Source: Octopus sinensis (lineage: Eukaryota). Taken from it: a stretch of DNA of 64,000 nt. The stretch covers positions 15,562,001 through 15,626,000 of the forward strand of contig NC_042999.1 of the NCBI RefSeq assembly GCF_006345805.1, read 5' to 3'. The translations under genes were made by a program, and so were the position numbers. Each line of letters starts with the position of its first letter. The first letter of the stretch is position 1. Of this stretch, positions 1 through 64,000 are shown piece after piece. The notes under the pieces were generated by a model. The model saw only the letters and a program-made list of their open reading frames with translations, searched no databases and was not told the DNA's origin.

Positions 1-293
1 GGGATCAATAAATATTCTCATATCTTCCATCTCTCTCATTAATTACATACCCAGTGGACACTAAACCAGTGAACGTACTTTACCAGCACACTACCAGGTG
101 TATACTGCATCACACAATTTATTAATTACTAACTATATACAGACACACACACACATATATATGAGAGGTATTGGTATCTAGAAGATGTAAAGAGTGTTGG
201 GTAGTGCTAAGTGCTATGGACAGACTGTAGTTAAACTCTTGGTTCAAAGGCCATATGAGTGAGGAGTCTAATGTGGGTCTTGTATTAGTATGC

Positions 294-346
<53 letters not shown>

Positions 347-348
347 TA

Positions 349-760
349 TTAGAGAGAATGAGATAACAAAGCCAAGGCTGTGAGGAGTTTTCAGGACATT
401 TATAAGGAAATAGTCTTACAGCTGTTTCTAGGATATTATGGATATCCCTTCATCAGAGATGGTGTGAAAAGGTTAAATTGAGAAAATACTTGAGTTCGAA
501 TTATTATGGAAAAGGAAAAGATAGGGAATATAGAGGGAAATAAGAGAATGAAAGTAGAAATAAGATATATAAAGATATTGTAGTTGCAGTTCCATTATTC
601 TAGGGAAATGGTGTATAAAAGTGTTTAAAACGTTTCCTGTGCATGGTATGTAAGTTCCAAAAGCGGTTCATGTTTAGTCATTTCAAAGTGTGGAGCTGTG
701 GAATCTGTGTTGCTTGTTCAAAAGGGTTTTGTGGTGTGAATGAAAATTTGAGAATGTATT
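349..760 (-). mobile_element. Penelope-like element 3' end/pseudo-LTR relic
   Basis: Carries the hammerhead at 414-459 and ends in a (TA)n microsatellite. Upstream boundary uncertain. Confidence 0.55.
414..459 (-). ncRNA. Minimal type-I hammerhead ribozyme motif (Penelope-like), canonical core
   Basis: UCU CUGAUGA A GGGAUAU ccaua AUAUCCU A GAAA CAGCUG UA AGA. Palindromic stem III ACAGCUGU. Confidence 0.8.
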
Positions 761-1049
761 GGTAGTATTTGTGGAAGGATGGAGGGAGGAGAGATATGAA
801 TGATTGAAAGAGGAGATAGGTCAAATTGAGAACAGGAAGACAAAATGAGAGGAAGAAAGAGAGAAATAAGAAAAAAAGGGGAAAGAGTGAAAAAAAAGTG
901 AAGGAAGTGAGAAAAGTAGTGTTAGTTTGCAGTCAAGGTAATGTGATGGGAGGATAGGAGAGGAGTAGGGGAAGGATAGGAAAAGATAGAAGGTAAGGAG
1001 TAAAAGTATGTGAGATATGTGAGTAAGGGTGATATGACAGAGCTGTGTA

Positions 1050-1099
<50 letters not shown>

Positions 1100-1100
<1 letters not shown>

Positions 1101-1310
1101 CATCATCATCATTTAGCGTCCGTTTTCCATGCTAGCATGGGTTGGACGGTTCAACTGGGGTCTGGCAAGCCCGAAGGCTGCACCAGGCCAGTCAGATCTG
1201 GCAGTGTTTCTACAGCTGGATGCCCTTCCTAACGCCAACCACTCCGAGAGTGTAGTGGGTGATTTTATGTGCCACCGACACAGGTGCCAGACGAGGCTGG
1301 CAGACGGCCA
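1100..1310 (-). mobile_element. SINE family B ((gat)n tail, RTE-partner type), 5'-truncated
   Basis: ggcgttaggaagggcatccagctgtagaaac core and catgctagcatggaaaacggacg...(gat)n tail. Nearly identical to 15134-15350. Confidence 0.8.
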
Positions 1311-1592
1311 TATATATATATATATGCATGCATACATATGTACATACATACATGTGTCATTGTCATCCCCATTCCTCATCATTTAACATTTGCTTTCCAT
1401 ACTGGCATGGGCTTGGTGATTCAACAGGATCTCAGAAGCCATAAGATTACATTGGGCTTGTGTGTTTGTGTTTGTTCCCCCACTCAACACACAACAGCTG
1501 GTTTTTGTTCATCTATATCCCCAGAACTTAGCAGCTCACCAAAAGAGGCTGATAGAATATGTACCAAACTTAAAATAAATAAATATATAGAC

Positions 1593-1873
1593 ACTAATAA
1601 AAGGGTTCAGCAAGGATTTGCTTCACCACACACCGAAGTTTAGAAATAGCAGCCAAAAATCTTAGCTATTTCTTCTACTTTAAAAAGGGTCTCCCAGAGA
1701 AGCCAAAATACTTGACGGTTATTTACAAAGGCAGAGAGTAAGAATAACCTTCAAGTATTTTGGCTTCTCTGGGAGACCCTTTTTAAAGTAGAAGAAATAG
1801 CTAAGATTTTTGGCTGCTATTTCTAAACTTCGGTGTGTGGTGAAGCAAATCTTTGCTGAACCTTTTTATTAGT
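1593..1873. repeat. Near-perfect long inverted repeat (about 130-bp arms, short spacer), foldback/MITE-like
   Basis: actaataaaagggttcagcaagg...aatacttga and tcaagtatt...gctgaacctttttattagt are reverse complements with very few mismatches. Confidence 0.9.
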
Positions 1874-3731
1874 ATTACTTAAGTTTGCCGTGAAATGGTC
1901 CTTTTTTCATACCGAATTCTACTTGGTGAAATTATTGATTACTTCTTAATTGATTAATTTTACCCTTTGTTATTATTGATAATAAATATATAGACAGATA
2001 GATGTGTTTGTGTTTGTGTGTGTGCATATAGGCTTCTACACAGCTTCTGTTCGGTCCAGGGTTATAGCAGAAGACATTTGCCCAAGGTGCTGTGCATTGG
2101 AACCAAACCTGAAACCACAAGATTGCAAAGCAAACTTCTTAACCACTCAGCCACACCTTAGTGTACTATTTACATTTTGGCTTACTCATTCAATCTCTGG
2201 TATTCTGTTCTTACTGTAATCATCGAACAGGGTATGGCATAATTTCAATTCAATGCCTGAAAGGGTAGAATGTATTTTTTTTTGTCCCAGTATTGTTTGT
2301 TAGGAAGTATTGTTATTTCTTCCTCGCCACTCACTGAAGGTTTTTGCCTGAAACAGAACTGAAACAGCTTCATTAAAATCAACTTTTGATCCATTTAAAT
2401 GAATGATATTCCTTGTTAAATAAATATGGTAGGAGTGGTTTAGCTCCAAGCATACAAGACTGAGCAATCCAATGATCAGAGTGTTCCACCCATGACCATC
2501 TCGTCATTTTTTTTTTGTATATAAAGAATGACGCAATATAACATATTCTTTATTATCTAAGATGGCAGGGGATGATTTATAAGAGATTTGATTGCATTTA
2601 TGGAAATCTGATGGTTATGTTTAATTTATGTATAGTTGTCATGGTGGTGGCAGATGTTTGATTCAAGATTAACATTTAACCATAATATAGCTATTAATTA
2701 CTAATGCTTATTTAATTAATTTCAACTTCACAGACCCCCCCCCCCCATAAACTATTTTAGTTTTCTTTTTAATTTAACTCAACATTGTCTAAGCAAAAGA
2801 CCAGTTTTGTTACTGTTTTATTTTATCAAGTGTATCAGAGATTCCAGTAGTATTTAAAATCAACATAGAAGAAACCAAAGTGTGGACCTTATAATCTGTC
2901 TCTCTACTAAGAACACTAACATTGATGTTCTCAAACAACAACAATTGCCAGGAAAACTGAAGATTAATGAACACATCTATAAAATGGAGAATTAAAAAGA
3001 GAAGCACAAAGCTTTATGATGTCTTTTTATGAAAAGAAAACCACGGCTAATACTGAAAACCTAATAATGCTAAAGTAAAAATTGACAAGAATGTAAGAAG
3101 CAAGAGAGAGAGCTGTAGTGTGGTAAAGAAAATTCATGCACCGATCATATTAACTTGGGAATGTAGCGAGATAACAGAAAATATGGTAGCGAAAGAATAA
3201 AGGGAAAAATAAATAGGAAGCTTAATAGGAAATACGGGGTCAAAGTTGATGCAAAGTTATAACCTATACAATCAGGAATCTGTTATTGAAAATAATACTT
3301 GTAGCAAGTCTTTAAGAATTCTGCAGCACAAATTGACCATATTACAGAATCATAGAGACCAGGTAATATTCAAATAGACAAGAAAAATGATGAGCTTAAT
3401 ATCAGCATAGACTTCATTACAACATATTGTAGCGGAGAGGAGATGAAAGAATACAAAATCTGAAAATCATCTTGATTTGGACCAGAAAACCATAACTCTG
3501 TTGCCATAGAAACACTGCTCAAGATACAGGAATAAAGATGCAAGTAGCAGAGTTGCAGAATACTGCGATGCCATTCCTTACTCTGAATGAGGCAATCATA
3601 TATTCCTTAGGTCACCAAGTCTCAAGAAGTGAATATATTTTTTAAGAACAATATAGAATTTCATTCATATTGCAAATGTAATGACAATGATGATGATAAC
3701 AATAATCCTAGTAGAAATACTTTTTATGATA

Positions 3732-4241
3732 TCTATATATATAAAACTCTAGTTGTGTGAGTGTCTGTCCCCTTCGATTTAGATTCCTAACTCCTCCCAC
3801 ATTTTGCGGTGCAGTTTAACCAAATTCGGGTATCTTATAGTCGTGATTCATATCGAGCCCGTCTGACTATTAGCGTGCATCAACGATGAGTCTACGATTT
3901 TAAAAATAATTTAACATCATTTTTTATTCCATTTTAATGCATAATTTTTCGTGTGTCGATGGAGGCGGAGTTGGCGTCCATGGTCACACCTGCACCTGTT
4001 TGCTTCTCCCCCTTCCCTCCCTCATGAAGCTGTGGGGAAGGGAGTGTAAGGAAATTAACGTCGTAAAGCGTTGTCAAGGAGATCAGCGTTCTTTTAGAAC
4101 AACGACTTCATGGCTTGAAGACACCAAAACAGAAATGGCTAAGAAAGCCCGAATTGGCATCTATAAGGGAAGTAACTCTCTAAAAATGCTTATATAGTTA
4201 TTTCCCTTACAAACCCGAGCAACGCCGGGCGATACTGCTAG
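3732..4241 (+). mobile_element. Non-autonomous Helitron
   Basis: a|TC...CTAG|t insertion with subterminal hairpin cccgagcaacgccggg. Near-identical copy at 37120-37628. Confidence 0.85.
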
Positions 4242-4320
4242 TATATAATAAAAATGTCTTAAAGCAACAACTCAGCTCACTCATGTCTTACTTCTCAGAC
4301 ATCACCTGCAATTGTTTAGT

Positions 4321-4546
4321 TACTCTTTTACTTGTTTCAGTAATTTGACTATGGCCATGCTGGAGCACCACCTTTAGTCGAGCAAATCGACTCCAGGACT
4401 TATTCTTTGTAAGCCTAGTACTTATTCTATCGGTCTCTTACGCTGAACCACTAAGTCAAGGGGATGTAAACACACCAGCATCGGTTGTCAAGCGATGCTG
4501 GGGGGGGGGGACAAACGCAGACACACAAATATATACATACACATAC

Positions 4547-4578
<32 letters not shown>

Positions 4579-4728
4579 GCTTCTTTTAGTTTCCGTCTAC
4601 CAAATCCACTCACAAGGCTTTGGTCAGCCCAAGGCTATAGTAGAAGACACATGCCCAAGGTACCCTGCAGTGGGAGTGAACCATGTGGTTGGTAAGAAAG
4701 CTACTTACCACACAGCCACTCCTACGCC
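4321..4728 (-). mobile_element. tRNA-derived SINE family A (about 400 bp, internal TA/TG microsatellite)
   Basis: A-box tggctgtgtggtaag head, ccttgggca motif and 3' tail cagcatggcc.cagtcaaat.actgaaacaagtaaaagag. Many copies in the window. Confidence 0.85.
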
Positions 4729-6520
4729 TAGTTACCTCAGTATTCACTACAACATATAACATGCAATAATTTAAAAGAGAATGCAAGGGTCAAAATATTT
4801 AATTTCATTATCTTTGCATCAAAAGGTAACTGGGTTTTTTTGACTCAGAAAAACGAATAAGGTGAGTAAAAACCTGGAGTGACTATTTTCTTATTACAGT
4901 AATGTGGGAATATATGAAAGAGGAGGGAGTTTAAGAGTTTTCACTGATTTTCATAAGTTAGTCAGCATTGGAAGGGATCCATGATCTACACAGGACCTCC
5001 CAGTTTAGCAAGATTGAAGCGGCTGTAGATTAATATGTATAGAAAACATAAAGTTAAGAAGAGAACCTGGGACATGGTTTGAATGACTACAACAAAGCGA
5101 ATCTCATTAAGGGTAAAAAAGGATGAGATAATGGTGCTAAACCAGTCCCTGGGTTAGGTCAACTACTCAGAGATGGTGAGGTAGTGAGAGAGTGTGGGGG
5201 TTCAACAAGTTAGAATAATGATAGGCAATAGCTGCATAGTTCAAAGGAACAGGGCATGTGGTAACCAAAAATGATATAAAGAAGGTTAGTACAATATTGG
5301 ATCGCATGATTATCCTAGTTTAAGTTCATTTTCCATGCTGGCATGGGTTGGACAGTTTGACAGGAGCTGGCAAGACAGAGGGCTGTCCTGTGTTCCACTG
5401 TCTGCTTTGCAAAGCTTCTATGATTGGATGCCCTTTCAAACACCAACCACGTTACAGAAGATACTGGGTGTTTCTTTACATGACATCAACATCAATGAGA
5501 TCACCAAGTAACTCTTAAGGCAAGATCTCACCAAATGAAGGATAGAGCAAAACTAAAATTTCTCAACATTGAACATTTTTGTCGATTATGTATAATTTCT
5601 CTGAAATGACGCACCTACACAGAATGGTACAACTACACACAACACAGTTATATAAACAAGTATCCACAGATGGAAGCTTTGAAAGATGTAACCAAGTCAA
5701 TAGTTGTTCAAAATAATAAAACAGAGAATTCTTTGATGAGACTAATAGGTTTATAATAAAGATTAATGATGATAGTAAATCTTGGGCTAAATCATTTAAA
5801 TCATAATTTGTTCATGAGAAAAAAGTGTACATGTGTACTTGTGCTTGTGTATACGAATTTCTGTATTTGTTTTATCATCAACAACCACCAGATTCTCAAA
5901 TTTCAGTTGGAGGGTATGGTAGAAGTCTTCTTTGACAAAAGAATTATATTAACTCTGAGATTCACGTTGGGGAATAGAATTCGGCCAGGTGATTTGCATG
6001 TCAAACATTGGCAGTAATTTAGCTAATATTAAGTGGAGATGATTTTCCCAGGCAAGAGATGAACCAATCATGATTTAAAACTTCAAAATAATTTACAGGC
6101 AAACATGCACATGTACCCACAATTTCATGCATTAATTAAGAATTAAGAAATGAGTTTTATCTCTGATTAAAAATGCAATTTTTAAGATATGTGAAAACAA
6201 ATGAAAATTTCAAATAAATGTTTATGCGCTCACAGACACACACAGACACTCACACACACACATGAGAAGGACTCATCTGTTTTAAGGTAAATATTAAATC
6301 TCAGTCATATGATTGCATAATAAGTTTTAAATATTCATAATTACACACTAATTTAATCAGCATAATTTAGTTATTATTCCACTAGGTTTTAAATTTGATA
6401 AGAGCATATCTTTTGTAAATAAATAATGAAAGTTAATTTGAATTTCTTTGAAAAATGTTAAAGCCATTGAACTTTGAAAAATTAAATCAGTTTTATATTA
6501 TTTAAAATGATATTTATGAC

Positions 6521-6550
6521 ATATACATGTGTGTGTATGTATGTGCATAC

Positions 6551-6587
<37 letters not shown>

Positions 6588-6871
6588 CATACATGTATAT
6601 ATACAGATACATATATATACATATACATGCATGTATATATACATACATGTATATATACATATACATACACATCCATGTATAAACATATACATGTATATAT
6701 ACATATACATACATGTATATACATATACATGTATATATACATATACATACATGTATAGACATATACATGTATATATACATATGCATGTATATATACATAT
6801 ACATGTATATATACATATACATATATATACACATACATATACATACATGTATATATACATACATGTATATA
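6521..6871. repeat. Compound (TA/CA/TACA/CATG) microsatellite
   Basis: Degenerate acatatacatacatgtatatat units. Confidence 0.9.
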
Positions 6872-7297
6872 TACTCTTTACTCTTTTACTTGTTTCAGTC
6901 ATTTGACTGCGGCCATGCTGGAGCACCACCTTTTGAATTGAGCAACTTGACCCCGGGACTTATTCTTCTGTAAGCCCAGTACACATACACATACACATTC
7001 TATGTACTTATTCTATTGGTCTCTTTTGCCGAACCGCTAAGTAACGGGGACATAAACACACCAGCATTGGTTGTCAAGCAATGCTAGGGGGACAAACACA
7101 GACACATAAACACACACACGCACATATATATATACGACGGGCTTCTTTCAGTTTCCGTCTACCAAATCCACTCACAAAGCTTTGGCCGGCCCGAGGCTAT
7201 AGTAGAAGACACTTACCCAAGGTGCCATGCAGTGGGACTGAACCCGGAACCATGTGGTTGGTAAACAAGCTACTTACCACACAGCCACTCCTGCGCC
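6872..7297 (-). mobile_element. SINE family A
   Basis: Full-length match to the other copies, with B-box ggttcagtccc. Confidence 0.85.
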
Positions 7298-7964
7298 TAT
7301 ATGTTTTTATATAGTTTTATATTGTCTTAAAGTTTCAGAGCAAAAATTGTGGCAATGGGGAGAGTCTGAATGGTGTTCAGCTTACTGCCTCACATTTCTT
7401 AGTTCAATTCTGAATGCAGTCGAATTTACCTTATAACCTTTTAGGAATCAATGAAACAGATATCTGTAACTTAGTGTAGGTAAGTGAACTGATTATATCA
7501 CCTCCACTTTATTCAAAAGCGTGTTCTGCCTAAGAAAAGAATCATTATTTCAATGTCTGTACATATCACACAATGAGATGTCATTTATAAAGGTATCCCT
7601 GATTGTCTAACAGTTAGATGTTCGTTGATGCTGAAGCAAATATTTGAATGCTGAATATTGTGTGTGCAGTAGAAATAGAAACCAAGTAAGTTTTTCATTC
7701 AACTAGTTTAGAGGTGCTGGAAGCAATTAGAACAAAGATCCAGTTCTCCCCAAAAATCGATATAATTTACAATTAATCAATTTCTAAAACAAAAATATCA
7801 GAAAAAAAAAACAAAAAAAAAACAACGCGAATCCTTTCTTACATAATGATATGTTATATAATACATTTGTAATAGTTCTTGGATGTACGTCCTCTTTGTC
7901 ACTGAATATTTACATTTGAATTAAACATTCCAAAAACCAAAGCATGTAACTATTGAATAATTTT

Positions 7965-8093
7965 CTCTCTCTCTCTCTCTATATATATATATGAGTATGA
8001 ATGTGTATTTGTGTATGTGTATGCATATACACATACACATATACAAAAATGCATATATATGTATGTATGTATATATATATATGCTTGTATGAA

Positions 8094-8126
<33 letters not shown>

Positions 8127-8317
8127 GCACGAATGTGCACGTATTTGTGTGTGTGTATGCATACACACATACACATGTACAAACATGCATATATACATGT
8201 TTGTATGAATGTGTATGTGTGTGTGTGTATATATATATATATACACACATACACATTCATACAAACATATATATACATACATACATACATATATATATGC
8301 ACGTTTGTACATGTGTA

Positions 8318-8359
<42 letters not shown>

Positions 8360-8400
8360 TATATCACATGCACACACCACACATACACACTTACACACAG
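7965..8400. repeat. Compound, partly self-complementary dinucleotide microsatellite
   Basis: (CT)n, (TA)n, (TG)n and (CA)n blocks. Confidence 0.9.
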
Positions 8401-9099
8401 AAAGTGAGAGTGAATGGAGACAGCAAGGAAGAGAAAGACAAAGTGGAAGAGAAGAGATGGAGAGAGAGAGAGAGATGGAGAGACAGAACCAGAGAGTGTG
8501 TGCAAGTAAATAGGTGAAAGAATAACAGAAATTGTCAAAATCCTGACATCAAAAAGGAAAGTATTATTGTTTATTACAGATATTAAATATTGACAAATAT
8601 CTGAGTATTCAAACAAAACAAAAACTATGAAATAACAGATAAGTCAATCAATGCAGTAACTAACGTCATTGTAATAATATTAAAACCGACAATGCTAAAT
8701 AATTTCGGTTTCTGCCACGATCTTCATGATAGTTGGTGTGGTGATCATGATAGAGAGCAACTTAGCAACTGGAGACACTGTTTTGTTATCTGTAATAAGA
8801 CAGCTGTTTAGTGTTAGGTGCCAATGAGTTTAATGTTAGATGGTTTGTTGCACGTCAGCTTTATACGGAAGCACAGCTCTGATCTAAAAGTGAAAGTGGC
8901 TAGAAACGACTGTGGAATAAGAGAGTGAGGTCTTGTGGTGGGGCCTCAGAGACTGGAGGAAGGAAAGCAGCAACGTGTTTTGCCATTGTATATGTAATCT
9001 TGCAAACACACCACTGGCTGTGTGTACACACACACACACACACATACATACATACATGCACACACACATACATGCACACACATATGTATATATCTAATT

Positions 9100-9509
9100 C
9101 TTTATTGCCAAGAAGGGGCTAAACATTGTGGGGATACACAAGGACAGACAAAGGGACTAAGTCGATTACATCGATCCCAGTGCATAACTGGTACTTATTT
9201 AATCGACCCCGAAAGGATGAAAGCAAAGTTGACCTTGGCGAAATTTGAACTCAGACCTTAGCAGCAGACGAAATACCTATTTCTTTACTACCCACAAGGG
9301 GCTAAATACAAAGGGGACAAACAAGGACAGACAAACGAATTAAGTCGATTACATTGACCCCAGTGCGTAACTGGTACTTATTTAATCGACCCCGAAAGGA
9401 TGAAAAGCAGAGTTGACCTTGGCGGAATTTGAACTCAGAACGTAGCGGCAGACGAAATACTGCTAAGCATTTCACCTGGTGTGCTAACAATTCTGCCAGC
9501 TCACAGCCT
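9100..9509 (-). mobile_element. tRNA-derived SINE family C (tandem, duplicated 3' part)
   Basis: gagttcaaattcc B-box and central ctttcatcctttcggggtcgat...aagtaccag domain. Confidence 0.8.
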
Positions 9510-9534
9510 TCCTACATATATATACATATATATA

Positions 9535-9905
9535 TCATCATTATCATTGTTTAATGCCTGCTTTCCATACTGGCATGGGTTGGACGGTTTGACTGAGGAC
9601 TGGCAAGCCAGGAGGCTGCATCAAGCTCCAATTTGATCTGGCAAGGTTTCTACAGCTGGATGCTCTTCCTAACACCAACCACTCTGAGAGTATGGTGGGT
9701 GCGTTTTGCATGCCACCGGCATGGGAGCCAGTCAGGAGGCACTGGCATTAATTATGCTCAAACAGTGCTTTTTACATGTCACCAGCCTCGGAGCCAGTCA
9801 GACGGTACTGGCATTGGTCACACTCAAATGGTGCTTTTTACCAGTTAGGTGGCACTGGAATTGGCTACGACTATGATTACACTTGGCTCAACAGGTCTTC
9901 TCAAG
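9535..9905 (-). mobile_element. SINE family B
   Basis: Same core and tail. Confidence 0.75.
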
Positions 9906-9929
9906 TACAGTGGAACATATATGCATATA

Positions 9930-10317
9930 TACTCTTTACTTGTTTCAGTCATTTGACTGCGGCCATGCTGGAGCACCACCTTTAGTCGAGCAAATTGACC
10001 CCAGGACTTATTCTTTGTAAGCCTAGTACTTATTCTATCGGTCTCTTTTGCTAAACTGCTAAGTTACGGGCACGTAAACACACCAGCATCCGTTGTCAAG
10101 CAATGTTGGGGGGACAAACATAGGCACACAAACATATACATACATACATATATACGATGAGCTTCTTTCAGTTTCCGTCTAAAAAATCCACTCACAAGGC
10201 TTTGGTCGGCCTGAGGCTATAGTAGAAGACACTTGCCCAAGGTGCCACACAGTGGGACTGAACCTGGAACCATGTGGTTGGTAAGCAACCTACTTACCAC
10301 ACAGCCACTCCTATGCC
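9930..10317 (-). mobile_element. SINE family A
   Basis: Full-length match to the other copies. Confidence 0.85.
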
Positions 10318-10694
10318 TACACACACACACACATATATACATACACACATATATGCTTATATACATGTATATATATTCATCTCATGGTTGTAATGGTCAT
10401 GAGTTTGATTCCTGGCAGTATATTGTATCCTTTAGTAAGACATTTTATTTCTCATTGCTGCAGTCCACTCAGCCAGCAAAAGTGAGTGGTGCCTGTAATT
10501 CAAAGGGCCAGTCTTGTCACACTCTGTCATGTTGAATCTCCCATGAGAACTATAAGAACATGTATCTGTGGAGTGTTCAGCCACTTGCATTCTAATTTCA
10601 CGATCTGAGTGTTCTTTTGATAAGATCAACTGCAGCACTGACTGTTCTAAGAACTTTGTAATAAATAAGTAACTAAATAAAAAGTATAAAATAT

Positions 10695-11087
10695 GTAGCT
10701 GTGTGGTAAGTAGCTTGCTTACCAGCCACATGGTTCTGGGTTCATCCCACTGCATTGCACCTTGAGCAAGTGTCTTCTACTATAGCCTCGGGCCAACCAA
10801 AGCCTTGTGGGTGGATTTGGTAGACAGAAACTGAAAGAAGACCGTCGTATATATGTATATATATACATGTACGTGTGTGTGTATATGTTTCTGTGTTTTC
10901 CCCCACCACATCGCCTGACAACCGATGCTGGTGTGTTTACGTTCCCGTAACTGAGTGGTTTGGCAAAAGAGACAGATAGAATAAGTACTAGGCTTCCAAA
11001 GAATAAGTCCTGGGGTTGATTTGCTCGACTAAAGGTGCTGTTCCAGCATGGCCACAGTCAAATGACTGAAACAAGAGTAAAAGAGTA
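10695..11087 (+). mobile_element. SINE family A
   Basis: Near full-length, inverted relative to 9930-10317. Confidence 0.85.
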
Positions 11088-12651
11088 TTCTATGAATCTT
11101 TTTCCTTATAATTTCTTAATTTCAAACTCACATCTTTAATCTCATTAAATATTTTGAAGAAATGACTATTTCCCTTGCAGTAACTATCTGCCAGAGGTCA
11201 CCACACACACACACACACACGTGCATGTGTGCAATATATATGTATGTATCTTTGAAAGTATGTGTGAATTAGTAGGTTGTTTATATGCGAGTTCACACGC
11301 ATAGTTATACAATAACTTCTTCCTTTCCATTCATTAGTCTCAGAAGTCCAGCATGAGATACTAAATTCAATTAAAGGACCTAAAATGACTACTTGCAACA
11401 TACCACACTATGTTAAAGAAGAGTCTGAACATCGATAAGAGAATATCTCTTAATAATACAATTCCCTAGAACATGAAGGCAGTGAAATCTTTCTACAATA
11501 GAACCCACTTGTAATTAGACAGGTTAAAGTGCCTTGCCAGTTGATAGAACACAGCACAGATGATGGATTATCAAGTATCAATTCTTCAATTGGTAATCCA
11601 AAACTCTATGAACAATGATGCTGTACAGAAGTAATCTCTGACTAAAATTAAGTAGCTGACAGTTGTAATTGACCAATTAAAATCCTTTAAAATCATTTCA
11701 TATGCAATAGAAGAAAGGAGAGGAGGCAGGCTTCAAAGCTAGGTCCAACTGGAGAGAAGAGAATGAAAAATACTATTTGTTTTTTTTTTTTCTCCCCCAT
11801 CAAAGAATGTGAGATTCCCCCTCCGACTGGAAAAATAGACTGTAAGTCTATGCAATATGCAAATAATTTAGCTGTTATGCAACTAGCAAAACAAGCAATA
11901 ACCAGATCCTTGGAAATGATTTGAGGGTAGCAGCAAAACAAAAGTAGTGATGCTAGGAAAGATCAAACAGTATCAAAACGGCGTAAAAGCTGCGGAATAA
12001 AAAGAAAAAAAGAAACAAGGAATTATGAATCATTCCAATAGAAAAGTGAAGCAAACATCAAAGACAATGCTGCCAGATAAATATTTCAAAAAGATACCTC
12101 TAATAGCTATTTCATGAGTTAATTGAATCATAGTACTGTAGGTTGAATTTTAAGGAAAGAAGCACAAATGAGCTGTAGAAAAAGCAGGTTTAGAAGTTGT
12201 AGTTGTTATTTAGCATCAGCTCAAATTCATTCCAGCCATGACCATCTTCGCTTTTCCATGCATAGTATTTCCTGTATGACATCATCATCATCATCAAATG
12301 TCTTTTCCTTTGTAAAGATTTGGTGTAATTTGACACAGTTTATTCTCGCTTCAAAATAGCCTTCCCAATAGACGAGTTCCCACAAAAGTCAGCATTTTCA
12401 CTGTCAACTTGGCTACCAAAATTTCAGCGGTGGTGCCCCAGCATGGCCGCGGCCTCTGGGCTAATACATTTTAAAGGATTTTATAAAGGATTTAACTGGT
12501 TACTATTTTTAGCTGATTAAGCAAATATATTGAAGTTTGAGTGTTGGCTTCTAAAGAAGCAGTTGGTAAATTGCAGAGAAGACGATAGTAGATTGGTCAG
12601 CCAAGTTTGTAGAGAATGAATTGGAAACATGAATATTTAGTTCATAGTTGT

Positions 12652-12799
12652 ATGTGTGGTAAGTAGCTTGCTAACCAACCTCAAGGTTCCGGGTTCAGTC
12701 CCACTGCGTGGCATCTTGGGCAAGTGTCTTCTGCTATAGCCCCATGCCGACCAATGCCTTGTGAGTGGATTTGGTAGACGGAAACTGAAAGAAGCCTGT

Positions 12800-12836
<37 letters not shown>

Positions 12837-13039
12837 TTGTGTGTCTGTGTTTGTCCCCCTAGCATTGCTTGACAACCGATGCTGGTGTGTTTATGTCCCT
12901 GTCACTTAGCGGTTCAGCAAAAAGTGACCGATAGAATAAGTACTGGGCTTACAAAGAATAAGTCCCGGGGTCGATTTGCTCGACTAAAGGCGGTGCACCA
13001 GCATGGCCGCAGTCAAATGACTGAAACAAGTAAAAGAGA
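12652..13039 (+). mobile_element. SINE family A
   Basis: Near full-length match. Confidence 0.85.
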
Positions 13040-13724
13040 TGCAATCTATAAAAAGTCTTGTACTATGATTGTAACTTGTAACTTAAAAAGTCCAAGCCAT
13101 GAATTAAAAATAGTAAAGAAAATATGAGGTACGTACATATTGATGTACAATAATATGAAGTTGGGTCTAATGTGTTTTAGTAAGGCCAATAATAGAAGAA
13201 TGGAAAAAGAATTATTGGAGGCTATACACACTCACAGACATGCACGCACACACACACACATACACTCTCTCACATGGATGTACAAAAAAGATAAAGCGTA
13301 TTCAGTATAACTAATAGTGTATGCATTCATTTGAAGCTGTTTTTTTCTTTTCATTTCATTGTTACTCCCAAGTTTCTTGCATTTGCGTGTTCAATCAAGT
13401 AACAAGAAGATGTACCCATTGATCTAATTTGATTTCATCAAATTGATTTTCTTCTACTCTGAATGAATGATTACTTTAAAGATATGAAACTTTTACAAAA
13501 GAAAAAAAAAATGAAGAAATGCTATAGACTGAACCATAACCAACACATTAAATATTTGCTCTACCCAGGCACTGAATTAACTGATTCTGCAGTTTTACTG
13601 TATATATATATAGACTCACATACTAACTACATAACACATACACATAGATATATAATGTATATGGCTATACATATGTTATATTCATATAATATATTGTAAT
13701 ACTAACTTCATGTAATACTATCTT

Positions 13725-14646
13725 TAAGAAACCTGCCAGTCACCTAATGATCTGGTGGACAAACTAGTCAAATTGATTACAACTTGCCAGGAAATGGAAA
13801 AGATGACTATTTATAAATGCCAAAACCTTCCCAGATGAAGAATGCACCCTACAATATAGATTAGTAGTTAGTGACTGCAGGATCAGCACTAAATGGATGC
13901 CCAGAAGACGACCAGCATGGAGAAGAAGGGTCTGGAAGCTTAAGGATCCTGTGAATGGACAGAAATTTAGAGATGTATTACTTGAAGCTTTTGACGAAAT
14001 AGAGAGAGATATAGCATCACATTATGTGGAAGATAACTTGAGGTTTCTATGGGACAACCTATTGAGGGCTACTAACCAGATCTGTGATAGTGTAAAGTCC
14101 CCTCTAAACCCAAGGTAATGTAGTGGTGGAACAATGTAGTTGACAGGGCCATTAGGGAAAAGAAACAGGCATGGAAGGACTGGAAGAACGGTGGTAGCAG
14201 TGAATTGTATCAGATTGCCAGGAGGGAAGCTAGGAGAGGGGTTTCCTTAGCCAGAGGGAAGCAGATAAGAAAAAAATTTGCCAATGTTCTGTGATGGGAG
14301 GAACAAAAATTTGAAGTGTTTCGTGTTGCAAGACAGTGTGGGAGAGAGAATCGTGATGTCTTAGGAGAGAAATGTGTCCGCATGGATGATGGCTCACTTG
14401 CATTTAATGAAGCTGCAAGCAGAGAGACTTGGAGATGCCGCTATGAAAGGTTGCTGAATGAAGAGAATGAACGGGAGAAAAGAGTCTGCCAAATGTCGAC
14501 CCAACAGAAGGACCAGCAATCTGAATTGACAGTATGTTGATAGATAAAGCAATTAAAGGTATGAAGGCAGGGAAAGCACCTGGCCCATCACGAATCACTG
14601 CAGAGATGCTTAAAATATCTGGCGGTGTCAGCTATAGTCTAGTCTA
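13725..14646 (+). mobile_element. RTE-clade LINE internal fragment (end of endonuclease to start of RT)
   Basis: KTFPDEECTLQYRLVVSD, RRVWKLKDP, WWNNVVDRAIREKKQAWKDWK and GKAPGPSRITAEMLK motifs with stops. Confidence 0.85.
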
Positions 14647-14834
14647 ATGATTGAAACAAGTAAAAGGTAAAAGATTTAATATATTATAGATGTTGTGTAT
14701 TTTTATTGTTTAATATATATATTATTCACTGTATGTAGTTGATAGTGTTCTGTATGTGAGATAGAGAAATCCTCAAGAGAAAGGGCAACAGGTGGAAAGG
14801 TATGCACACACACACACACACAGATATATATATT

Positions 14835-15075
14835 TTAGAAGAAATGAGGTACTCAGAAATCTGGATGGCTTTATATTTACAGATATTTATTAGTATGTTA
14901 CATGTTTTTATAAATCATATATCATATATTAGCACTTTTGCCCACTCTAGTGGCGTTATCAAATTTGACAACCCCACTAGAGTGGGCGAAGGCGCTAATA
15001 TATGATTTATAAAAACACGTAACATACTAATAAATATAAAACCATCAAGATATCTGAGTACCTCATTTCTTCTAA
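14835..15075. repeat. Long palindrome (about 120-bp arms), probable inverted Penelope-like pseudo-LTRs
   Basis: ttagaagaaatgaggtactcag...caaatttg (centre 14960-14967)...ctgagtacctcatttcttctaa. Confidence 0.8.
14928..14999. ncRNA. Back-to-back pair of decayed U3-A8 hammerhead motifs at a palindrome centre
   Basis: Plus strand: UUGACAA C CCCAC uaga GUGGG C GAAG GCGC UA. Minus strand: UUGAUAA C GCCAC uaga GUGGG C AAAA GUGC UA. The consensus of the two gives GAAA GCGC UA. Confidence 0.5.
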
Positions 15076-15133
15076 TATATAATACCTGTGCATCATCTCC
15101 AAACCTTCTAATATATATATATATATATATATA

Positions 15134-15537
15134 TCATCATCATCATCATCATCATCATTTAGCGTCCGTTTTCCATGCTAGCATGGGTTGGACGGTTCAA
15201 CTGGGGTCTGGGGAGCCCGAAGGCTGCACCAGGCCAGTCAGATCTGGCAGTGTTTCTACAGCTGGATGCCCTTCCTAACGCCAACCACTCCGAGAGTGTA
15301 GTGGGTGATTTTATGTGCCACCGACACAGGTGCCAGACGAGGCTGGCGAACGGCCACGCTCGGATGGTGTTTTTATGTGCCACCGACACAGGTGCCAGAC
15401 GAGGCTGGCAGACGGCCACGCTCGGATGGTGTTTTTATGTGCCACCGACACAGGTGCCAGATGAGGCTGGCAGGTGCCAGACGAGGCTGGCAGACGGCCA
15501 CGCTCGGATGGTGTTTTTATGTGCCACCGACACAGGT
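15134..15537 (-). mobile_element. SINE family B with an internal 62-bp tandem repeat
   Basis: Repeat units start at 15309, 15371 and 15433. Confidence 0.85.
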
Positions 15538-17249
15538 ATATATATATATATGATATACAAAAACAAAACAAAAAATTGTGTATGTTGAAAGCAAAACTCT
15601 AAATAATTAAGGAAAATTAAATTTCTGCTCATTTAGAATATAAAAAATGTTGCTTCTTAAACAATTTAATGAGGAATCTTTAAATTTTTGATGAATTTTT
15701 CCCTTTAAGAAACCTTTGTAAAAATTGATTCATCAGTTTCCAACAGACTTTGTTCTACAAACTCAATTAAATTAAGTCAATATTTTATATTTAGGCTTGG
15801 ATATTTTATTAGAGTTTTCAAAGATCATAAATTTGATAAATTGTACAAAATTTGAATTTAATTAATATCAGTTTTCATTAGTCTAATTTAGATAATAACA
15901 TAATTGGTGTGGTTGGGCAATAATTTATGAGAGGAGGGTTTTTTTACATCTAAAAATTCTTATTTTGGTAAAGGTTAAACAATCAACTCAAGAAGTATAA
16001 GATCAGTATTGTAATTTGTTTTCAAGTGTTTGTAAATATATTTACCTCAGCTAATAAAGTAACCCACAAAATTAAAAAATTTTGTTAACTAAATATTGAG
16101 ATTTATTATAAACATAAGCAATCTGTGTCTGTCTGTAAAAATATGTTTCTTTTGAAGAAATTTTAGCAGGTTTTACATCTAAAGAGCAACTTTTGCATCA
16201 CTTTTAAATGTCACCTGAATTAGAGCAGTAAGAAAGTTTACAGATAATTAAGATAACAGAAATCACTAATTTCACAAAAAGTAAACATTTGTACCAGGTG
16301 AACTAATGTTTATGGCAAAAAAAAAAAAATGTATCAGATAATATAAAAGTCCCAAACAGATAAGATAAAATAAAATTATTCTTGTACTGAATTCAGCTAA
16401 AGTAAACCAGTCTTACAGGACCCTTTACATCTTTTTTCAACTGTTACCTTAAGTACTTGTAGCAGTATCTGATATCCTCACTGTTTGAGAGACACAATAA
16501 GAATGATCTCGTTTGAGATTACAACCATCTTTGGCTAGTTTGACCCTGTTGTATCCACAGCTCTGATTGGTTGGCATCTAGTGCGGTTTGTCACTCCACT
16601 TATTTCGCGCCAGGGTGTAAAAGCCAACCAATCACGGCCTTTGGATAGGATGCTTCATTTGAGCCACTTTAACTCTTTAAATAAGCCTGCTTTCGCTATT
16701 CTTCATCTTTTGGCCCCAGACCTTTTAAGGTCTAGTCACTGACCACAGAGCTACTCAGCCATGTTCCAGTTCCAGTGACAGACAGCCAGCCAACCACATG
16801 TAAGCAGGTAAAATGCATGCAACACTACAATAACATTAGCATGACAATAACATTAGCATGACAATAATATCACCTGTCTTAGAAATGAATTGCTTTTAGA
16901 GTAACAATAGTGAAATTATTGTGTCTAGTTCTCAGATGACCTACAACTTATCAAAGGAGCATGTACAGTACATAGAATTATGTACAAATGTTAGGAACTA
17001 GTACACTGCCTGTTATTTCATAAAAAAAACAAAAAACAAAAAACAAAAAACAAAATACAAAATACAAATTACATGAACATATATAAACAGAAGATACAAA
17101 TATTACAGGCATCCCCCACATACACACACTAAATAAACATAAACGCACATAGAGATATAAGCATGCGCAAATGAAGACATACAATAGAAATACAAAATGG
17201 CTGACGGTTAGTAAGGAGAGACACAAATAAGTAAGAAGAAAACAAAGGA

Positions 17250-17289
17250 CCACTGATGCGGTCACAGGAGTGTGACGAAAGAACTCTGG
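17250..17289 (+). ncRNA. Minimal hammerhead motif, A9C variant
   Basis: CCA CUGAUGC G GUCACA ggag UGUGAC GAAA GAAC UC UGG. Confidence 0.6.
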
Positions 17290-17513
17290 CCGAAATAAGA
17301 TTAAGATTAATGTAAAAAATAAATAACACTGAAGCAAAGTAACACCAAATATATAGTGCGTGTGTTTTTATTGGCTAAACTGGCAAAATGACCATTCCAA
17401 AATGTAACAATATCTGTTTCAACACATGACTTCACATAAAAAATCTTGCACAACAAATATTTAAACGTATTTTTGTTCTTGTTTTTGTTTAATATAACAA
17501 TAATAAATAATAT

Positions 17514-17773
17514 AAGCCGTTTGATTCACTTCAACATTTAAGTTTAATTTAAGACCGCGACCTGTTCGCTGACAGCACGGATTTTTGTCAGTGAACAGGT
17601 CGCGGTCTTAATGCGACGAAAATATTTTGACAAATTAAACTTAAATGTTGAAGTGAATCAAACGGCTTTTGTGTGTTTCTTAAATGGCTTACAAACACCT
17701 TCCACGCTGCAATTGTTTTCGTTTCAGCACATGATCTCAGATCAAATCACTTGCTATGCAAGTACATCTCCGT
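17514..17773 (+). mobile_element. Penelope-like pseudo-LTR with a partial inverted copy
   Basis: Inverted arms 17514-17550/17632-17668 and 17551-17574/17586-17609. Contains the hammerhead at 17584-17634. Confidence 0.6.
17584..17634 (+). ncRNA. Minimal hammerhead motif with G3-C8 swapped core
   Basis: UUUGUCA GUGAACA G GUCGC ggucuuaau GCGAC GAAA AUAU UU UGACAAA. 7-bp stem I, 5-bp stem II, palindromic stem III AAUAUU. Confidence 0.7.
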
Positions 17774-18989
17774 AAATAAATAATATAATAATAATAAATT
17801 TCTTTTATTATTGGAGAACTGCATTTCATATTGTTTGCAATGTTTGTTCGTATACCAATTGTGAAATCAAAATCTTTTTATTCATAGTACCTGAAATATC
17901 ATCCAAAGCTTGAGGGACTGATTCAGCATTTTGTTAATCATCAATGTTTGAGTCAGTGTTTATTTGATCTGCGTGAATTAATATATCCTGTTCACCCCTT
18001 AAGAATCACAACTGTATAATAACCCGCATGGAGTTCAACATGACTTCTGCATCAATACCAAACAAGAGCTGCAACAATTTCATAAGACATTGTTGATGGT
18101 GATCGTATTTGTCTACCCATCAAAGCAGTTTTCCTGAGTGAAGAATTCTGTGCAATATCTCAAAAGCGTGTTACTTGACTACGCATTAATAGAACCTATA
18201 CATAGGCAATATTCTTTTAAACCAATTCTAATACTTACAATCATTTGTTCAGAATTCCATTTGATTCTTGATGATATGGAGCTGTTTCCATAAGTTCATC
18301 CAATCTTATTTTGCCACATGAGTTAGTCATTACCATGGAATTTATTGGCCTTATCAGACAGCAATGCTTCTAAAACACCATCTCCAGATATACAATCTTA
18401 ACTGTTTCAACATCTTATTCTTAATCTGTATTACATCTGGCCATCCACCGTATGTTTCAACAAGTATTAAGAACAACCATAAGTTCTTTACATATCCATG
18501 TTTAATTTCTTTAGGCCATTGTGTGAGGTAACTCTCATACAATTTTAGCACACATTGAACATCTTTTATATCATAATATCCTTCACAGTTACCTAGCCAC
18601 CATACTTCAAATTGCAACCGATTCTTTATTGTCATTGATCTACAAAGTGCATCATCATAAAAGGCACAGCTTTTGTTATAAATGTTTTCAAACAGATTAT
18701 TAGAATATTTAATTCTTAATTCTCTATTATACAAAATACCATCTTCAACATTTAAATTCTCTTTCTGATCTCTTAAGTAATGTTTTAATAACAGAGCAAT
18801 TACTCTTATAGATATTATGAATCCTTTTCAAAAATAAATAAAATATTATCATTGGTAGTTTCTACTTCTATATTTTCATGTTTTATAACATCAATTTCTA
18901 CATGAAAGAAAAATTATCATCATCTTCCTTCTCACCACCACCACATCACTCACTACCACCACTACCATCATGATTACATTAACCCTAAC

Positions 18990-19440
18990 CCACTAAACTC
19001 TGCTTGCGAAGACCTGTTGAGGCAAGTGAAATCAAAATCAAATTCGATGTCTGGCATCCGTGCTAATGGAGCGCTAAGACAACCATCTGAGCATGATTAT
19101 TGCCAACGTTGCTTTACTGGCACTTGTGCTGGTGGCACATGAAAAATATTTGGGCAAGGTCGTTGCCAGTGCCACTGGACTGGCTCCTGTGCAGGTGGCA
19201 TGTAAAAAAAAACATTTGAGTGTGGCCATTGCCAGTACCGCCTGACTCACCCTCATGCCGGTGGCACGTAAAAGCACTCACTACACTCTCAGAGTGGTTG
19301 GCGTTAGGAAGGGCATCCAGCTGTAGAAACATTGCCAGATCAGATTGGAGCTTGGTGCAGCCATCTGGTTCGCCAGTCCTCAGTCAAATCGTCCAACCCA
19401 TGCCAACATGGAAAGTGGACGTTAAACGATGATTATTATT
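18990..19440 (+). mobile_element. SINE family B
   Basis: Same core and tail, inserted in the older Gypsy. Confidence 0.8.
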
Positions 19441-19600
19441 ATTATTATTATTATCAATAAATGTAAACTGTCATAATGTATCAACATATGGTATTTGAGA
19501 TATCATTTCATAATGTATATCATAATGAACTACTATCAGTTGTAAGATATATCTTAAACTATATGCAGATGTTAATTTTGGTGACAACAAATTTTGTTGG

Positions 19601-19741
19601 TGTTATGCAAATAACATTGATATAAAGAGCATGCGCATTAGACAGGAAGAGGAAGAGAAAGAACGGCCATTTGGAATGACGTACAAGATTATGACTAAAA
19701 ATTAGATTCTTTGAACCAGGACTCACTGGTTATACATTACA
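19601..19741 (+). repeat. 5' LTR
   Basis: tgttatgc...acattaca, direct repeat of 22750-22890 with about 12 substitutions counted by eye. Confidence 0.95.
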
Positions 19742-19822
19742 ATCAGAGAAACTAATTTCTGGAAATACCCAATTGGGAAAAGTTGCAGAGCAGTCTATAG
19801 AGAAAGAAATTTGTGAAAAGAC

Positions 19823-20671
19823 GTGAACGATATAGAAAGATACTTGAAACCTGACAGATTGAATGTAGACCCAAATTCTACAAATGCGAATAAAACTTTT
19901 AATCACTGGTTTAGAACTTTTACCAACTTTATAGGCTCACTACCAGGGCAGGAAAGTAGGATTATCAATAAACTCAATCTTTTGATTAATTACGTGGAAC
20001 CGAACGTATATGATATTCATTGGTGAAGCTAAGAACTACGAACAAGCTGTGAATACATTAAAGAGTGTGTACATTAAATCAAAGAACATCGTAATGGCAC
20101 GGTATCTTTTAGCCACAAGAAAACAGATACCAGGGGAATCTCTAGACCAGTTCTTAAATGAACTCAAAATATTAGCGAAAAACTGTGACTTTATTGCAGT
20201 GAGCGCTGAGCAGTACTGGTCCAAAATGATTCGAGATGCTTTTATAAATGGGCTCACTTCAAATCAAATACAACAAAGACTATTAGAAAACAAAAGTGTC
20301 GACTTCAGTACAGGTTATGATCAAGCACATTTACAGATGTGGCGCAACAGAGTTCCAGTGTCTTTCTAAACTCTGAGGGTGCCAACTTCAGTCAAACTGC
20401 ACCCATTGTAGCTAAGCCAATAGATTCCCCAAAGCAGGAAGGAAAACACTCTGCCATGACCCGAAAAGGAGACCCCTTTCAATGTTGGTTTTGTGGCTAT
20501 TCTAGACACCCACAGACTCACTGCCCTTCATGGAAAGCAGTCTGTCACAAATGCCAAAAAATAGGGCATTTTGGAAAACTGTGTAGGAGCAACGCAGCAA
20601 CTGTAACACAGGATGAGGGTAAATATGATTTGCCATTGGCAGTATCAGCATCAGCAGGTTCACCCTTCTGA
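19823..20671 (+). pseudogene. gag: Gypsy gag (frameshifted)
   Basis: ORF pieces 19823-20026, 20010-20369 and 20339-20671. ARYLLATRKQIPGESLDQFL and IRDAFINGL motifs. Zinc knuckles CWFCGYSRHPQTHC and CHKCQKIGHFGKLC. Confidence 0.9.
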
Positions 20672-22630
20672 GTAATCTCTATGGTGTTATACTGAACAAT
20701 AGCTATAAAGCCAAAGCATTAATTGATAGCGGCAGCACTGAGAAGAGCTTCATCAGTGAGAAGCTAGTGAACACACTCAACATCAAGACGGTCAAATTGA
20801 AGAATGTCATTGGTATAGCTTCTGCATCTCTTTCTGCAGAATCCAAGGGATACTGCACTGTTTCACTAGCCCTGAATAATCAGAAATACTACCATGTGAA
20901 ACTGTACATGCTCAGAAACTTGTGCACTGACCTAATTCTGGGTACTGACTTCCAAGAACGGTATGAAAGTATTACCATGCAATACGGAGGACAGAGACCA
21001 CCAATAACATTTACTGCACTAACAGCTATGCAGAATGATCCTCCAAACCTATTCGCTCATCTCAGAGAGGACTGTAAACCTATTGCAGCCAAATAACAAA
21101 AATACTCAGAATGTGATCAAGAGTTCATCAGGACAGAAGTACGCCGCTTAGCAGATGCAAACATTATATTGAACCTAGTAACTCCCCTTGGAGATTGCAT
21201 GTGTTAGTTGTTCAAGACAAAAAAAAAACGAAGAATGGTGACTGAATACTCAGAGATGATTAACAAATATACACAGCTTGATGCCAACCACTTTCCTAAA
21301 ATTGATGAGTTACTGAACACTATCACCAAGTATAAGGTCTACAGTACTATAGACTTACGTTTGGCATACCATCAGATTCCTCTATCAGAGAAAGACCGTC
21401 AATTCACTGCCTTTGAAGCTGATGGTAAATTATGGCATTATACTCGGATTCAGTTCAGAGTAACTAACGGCAACGCATGTTTCCAACGTATAATGGACAA
21501 CTTCGTGAGTAAATACAAGCTGCGAGATACGTTCCCATTCATAGACAATTTAACCATATGTGGGAAAGATCAAAATGACCACGATGAAAATTTAGAAAAA
21601 TTTGAAATGGCAGCAAAAAGTGAAGGGCTTACCATGAATGAAGACAAATGCATTTACTCAACAACAACTCTTGACTTTCTTGGATACCGTACCTCACACA
21701 ATACCCTCATCCCTGACCCAGAAAGGCTTGCTCCACTCCTCAATCTTCCTACACCAACTGACCAGAAATTATTAAAACGTATAGTCGGTATGTTTTCTTA
21801 TTATGCTAAGTGGATTTCCAAATTTTCTGACAAAATATATTCTCTAAATAACGTATTAAAATTCCCTCTAAACAACCAACAAGTAAAAGCATTTGAGTCA
21901 TTAAAAGTAGAACTAGCCAATGCTGCCATTCAAGTAATAGATGAGAACATTCTATTTACTGTTGAGACAGATGCTTCGGATTTTGCCATATCTGCGACAC
22001 TAAATCAAGATGGAAGACCAGTAGCATTCCATTCTCACACGCTGCAAGTTAGCGAACAGTACCACTCCTCAGTTGAAAAGGAAGCCCAAGCAATTATCAA
22101 ATCAATTCATCATTGGAGACACTTTCTTCTAGTTAGACATTTTACATTAATTACTGATTAACATTCTGTTGCATTCATGTATAATTATAAAGTGACGAGC
22201 AAAATTAAAAATGATAAAATTATGAGATGACGCATTGCATTATCTCCATATTCATATGATATTCACTATTGCCCAGGATCCAGTAACATTGCTCCGGATG
22301 CATTCACAAGGGTATGCTGTTCAGCAATTAGTTCACATTCACTTTATGAGTTACATGTAGCGCACTGTGCCATCCTGGTGTAGTACGCCTTCGTCATTTC
22401 GTCTGCAGTAGATATCTTCCATATTCATTAGAGAACGTGAAACAAATATGTAGGAGTTGCTCTATATGTCAAGAAGTGAAACCACAATATTATAAACCAG
22501 ACTCAGTTAATTTAATTAAGGCGGCCATGCAGCCCTTCAAGTGAATTTCCATCGATTTCAAAGGTCCGATTTCTTCCATGAAGCATCCTTATCTCCTAAC
22601 AATAGTTGACAAATACTCTCGGTTTCTATT
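20672..22630 (+). pseudogene. pol: Gypsy pol (protease, RT, RNase H, N-terminal integrase) with stops and frameshifts
   Basis: ALIDSGS (protease), IDLRLAYHQI and FPFIDNL (RT), ETDASDFAI (RNase H). HPG...CRSCSIC and ISIDFKGP...IVDKYSRF (integrase), then an abrupt jump to the 3' end. Confidence 0.9.
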
Positions 22631-22749
22631 TTGTTAAGAACAAAAAGAAGAATCCCCTCAGCTGTGTTGATCACGAAGGATTCAGAAAGGCCTGGAAAGG
22701 CTTGATCTATGATTTTTGTTTTTTCCTTTTTTTTCTAGGAGGGAGTGAA

Positions 22750-22890
22750 TGTTATACAAATATCATTGATATAAAGAGCATGCACTTTAGACAGGAAGAG
22801 GAAGAGAGAGAACGGCCATTTGGAATAACATACATGATTATGACTAAAAATTAGTTGCTTTGAACCAGGATTTACTGGTTATACATTACA
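22750..22890 (+). repeat. 3' LTR
   Basis: tgttatac...acattaca followed by the GTTGG TSD. Confidence 0.95.
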
Positions 22891-23500
22891 GTTGGTGTCC
22901 TGTGATCTGAGACCAATTTAAATTTTTATTCAAGAAGAAAACACTTAGCTTTTCAAATAAACAACACAGCCACCAGCAACTTCCTTTTCAATATTTATGT
23001 ATCTTGTTTTCCCTATGGTTAATGTTCTCAACACTTGTGAAAGTATTCTTGATGCTATTTTACACTTGTGTCAGTTAGGCCACTGGTTCCGATACAAAAC
23101 AACAGTTTTATATACTTACACACCTGTTACTGGACACCTGCCAAACACGGAACACATGCTTAAAGTGATGTAAGCAATGTTATGTGGTCTGAATAATGAT
23201 CGATATATATATGTATATATTTCTGTAGTATATGTATTTATATATATATATGCCACAGAAATTGACGACACCAAGATCTATAATTCTCAAAACTAAATGA
23301 TAATCTGGCGATGTACCATCTTTTGTGAGTCTATATGCCATAAAAGATAATTCATCAGTCTTTAACCCAGACTTAGTTTGAGTGATTATTTTAATGTTCT
23401 AATGATCTTATCTATTTTGATGTGTAAACTACCAACAGTTTTAGTCACAACACATACATCAAATTGATAAATAATAACTTTATCATTGTCATTTCCAAGA

Positions 23501-23908
23501 TCATCATCATCATTGTTCGACCGTGGTCGAGACAATGGAATTTACCATGCTACGCCAGATTTCACGGTCCATCATGGCATTACGGAGGTCCTGTTGCTGG
23601 ATGCCTGTATCCCTGGAGATTACATCAGGGTAGGAGAGTGTGTGCCCTCTGGTATTGCGAGTAGGTGGCTTCCAGAGGAGAAGAGTAGAGATTACTTCTT
23701 TTTCAGCTCTACAACAATGTCCAGCAAACTGGACTCTCCTATCTTTCACAAGAGATGACACAGGTGGTAGGTTCCCATATATTTGCATTTTGGTTGGATG
23801 GCGCTTCCATGAGAGATTTTGAGCTCTCATAAGGAGGCGAGTGTAGGTTCCATCCAACCGCCTCTCAAGCTTCTTTGATAACGTCCAGGTTTCTGAGCCA
23901 AGATACTT
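23501..23908 (-). mobile_element. RTE-clade LINE 3' end, 5'-truncated
   Basis: GSETWTLSKKLERRLDGTYTRLL...RRVQFAGHC...REIWR, followed by a (gat)n tail. Confidence 0.85.
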
Positions 23909-24094
23909 GATGGATCTTATCATCTAGCTCCAGAATGGCTCCCAATAATATGCTAAGTTCTATGTGGGAAAGGAGGATATTGAAATCCATAACCACCAAA
24001 GCCTGAAGGCAAGGAACATGAGCAAGAATAGCCAATGTTTGTATCGTATACTTTTGTATCAGAAATGAGTGCCTTAGGGGAAGAAAGTGTGCGT

Positions 24095-24368
24095 CGCCTT
24101 GACTGGCTTCTGAGCCGGTGGCACGTAAAAAACCACCAATCCGATCGTGGCTGTTGCCAGCCTCGTCCGGCACCTGTGCCGGTGGCATATAAAAAGCACT
24201 TACTACACTCACAGAGTGGTTGGCATTAGGAAGGGCATCCAGCTGTAGAAACACTGCCAGATCAGACTGGAGCCTGGTGCAGCCTCCTGGCTTCCCAGAT
24301 CCCGGTCGAACCGTCCAACCCATGCTAGCATGGAAAACGGACGTTAAACGATGATGATGATGATGATG
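24095..24368 (+). mobile_element. SINE family B
   Basis: Same core and (gat)n tail. Confidence 0.8.
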
Positions 24369-26822
24369 AATATACAAGTAAGGGAGAAGTAGAGTATGTA
24401 CAAGAACAAAACTTGCATATTCAACACCAATAATGCACTTGAATGCTTTTTTTGTATGTACTCAGAAGAACTAATAATTTCTGATAGAAATGTTGAAGAA
24501 AATATTAAAATAATTCACTTATCATACAAGTTCTTCAAATAACAATGTTGTAGATATGTGTTTTCTATTTTCACACAATTTGTGCATAGAAAGTTGTGAG
24601 TTTTTCAAGTATTCAGCAATATATTAAGTATGCTCATATTAAACCCTTCTTAAATGAAAAGAAAAAATTATTCCATGAAATAACATAAATAATAAAAAAA
24701 ATTCTCATCATTTCTGTTTTTTTTCTTTCTATACACACCTGCTCCAGTTTCAACAAAAATGTTTTTATTTAGCCCCAGGTTAACACTTACTGAGCAGACC
24801 AATAATTAGTAGGCCTTCTAACCATAACCATCTGTATTTTAAGGTTATCTTGAACAACATTATCTACTGTGCACTTTTCTTTTATATATAAGAGTAGCAA
24901 GTGATTTGTGAGAAATCTAGTTGCTGTATCTTCCTGGTCAGACCTTGTAAATACTTCACGTTGTAAATATCATCTACTTTTTTTCTTAGTAATCACCTAG
25001 TTTGTATTTCCTATTTTTTATCAACCAGATACAATATATCAGATTTCTGTCAAATGTTGTTTCTTTTTCATAACTACAAACTCTTACATGTATACATAAA
25101 GGAAATGGCCTTTGTAGACAACTGGGAACCATCATATCCACAGGATTTTCAAAGTATTCATAATAAAGTAATAAGAGGAAAACTGAATGCTAAGCTGTAA
25201 ATATTGTAAAAATGGAAATAGGAGGGAAAAGAAAAAAAATTCACATCAGTGTATCCATTGGATGCATAAAGAAATGAATATGCTATAGATTTTATAGTCA
25301 TAGAAATAGCAAAAACTTCAATAGCTGCTAACATTAGAGCAGCAGTACACATATGGTAGAATCAACAGAAAAGAAAAATATAAAACGAACCAGAAACCAT
25401 AAAATAAAATATGTCTGCTTAGTAATATTAAAAAATATTTGAGAATGTAATGAATGATGCTATATTAAAAAGTTTTACATATAAAACCTATGACATTATA
25501 TTTTTAACAATCTAGGGGTGCAAAATACGATAAGTAGCTATGTATTGCTGCTGCAAAATATTATTGCCCTCTTAAAAGGATAAAAGGCAGTTCATTAATG
25601 TTTATTATTACCTTATATTCACGAAAAAAGAGCAAAAAGAGAGCAGAACCAAAATAAATAAATGTGTATAATAGGATGTATTTATGAACTAAAAATATTA
25701 TGTCACTGACATTTTAATTCTTTTTTTATGATATTCAAATATATTAAAATCTGATATAAAAAAAAAACCTTTATTATATTATTTTTGGTTTTTATACCTC
25801 GTTAAATGTGAAAGCACAAGCTTGTTTATTTAAAACCACCATATGTGACTGTTATTGTCACATTATGCTTTTGAAGAATACGCTTTTGGTTAATTGCTTA
25901 ATCTTTCAAAATAATCTTTCGGAATAGTTTTGTTCTTTCAGCCAATAAAATAGAGCAAATCAAAAAATAATTTGGGGTTTAGAATGATGTATAACATTTA
26001 ATTTCATCTGCACCCACTTATTATCATATCCACATCATGTTTTAATCATTAGCATTATGTAACATCTTTCTATTTGTTAATATCGCTACTTGTTTATTTG
26101 GCTTTCTTCCTATCTAATTATGCTCATTTTTGGTTAAGGCTGTTTGATGTTGTGAATCTCAAGGCAGAAATTATTTGGTGTTAACAATCTATGAAACACT
26201 TAGGTAGCAATAAAGCTAACCTTAAAATCGCCAAAAGAGAAATTTTATTAACTTTACTACCACAATCAATTGCAGTCTACAGATTATAAAATCAGTTTTT
26301 GACAGAGATAAAAATAACTATGTAATAACATATCTAATATTTTCACTAAACTAATATAATCCGATTTTTTTTTTTCAAATTTAACATAAGTTATCAGTTG
26401 GCTTTTTTTAATTCACTGCATACTGAAATTTTTATTAAACTAAAGTTTATTTTTATCCAAAGAAATCATCTCATGTGATGCTATAAAATTATTTTTGAAG
26501 AAAATTTAACTGTGTAAGATAAATTCCTAACTTTTATTAATATTTAATTTCACCACAGCACAACTTGAACAAACCACTCTCTACATACAGAATGCAACTT
26601 GGATCTTTGCTGACTGCTTAACTATTGAACATCGTCTCTAAATTTCCTTCAGTTACCCTTGTTCAGCCTTTTGTTCTATCTAAACAAGAGAAAGTCATGA
26701 CTTCTTTATATCATTAAAAAGGTCATTTAGCCAAATAAATGAACTTTCTTAAAATCAAAATAGGAAAAATGGAGCTAACATTTCTAATTACTATTTAGAC
26801 ATTAAAAAAAACAAAAAAACAT

Positions 26823-27117
26823 TCAAGTAAGGTCATTGCCAGTGCTGCTGGACTGGCTCTTGTACAGGTGGCACGTAAAAAACACCATTTGAGCATCACC
26901 GTTGCCAGTACTGCCTGACTGGCCCCCGTGCCGGTGGCATGTAAAAGCACCCACTACACTCTTAGTGTAGTTGGTATTAGGAAGGGCATCCAGCTGTAGA
27001 AACTCTTCCAGATCAAGATTGGAGCCTGGTGCAGCCATCTGGTTCGCCAGTCCTCAGTCAAATCATCCAACCCATGCTAACATGGAAAGCAGACGTTAAA
27101 TGATGATCATGATGATG
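26823..27117 (+). mobile_element. SINE family B
   Basis: Same core and tail. Confidence 0.8.
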
Positions 27118-27599
27118 AATTTTATAACTGCTGCTTTCAACTTTTCTAGAAGAGCAGACATTTCAAGAAAACAATAATAGTAGGTGAAAGAGGATTTCTA
27201 ACCTGGTAAATCAACTTTTGTAGAGATGGATCTAGTCACAAATTATATTAATATTATGAAATCCAAATCATTACTGACTGTTAACAAAGCAAACACAAAG
27301 AAATCATAATATTGTGTACAGAGGTGTTAAGTATAGTATTTCTTTTATTTTTCTTCTGGTTTCATGAGTGACAAAGTTAAAATTTCGACACAGTGTTGTC
27401 TTCTTTTAAGTGACACCATTGTGTTAAACATTAACAAACACAGAGACAAACAAGTCTAGTCTATTTTAGCAGGTGAAAGAATATTGCTCTTCTTATAATA
27501 TTTTGAAAGATTAAGCGATTAAATGTATGCAATCAATCACTTATTCATACATATGTATGTATGCATGTATGTATGTATGTATATATGTACGTACATACA

Positions 27600-27777
27600 T
27601 ACATACAAAGCTGCACATGCACTGACTCCAAATACTGTACCCATACACACATACATGCAAAAATACCCTGTTGATGTTAAAGAAATTCCAATGAAGGAGC
27701 CTTGGATCTAGGTTAGAAACTGTCACTTTCTTTATAGAGAAGAAATCTTGAAATAAAACTGAATAATAACATACATG
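27600..27777 (+). mobile_element. 3' UTR-only fragment of an R4/Dong-like non-LTR element
   Basis: Shares about 110 bp (aaatac..ctgttgatgtt...gaaataaaactgaa) with the 3' end of the element at 28831-29940. Flanked by (TACA)n. Confidence 0.6.
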
Positions 27778-27779
27778 CC

Positions 27780-28765
27780 TTTATTATCCAAGAACAAACG
27801 ATAGTTACAAAATGCCTAATCAACAAAAGAGATAATGACACCCTTAAGCCTCAATGCTATGACAGAAAGTATTGGTTATGCTATACGGGTGTTGAAGATA
27901 TCACTTGTATCACCAGTAACTGCCATAAAGGTCTATGGGATACTACCTCCCTATGAGACATCACATTGTCACAAAGACAATTTACAATGCTGTACACAAG
28001 AAGGAGGCCCCAGACAGTCATACCAAGGCACAGCAGAACCTGGGAGCAATCACATCTTTAAAAATGAAGAATAATGGTGAAACATTCCAATAAAAACAGC
28101 ATCCTGGTATAAAGACAACAGGCCAGATATGGTTGTATGGGAAAGGATCATAAATTATGTATTGTTTTTAAGATCAGCTGATTAGTGGATGCGAATGTCT
28201 CTTCAGAAATTGGGGAAGAGGAGAACATCTATGGAGAACTGATGAGAAGTCTACAACTCTAATATCCAGGCTACAGATTTTCATTCTTTCTTATTATCAT
28301 AGGAACACTGAGCAATGTAACAAATGATTTGCATAAAATCCTAGAAATTCGTAGGTTCTCCACAAAAGGAAGAAAATTTATTGACATTCTCCAGATACCA
28401 CCAATCAGAGGAATTGTAAACGTTTATGAAACATTTCAGGGATTCTCCATTTAGATTTACAAGGTGAACATATGCACCTAACCACATATATATATATATA
28501 TGGAATACTTATATATGCACGAGAATAAACAGTAGTGAAACATACACACTTGTGTTCTTTTGTGACTTACACACCATAAATGCATGTTTATCCACACACA
28601 CACATGGACACAGGAAACATACACACATATATAAATACATTAACCAATTCAGGAAATGATAAACTCAAAGAATTGTCTTGACTTAAACAAAAGAGCATTG
28701 CCACTTTGTTAGTGATTGGCTTGAATCTTGCATTGGCAAAAAACTCAGAATAAATCCCAAAGAAT
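27780..28765 (+). mobile_element. R4/Dong-like (restriction-like endonuclease) LINE 3' fragment, older and divergent
   Basis: QEQTIVTKCL, RPDMVVWE and PGYRFSFFLIIIGTL, with stop at 28452-28454. AATAAA then (TACA)n. Confidence 0.7.
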
Positions 28766-28830
28766 ACATACATACATACATACATACATACATACAGACA
28801 GACAGACAGACAGACATGGGTATGTGTTTG

Positions 28831-29940
28831 CAATCCAGGAGCAGGAAATATCACCAAGTACCTGATGCACAAAAGGGATAGAGATGCAGGAAAAGCAGTA
28901 AAATGTGATAACTGATGCAGACTTTGTGGAGTTAACACCAAAGATGTCACCCACATCATAAGAAGTTGTCCAAAAATGTTATCACAGTATTATCTACAGA
29001 TGAGACATGATGTTGTAGTTAGGACAGTCTATAAGGGAATCTGTCAAAAGGATAATCCAGAGCACAAAGAAATAAGAACCCACAGTATGGTAGCAGCCAT
29101 AGCCATTCATAATAAAAAGGAATACTGGTGGAATGTATCAGTGAAGACCTCAATAAAACGTAAGCACAATGGACCTGATATCATGATTTGGGTTAGAGAA
29201 GAAAAGAGAAACTGTGTACAGTTGTGGAAATTAGCTGTTCAGCAGATGTTAACATAAAACGAACATAAAGATCAGTGAAAAAGAGAAAACCTATGAACTA
29301 TTGAAAAATCTGCAGTTACTCTATCCAGATTACAACTTCAGATTTATACCTGTAATTATTGGGGCCCTGGGATATTTAATACACTGCCTAAATACCAATC
29401 TTGAAAAATTAGGCTTCTCAAAACCAGAAAGGAGAAAGCTGATTTGAAGACTACAGATCCAATCCATCACTGGAACTGTAAAAATCTGTAAAACCATACA
29501 GAAGTTTATCATTTAAATATATATGAGCATGTCTTGATATGCAACTATATGCATGAGAATACATATATAAAACATACAAATCTGCACATACATACATTAC
29601 ATTACATACATGCATGCATGCATGCATACATACATACATACATACATACACATACATACATACCTACCTACATACATACATACATACATACATATGTACG
29701 TACGTACATACATACATACATACATACATCATACATACATACACATACATACATACATGCATACCTACATACATACATACATACATACATACATACATAC
29801 ATACATACATACATACAAGCAAAAATACTCTGTTGTTGATGTTGAAATTCCAATGAAGGAGCCTTGGATCTATGTTAGAAACTGGCTCTTTCTCTATTGG
29901 CAAGAAATCTTGAAATAAAACTGAAAATGGCATAGATACA
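28831..29940 (+). mobile_element. R4/Dong-like LINE 3' fragment (CCHC and REL endonuclease)
   Basis: QEQEI..KYL, CRLC...HIIRSC, RHDVV, GPDIMIW, KEKTY and FIPVIIGALG, with stop at 29514-29516. The 3' UTR contains a long (TACA)n. Confidence 0.85.
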
Positions 29941-30373
29941 TATATATATATGATAATGATTTTGGCAAGTTCCCACTTTCCAAATTCTACTTAAAGTTCA
30001 TGTAAGAAGAGAGATGTTTTAGAGTAGTTTAAGATGGGCAGTTGTGAAGGTTTTCAAATATTGTAGAGTGACAGATTGAGTATGGTTTTGTTAAATATGT
30101 TAGTGAAATGAGAATACATCTGATTATCAAAAGTGCTGGCTAGTATCTGGTGTAGATCTGACTACACTACTGTAAATGAATAAGACATGCTGGAAAACAG
30201 CATAAGTAGACAACAGCAAAAACCAGGGATGAAGGGAGACCAATTTTAGTTCAGGCTAGGATCGCTGAGGATCACAATGAAGATAATGAACAAATGAAAT
30301 AAATGAAAATTGATATCAAAGTGGGTAAACTGACATTATAAAAATGATGACAATGTTGATGATGATCATGTCA

Positions 30374-30760
30374 TCTCTCTATATATAAACAGCAGTTTGT
30401 CTGTGTGTGTTTCTGTGTGTCTGTTAGGTTGTACCCTCACCCTGACCACGGCTTTCAACCGATTCTGATGAAACTTGACACACACATAGCCCAATGTCAT
30501 AATTCAAAACTAACGCAGCGAAAATTTTGAAAAGTTCCCCCCAGTTCTGAAAAAAATCGATAAATTCGACATGGGGTCGAGAATCAGAAACACAAACCAC
30601 AGACTGTCTAGGGGACGCAACTCCACCTTTTTTAACTCTCAAAAAAAATTTACCATAATTTTTTTTCCATTTTTTTTGCTATTTTTTGGCTATAACTCTC
30701 TAAAAATGCTTTATAGTTATTTCCCTTACAAACCCGAGCAACGCCGGGTGATACTGCTAG
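30374..30760 (+). mobile_element. Non-autonomous Helitron, mosaic
   Basis: a|TC...CTAG|t. The 5' part matches 38823-39224 and the 3' end matches 3732-4241. Confidence 0.85.
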
Positions 30761-31017
30761 TCATATATATGTACATCATCATAAAATTTGGAATATGTAG
30801 CAGCTTTCATTCTCTAAAGATAAAAAGTTATGAAAATAGAGTTAAAACACTATGCCCAATCCATACTTTTGTACAGAAAATATTACTGCGTGGAACAGAT
30901 GAAAAAAAAGTCCTCCTCTGAATATGATTGGTCTATCTTAGTTAATATTTCCTGAATCTCTGCTGTTAGTACCTATATCAGAGACTTGGGTAGTTTGAGA
31001 TATACAAAAGTGAATCC

Positions 31018-31020
<3 letters not shown>

Positions 31021-31049
<29 letters not shown>

Positions 31050-31325
31050 GTTTAACATCCACTTTCCATGCTAGCATGGGTTGGACGTATGACTGAGGGC
31101 TGGCGAACCAGATAGCTGTGCTAGGCTTAAATCTTGATCTGGCAGAGTTTCTACAGCTGGATGCCCTTCCTAACGCCAACCACTCCGAGAGTGTAGTGGG
31201 TGCTTTTATGTGCCACCGGCACGGAACCAGTCAGGCGGCACTGGCAACAACCTAGCTCAAATCTTTTACACATGCCACCAGCATGGGTGCCAGTAAGGCG
31301 ATGCTGGTAACGATCCTGCTACCAG
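31021..31325 (-). mobile_element. SINE family B
   Basis: Same core and tail. Confidence 0.8.
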
Positions 31326-32500
31326 CAAATATACACTGAAATTCCTGCAGTGAAGTTGAACTCATGATCTTTGAGCCTATATTCTGATACTACATACTTT
31401 TGGCAATTTCTCTTCCACCTGATATAAATTTTGTTTTAAAGACTCCATTTTTCCCTTTTTTGCTAAGCGTAATCTTATGTTTTCTCCTTTCCCGAATAAA
31501 TCCTTTCTTCTTCCCAAAATAAATCTGCCTTTTGTATTAAAATGTTCTGCCATCATGTCTCATCTTTCAGTTATTATGCATTCCGGCTTTTAAGTTCTCT
31601 TCATAGAATTTCTTTTCATTTTACTTTCATAGCATTTATTCTGAATTCTCTAGCACGAAAAATAAAAAAAAAATGCCGTCATGTGATAGGTACGAAGCCA
31701 AAAAAATAATAATGGCAATAATAATAATAATAATAATAATAATTATAATAATAATAATAATAATGATGATAACAATAATAATAATAGATATGTAAAAACA
31801 GCAGAAACAATATTTCTCCATTTGTTGTTTAAGTTGAATGATAAGTATAAAGTAACAAAATTGAAAAAGCAACAAATTGATGAAACCAGTATGACACCAT
31901 GGAGAGAAATTGTGAGAAGGAGTCTATTGACGTGAATGAGATACAAATTATGCATAAAATATAAAAGATGAATAGCTTACTAAATACCTTACATGCAAGA
32001 CAAATGAATTACCATATAAGTATGAAGTGAGTTGCTATTTATAACAGGAAATCTTGTTGAAATCTTCACTTATTTTGCAAATATATTCTAATACGATAGT
32101 TTAGAGTTACAAACTTAAGTAAACAAGTTTATTTAAGTTTGTAAAAAAGTATTTCTCTAAATTAAAGACTAGAAAATTGTTTTTTTATCCTTTCTCTTAT
32201 TTTCTTACATATACCTATCAAAAAAAAAAAAAAATGATGCCAAAGAACTATCAACTCAAGTATATTTGTTCGATGAATATTTAATATCCAAAATATTATT
32301 AAAAATTTGTGTTGCCTCTCTCTACAGGAACATATAAATTCTAATATTATCTCATAATATTTTTTGTATCATATACAACAGAATCATCATCATCAACATT
32401 GTCAGCAGGTGTTAGCTTTCTATCTTGCCATGGGTTAGATGGGTTGTCACAGTTTGAGTGTGAGACCTAATGAGACCCATTGAGACCTATTGATAATTAA

Positions 32501-32611
32501 GGTTATTTCGACAGGTATTCTATAGAAATCAGATGTAAAAAGACAAAGAGACCAACGATAACAAAAATCAATGCTGGCTATAATTTCTACAGAATACCTG
32601 TAGAGATAACC
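32501..32611. mobile_element. Short MITE with TTAA TSD (Kolobok/piggyBac-type)
   Basis: TTAA|GGTTATTTCGACAGGTATTCTATAGAAAT...ATTTCTACAGAATACCTGTAGAGATAACC|TTAA, imperfect TIRs of about 29 bp. Confidence 0.6.
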
Positions 32612-33250
32612 TTAACAAGTGGTGTAAAATGCACTGCTAACACAGTAGAACATGTTATTGACTTATAAAAATGTTTAAATCACTTTATAGTATATTATGG
32701 TTGAATAACAAAATACCGTGTGCCTACAAGTCATTAAGAGCTATCGATCTCCTAGATAGGTCAGATAACTATGACTTACTTATAAACTAATTTTTGGCAT
32801 AGTGTTTTGGCTGTTTGCCCTTCTGACCATCAACTATTTTACAGCTTGCTTTGGGTGCATTGTATCATGGCAACAGTACTAGAGAGTTATAATGTCCTCA
32901 ACAAGACAAGATTAAAAGGTCCTGTCAAGTGTATGTCACCTGAGCTTGATAAAACTGCTTCACAAAATACAGGTGCATTTTATCATAGCACCTGCATCAG
33001 TGAAGCTGCCTTGTTTCTCACAAGACTAAAGAGTATTTACTGGTCTGCATTGTCTCCATTTGTTCATGACAACATGACAAATATTGTAGACACAAGTGAT
33101 GGAAATTGCTGAAGGTGAATGAGAGGGAGAGACAAAATGATGGGGGTGGGGAAACAGTATGATTGTGGAATGTGAAAAGACAGGGAGAAATGGGTGAGGC
33201 AGTGTTGGAAGGAGTAAGAGAAGAAAGACACAGTAATGGCAGGGTATATA

Positions 33251-33286
<36 letters not shown>

Positions 33287-33679
33287 ATGACAGAATGGAG
33301 AGAAACATTAATGATAGTTACATGTTGCATGTAAAGGAGAGATTATGTGGTGGATAATTACACAAATGGTCAGAAGTAAGAGAGTATGCTGGAGGGCAAT
33401 AATCTCTGAGAGAGAGAGAGAGAGATATTATTGGCCAGTAGTAAAGAAAGCTGATGTTAGCTGGTAAGAGAGAGTGTGAATGGTGAATAGTTGAGATCAT
33501 GATGGTAAGAAAGCGATGAATTTTAATTGAAAAGTAACCTGAAAGAGAGGGAATTATAGCAGCTCAGAGGGATAAATGAAGATGTGTGTGTGATAACTGA
33601 TGCCCTTCATTCGGCATCATGATACTGATACAAAAGTATGACAAATCTTTGTGGATATGCTGGAAAAATAAAGTTAAGG

Positions 33680-34066
33680 AGAAATCGGAATCGAAATCAC
33701 TCAAAAATCTATGGAAACTGTAGTTGTGATACCAGTGCCAGTGGTACGTAAAAGAACTGTCCGAATGTGGCCGTTGCCAGTGCCGCCCCGACTGGCCTCC
33801 GTGCCGGTGGCACGTAAAAAGCATCAACTGATCGTGGCCATTGCCAGCCTCGCCTGGCACCATGTCAGTGGCACGTAAAAAGCACCCACTACACTCACGG
33901 AGTGGTTGGCGTTAGGAAGGGCATCCAGCTGTAGAAACACTGCCAGATCAGACTGGGCCTGGTGCAGCCTCCTGGCTTCCCAGACCCCTAGTTGAACCGT
34001 CCAACGCATGCTAGCATGGAAAGCAGATGTTAAACAATGATGATGATAATGATTATGATGATGATG
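33680..34066 (+). mobile_element. SINE family B
   Basis: Same core and tail. Confidence 0.8.
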
Positions 34067-34338
34067 AAGGAGAATTGATAAGAAATGTAATACAGTGTAA
34101 TGTAACACAGACATGTTACAAAGCAACCCCTACCCTGATAATGCTGGTTCCTCTTTCTATTCCCTATTTCTGGAGCTTTCAATTTTCTCATGAAAATTAT
34201 TTACATGTATTAATCATTTCTCTTGTTAATAGATTAAAGTTTAAGATAAGATTAACTGAAATAATGATGAAATAGACTGAATAAGTTTGGTTAATCCCTA
34301 GATTAACCTGGCCATGGTCTTTCTTTTAGGGTGGGGGC

Positions 34339-34386
34339 ATTGTGCACCTAGGATGATGAATGTATTTATCATCCTAGGTGCACAAT
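34339..34386. repeat. 19-bp perfect inverted repeat
   Basis: attgtgcacctaggatgat-N10-atcatcctaggtgcacaat. Confidence 0.8.
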
Positions 34387-35194
34387 ACTAGAGAGTAAAG
34401 TATAATTTAAGGGAAATTTAGTTGCTATATCTAGCAGAGTAACCATATAGTAGCTTCCTTATTGGTTTATGTAGTGAGTAGTTCACATTTACTTGAGAAT
34501 ATAGATTTAAGATATTTTCAATAATCACCTATCTCTATGGCTTATCTTGGGTATATAATTTACACATTTCTCTATCCAAAGTTAACTTCTAATACAATAT
34601 AATTTGCACTAAACATTTTCTCGGAAAATTTCAAAATTTTGGGCAAAAAGATAAAATCATAATTTCAAGTATTTTTGTTTTTTTTAAACAAATTGCCTTT
34701 CACTGTATTTGCTCAACTTATCTGAATGGAAACAGGTGCAGCTATCTTTCAAATATTACTAGTTTATCTGAGAACATAATCTGGTGCTTAATTAAAACAG
34801 TATCTGCAAAATACATTCCATAAATAGTGGTTCCAGCAACGATTCTATAAGAGTAACAATTGTAATGATAGATAAATACCGTAGTAAGTGACATGAAACC
34901 ATAAATCCTTTGGCTCTCATTTTGATTCGTTATATAACCAAATTACTTACTAATCTATCAGATCTGGAACTAAATGCATTATTTTGCTTCTCTTTTCCTT
35001 GTCTTATCAGACTATGGTTATTTTTACACATAGTCAATGAAGATACTAAAGGAAACACAGTATTCATGGTAGAGAGATGGAAAATAGATTTAAAGATTTG
35101 TTAGAATTCTAGTAACTATTTTAGCAATAGTTACAAAGTGAAATATAGTGAAATATATAACTTAAACAACAGAGACTTAATCTGTTGGCTGGTT

Positions 35195-35735
35195 TAATAA
35201 CCTCACACCTGATAGTAGTAAGAAGCCTTGAGCACATCTTTCCAAATTCCACTGAACAAGTGATTGTGCAGGAACTAATTGTGTTCTGGGAAGAACATAT
35301 GGAGGAGGCCCATGAGAAGAAGCTTGTTAAATACTAAGAACTGGTAGAGCAGGGCAGAAATCAGAGCTGGCAGGCAAGTTGAAAGGCAATTGAGGTAGAC
35401 TGCCAGGGTTCTGTGGGGGTGCCAGGCAACTGAAGTAGACTGCCAGGATTCTGTTGGGGTGTCTATTCTGTTAATCACTGGCTGGGCTTGGAGTTAGTGG
35501 TGTAGCAAAGAGGAGGGCCGTAAATTTCATTGCTGAAGCTGCAGAAAAGACCCCTAGGTGATTTGCATAAAGTGGGCAGACTGGTGGTTTTCTGCTAATG
35601 GGATGCAAGCTGGGACTCAGTCAATCCCCTCAGTGTTAACTGGGCGAGAGGGCCTGATGGTGAATGCTGAAACCCTCTGAGATCCCAAAAACATCCCTGA
35701 TGATGCATCTCAGAGTATCCACAAAATGTATCTTG
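35195..35735 (+). mobile_element. HERO-like non-LTR retrotransposon 3' end (REL endonuclease and 3' UTR)
   Basis: QVIVQELIVFWEEHMEEAHEKKLVKY*ELVEQ...AIEVDCQG...KRRAV..IAEAAEK resembles the HERO ELTVPWEE...KY...IEVGCRG motif set. Contains a small internal duplication. Confidence 0.75.
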
Positions 35736-37119
35736 GGACTGTAAACAAGTCTTCCTCTGGTCTGTATAAAACTTTTTCTCTTTTTCCCGACAGTCATGGA
35801 GATCCTATAAAATGTCATGGGTGCTACCTTTCTCCTGTGTCTAAGCTATTGTTTGAATCATTTACATTTCATCAACCAAATTCACATGCAAGCATTGACT
35901 GGCAAGGATTATAGTAGAAGGTAGTTGTCTTAGGTGCTGTGCAGCAGGACTGAACTTGAAACAACGTGGTTGCAACATGGGCTTTTTTACCACATAACCA
36001 ATGACAAAAGAACATTTAAATGACTCTTTAATATGTTGATAAATTGTTTTTTAGCTTGAAAATTGGCTCCAGCATTGTTCAAGATCAGGGGTGGTGTCAT
36101 AGAAAGCAGTGACATAGAGTAATGATTTAGCTGGCCTATGGGAACATATTTAACAGTCTAAAGGAGCTAATCTTCTGAGTACATTAGCAGGAGCGTGCTA
36201 ACTATTGACTAATATAATTAATATGGGGTTAGAAACTGGTAACTTACAATGATTTATAATTATTTCTCGTAGTCATTAAGAAAAATATATTTTATTAATG
36301 TACTTCTGGGAGTGCTAAACACATGACTACACAATATGGTGCAATTAGATAATCAGAAGAACAAGAAGAAAAAGACCAACCAATTGAACATAACATATAG
36401 AAGAGGAGCGTGAGAAAGAGTGCAGATTAATCTTTGGACAGAAGAATTGAATTGATATTTGCAGTAACCATCTAAAGTTATAATGGAGAAATAAACATAC
36501 TGGAAACAAACTATTGAAAGAAATTTCTAAATGTGGAAAACAATGAGTCAATGAATAGTTCCTCTAATCATGTAGAAAATGAATAAATAATTTCAAGAAT
36601 TGAAATAAAGGAACAAAATTGAAATAGAAAAATATGAAAATGAATAATTAAAAGCTTAAATGTGAAAGTGAAGAAACAAAATTCTAGAACTCATTAGAAA
36701 TATAGAAAATGTTACGCAGATAATTAAAGTAAAATAAATCGCTTTATAAATATATTGTTTTGAAAAGCACATTTATTTTAAAATTTTATGATAGTTAAAG
36801 AACAATTTTATTATTTGAAATAAAGACTGATAAATATTTTAGATATCATTATTAAAATTTGACTCCTATGAATTGCTTGCCAGATCATCATCATTATCAA
36901 GCTGATCTAGTTTTCATTGAAGTTAATTTTTGATAAAAATGTTAATATTATAGGAACAATATTCACTTTGAAAAGCAGTAGTGTTGTATTTTTAAATCAT
37001 TTATAATGTATTTGTTGTGTCTCAAAAAACAATAGCATAGTTATTTTGATCCATTTCATTTGAAGCGAAAGGTATATGTTGAGGAAGCTTTCTAGGATTA
37101 TGACTGCTAGCGAGTATAA

Positions 37120-37628
37120 TCTATAATATAAAACTGTAGTTGTGTGAGTGTCTGTCCCTTTCGATTTAGATTCCTAACTCCTCCCACATTTTGCAGTGCA
37201 GTTTAACCAAATTCGGGTATCTTATAGTCATGATTCATATCGAGCCTGTCTGGCTATTAGCGCGCGTCAACGATGAGTCTACGATTTTAAAAATAATTTA
37301 ACATTTTTTATTCCATTTTAATGCATAATTTTTCGTGTGTCGATGGCGGCGGAGTTGGCGTCCACGCTCACAGATGCACCTGTTTGCTTCTCCCCCTTCT
37401 TCCCTCCCTCGTGAAGCTGTGGGGAAGGCAGTGTAAGGAAATCAACGTCGTAAAGCGTTGTCAAGGAGACCAGCGTTCTTTTAGAACAACGACTTCATGG
37501 CTTGAAGACACCAAAACAGAAATGGCTAAGAAAGCCCGAATTGGCATCTATAAGGGAAGTAACTCTCTAAAAATGCTTATATAGTTATTTCCCTTACAAA
37601 CCCGAGCAACGCCGGGCGATACTGCTAG
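37120..37628 (+). mobile_element. Non-autonomous Helitron (same family as 3732-4241)
   Basis: a|TC...CTAG|t, same hairpin and internal sequence. Confidence 0.85.
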
Positions 37629-38184
37629 TTGTTTAATAAATTAACTTTATCAGTTTCAATGTACTGCAAGCGTTGTTGACCCCGAGCTAGCTGGCTTTTG
37701 TAAAAATAAGAGTTGCCCATATGTTTAAATGAAGGTAAAACAGTTATTAGTACATATGGCTTCTTCATCAGAAACCAATGAACAAAATTTTTCACACACA
37801 CATACACACACACATGGAGAAGATGCCGACGACCATGGTGAAGATGCTGACAACCGCTCGGTTCAAAGTCTCCCTTGACCACAAGTGGCCTGAACTCTTT
37901 ACATGAACACCACCCTGTACATAACTCCATGTCCCCCTACATGGCCTTGCTTTTTTGCTTTTTGAGCCAAAAAATTAACTAACTAACTAACTAACTAACA
38001 CACACATACACACACACACAGTATCGTATCAAAGTAGTGCAGGTGATACATTAATATCAAGCAGATTGAGAAGTTACTATTTCATGTTCTAAAACATTTT
38101 ATATGGATTAATTCAATGCAAATGTGCTAATTAAGATGTTGTATCTTTCATTAAAAAGAAACCCAACAAATATATAATATAGGG

Positions 38185-38647
38185 AAGCACCTGTGTTGGT
38201 GCCACAGGAAAAGCACTGTGATGGTGGCACATATAAGGCACTGGTGCTGGTGCCATGTCAAAAGTATCCAGTACACCCTGTTAAGTGGTTGGCATTAGGA
38301 TGGGCATCCAACCACAGAAACCTTACCAAAAACAGACTATAGCAACCTAGTGCAGCTCTCCAACTTGCCAGCTCCTGACAAACCGTCTAGCCCATGCCAG
38401 CATGGAAAACAGACGTTAAATGATGATGATGATGAGGAGGAAACAGAAAGGTGGATGAAGGAAAGAATGAGATATTTACTTAACTTGCCAGAAAAATAGT
38501 AAATTATCATCATCGTTTAATATCCGTTTTCCGTGCTAGCATGGGTTGGACGGTTCGACCGGGCTCTGGGAAGCCAGGAGGCTGCACCAGGCTCCAGTCT
38601 GATCCGGCTGTGTTTCTACAGCTGGATGCCCTTCCTAACGCCAACCA
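38185..38647. mobile_element. Two tail-to-tail SINE family B fragments
   Basis: Plus copy about 38185-38435 (diverged) and minus copy about 38506-38647. Confidence 0.7.
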
Positions 38648-38822
38648 TACTAAATATAAATAGCTAGAACATAAAGGTAAAAATTTCTATTGTGTGTTCC
38701 TGAAGATAACCAATTTTCAAGTTTATATAATGTAAACAGAACACGCTGTGAGAGAGATATGTTTTGTCAAATCAACAGGAATTATGATAAATACAGAATG
38801 GACTTTGAGAAAATATAACAAA

Positions 38823-39224
38823 CTAGCAGCATAGCCCAGCGTTGCCCGGGTATGTAAGAGCCCCTAGTAGGCAACGACTAATCCCAATCTAGTTCTTTCC
38901 CTCTAGGGAACGAAGGCGCATGTGTAGGTTGCAATGTCTTCTCTTCACTCGAATACTTCTATGTATACGATGTTCCTAGCTGTCTCCCGACAGAAAATGT
39001 GTTGCATATAAAAAGCTTAGATTCTCGACCCCATGTCGAATTTATCGATTTTTTTCAGAACTGGGGGGGAGCTTTTCAAAATGTTCGGTGTGTTAATTTT
39101 GAATTATGACATTGGGCTATGTGTGTGTCAAGTTTCATCAGAATCGGTTGAAAGCCGTGGTCAGGGTGAGGGTACAACCTGACAGCCACACAGACAGACA
39201 AACTGCCGTTTATATATAGAGAGA
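38823..39224 (-). mobile_element. Non-autonomous Helitron
   Basis: On the minus strand a|TCTCTCTATATATAAAC...cccgggcaacgctggg...CTAG|t. Confidence 0.85.
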
Positions 39225-39924
39225 TATTCAGATCATAAATGTGTCTGTTATTTAGATTATCTAAAATGCTATCTATAGAACCGACAAGGTAGCTTTTACA
39301 TGATTAGTCAACTTGGTACAAGTAGCAACCAATTTTCCTTGAAGACCCACCCAACCAGTCGGAGAAAGGAACGGACACATTGGTTAATGTAGTCTTACAA
39401 ATGCATACAATGATGGAATGGTTATAGCTGGAGTGTCTTTGAACATTGGCCAGATCAATCACAGCTGACCTGGGGCTAAATAACAACAACAAGAGCATCT
39501 ATGTTTCAAAGCTAAATGAAAGAAGTTTAGGGAAATGTTTCCTTTGTTAATAAAATATGGTTTCTTTTACTTTAGACAAAGCGAAGAATATGGTAAAGAA
39601 TCTGTCAGAAATATGTTTTACGACAGTGAAGTAGAAGACCAAGCAGAGAAATGATATATGAACTGCAAAATGCATAATGTAACAGTGAAAAGAACTGAGA
39701 GGAAAAGAATTTAAAATGGATTTTAGTATTATAGGAAGCATTCAAGAGGAATAACTGAATAAGAATAGCTGAATGATAAAGTTGCTCTAGAATAGAGGTT
39801 CTCAAACTTTTGAATCAATCAACCCTATCATGGACTTACAGAGCTTTTACTGACCCTGCAGTCACATGCACATACACAAATACACACATTCATCATTGTC
39901 ATCATCATTGTCATCTGTTTCATT

Positions 39925-40146
39925 ATTACCCACAAGGGGCTAAACATAGAGGAGACAAACAAGGACACACAAACGGATTAAGTCAATTATATCGACACCA
40001 GTGCGTAACTGGTACTTAATTTATCGACCCCGAAAGGATGAAAGGCAAAGTGGACCTTGGTAGAATTTGAACTCAGAACGTAGCAGCAGGCGAAATACTG
40101 CTGAGCATTTTGCCCGGCATGTTAACGTTTCTGCCAGCTCACCGCC
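39925..40146 (-). mobile_element. SINE family C
   Basis: Full unit match. Confidence 0.8.
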
Positions 40147-40734
40147 TGTCATCATCATCATCATTATCATCATCATTTTAATGTTCACTTTTGAAACAAG
40201 TCAGACGGAGCTTATTGAGATAGATTTTCTCCAGCTGAACACTCTTTCTCTTGCCAACTCTCACCTGTAAGGTAAAAAATTTCCTTATAACCAGACATGT
40301 TCTTGCAGAATTGTGGAAATGACTGACAGATTGCGTATGATAGCGACAACCATTTACAACCACCACATTGTCAAGACAAGGAGACACATACATACATAAA
40401 TCATCATCATCATCATCAAGTTGGATAGATGCACCAGGTTCCAGTCATCTGTTTTCACTTGGTTCATATTGCTGGATGCCCTTTCTAATGCTAACCATTT
40501 AACAAAGTGCACAAGGTGCCTTTTACATGGCACACCAGCACAGGTGATTTTTATGTGGCACCACCACAGGTGCTTTTTGATGGCTTTCTTTCAGTTTCTG
40601 TCTACCAAATCCACTCACAGGGCTTTGGTTCATCTGAGATAATAAGAGCTGAAATTTGCCAAAGGACTGAACCCAGAACCTTATGGTGGGGAAGCAAATT
40701 TCTTACCACACAGAGTGAAATAGTATAGCATTAT

Positions 40735-41148
40735 ATTTCTTTACTACCCACAAGGAGCTAAACACAAAGGGGACAAACAAGGACAGACAAAGGGGTTAAG
40801 TCGATTACATCGACCCCAGTGCATAACTGGTACTTATTTAATCGACCCCGAAAAGATGAAAGGCAAAGTTGACCTCAGCAGAATTTGAACTCAGAACATA
40901 ACAGCAGATGAAATACCTATTTCTCTACTACCCACAAGGGGCTAAACACAGAGAGGACAAACAAGAACAGACAAAGGGGTTAAGTTGATTACATCGACCC
41001 CAGTGCATAACTGGTACTTAATTTATCAACCCTGAAAGGATGAAAGGCAAAATCAACCTTAGCAGAATTTGAACTTAGAACATAACAGCAGATGAAATAC
41101 CGCTCAGCATTTCGTCCGGCAAGCTAACGTTTCTGCCAGCTCGTCACC
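40735..41148 (-). mobile_element. SINE family C (tandem) with a 20-bp flanking duplication
   Basis: cacagagtgaaatagtatag at 40709-40728 and 41159-41178. Confidence 0.8.
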
Positions 41149-42290
41149 TATACTATTTCACAGAGTGAAATAGTATAGTATTCTGTGATTTTAGTAGAGG
41201 GAATTCAAAAGTAGATATATGTGTGTACATTCATAAAATCAGTTCATTATCAGAGATAACCTATTTTAAACAATAAAAATTGTAAACAATATTTGAAAAG
41301 TCATTAAATTATCTTCTCTTTTGTTTTTTTTTTATATCAGCAATAAATTAATATATAGAAACATTTCAAATGTTAGCATTACTGATTGTTAGATTGTTAG
41401 AAATCAAAGGAAATTAATTCACCCTACAGTGTGTTTGAAAATATAGACAACCACATAAAGCATATTCAAAAGAAGCCATCGTTTATTTTTTTTACAATGT
41501 CATATATTTATCATTTGAAACATTGGTGGCTCATACTCTGTGGCTGATAAAAACTGATAATTGATTTATCTTAAGAATGCTAACATAGCAAAAATCCACT
41601 TTTAAATTTATTCCAGTAAACTTTGAGATTGCTAAATAAGCTAATTTTCCAGTAAACTCTCCTATCTTCTTTCTTTTTTTTTTTTTTTTTGTTGCTAATA
41701 TAATATGTTTTCGCTATTTCTAGCTTAATGATATCAAGAATAGAAAATATCTAAAGGAATATTCATATTCGCAGTGAAACTATAAACAAATATTTATACT
41801 TACAAGCAGAACTAATTCTATACAATAAATTTTAAAAAAACAAATACCTCAGTAGGCAGATAGGAAAAAAAGATTATGCAAGCTGCCTTAATAATGTAGG
41901 AGACAAACAAAAATCAGAAGAAATAAAAATAATTTTTTGTTAAAGAAGTTTACAGTGTTAATGAGATGGACCGTTAACAATAGCCTGAATATAGAAATAA
42001 AAATTTGTGACTTTGATTCTGAGGTCATTACATTCACCCAATATTTTGTCTGTGTCTTTGTTTACTTAGCATATATAGGAACTGACTCTAGAGTAATCTC
42101 CCTTCCTTCCTGTAGCCAGCACAAAAGCACACATATTGGATAATTGACAGAGTCTAAAGTTCTTGGATGCCTGTGGGTCCTCACTTCTATTTCTTATTTC
42201 TTATTTACTCAAAAAACATGGAAAAATACTGACAACCAGAATGATTTAATGTTAATCAAACTTCACTCCTGCTTCTAAAGAATGACTTCA

Positions 42291-42694
42291 CTACTCTTTT
42301 ACTTGTTTCAGTCATTTGACTGCGGCCATGCTGGAGCACCGCCTTTAGTCGAGCAAATCGACCCCAGGACTTATTCTTTGTAAGCCCAGTACTTATTCTA
42401 TTGGTCTCCTTTGCCGAACCGCTAAGTAACGGGGACATAAACACACCAGCATCGGTTGTCAAGCAATGCTAGGGAGACAAACACAGACACACTAACACAT
42501 ACATACATATATATATATATATATACATATTAGAGAGGCTTCTTTCTGTTTCCGTCTACCAAATCCACTCACAAGGCATTGGTCGGCCCAAGACTATAGC
42601 AGAAGAGACTTGCCCAAGATGCCACGCAGCGGAACTGAACCCGCAACCGTGTGGTTGGTTAGCAAGCTACTTACCACACATCCACTCCTGCACC
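42291..42694 (-). mobile_element. SINE family A, inserted in the Gypsy gag relic
   Basis: Full-length match. Confidence 0.85.
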
Positions 42695-43261
42695 TTGTAT
42701 AGAATTCTTTAAAACATCTTTGAAACAGTAAACATGAATGCATGTAATAGGCTTAATATGCTGGCAACCTTTATATTTACCAAAAGCACATGAATACATC
42801 ACAGATTGTACCTCATACAAGGATGGTGTTCAGAGATTGACAGCTTTATATATTAAAGCTAAGTATGAAATGTTTGCCAGACACCAACTAGCAACAAACT
42901 CTGAGTGAATTAATGAGTTTCTTCAGGCACTATGCCAATTGGCAAAGGACTGCAACTTTCTGACTCTTACTGCTGAAATATACTGCAATTAATCAAAGAG
43001 GAATACCTTTACTTCGTACCTAATATGTCAATAACTTCCAGAGGGTAGACTATTGACCAACTGATGCTTATGGTCAAGCTCAAGCTGAAGATCTGGCCTT
43101 GAACATTTAAGAATATAAAACTCATATCAACTTTACCAAATAATACCTTTAACAAACTGCATCAGTTACTCTAAAGAAGCTGTTACTTGTAAATCCACTG
43201 TAGCTGTTGTGGGTCCACAATCTAGAAAACAGTTGTGATTTTACTAAGGAAATATACATAA

Positions 43262-43399
43262 CACACATGGTTCTGGGTTCAGTCCCACTGTGTGGGACTT
43301 TGGGCAAGTGTCTACTACTACAGCCTTGGGCCAACCAAAGCCTTGTGAGTGGATTTGGTAGACAGAAACTGAAAGAAGCTCGTTGTATATATGTATTTA

Positions 43400-43445
<46 letters not shown>

Positions 43446-43570
43446 TAAATTAGAGATAAAACCACTATTAGGCAAATCAAACAATGAAAAACTTAAGCCA
43501 ATACATAAAATTAATTATCTGATTTTTCCCTGTAAGTTTGGATTTATTCCCTAATATTTTATTATTAATT

Positions 43571-43601
<31 letters not shown>

Positions 43602-43826
43602 GTGTGTGTATATGTTTGTGAGTCTGTGTTTGTCCCCCCAACATCGCTTGACAACTGTTGCAGGTGTGTTTATGTCCCCGTAACTTAGTGGTTTGGCAAA
43701 AGAGACCGATAGAATAAGTACTGGGCTTACAAAGAATAAGTCCTGGGGTCGATTTGATTCAACTAAAGGCGGTGCTCCAGCATGCCCACAGTCAAATGAC
43801 TGAAACAAGTCAAAAGAGTAAAAGAG
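43262..43826 (+). mobile_element. SINE family A with an insertion of about 125 bp in its (TA)n tract
   Basis: Head and tail match family A. Foreign AT-rich sequence at about 43445-43570. Confidence 0.8.
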
Positions 43827-44562
43827 ATGACACTGAAATATCGAAGTTGTGAGATAATGCATGATTAATTCAACACAATGTGAATAAATAAGCATTAAGA
43901 TTTAACAGAATAAGCTGAATGCTAAATGATTAAGTAATCTTGTTTAATGGCAAAATTTACTCTAATCATCTGGTAATGTTAGGAATGTTATCAACTGATG
44001 CTTTTCTTGTGCTGAAAGGATACCACAGTTTTATAAATCAACTAAAACTCTCTTGATTATAGCAAAAGTCCTTTCAAGTGTCTGAATATTGATTTTAAAG
44101 GCCCTCTGCCAACAAGCAATCAGAATTTATACTGGTTCACCATCAGAGATGATTAATCAAGGCATGCCTGCTCTTCGGTGTTATGCTCGTGTTTCTGATC
44201 ATATTGTTAAGAAATGCCATATAAACCTATTTGGAAAATCTTTGATATGCCAGCTTCCATTCATTCCGACAGGGGAAACCTCCTTGATATCAGCAGAATT
44301 AAAAGCTTCCTGCACAGTTGAGGAGATGCTACAAGTCAAGGAGAAATGCACAGGTAGAGCGATACAAATGGTATCATATGGAAACTAATTAATCTCACTC
44401 TGAAATCCAAGAAGTTGTCACCCTCAAGAATTGGGAAGTTGTCTAACGAGATGTTCTTCACTCAATTCATTCCTTGATGTATACTGCAATACCAGAAACA
44501 TGTTCTTTTTTTTTTTTTTTTTGATATATATATATATATAGTTTTCAGCATCATTCAATTCT

Positions 44563-44597
44563 TGGTCAATTGAACCCAAGTAGGGTTCAATTGACCA
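44563..44597. repeat. 15-bp perfect inverted repeat
   Basis: tggtcaattgaaccc-aagta-gggttcaattgacca. Confidence 0.75.
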
Positions 44598-44719
44598 CAG
44601 AAAGTTCTCTCATCCACAGAAAGTGTTAATCAAAAAGTGTTAATCAAAAAAGCATGTGTGCTACAGTAAATTTGACCCAAGATAAATAAACACACACACA
44701 CACGCACACACACACTTAT

Positions 44720-44894
44720 GTCATCATCATCATCATCATCATGACCATCATGACCGTCATTATCATCATCATCGTCATCATCATCATCACTACCATCATT
44801 ATCATTATGATGATGATGATGATCATCATCATCATCATCATCAACAACAACAGCAACAGCAACAACAACAACAACAATAATAATAATAATAATA

Positions 44895-44928
<34 letters not shown>
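44720..44928. repeat. Compound trinucleotide microsatellite (CAT/GAT/CAA/TAA)
   Basis: Consecutive triplet tracts. Confidence 0.9.
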
Positions 44929-45828
44929 TTATTGTTCACTTTTTCATGCTTGCATGGCTCAGCTGAAACTTCACGGAGGTGAATTCTTCTACAGCCGAAT
45001 ACCATTTCTGTCATTAACCCTCACATCTTTTCAAGCAAGGTAATAATAATTCCCAGTTTGTCAAACAATGAAAAACCCAGACATGCTTTTGTTAAGGATT
45101 GCAAACAACTGATGATGTATAAATGTAAAATGGCTAGTTTTACAATCAGCATGCACACATCAAAACAAGGAGAATACAATATCACACTCCACTTATATAT
45201 ATATATGATGGACATCTTCCTGCTTTTGTTTCCCAAATTTCACTCACATATTATAGGTTTACTCATGGATGTAGTCCAAGAAGTAAAAGTAAATCCTGAA
45301 TCAAGCGGTTCCAAATTGCACATTTTAACCAAACAACCATATTTGCGCTTTTATATGAATGTGTAGCATGTGTGGCAGGGTGCATAAAATGTATTCATAC
45401 ACACACATATACACACATAAATACACACATACAGATTTGTATACATGTGTACATGCACAAACACTCATACATCATTATCATCTTTTAACGTCTGTTGTCC
45501 ATGCTGGCATGGGTTGGATGGTTTGACCAGGGCTGGTAAGCTGAGGGGCTGCACCAGACTCCAGTCTGATTTGGCATGCTTTCTATGACTGGATACCCTT
45601 CCCAATGCCAACCACTCTGAGAGAGTAAATTAACATACATTCACAAATCAACAAGTGTGACATTAAAATAACTAAATTTTGATTTGATTCATATTAGGGA
45701 TCTTGACTTCCAGCAAAAGGCATCTGATTTGGCAATTGAGAAAGTTATGAAACAAATTAATTCTGCTTATTAAATATACCTTAGGAAAAAACCTTAGGAA
45801 TGAGAACCCAGGTTCAAAATTCCACCAT

Positions 45829-45947
45829 GCTTACGGTCATATCACGTTGAAAGCAACGGTTCTCATCTGATCACTGAAGTTAAGCAATGTTGAGCCTAGT
45901 TAGTACTTAGATGGACGACCACTTGGGAAACCTAGGTGCTGTAAGCA
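45829..45947 (+). pseudogene. 5S rRNA-derived sequence (pseudogene or SINE head)
   Basis: gcttacggtcatatcacgttgaaagc...gatcactgaagttaagcaa...ttagtacttagatgg...ggtgctgtaagc follows the metazoan 5S consensus over about 119 nt with several substitutions. Single copy, not in an array. Confidence 0.85.
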
Positions 45948-47877
45948 TCACACATTTTAATGGCGGTGCATCAGCATGGCCGCAGCTCTGAGCTGAAGCT
46001 ACAGAAAAAAATATATATATATTTGTTCTATCCAAAACAAAAAATCTTATGTGATTGAAGGAAATTATGAATATCTGCTCTATTACAATTGTATCTTCAT
46101 GACATGACAAAACAGTTAAATTATGAAAATTACAAAAATACCATGTTGCATTTGTACCTTCAAGATACAGGAGGGCTGCTCTATATTTGGCAATTTTGAA
46201 GTTACAAATCTTTAGATGACAAGCTACTTAAACTTTAAACATTTAAAGCTAAAACTTTTTCAAACTTGAACTTTATAAAACTCTTGAATTTTATCAATCC
46301 CTGCCTCCTGTTGACCTTTAACCATTTTCCAACCTCTCAGCACATTTCTATTGATCCCTAGAGGTCTACATGAATCACTTTGGGAACTACTTTAGACTGC
46401 TTGGTTCAAAAGGTAGTACCAAATAGCAGATTGATTAATGAGATGCCAGAAATAGAGTTACATTAAGCTTTAAATCCAGTCAACCCAAGAATAAGACAAA
46501 AGACAAAATAGAGAAATGCAATTCTCAAGACTTTTATAACCCTTGTCAGCTAAAGAAATGGGTATTAAATTAGTGCTTTTTAAGGTTAGGATCAGTATTT
46601 CTCAAGATAATATAAAGTTAGAGATAAATTCAGCATACGATAACTTATTGATTTAGCAACATAAAGTTTTTCTCATAGATATACAAAGTTAGATATTTCC
46701 TTGGTGGGTATTATTTATAGATTATTCTTTTCAAGTTGAGGCTGCTTCAAAATAAAACTGTTTTAAGTGATAACTTGAAATATGATTCCATAAAAATATA
46801 AGTATAGTATACAATATATTTTTGTTTTGAACCAATTGCAGATAGTGATTCACAGTAAGTATTGTAGCTTATGCAGAATCTGTCTCCAGAGGCTATTTCT
46901 ACACTTGGAGTTAATATAGATGCATCTGCTGAAATAGCGACTGAAATTCCAATTCCATTTATGAAAAAAAATATGGTCAGATTTTGATCTGAAATTTCTT
47001 TGAAAGTAATTTTATTTACATTCATATTTCCCATAAGAGTACATGTGAAAAGGATGATCTCATCCTTAGAGTGATAAAGTTGATTTTTTTTAATCTTTGA
47101 AGTTTAAAATAGTAAATATTTTTCAGAAAATATTTCTCATAGATGACTATTTTTTTGTATATACTGCAAAAGGATTTCATCAAATCTACTTTCATAAGAA
47201 TTTATGCTTAGATAATTTTATAGATAAAGGTTTCCAGTGAGAATACTAGAACTACTCAACCCTAAATAAAATTGGAATTTTGCAGAATGAACTAAATATG
47301 TCAAAGAATTTTACCTGATTCTTTATCATCGCAGTAAACACTACTAACCATTTAACTTTGTAATCAAAGTTGAATTATAATACACATCAACGTAAACTCC
47401 ACTTGTTTGAGTGTTATCTCATCCTTTGAGATTGTCCTCAATGTCTTGGGCCTACGTAAACAATGAAATATCACCATCACCACCACTGCCACTGCTACTG
47501 CCATCATCATCATCATCATCATCATTATTATTCAAAAGTTACTACTTGTTAATTCTGAGGTTTGGTGACAACAACCTCCCTGAAATCTCAAGTATCTTTC
47601 TTAGGATTTTTGCGGAATACAGGGTGAAATTTTCCTGAAATACATGTCTCAAATTTAATAACCTTCATCCTCATAGGTTGCCAAATGTGCTAATTACCAC
47701 AAGGACTATTGTCATCCTTAAGCCAATAATCTTACAATGCCTATTCTTTAAGCCTTGTATAGAAATAACTGGTCTACTCGTTCCAGTAATATGATCAATC
47801 TTCAAGGAGAAATCTCATAGACCCTGATGCTTAATATTCCCTAGTCACAGCCTCTGACTTGTGTTCATGCTAATTAT

Positions 47878-48082
47878 TGAGGTCGTTGCCAGTACCGCCC
47901 TACTGGCCCCGTGCTGGTGGCACGTAAAAGCACCCACTACACTCTCAGAGTGGTTGACGTTAGGAAGGGCATCCAGCTGTAGAAACTCTTCCAGATCAAG
48001 ATTGAAGCCTGGTTCAGCCATCTGGTTCACCAGCCCTCAGTCAAATCGTCGAACCCATGCTAGCATGGAAAGCGGATGATGA
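47878..48082 (+). mobile_element. SINE family B
   Basis: Same core and tail. Confidence 0.8.
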
Positions 48083-48664
48083 TAAATTTTTTCTCTCTTT
48101 CATTTTTGTCCCAACTCAATAATCCAATGCTGGCTTTATTTCTTCCTCCCACATTTCCAACTCTGATTATCTTTATTCCATCATTCTTGGTATGGTTCAC
48201 TTGTCCCATCTATGCACCACAAGTGACTTTAGTTTCCTCATATTTTTTGAGAGGAAGGTAGTAATTTCAATATCACAATGAGGAATGACAAGACAAAGAC
48301 TTGCAACTGGCAGTCATACAATGTAACAAATGAACACAGTTGGGCAGTCAGCATCTAAATTGACAACTCCACTGAGCACACTTGGTAGAGTTAACTGTTA
48401 ATTGATCACTCTACAGGAGGGAAAACAAAACCTTTCAAAATGGTGGTGAACTCAGGAGAGTCAAAAGCCATCCAAAATAGTGGATCTATATTAATTTTAT
48501 TACTATTGCCATTTGAAAAAATTACAAGATTTGTCAACTATCAGTGTTTTCGTAATCAATTTGAAAAAATCCACTGCATGGGTGATTAGCCCATTCAACT
48601 TCATCAGTTTTACCTGTTTCCATTTCTCACGATGAGGATGAGGGTTTGGGCTTGTTTTGATTAG

Positions 48665-48915
48665 GGAGAAAATATTTAAGAAAAAGTGGAAGTGGATTGG
48701 TAGCACAATTAGAAAAGACACAGCAAATGTAGCGAAAAGTGCTTTACAGTGGAATCCGTATGGATATAGAAGGAGAGGTAGGCCTAAGAACTTGTGGTGT
48801 AGATCACACAAAAGGAACTAGAGAAAGCGGGACATTCATGGCAGAAGCGAAAAATTATGTGACATGAAATTCAATTATAAGTGGCCTATACTCCGTGTTG
48901 GAAGGTTAAAGGCAG
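48665..48915 (+). mobile_element. RTE-clade LINE 3' fragment
   Basis: KKKWKWIG...ALQWNPYGYRRRGRPK. Confidence 0.7.
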
Positions 48916-50569
48916 TAAAAAAAAAAAAAACTATTGTCATTAGGAAGGGGTCAATGTAATTGACTAGTCCCCTTCTACAAAATTTCAGGCCTTGTTCTTA
49001 TAGTAGAAAGGATTACTGTTGTTATTATTATTTAGAGAAACAGAGAGCATTACATGCTATCAAAGTAATGCTGGAGTGCAAATGTTCGAAGCCTAGTATA
49101 CCTGTCAGAACTACCCATCTGATAAGAGTACATCAGGCACAACCACAAGTACATGACATTATGATCTCATATCAAGATAAACAGCACGAGGGCTTGTAGA
49201 TGGGGCCCAGTTAGAATTTTCTTCAGGTCGAGCAGTCGATCCCACTCAAAAGGTCCTTGAATAAAGGTTGTTTAAAGATGATGAATGAAACACCCACATT
49301 ATCCAGGGGTGAATTATTTAAACACCAAAGAATCCTCTCAGCATATGGCTATGATGCTCCCCTACTACTCCAGCTCATGAGCAGAGATGCACATATCGTC
49401 AGCCACTAAGGGACATGTTCAACTGGTTAAGGTCAAACAACTGACAAGTAAATCTGTGGTATGGAGCAGAATATTTGCTGTAGCCCATCTTTAGTCAGAT
49501 TTTGATTATTTAAATTATTCATAAATTTTGTTTTCATCTCTCTCTAATAAATGACACCAAGTTATAAGTGTAAACTGATAGCAAATACATATTGTCAGTG
49601 GTTAATGCCCACAATGCCAGAGACAGAACATGAGTTTGGTTATAAATTCTCTGATACATCATATCATCCATGGGTTGGCTACATGTGACTTGATACATGC
49701 AACCAGTGGTTATAAGCAGTTCACCTTAATACAATAAGTTTCTTTCTGTCATATCTTAGATTATATGATTCCTTTCTTCAACATTTTGATCAACTGAGAC
49801 ATGTAAAATCAGTCATATCGCTCAAATACAAATGAAATACTTGCAGCAGATTTAAACTCAACATTTATATCTTGGTTACCCAACCAGAAATTTAACAACT
49901 AACAGTGGAGAAAAACAACAACAAATATTACATTCTTCAAGGTTTGATAAATATACTAAAATTAGTCTTCTAAATAAAATAGTTGTTGAATATCAAAGTA
50001 TCTACAATATCTTTATCTACCTTTGATTCAAGGTTTTTCCATTTTCCTTGTACACTAGATTACCCTAAGCTCATTGAGTTATATGCTTTCTATTGTATAA
50101 GACGTATGATTGAAGGTTAGAAGGGAAAAATGATCTTTCCATATTCATATAAATTCTTTGAAGCCTTTTTATCTGTATCAATTGTATACTTACAAGAATT
50201 ATTTTATGGACTTGACAACAGTGAAGAAAATACACGAGGATATTTATTGAGTGAAAAAAAAATATCTTTAACGTATAGATATTCTTTTTCATGCATTACT
50301 TACATGTTTACAATTCTTTGTATACCAATACACATTATATACATCATCTAGTCTTTTTAGTTGTCTGTGTTTTAACACAAAAAATATATAAACCAACATG
50401 ATATCTTCAAATTGTTTGGTTATATTTTTGTATACATTCAAAGTTATTAGGCAAAAATGGCGAAGTGGCAGAGTCATTAGAGTATTGTATGAAATATCTA
50501 ACAGTATATATTCTACCTTCTTGCATAGCGAGTTCAAATTCTGCAGAGACCAACTTTGTGTGCAATCCT

Positions 50570-51093
50570 TTCGACTTATTTTAGAACATAGTTGAGTCCA
50601 TAAAATAGGATTTGACTACAACTCCATTTAGAGCACAGTTTAAGCTATCTTTATGTGGAAAAAGGTTTATGCTCCTAGAACCTGTGTTAATTCTGTAACC
50701 CTTTAAAATGGAAGATAATGAAGTTCATTTTTGGCACTTGATGCTTTGGGAAACAGACAAAAATTGCTGCAGCTCAGCTGAGATGTGTTACCCCACCAAC
50801 CATATTCACCAGATATTACTCCTTCGGATTTCCACTTATTAGGGTCTCTGCAGAATAGTCTTAATGGTAAAAATTTCAATTCCTTAGATGACGTAAAAAG
50901 ATACCTTGATGAATTCTTTGCCATGAAACCACCTCAATTCTGGGAAGAGGGTATTTTCAAGTTAAAGGAAAGATAGAGATGCATTGTGCAACAAAATGGT
51001 TCATATTTTGTTGATTAAAAATGTAATGGCAAGTATTTATTGACCTTTTTCTTTCCTTTAAAAATCGGCACAAACTTTCCGGATAACACAATA
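50570..51093 (+). mobile_element. Internally deleted mariner transposon
   Basis: N-terminal MEDNEVHF.HLML (50708) fused to HQPYSPDITPSDFHL...FWEEGIFKLKER. Right TIR ...ttccggataacacaa|ta. Left TIR not found. Confidence 0.85.
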
Positions 51094-51396
51094 GTTTGAA
51101 TTCTAGGATACTCAGATACTCAGTTTCTATAGGATATAAGTTATCAAGATCAACATTCCCTTTGAACGTGATGTTAGTTCATTATAAGGTTACTCATTTA
51201 CTGCCAAGTAAACTGGAGCAAGGTGAAATGAAGTGTTTTGCTTAAGATCACAATGTGCTGCCTGGTCTGGGAATGAAAACCATGATCTTACAATCATGAG
51301 CACAACACTTAGCCACCAGGACACATGCCTTTACCCACCAAAAGCCATTAGTTTCAGCAGCCCTAATAAAGGCCATGAACATTGAATTTCTTTATA

Positions 51397-51628
51397 CCTA
51401 TTTCTTTACTACCCACAAGGAGCTAAACACAGAGAGGACAAACAAGGACAGACAAATGGATTAAGTCGATTACATCGACCCTAGTGCATAACTGGTACTT
51501 AATTTATCGACCCCGAAAGGATGAAAGGCAAAGTTGACCTCGGCGGAATTTGAACTCAGAACGTAGCGGCAGACGAAATACCGCTAAGCATTTCGTCCGG
51601 TGTGCTAACGATTCTGCCAGCTCGCTGC
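51397..51628 (-). mobile_element. SINE family C
   Basis: Full unit match. Confidence 0.85.
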
Positions 51629-51796
51629 CACGTGATAAACGGGGAATATAATGGGATACAGTTGCATCACAGGATCAATAAATATTGAAACCATGCCGAG
51701 TAAATATTCTAAATGTAAGAAAGACAGTAATACAGTTAATGAAATATTATCTAATTATGTAAGGGAAGTATGAATTAAAAAATAGTGACTACTTAC

Positions 51797-52330
51797 TCTG
51801 AATAAGTCCAGGCTGAGTCCAAAATGGCCCAGTGAGAGGAAATAATCCACCAAGGTAAACTTTTTTTTTTGTTGAAATAATTTTAGGAAACCATCGTTTC
51901 CATATATGTTCGTGATCTTTTACCCAGCTACAGGCAACTTTACTTGCCCGTATGCTCGGTCTTAAACTTTTTGCATTGCTATAAAACTGAAGCAAATCTG
52001 CGTATTCCTCTTGCGTAAAAGACATCCGAGAAACAGCTTCGTATGCCCGGGGAGCTAATTTAGAAAGAGCTGGTGATGTCATTTTAGTTAGTTGGTTGAG
52101 TTTGAAATTACAGTAGATTGGGTTAGGATCATAAGGACATGATGGGAATTTGATCTGTGTGAAATTGTGATTGAGTGTGAGTGGACTTGGCCACCAATCA
52201 TAAAACAAGACAGGTAAACCCCGCTGTGCACGCTGACGAACAAAGTCTGTCAAATAATGTCCTATCCAAGCTACAATCACTGGTAAGTTGAGCGTATTTA
52301 TCTGAGACTGTAGAAGATGATAGTTCATTT
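51797..52330 (-). CDS. Internal exon: end of OpuAC-like domain and start of ANF-receptor/Venus-flytrap domain (GABA-B-like GPCR, receptor guanylyl cyclase or Venus kinase receptor type)
   Basis: Acceptor tttcttttcacag| and donor |gtaagt, 534 nt, phase 1-1. Motifs VLFYDWWPSPL and ACSWVKDHEHIWKRW (OpuAC-type C-terminus), then VYLGGLFPLTGPFW (start of a class C/ANF ligand-binding domain). Confidence 0.85.
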
Positions 52331-53125
52331 CTGTGAAAAGAAACAGAAATCAAAACAGATTTAACAACATCAATAGTATATCTGGTATAAGATGTATTAA
52401 TACAAAAATATGTTTTGAGATTTCCATCGCTTGAAATGGCTATAGAAATATTGATTTATTGTTTTCATTCAATTTTTTATACAATGAAATAATGAAGACT
52501 TTCCTGAAACACTTAAAGGTTAATTTTAGAAAGAATTTTAACAAGAATATTTCTTGCTATCTTAAAAATTCTTTTCCGAGTCTGAAAGTGACAGAGTGTG
52601 TTTTAGTATATTTACTCAATCTATACAAAGGAGCAACCAAAACTCTTAAAAGTTACATATCCTCTGAAATAATTACCACACATATTTGGGTACTAAAGAA
52701 ATTACAATAGTAAACCTTGTCACCGTTACCGCTATGATCACATGATCACAAACAAAATCATTGATGATGGGTACGAATATTTTACCCATTACCGATGAAG
52801 GGATGCAGTTAATCTTTTGATCAACTATTTCACGCTACAATTTAGCCAAAATGAACTAATCACCAACAACAATATGTGAATTGTAAGACCCTAACTACAA
52901 ATGAAATGTCATTTCAAAGCTGATTGGGGCCTAAATTGTTGGTGCTCTTCACCTTCTGCATCAAAATTGGTTGAAGTAAAGAAACCAACATTTTACAGAG
53001 AATCATTTTGTATTTTTCTATTTGTTTAGATCAGAGTAGTGTCTATGATATAAGATGATTAAAATTCTTAAATAATTACAAAGCACTTTTGTAGGACAAA
53101 TAGAATGAGAAGACAGAATGCTTAC

Positions 53126-53397
53126 CTGGGTAACTTGATAATAGTATAAGGCAACCACCACTGAGGTATTTACAACCTGGCCCTAGTAGGAAACCATTCA
53201 CACAGTCTTTCTCTTTACACAATGGTTCTGCTCCCTGATTAAGTCTTTTTGTCATCACATTTTCAAGTACAGACAATGAATCATTCAATGAAAACCTAGC
53301 AATTACTTGGGGTAGTCGTAGAGCCCGCCAATGATCAATGAATATATTTTGTGACCAGAATTCTGTTGCTATATCTGTCGGAATAAACCAGCCAGCT
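53126..53397 (-). CDS. Internal exon of a putative cell-surface receptor (OpuAC/ProX-like periplasmic-binding region, Cys-rich)
   Basis: Acceptor ttttttctag| and donor |gtaagc. Open frame (R)AGWFIPTDIATEFW...IDHWRAL...CKEKDCVNG...GPGC...GCLILLSSYP. Phase 2 to phase 1, and it joins the next exon in frame (G+AA = Glu). Confidence 0.85.
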
Positions 53398-53764
53398 CTA
53401 GAAAAAATAGAAAATAAAAGGATATACAATTAGATTTGAAAAATTTAAAAAGTTAGAGTTGATGAGGTCATTAATTTAAATGCCAAAAACTTTTAGCTAA
53501 AAATAAAATATCTCTGTAAACAATTTGTTGAAGGTCTTTGATCTGAAAGAGATTTGTGAAAATTTAATAATATCAATAGTTCAATGGAAAGATTTTTGAG
53601 TCCAAGTGAAAGACATTTTTTTTTTATTTTACTTGTCTCATTTTAAATAAATCTCAAAATAAATTTGTATCAAACAGTTCTAACACTTTGTGCCATTCTC
53701 ATAAAAAAAACATTTACACAAAAAGGAAGAACAGATTACAATACATTTATTATTACGCAAATGT

Positions 53765-54117
53765 ATTTATATTGAGGAGGCAAAGTGGCTGAGTTCCTTT
53801 TGACTGTTGGGCTTCATGGAGGCAATGACTGAAACCTTTGGCATTATGTTGTGATTGAGAAGAAGACTCTTCAAGCCGAGCAAAATTGCAGTTGTGGCAC
53901 ATACTGGTGTCACACAAATGGCAGCCATGTTGGTGGCACATAAAAGCACCCATTACACTCTTGGAGTGGTTGGCATTAGGATGGGCATCCAGTAGTAGAA
54001 AACCATGCCAAATCAGACTGGAGTTTGGTGCAGCCTTCCAGCTTAGCAGCCCTAGTCAAACTCTCCAACCCATGCCAGCATAGACAACAGACGTTAAATG
54101 ATGATGATGATGATGAT
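53765..54117 (+). mobile_element. SINE family B-related element
   Basis: Same 3' core and tail, different 5' part. Confidence 0.7.
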
Positions 54118-54640
54118 CTGAAGGACACAGTTCTGAAGATTTGGGATTAAAATGAACTTATATAAAATATAGTAAGTGATGTGTCTTCCTGGGTGAGATG
54201 AATGATCATGAAAAGAAGTTCAGCTATTCATGAAAGGCAATAATAAATATAAACAAGAGCTCTCAGAGAGTGCAAACCTCTGCCAAGGTAACACCAATGT
54301 CCTCTTAACGATTAGTCATAGATGACTTTTAAAATGAGAATATCTGAAATAAACTCAACTACTCTCACAAGCGAGAATACTAAAAATGAACCCAACTGCT
54401 CTCAAAAATTAAGTAACAAATCTGGAAAAAGGAGTTTAATAAGGATTTTGCATCTCATTACAACTTCATTTTCTTCTTGATATTTTTTTCACAAAAATCA
54501 ATTAGAAAATAGTACTAATAACATATTTCCATTTACTTTATCATATATACATGTTCAGCAAATGCAACACTGATTTTTTTTTTTTTCAAATATATAAGTG
54601 TAAAATTTGTAGTACCATGTTTTTATAAACAAACTTTTTA

Positions 54641-54799
54641 TAGGAGTGGCTGTGTGGTAAGTAGTTTGCTAACCAACCACATGGTTCCAGGTTCAGTCCC
54701 ACTGCGTGGCACCTTGGGCAAGTGTTTTCTACTATAACCTCGAGCTGACCAAAGCGTTGTGAGTGGATTTGGTAGACAGAAACTGAAAAAAGCCTGTCG

Positions 54800-54832
<33 letters not shown>

Positions 54833-55030
54833 ATGTTTGTGCCTGTGTCTCCCAACATCGCTTGACATCGATGCTGGTGTGTTTATGTATCCCATAATTT
54901 AGCAGTTCGGCAAAAGAGACCGATAGAATAAGTACTAGGCTTCCAAAGAATAAGTCCTGGGGTCGATTTGCTTGACTAAAGGCAGTGCTCCAGCATGGCC
55001 ACAGTCAAAATGACTGAAACGAATAAAAGA
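54641..55030 (+). mobile_element. SINE family A
   Basis: Near full-length match. Confidence 0.85.
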
Positions 55031-55290
55031 CATTCTACTGTTAAAGTTATTAACAAGCATTTTATTTCTTCAATGTTATTTCTTGTTATAACGTTTATAT
55101 TAAGAAAGATGGAATTTTTAATCTTTATCTGTTTTCCAGTACAAGTTAATACACAGATAAAAATCATGTTTTCTGAGGATTTTTAAAAATCTTTTTGAAA
55201 AATCACTCAAAACTGCAGGAAGAACGAAGTATAGTATGTTCAAAATGTTGAGTATAAGATATCTTATGCTGCAGAGCTACTAAAATATGG

Positions 55291-55620
55291 CATCATCATC
55301 ATCATAGTTTAACGTCCATTTTCCATGTTAGCATGGGTTGGATGGCTAGACCGGGGTCTGGGAAGCCAGTCTGATCTGGCAGTGTTTCTACAGCTGGATG
55401 CCCTTCCTAACGCCAACCACTCCGTGAGTGTAGTGGGTGCTTTTCACGTGCCAGGCGAGCTGGTAACAGCCACGATCAGTTGGTGCTTTTACATGCCACC
55501 GGCACGGAGGCCAGATGAGGTAGTGCTGGCAACGGCCACGTTCGGATGGATCTTTTTAGGTGCCACCAGCACTGGTATCACAACTACAATTTCCTTTGAT
55601 TTTTTGATCGATTTCGATCA
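55291..55620 (-). mobile_element. SINE family B
   Basis: Same core and tail. Confidence 0.8.
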
Positions 55621-56479
55621 TGTAATACATATGCACACATGTACAAAATGATGTTGCCCTGATTCAAAGTTTGTGGCATGAAACTCTGAGTTGCAACAGA
55701 ATGAAGCACCAAATGCCAACCAATAATTAATATCTCTGCAACATGCACTGAATACATTTTTTCCTTTGTAGACAAAAATGTGTGCGTGCGTGCATGCGCT
55801 CATGTGTGAGCTGAGAGGTAAATAGATATAGAAACACACACACACACAAATTTATAGACATGAAATATGAATAACTTTTTCTTTTCCATTCCTCTTGCAG
55901 CAGGCATTTTCACAAGGAGAGTTAATTAAATAATAATGCTCGTCATAACTAACATATTTTTCCAAATTATTTCTGTTGAATTCGTTTTAATCAATTAAGA
56001 ACATTCAGCAAAATACTTGGCAGTATTCAATTCACATTGTGAGTTCAGATCCCACGGTGGAAAAGGCAATTACATCAAGTGAAATTGGTAGCCTTGTGCC
56101 TGTATTAACCACCACCACCACCACTGCTGCCACTACTACTACTACTACTACTATTGAAGATGGCAAAATGCTGGATGAATTTTTTTGTTCATTTAATGAC
56201 TTTCTTTCACAACCATGGTTGAATTTGTATTACATAATTCTTGAGCCAATATCATAAACCCCCGAATGAATGACAGAATCAATTTAATTGACAATACCCC
56301 TCACATTTGAATAAGTGTCAGTGTAAAAAAATCATTAGAGTTATTATTGAAGATTAAAGAACGGTAGGAATGGTAAAGTATTGAATTAAAAGTCTAACAG
56401 CATATAGTTTCATTGCTCTACATTCTGAGTTCAAATACTGTTGAAGTTAAATTTGTCTTTCGTTTTGGGATTTAGTTTA

Positions 56480-56761
56480 CAAGATTCTTTATGTGAGTTC
56501 GTGTGTTGAAGCATATTCTGTTGTGTCTGGGAAGAGTCATTTTCTTTTTGTGCCTTATAATGTATCACACACACAGGTAAAATTTCCACTTATTTCTTAT
56601 TTTTATTTTCTTAAAATTTTCGTTGTGTCATGCAACCTTTTCAATAGTCTTGACTCTGTCCGTTATCATTTTTATTTTCCTAAAATTTTCGTTGCGTCTT
56701 GCAACCTTTTCAATAGGTTGCAAGACGTAATGAAAATGACTTTCCCCAGACACAACAGAAT
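56480..56761 (-). mobile_element. Penelope-like pseudo-LTR relic with tandem and inverted partial copies
   Basis: Direct repeat of the hammerhead segment, plus an inverted fragment (about 56730-56761) matching about 56515-56546. Confidence 0.55.
56679..56717 (-). ncRNA. Minimal hammerhead motif with U3-A8 core (second tandem copy at 56611-56647)
   Basis: CCUA UUGAAAA G GUUGC aagac GCAAC GAAA AU UU UAGG. Confidence 0.65.
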
Positions 56762-58399
56762 TAAATTTGTCTATCTTCTGTCTAAAGGTGAAATAAATAG
56801 TAGGCAGGTACTAAAGATTATACAACTATACTCTTATCTTATAACTATGAAGCCTTGTGTGCCAATGTGAGAAATTATTATTATTATTATTATCAGACTA
56901 ATAATAAAAGCACGTTCAATTAGTGCTAATTTGTTTATAGTATTCAACATTTAAAGTATTCTGTTACATTTCCAAATGTCACTAAGGTTGATTTTGTTGT
57001 TCATATCTCTGGGATAAAGTAAATACGGCTCATACATTAAGATATAATATTTCTTTGCCTTTATATTAATTACTTGCGAAATTGGCTTTCTGTTTAGTCA
57101 AATACGATAGCATTCAAGTAAGATTTTTTATTAAATTTCTGTTATGAAATAGTGATAGCAGCTCTGAAGAGAATGTGAATATTCAATAATTTTCTAGCAA
57201 ATAGTGGAGCAAAAGTAATTGAATCTTCACGAATTAAAAAGATAGTAATAGTATCAATAATATCTGAAGTTCAAGTATTTTTTTTTAGGGAACGTTGCAT
57301 CAGCATCCTAAGCTAATTGACTTGATATGAGGTTTCAAAACGAAAAGGTTTATCATTGTCATATAAAAGCCACTTGACTTTATTTTGCCACTTGCAAAGA
57401 TGGTAATCGATACAGAGAAATATGATTAGGAGAGATCTTTTCACTTAGAGTAAAAGACATTCTTTCAAGAGGTACAAACAGAAATAATTTTATGATAGGA
57501 TTAAAGGAGTATTTTGTAGACTAATTGAAGAGTTGTTATTATTGGTCTGACTAATATCAGATAATATTACTTTAGAAATGTTTGGTACTAGAATTGTTCA
57601 AGGATTGTATAGATACATTGATACAGGAAGATAAAGATTTCTTTGATCTAAGTTAACATCTGTTGTGATGCGGATATGGTACAATGGTTAAAAGATACTA
57701 TTAGAAGTTATAGGAAATGATGTTATTTACACACACACATACAAACACACAAATATAGGTGTGTATGTGTGTGTGTTCATGCACACATATGCACATGAAT
57801 ATACACATGCACATACACACATATACAGATACAGAGTGATGGATAAACAAATATATATACCCTCACACACGCACATATATATATGCATACAACATAATTT
57901 CTTTCTACTATTTCAACACAACATAATTTACTCCAAGGTGTGCGTGGAAGACACCTATCCAAGTTGTCCAAGGTGCTGCACTGTTGTGTTGAACCCAACT
58001 CCAAATATATGTACACACACACATATACCCAATCACCCAGCTACACTCCATATATATATCACGTGATCATGTGACCGACCAGGCTAACAAACGTTGCTAC
58101 ACATCACTGGTCACAATGCATTTCGCATTACTTTAGCCTTCAAATGACACCCCCCTGCTGGCTATATATATGTATATATATAAAGAGGTATTAATAAGGG
58201 ATTATCAGTCTGGAGCAAAATACTTCTTAAGCTAATACAAATACACTAGGCTAACAAAAGATTTTTTGATTGGTATAGAATTCCAGGTAATCCTGAGGTA
58301 AGATCCAAAGTCAAAGTCCATCCCCAATTGACTTAGTAAATTCATGGTTGCATTACCATTATTTAAGCCTTTTCTTGTGTGTGTGTGTGTGCACGTACA

Positions 58400-59038
58400 T
58401 GTTAGCTACTACACATTCTTTATTTTCTCTCTCCTTGTCTTTTTCTGTGGAAGAGCATAGGCTCGAAACATTAAAGACTTTTTCACTTCCTGAGCATTAA
58501 ACTAATACATCTGTTTGTTTCTACACCACCTGTCTTCGTCTTTTGTGTTTTTGCGAATTCTCCCCATATATTACATGCTCATGTGGTCACACCAGTTTGA
58601 TCCTGTCTCCACATCTTAACCCAACAAACTTTTCTCGGATTTTCTACACCTACACTTTGGACTATTCTACCTGAACATTCTAATCTCCGACACTTCGGTT
58701 GCACCTCTCCTACCCATTGATTACATTGGACTCTTCTGTTGATAAGAAATTGCACCAATATACCACGACATTTGAAGTTTTGAACCTTTTGAACTTTTCT
58801 TAACTTTTTTGTACTTTCTGCTTTCTCCTCTGTGACCCTTCTGTCCAGCATTTGCCATGATAGATCGCTAGCCACTAGATATTCTTTATTTTCTCTCCTT
58901 GTTTCTTTCTGTGTTCCTTCCTGTGGAAGAGCATAGGCTCGAAACCTTAAAGACTTTTTCACTTCCCGAGTGTTAAACTAATACATCTGTTTGTTGTATA
59001 CACCACCTGTTTTCATCTTTTGTTTTTTTGTGAATCCT

Positions 59039-59094
<56 letters not shown>

Positions 59095-59260
59095 CAAGAA
59101 TAATAATAAGAAAAGCAAGTCAAGGTAAAAAAATATGAAAAAGCAGAGTGTATTTGGTTGATGCTCAGGAAAACTGGAAGAAGTCATTAACATTTCAAGT
59201 ATATACTTTTCTGCAGGAAGGATAGATAGGAATTGGACAGTCACTGCATGTTGAAAATGC
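58400..59260. mobile_element. Cluster of Penelope-like pseudo-LTR relics with hammerhead-like motifs
   Basis: Direct repeat of about 150 bp (about 58415-58568 and 58880-59041), each with CUGUGGA A GAGC auag GCUC GAAA. A diverged inverted relative at 59184-59219 lies across a (TA)n tract. Confidence 0.6.
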
Positions 59261-59262
59261 AA

Positions 59263-59302
<40 letters not shown>

Positions 59303-61449
59303 ATATATACATACACACATATATACATCTTTATCACTTTCAGCTTGGAGCTTGTCCTTGCATCTTAGCCATGATCTGAAGACATCAGTTATGAAAGACA
59401 TCAAGCTGATTGGTATGTGGTCTACACACACAATTCATGTATGTCTATATGATATGTTTGAATTAAAATTTTAAAAGAACAGGTTTCAATTTACAGCAAA
59501 AGTCATTCCTCACCAGATGTGGACATTTTAGCTTTCTTCAAAATATCTTTTAATGTTATCATCGATGTTATTATTTTTGTCATGGTACGAGTTCATATGT
59601 TACACAACAAAGAAGTGAAAAATGAAAATGTTTAACTTTGTAAAAGAAAAGAAAATGTGAAAGACTTTTACTTTTCCCAGTCAAAAAAGTAAGTGCTTGT
59701 CTTGGCAAATACTTTCTTAGAAACATGACAGTTTTATTTATGGCATGACATCGTACTTCTCCTCAGTACATGGAAAATGAATACATAGCAGAATAGCAGA
59801 TGGCCAACTTTACTTTATTGATGGTTATAGATCTTTACAATACCAAATAGAAACACCTCAACGTTTAGAATGTTTGCTTAATATGATGAACACAATACAC
59901 AAAAAATTATTGTTTAGCACAACCTATATTCTGGACAACATAAAAATATATTTACAAGAGTTAGAATAGGCAGCCACAACTAGAAATAAATATATTTATC
60001 TGTAAATATGAATTATAATTCACATGAAGCTCTGGCATCAGGCAATTCAATTTTCTTACAAACACTGAAATTACTGATGAGTTTATTGATGCAAATAGTC
60101 TCTCTAGAAAACACAGGAGTGTCATAATTTATCCAAGAAATGCATCCCCAACAAGGATCTTAGTTTTATTTTGCTATTCTGGCTCAGTGTGTCACTCCCT
60201 TTTCACTCTCTTTTATTTTCTAATGTTAAGCTTAGATGGTACAATAAGAGGTAGTGTGTTGGAAAACAATGGTCCCTGGTGACTGCACAATGCAAGCATG
60301 CATCAAGGTTTAAGGATATTATTTACAGTTTCTAGGATTCAAATATCTCATCTGTAAGTTGAACAATCCAATGAACTGATGGATCACATTACATCTACAG
60401 AGGAATATTTGTTTGTTTATTTTACACCCACTTTTCCCTGTGTGCAGAGGTTGGATGCATATATTGAGGCATTGTTTTAAAGACAAATGCCCTTCCTATA
60501 AATAATCCCTAATTGCTTTCAAATAAAGGATCAATTATTTCACACAACTGCAAAGGTATGAAGTGTCGAGAGGATTTGTTGACAGGTGAAACTGACAACA
60601 ATGCTGCATGCTGCACTTATGTACAATGATTTGCAAAAGTAAACAAACTCATTTAAATATATATACATACATATATACACACAGATTTACACACACAAAT
60701 ATGAATATATACATACACACAGATTTACACACACAAATATGAATATATATATACACACAAACATACATATTTACATGTGCAGACATATATACATACACTC
60801 AAATACACACAATGATCATTCTTCCTTTTCTGTTTACCAAAGGCACCCCTAAGGCCTTGGTTGGTCCAGGGCTACAGTAGAAGTACAATAAGACAGAACC
60901 TAAAATCACATAACTGGGAGACAAACATCTCAACTAAATTATTATATAGTCACTAGCACTATAAGTTTATAATTCCTAATTTTTTAATACCCTCAATCCA
61001 TTCTCTACCTCATTAACACATGATCTTTAAAATAATGTAGCAGTGTTATGGAGATATATGAATTTATGCATCAAAACAAGAAAAATCTTTTAATCATGGA
61101 ATTTCCAAGAGTCTGCTAATTATTATAACTATTTTAACTGCCATTTGGTAATAATGGCATAAGCCAAGGTGTTAGTAAAAGAGCATCTCTCAAAGTGTTT
61201 TGATGACGAATCATCTTAGCAATTAAATGAAATGTTAACATGCTGCTGGATTTTCAAAGTCCTTCAAAGATTTTCCTACGTTATGAATCATATTTTTGTT
61301 TTTCAAACAGTTTGTGTCGTGTATTTCTGTTGCATATTCATGTCAGTATAGTTGTCTTTGATGTGCACATCAGTGAATGTTTTTGATGCCAGAGCAAACA
61401 GAAGTGTCTTTGTACATTTACACTCTACATGAACTGAGAAATACCTGAA

Positions 61450-61490
<41 letters not shown>

Positions 61491-61720
61491 TGTGTGAATG
61501 TGTGTGTGTGTGCGTGTGTGTGTGCAGGAATGAGTGTGCATTTATGAGGTTTGCTTCCCAACCACATGGTGTCAGGTTCAGCTCTGCTGTGTAGCACTTT
61601 CAACAATTGTCATCCTCTATACCCTTGGGCTGACTAAAAGTTTTTGAATGGATTTGGTGGATAGAAACCAAAATAATTTAATCATATATGACAGAAACCG
61701 AAAGAATCCGATCACATATA

Positions 61721-62990
61721 TACAAAGAGGTACCCAAAAGAAACCAGAATTCTGCTATATTATTTTATTCACTTAACTTTACAGGTTTACACTTTTATCG
61801 CTTTTAAACTATTCTCGATTTCAAGTAATGCATCAGTCCAGATGCATTTTCTACCATTTGAAGCAGTCCTGGAACTCTTGTGAACTGATACCTTTCAACG
61901 TCTCTGTTGCTTCTTTCTTTCCTTCTTGGGAGAACAAAAAAAGTTGCAGGGAGCAGAATCGGATGAATAAAGAGGGTAGGTAAGTGGAATCATACAATTT
62001 TTGGTCAAAAATTGTCTCACACTCAAAGCGATGTGTACAGGAGCATTATCATGATGAAACCACCACTCGCCATTTTTGCCACAGGTCGGAGTGTTTTCAT
62101 CTCACCACATCTTGCAAATGCTTCAGACCTGCCAAGTAAAATTTCTGGTTAACAGTTTGACCAGAAGAAGCAAATTCTGTGTGGACAATTCCTTTCACAT
62201 TGATGAAACAAACCAACATCGTCTTGACATTAGACTATATTTGATGTGCTCTTTTGGTGCATAGTGACATTGAATGCTTCCATTGACTTGATTGCTACTT
62301 CGTTTCTGAGTTGTAGCCATAGCTATTTGTAGCGAGCATCTTTCATCACCAGTGATGACCTTCGAAAAAAGGTCTGGATCAACTTCCACCTGTTCTTTCA
62401 GTTCACGACATGCATTCAGTTGTGACTGCTTTTGAGGCACAAATTTTGCTGCAACTATTTTTATTCACAATTCCTCACTCAAAATTCATTGGCAAGACCT
62501 CCAGAACAGACCAGTCATATTAACAAGTTTGTCAATTGTTTGGTGTCAGTCCTCCAAGATCAGTACACAAATTTTGACAATGTTTTCATTTGCTCAGGAG
62601 GTTGACATCTGCCCTGAATGAGGTTGGTCTTCAAGCGACAAGAGACCATTCCTAAAGCATGAAAACCACTCATCAACTTGTGTTTAGCTTAGCGTCCTTG
62701 TAATAATCTGTTTGAGGCATGACAACTGTTTCAGTTGTCGTTTTCCCCAGCAAGAAACAGAATTTCATGGAAGTATACTGTTCCTTTGTTTCAGCTATTG
62801 CAACATTCAACAGACAGGGGAGAAGCACTACAAAACAGAGCTGCATCACATGGCAGTATGACTGGATTTGATGCTGCTGGTTGGCAGACTAATGCTTGAG
62901 GGTCACATCAAGTGGCTTCTAGCAGTGGAAGCCTGAACTACAACAGGCTTGTCCCACAGAGAACGTTTATGGTTAATTCTGGGTAACCCC
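61721..62990 (-). mobile_element. Decayed mariner transposon
   Basis: MKFCFLLGKTTTET, KVITGDE, WFHHDNAPVH and YSSDSAPCNFF. Imperfect TIRs ggtacccaaaagaaaccagaa / ttatggttaattctgggtaacc. Confidence 0.8.
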
Positions 62991-63049
62991 ATCATCATCA
63001 TCATCCTTGTTTCACGTCTGCCTTCCATGCTGGATATTTCAAGGCATGG

Positions 63050-63295
63050 CAGCTCACCACCTGAGCTGGCAGAATCGTTAGCACGCCGGGTGAAATGCGT
63101 AGCCGTATTTCGTCTGTCAATACATTCCGAGTTTAAATTCCGCCGAGGTCGACTTTGCCTTTCATCCTTTCAGGGTCGATAAATTAAGTACCGGTTATGC
63201 AATGGGGTCGATATAATCGACTTAATCCGTTTGTCTGTCCTTGTTTGTCCCCTCTGTGTTTAGCCCCTTGTGGGCAGTAAAGAAATAGGTATTTC
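63050..63295 (+). mobile_element. SINE family C
   Basis: Full unit match. Confidence 0.85.
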
Positions 63296-64000
63296 ATGGC
63301 ATGGGTATGAAACAGCTAGCCATATTCTTGGTGCAACAAAAAGGGACCTTGCAACAGAATATCCAAGTTCATTCACTTACGTCTTTACAGAGTGAAGATC
63401 ATAAGTGATGTAGAGAAGTGATAAGGGATATGTATGATAGAGGGATGATTAGAAGAAGGCCTCAATTTTCCAAGACAGGTACATATATACCAAAGGCAAC
63501 ATAAGAGCATAAAACACTGATAAAATATAATGTCATTCAGGAGATAGTGTGCTAACAGATACCCAGGATGTAAGGAAGATCAGAAACAAGCAGAATGAAA
63601 TGGGGTGATGACATATAATAGAAGAGGGGTGAATGTAGAATGTCCTGGGTACACCTGGTTTTATGTATTCTCTTATGCCTACATTTTGGGATGAGCCAAT
63701 AATAAGAGCAAAAATAAGGGCAGCAATGAATGGGATGACAAGGATAATAGATAGTTGGCAAGGTCTGGGCCAATTAGTGGCAGAAATGATAGACAGTGAG
63801 CGGTGGTGTTAAGACTGAGAGAAAAATAAATAGTAAGGAAATGAGAAGGCGTGAAATTGTGTAGGAGGCAGGAATAGTAGTTTACTATACATTTATACAC
63901 ACAATTGCACACATACTCACATGTGTGTGTGCACCATATGTGCATATGTATAATATTATCTAAGTTTACATCAATATACTATTTTTGTAACTTTTGATTG

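Follow-up and report, generated by a model that had tools for sequence, protein, structure and literature searches.

Within the window, a 64,000-nucleotide stretch of the Octopus sinensis genome, we found predicted minimal hammerhead motifs belonging to repeat families that we call A to F (Table 1). Most of the window copies are damaged, and no Penelope-like element (PLE) ORF lies within the 64 kb. A preliminary description had listed the cores of these motifs and read positions 3 and 8 as complementary in every one. All of the listed cores are present at their sites, and the complementarity is confirmed by the sequence. Each site also represents a genome-wide repeat family, the majority of which keeps the core, stem II, the GAAA and the UH. 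When a strict descriptor was run on the window, it recovered only two of the listed sites, since the remaining sites are decayed or atypical, compared with 0.02-0.12 palindromic matches in shuffled sequences (40 each). No hammerhead family appeared among the best 150 of 239 matches in an Rfam scan of the window, which consisted only of repeat-driven miRNA matches and one 5S rRNA copy.

Table 1. Predicted hammerhead motifs and associated element parts in the window (nt3, nucleotide at core position 3).
Feature	Position	Strand	Remarks
Family A minimal hammerhead, predicted	414..459	-	CUGAUGA core, nt3 at 456
Family C foldback arm 1, relic	14928..14964	-	UUGAUAA, nt3 at 14962; G12 lost
Family C foldback arm 2	14963..14999	+	UUGACAA, nt3 at 14965; A15.1 changed to G
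Family E hammerhead, predicted	17250..17289	+	CUGAUGC, nt3 at 17253; C at position 9
Family E tail	17388..17470	+	First PLE ORF codons; window copy has a stop
Family B inverted, truncated partner copy (foldback)	17513..17574	-	
Family B hammerhead, predicted, G3-C8	17584..17634	+	GUGAACA, nt3 at 17591; intact
Family B tail	17684..17775	+	Translation homologous to E and D tails
Family D second copy, tandem, decayed	56613..56647	-	Core at 56644
Family D hammerhead, predicted, U3-A8	56679..56717	-	UUGAAAA, nt3 at 56713; foldback precedes
Family F copy 1	58442..58475	+	CUGUGGA, nt3 at 58445; U6; stem III decayed
Family F copy 2	58918..58951	+	CUGUGGA, nt3 at 58921; damage in stems I and III
Family F copy 3, old, decayed	59186..59219	-	CUGCAGA, nt3 at 59216

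We sampled 120 evenly spaced 10-kb stretches of the genome (1.2 Mb) with a descriptor that left positions 3 and 8 free. The architecture was matched 28 times, compared to a mean of 1.3 in six shuffles, which is a 21-fold excess. Positions 3 and 8 formed a Watson-Crick (WC) pair in 17 of the 28 matches and in 11 of the 14 that have a palindromic stem III; the 11 non-WC matches are attributable to decay or U-G. No A3-U8 family was seen in the approximately 2 Mb examined. About 44 of the 98 copies in the 1.2-Mb sample belong to families invisible to a CUGANGA-GAAA search, so census counts based on it are too low. The prediction that this search would miss retroelements was thus correct, while the idea itself is not new, as Cervera and De la Peña (2014; PMC4209133) describe a U3-A8 variant in Schistosoma PLEs that was missed by their descriptor (~1,300 matches).

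The type I layout, with a short stem I, a stem II of at least four pairs, GAAA and UH, was found in the majorities of families A, B, D, E, and F. The 15.1-16.1 segment is palindromic over 8 nt in A, 6 nt in B and C, and 4 nt in D and F, and partly so in E. The (near-)palindromic stem III ascribed to these motifs therefore describes the family majorities of A, B, C, D, and F and, in part, the partly self-complementary AGAACU of E, but not the window copies of F, where stem III is non-palindromic in all three and stem I is broken in two. Similarly, the single extra nucleotide said to lie beside stem II is present in B, D, E, and F, together with G10.1-C11.1, whereas A (A/A) and C (C/C) leave one base unpaired on each side of stem II. 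A strict core, with compensated 3-8 pairs allowed, is kept in A, B, D, and the main C haplotype and is absent from E (C9 in 91/91 copies), F (A6 in 0/68), and the GCAA haplotype of C. Framing the motif around positions 3 and 8 hides these departures from the hammerhead core elsewhere, namely C9 in E and U6/C6 in F.

Family A has an unpaired A on either side of a 7-bp stem II and A17, and its 3-8 pair is C-G in 37 of 40 copies. We found no continuous link between this family and an ORF, and a candidate link to GIY-YIG through remnants at two loci (L102 and L108) was rejected because these are discontinuous with the motif. The intact family B motif (z -2.85) has a 7-bp stem I, an extra G, a palindromic AAUAUU, and U17; G-C occupies 3-8 in 77 of 82 copies, and short head-to-tail B units occur at five loci (L038, L040, L041, L057, and L058). 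In family C, stem II has a C/C mismatch at its base and stem I is 2 bp long. GAAA is lost in both window arms, and the family includes C3-G8, U3-G8, and U3-A8 haplotypes, with GCAA in place of GAAA in one haplotype. Family D combines an extra G with a palindromic AAUU and U17, and U-A is found at 3-8 in 40 of 48 copies. The fourth stem I pair of its window copy is supplied by the foldback junction, and the foldback also forms a competing hairpin.

At the family level, the 3-8 pair was assessed in 12 families with at least five copies, leaving aside N (2 copies), J (1 copy), and a few unseeded two-copy families. The majority state was WC in 12 of 12 families (7 C-G, 4 U-A, and 1 G-C), which upholds the proposal that the pair covaries. 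The permutation P value was 2.7e-4, or 2e-3 with clades collapsed to nine states, both being optimistic because the families are related. A fully canonical core is kept in five of the 12. On the other hand, the motifs had been called sequence-unrelated and independent, which does not apply to the sites at 17250 (E), 17584 (B), and 56679 (D): the three families can be aligned across the motif, their tail peptides are homologous, and they form a single clade. An alignment of B, D, E, N, and Q, comprising five rows only, shows 6 of 11 pairs altered on both sides, with U-A, C-G, G-C, and U-G at 3-8. The U3-G8 haplotype of family C suggests a U-G intermediate, and the change of pair would likely have been compensated via such a step.

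The surroundings support the identification of these motifs as PLE minimal hammerheads, with self-cutting predicted. A GIY-YIG domain lies 0.4-1.5 kb 5' of the motif in B, E, F, C (one locus), and G (outside the window), and the motif is just 5' of a tail coding for a homologous N-terminal peptide in B, D, and E. Insertions are flanked by (TA)n, end at either of two alternative 3' positions, and include foldbacks, tandems, and inverted truncated copies. At three loci, a GIY-YIG remnant is continuous with family B, whose endonuclease remnant is 54% identical to that of family E; no full-length B ORF was present among 150 scored of 13,995 candidates from a tail-peptide search, the longest frame being 143 aa. 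A GIY-YIG remnant lies ~0.85 kb upstream of family C in one of six loci (L364, E-value 2.5e-6). For both B and C, the endonuclease remnant occurs alone, with no RT, and family D is tied to PLEs through tail homology only. A CX2-5CxxC linker precedes GIY-YIG in E, F, and G.

Family E is the youngest family and has an intact ORF. Its 3' pLTR carries the motif, and intact RT-GIY-YIG ORFs are found at other loci in the genome, with open frames of 882-1,044 aa that contain a YVDD RT motif, a CX4CxxC linker, and GIY-YIG. Pfam gave RVT_1 (E-value 0.0016) and GIY-YIG (E-value 0.0031), both below cut-off, and Atlas neighbours of the protein at 0.97-0.98 bear RVT_1/GIY-YIG. A 307-aa fragment of the protein had no Pfam match, and a PDB sequence search returned nothing meaningful. 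Among exact copies, C9 outnumbers A9 by 2,624 to 319, and this C9 could pair with the catalytic G12. In family F, U6 is fixed, with an estimated ~50,000 copies, while its sister family M has A6. GIY-YIG lies 360-900 nt upstream of F in six loci, and RT and endonuclease remnants are present at three (L220, L266, and L297). Across 21 copies of F, conservation is 0.95 in the core compared to 0.69 upstream and 0.82 downstream, which is a poor fit with a motif that is inactive and unconstrained. U4, G5, G12, A14, and the 3-8 pair are conserved, and variation is free only at N7. We predict that the A9C core of E and the A6U core of F are likely impaired, being either slow or inactive.

Many of these features have counterparts in known systems. 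Minimal hammerheads of metazoan PLEs, including the U3-A8 form of Schistosoma mansoni, share the short stem I, the extra base between 9 and 10.1, G10.1-C11.1, the palindromic stem III, the pLTR placement, and the presence of many families per genome, among them the descriptor-evading U3-A8; dimer cleavage reported for them is low (PMC4209133). Among the representative rows examined in Fig. S3 of that paper, none has G3-C8, U6, or C9, unlike the families here, and A and C differ from the hammerheads described there by their 10.1/11.1 mismatch. According to a review (PMC6765202), the small PLE hammerhead variants of Lünse, Weinberg, and Breaker (2017; PMC5785218) also have a short palindromic stem III and cleave as dimers. 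In PAc, a Poseidon element of Anolis carolinensis (Frangieh et al. 2024; PMC11167929), the hammerhead likewise adjoins the ORF start, the tail consists of the first ORF codons, and copies derive from unprocessed RNA. Cleavage by PAc requires protein, and insertion in vitro proceeds without cleavage. The C3G/G8C double mutant is partly rescued in PAc, where G3-C8 was engineered, whereas G3-C8 is the natural majority in family B. The linker of family E is of the Neptune/Nematis type rather than that of Poseidon. Neptune/Nematis EN+ PLEs (Craig et al. 2021; PMC8557442) resemble the elements here in features, rather than by placement in a tree, through their C-terminal GIY-YIG, Zn-finger-like linker, inverted 5'-truncated partner copies, tails, and (TA)n targets. 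Families B to G would escape the core search in that study, which used cuganga plus gaaa. The authors call PLE hammerhead function unclear, suggesting that the hammerheads may parasitize PLEs. Natural core variants elsewhere include U3-A8, a slow A6C (below 0.1 per min; Perreault et al. 2011, PMC3088659), U-U at 10.1/11.1, and a functional A9U (PMC3088659 and Eckert et al. 2023, PMC10085705). The variants in these two papers are described as rare, whereas those here have become fixed in families that number thousands of copies.

We favor, at a probability of roughly 70%, an explanation in which several EN+ PLE families carry these motifs in their pLTRs as minimal type I hammerheads, the 3-8 swaps are compensatory, and the A9C and A6U versions are likely slow or inactive yet spread, with cleavage likely unneeded. 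The element RNA would start a short distance 5' of the motif, within the pLTR. Two such RNAs would pair via the palindromic stem III, perhaps with help from a protein of the element, and would be cleaved after H17, in a self-cleaving fold that the 3-8 swaps would preserve. Since the short stem III duplexes are weak alone (AAUU +2.2, AAUAUU -0.2, and AGAACU +1.4 kcal/mol), dimer folding remains a prediction. Only 1 of 192 fragment starts lies within 2 nt of the predicted cut, with starts clustering 5' of the core. Genomic copies would thus come mostly from uncut RNA, which would make the window copies inert relics, and the A9C and A6U families would spread anyway because cleavage is likely dispensable for copying.

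The near absence of copies that begin at the cut would also fit a fold retained because the PLE protein recognizes its structure, be it for binding, for dimerisation, or for starting translation, with catalysis unselected in all of these families. The sweep of A9C through the youngest family, the fixation of U6 in F, the 10.1/11.1 mismatch in A and C, the GCAA haplotype of C, and the dispensability of cleavage in vitro (PMC11167929) point the same way, as does the ability of F with U6 to zip into a rod in which U4-G5-U6 pair to stem III bases. However, a structural role does not readily explain why U4, G5, G12, A14, and the 3-8 tertiary pair, all relevant to the active site, are conserved in F, or why five families keep a fully canonical core, and we regard it as unlikely. 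Less probable again is that all variants, A6U and A9C included, are active in vivo, with the dimer or the PLE protein offsetting the lost contacts. The hammerhead-like conservation profile of F across diverged subfamilies, the natural A9U ribozyme described as functional (PMC10085705), and the PAc hammerhead, which cleaves only with its protein (PMC11167929), are consistent with activity throughout. Against this, single changes in the U-turn region leave low activity, and such mutants are rescued only by the G:C swap at 3-8 (PMC9901934); A6C is slow (PMC3088659), and C9 may engage G12.

Two further possibilities concern the origin of the motifs. Independent non-PLE elements, SINE-like or retrozyme-like, could have converged on the architecture, and family A with its missing ORF link and the short head-to-tail arrays of some B copies might be read in this way. 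Given the ORF or tail links of B, C, D, E, F, and G and the homology of B, D, and E, we consider convergence very improbable. Chance matches or by-products of foldback palindromes are hardly credible: three of the sites do lie within foldbacks, which create or compete with stems, but the 21-fold excess over shuffles and the retention of the motif in non-foldback copies and family majorities argue strongly against such an origin.

PLE minimal hammerheads with a covarying 3-8 pair are already known. We found no natural PLE family with G3-C8, A6U, or A9C in the literature searched, which did not extend to Lünse 2017, and G3-C8 appeared there only as an engineered form. What this genome likely contributes is an abundant G-C form, together with two families that have been successful and have cores predicted to be impaired. 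Tentatively, these elements may have caught Penelope ribozymes in the course of being lost or rewired: one clade has had C-G, U-A, and G-C as its 3-8 pair, A9C has swept over a canonical A9 ancestor by ~8 to 1 in the youngest autonomous member of this clade, and the U6 lineage appears to be under selection. If so, either PLEs could do without cleavage, with selection even opposing it, or nature could include a hammerhead that is assisted by protein and differs in its active-site sequence. Elements that are intact or nearly so provide matched natural comparisons (C9 versus A9 in E, U6 in F versus A6 in M, and G-C in B versus U-A in D and C-G in E), which make the need for cleavage in PLEs directly testable.

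The hammerhead-like cores previously proposed for repeat relics in the window, with complementary positions 3 and 8 in each, were all found in the window sequence as listed, and the complementarity holds for every one of them. Every window site is one copy of a dispersed repeat family (families A to F, named by site), and the 30 best loci were collected for each. At these loci the family majorities retained the core, stem II, GAAA, and UH, and the proposed single extra nucleotide stood except in A and C, where stem II is flanked by an unpaired base on each side. Window copies are mostly damaged; the family majority is matched by those of B and E and by the first of D, and A is one wobble off. 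Since best-hit loci are biased, we added an unbiased sample of 120 evenly spaced 10-kb stretches of the 2.72-Gb genome, which is rich in AT and microsatellites. A descriptor with positions 3 and 8 left free gave 28 matches in this sample compared to a mean of 1.3 in six block shuffles; 17 were Watson-Crick at 3-8 (11 C-G, 3 G-C, and 3 U-A), as were 11 of the 14 with a palindromic stem III. Extrapolation from the sample gave rough copy numbers of 50,000 for F, 20,000 for B, 11,000 for A, 9,000 for D, and 2,000 for C, with foldbacks (inverted partner copies) counted twice, once per arm.

Hammerhead-motif sites and other features in the window
Feature	Position	Strand	Remark
Family A site	414
Family C site	14928
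Family E site	17250
Family B site	17584
Family D site	56679
Family F sites	58442-59219
Inverted repeat	1593-1873		131 bp, near-perfect (98%), 19-nt spacer; hammerhead core looked for, none found
Protease and RT frames	20629-22158	+	Broken, LTR-retrotransposon-like
5S rRNA copy	45829-45947	+	Rfam 103.5 bits; probably pseudogene or SINE head
Open frame	51792-52349	-	186 aa; ends in likely host-gene exon

Homology collection over ~2 Mb gave 14 seeded families, and the 12 with at least 5 copies were used for a family-level test. The 3-8 majority was paired in all 12 (7 C-G, 4 U-A, and 1 G-C). Shuffling position 8 among families gave P = 2.7e-4, or 2e-3 with relatives collapsed, values that are optimistic since the families are still related. 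The repeats had been described as unrelated, but homology unites B, D, and E, whose motifs can be aligned; in each, a tail 70-110 nt 3' of the motif encodes a homologous peptide. This homology strengthens the case for covariation, since one clade has three pair types, and in an alignment of five related motifs, both bases differ in 6 of 11 pairs. Among 40 arms of family C, where foldback arms are not independent, 19 carried U3-A8 with GAAA, 5 U3-G8 with GAAA, and 4 C3-G8 with GCAA, with decayed forms besides; the GCAA haplotype (GAAA replaced, A13C) occurs, for example, at the fetched loci L079, L293, and L361-L363. E, F, and one C haplotype failed a strict hammerhead core test, and we therefore do not call them active hammerheads.

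The motifs would work like the minimal hammerhead ribozymes of Penelope-like elements (PLEs) described in Cervera & De la Peña 2014 (PMC4209133), and B, D, E, and F belong to that type by place and layout. The E motif is found ~470 nt downstream of an ORF that combines an RT motif with a CX4CxxC linker and a GIY-YIG domain. Pfam support for this ORF was weak, and Atlas neighbours were concordant; frames of 882-1,044 aa are open at five loci, usually beside an inverted truncated partner. In three loci, the B motif is continuous with the remnant of a GIY-YIG domain that shares 54% identity with that of E (upstream sequence from 20 short stretches, 5 extended), F has GIY-YIG 360-900 nt upstream at six loci, three of them with RT remnants, and C has an upstream GIY-YIG locus in one of six examined. 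D is linked to PLEs through its tail alone, and a search near A copies for a continuous PLE ORF link found none. The separate U3-A8 family G lies 3' of a GIY-YIG sequence; this endonuclease is ~30% identical to that of E, so at least two PLE lineages have U-A. In both U3-A8 families G and P, stem III is a 6-nt palindrome located 3' of GIY-YIG remnants (L222:9279-9316, L248, L083, and L230:6289-6333).

Insertions occur as foldbacks and in tandem, end at two alternative 3' positions, and are flanked by (TA)n, in agreement with PLE hallmarks (PMC8557442). Unlike PLE families frequently adjoin (E then B, D then B, and M then C; window 17150-17775, L340, L360, L363, and L366), which would fit a common (TA)n target preference. 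The pseudo-LTR (pLTR) of family B occurs in short head-to-tail arrays with units of ~160-170 nt (L038, L040, L041, L057, and L058) that resemble non-LTR retrozymes. At the 5' ends of family B (L031-L060 and L216-L335; window 17570-17576), 12 of 21 copies examined start with G-A-G after unrelated sequence; at this junction the native upstream sequence reads C-A-G after a branch-point-like motif. A start-site cap G that was reverse transcribed may explain this, as may a tiny spliced first exon.

Position 9 of E is C in all 91 collected copies, and exact E matches genome-wide comprise 2,624 with C9 and 319 with A9. A9 copies (three distinct insertions) are 77-86% identical to the C9 reference, compared to ~93% among C9 copies, and an older relative of E also has A9; since the A9 copies are more diverged and this relative shares their base, C9 is likely derived and recent. 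Older E relatives with U3-A8 and with A9 cores were seen at L205:3511-3551 and L243:5140-5185, and a minority A at position 9 of E was present in contigs from four of four sequencing runs examined. Position 6 of F is U in 64 and C in 4 of 68 copies, never A, while all 24 copies of the sister family M have A6. Among 21 unbiased F copies, N7 alone varies freely within the core, and conservation is 0.95 in the core compared to 0.69 and 0.82 in the flanks.

Beyond the observed position, structure, covariation, and ORF links of the motifs, a mechanism can be proposed by analogy with published elements (PMC4209133 and PMC11167929). The element RNA would begin in the pLTR, two RNAs would pair via stem III, which in B, D, and F would be too short for closing as a monomer, and a cut is predicted after H17, possibly only with protein bound. 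The calculated stem III duplex is strong in A alone (-11.1 kcal/mol). Fragment starts, which are approximate local-alignment starts from loci anchored on something other than the fragment's own family, coincided with the predicted cut in 1 of 192 cases and clustered 5' of the core, from which we infer that genomic copies come mainly from uncut RNA, as published for the PAc element (PMC11167929); for E, 40 of 43 fragments begin 3' of the site, and many of these are likely cross-matches to D tails.

We favor, at a probability of about 0.7, the reading that these are PLE hammerheads with compensatory swaps, in which C9 and U6 would be impaired yet tolerated. We consider it unlikely that the motifs are purely a structural signal, and full activity of every variant seems to us slightly less probable still. 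The G3-C8 motif should be partly active, since an engineered swap rescues a PLE hammerhead (PMC11167929) and was the sole rescue in a pairwise mutant scan (PMC9901934). Changes at A6 and A9 would be expected to slow cleavage by analogy with PMC3088659, although a natural A9U hammerhead is functional (PMC10085705).

U3-A8 was already published as a variant escaping the canonical descriptor (Cervera & De la Peña 2014, PMC4209133), after an earlier natural report (Perreault 2011, PMC3088659). G3-C8, U6, and C9 were absent from the representative rows examined in the supplement of PMC4209133, and a literature search, with Lünse 2017 outside its coverage, found no natural G3-C8, U6, or C9. The observation is real and of a known kind; new here are G3-C8 as the natural state of an abundant family, the use of three 3-8 pair types inside a single clade, and A9C and A6U cores that are fixed in families which have been successful.
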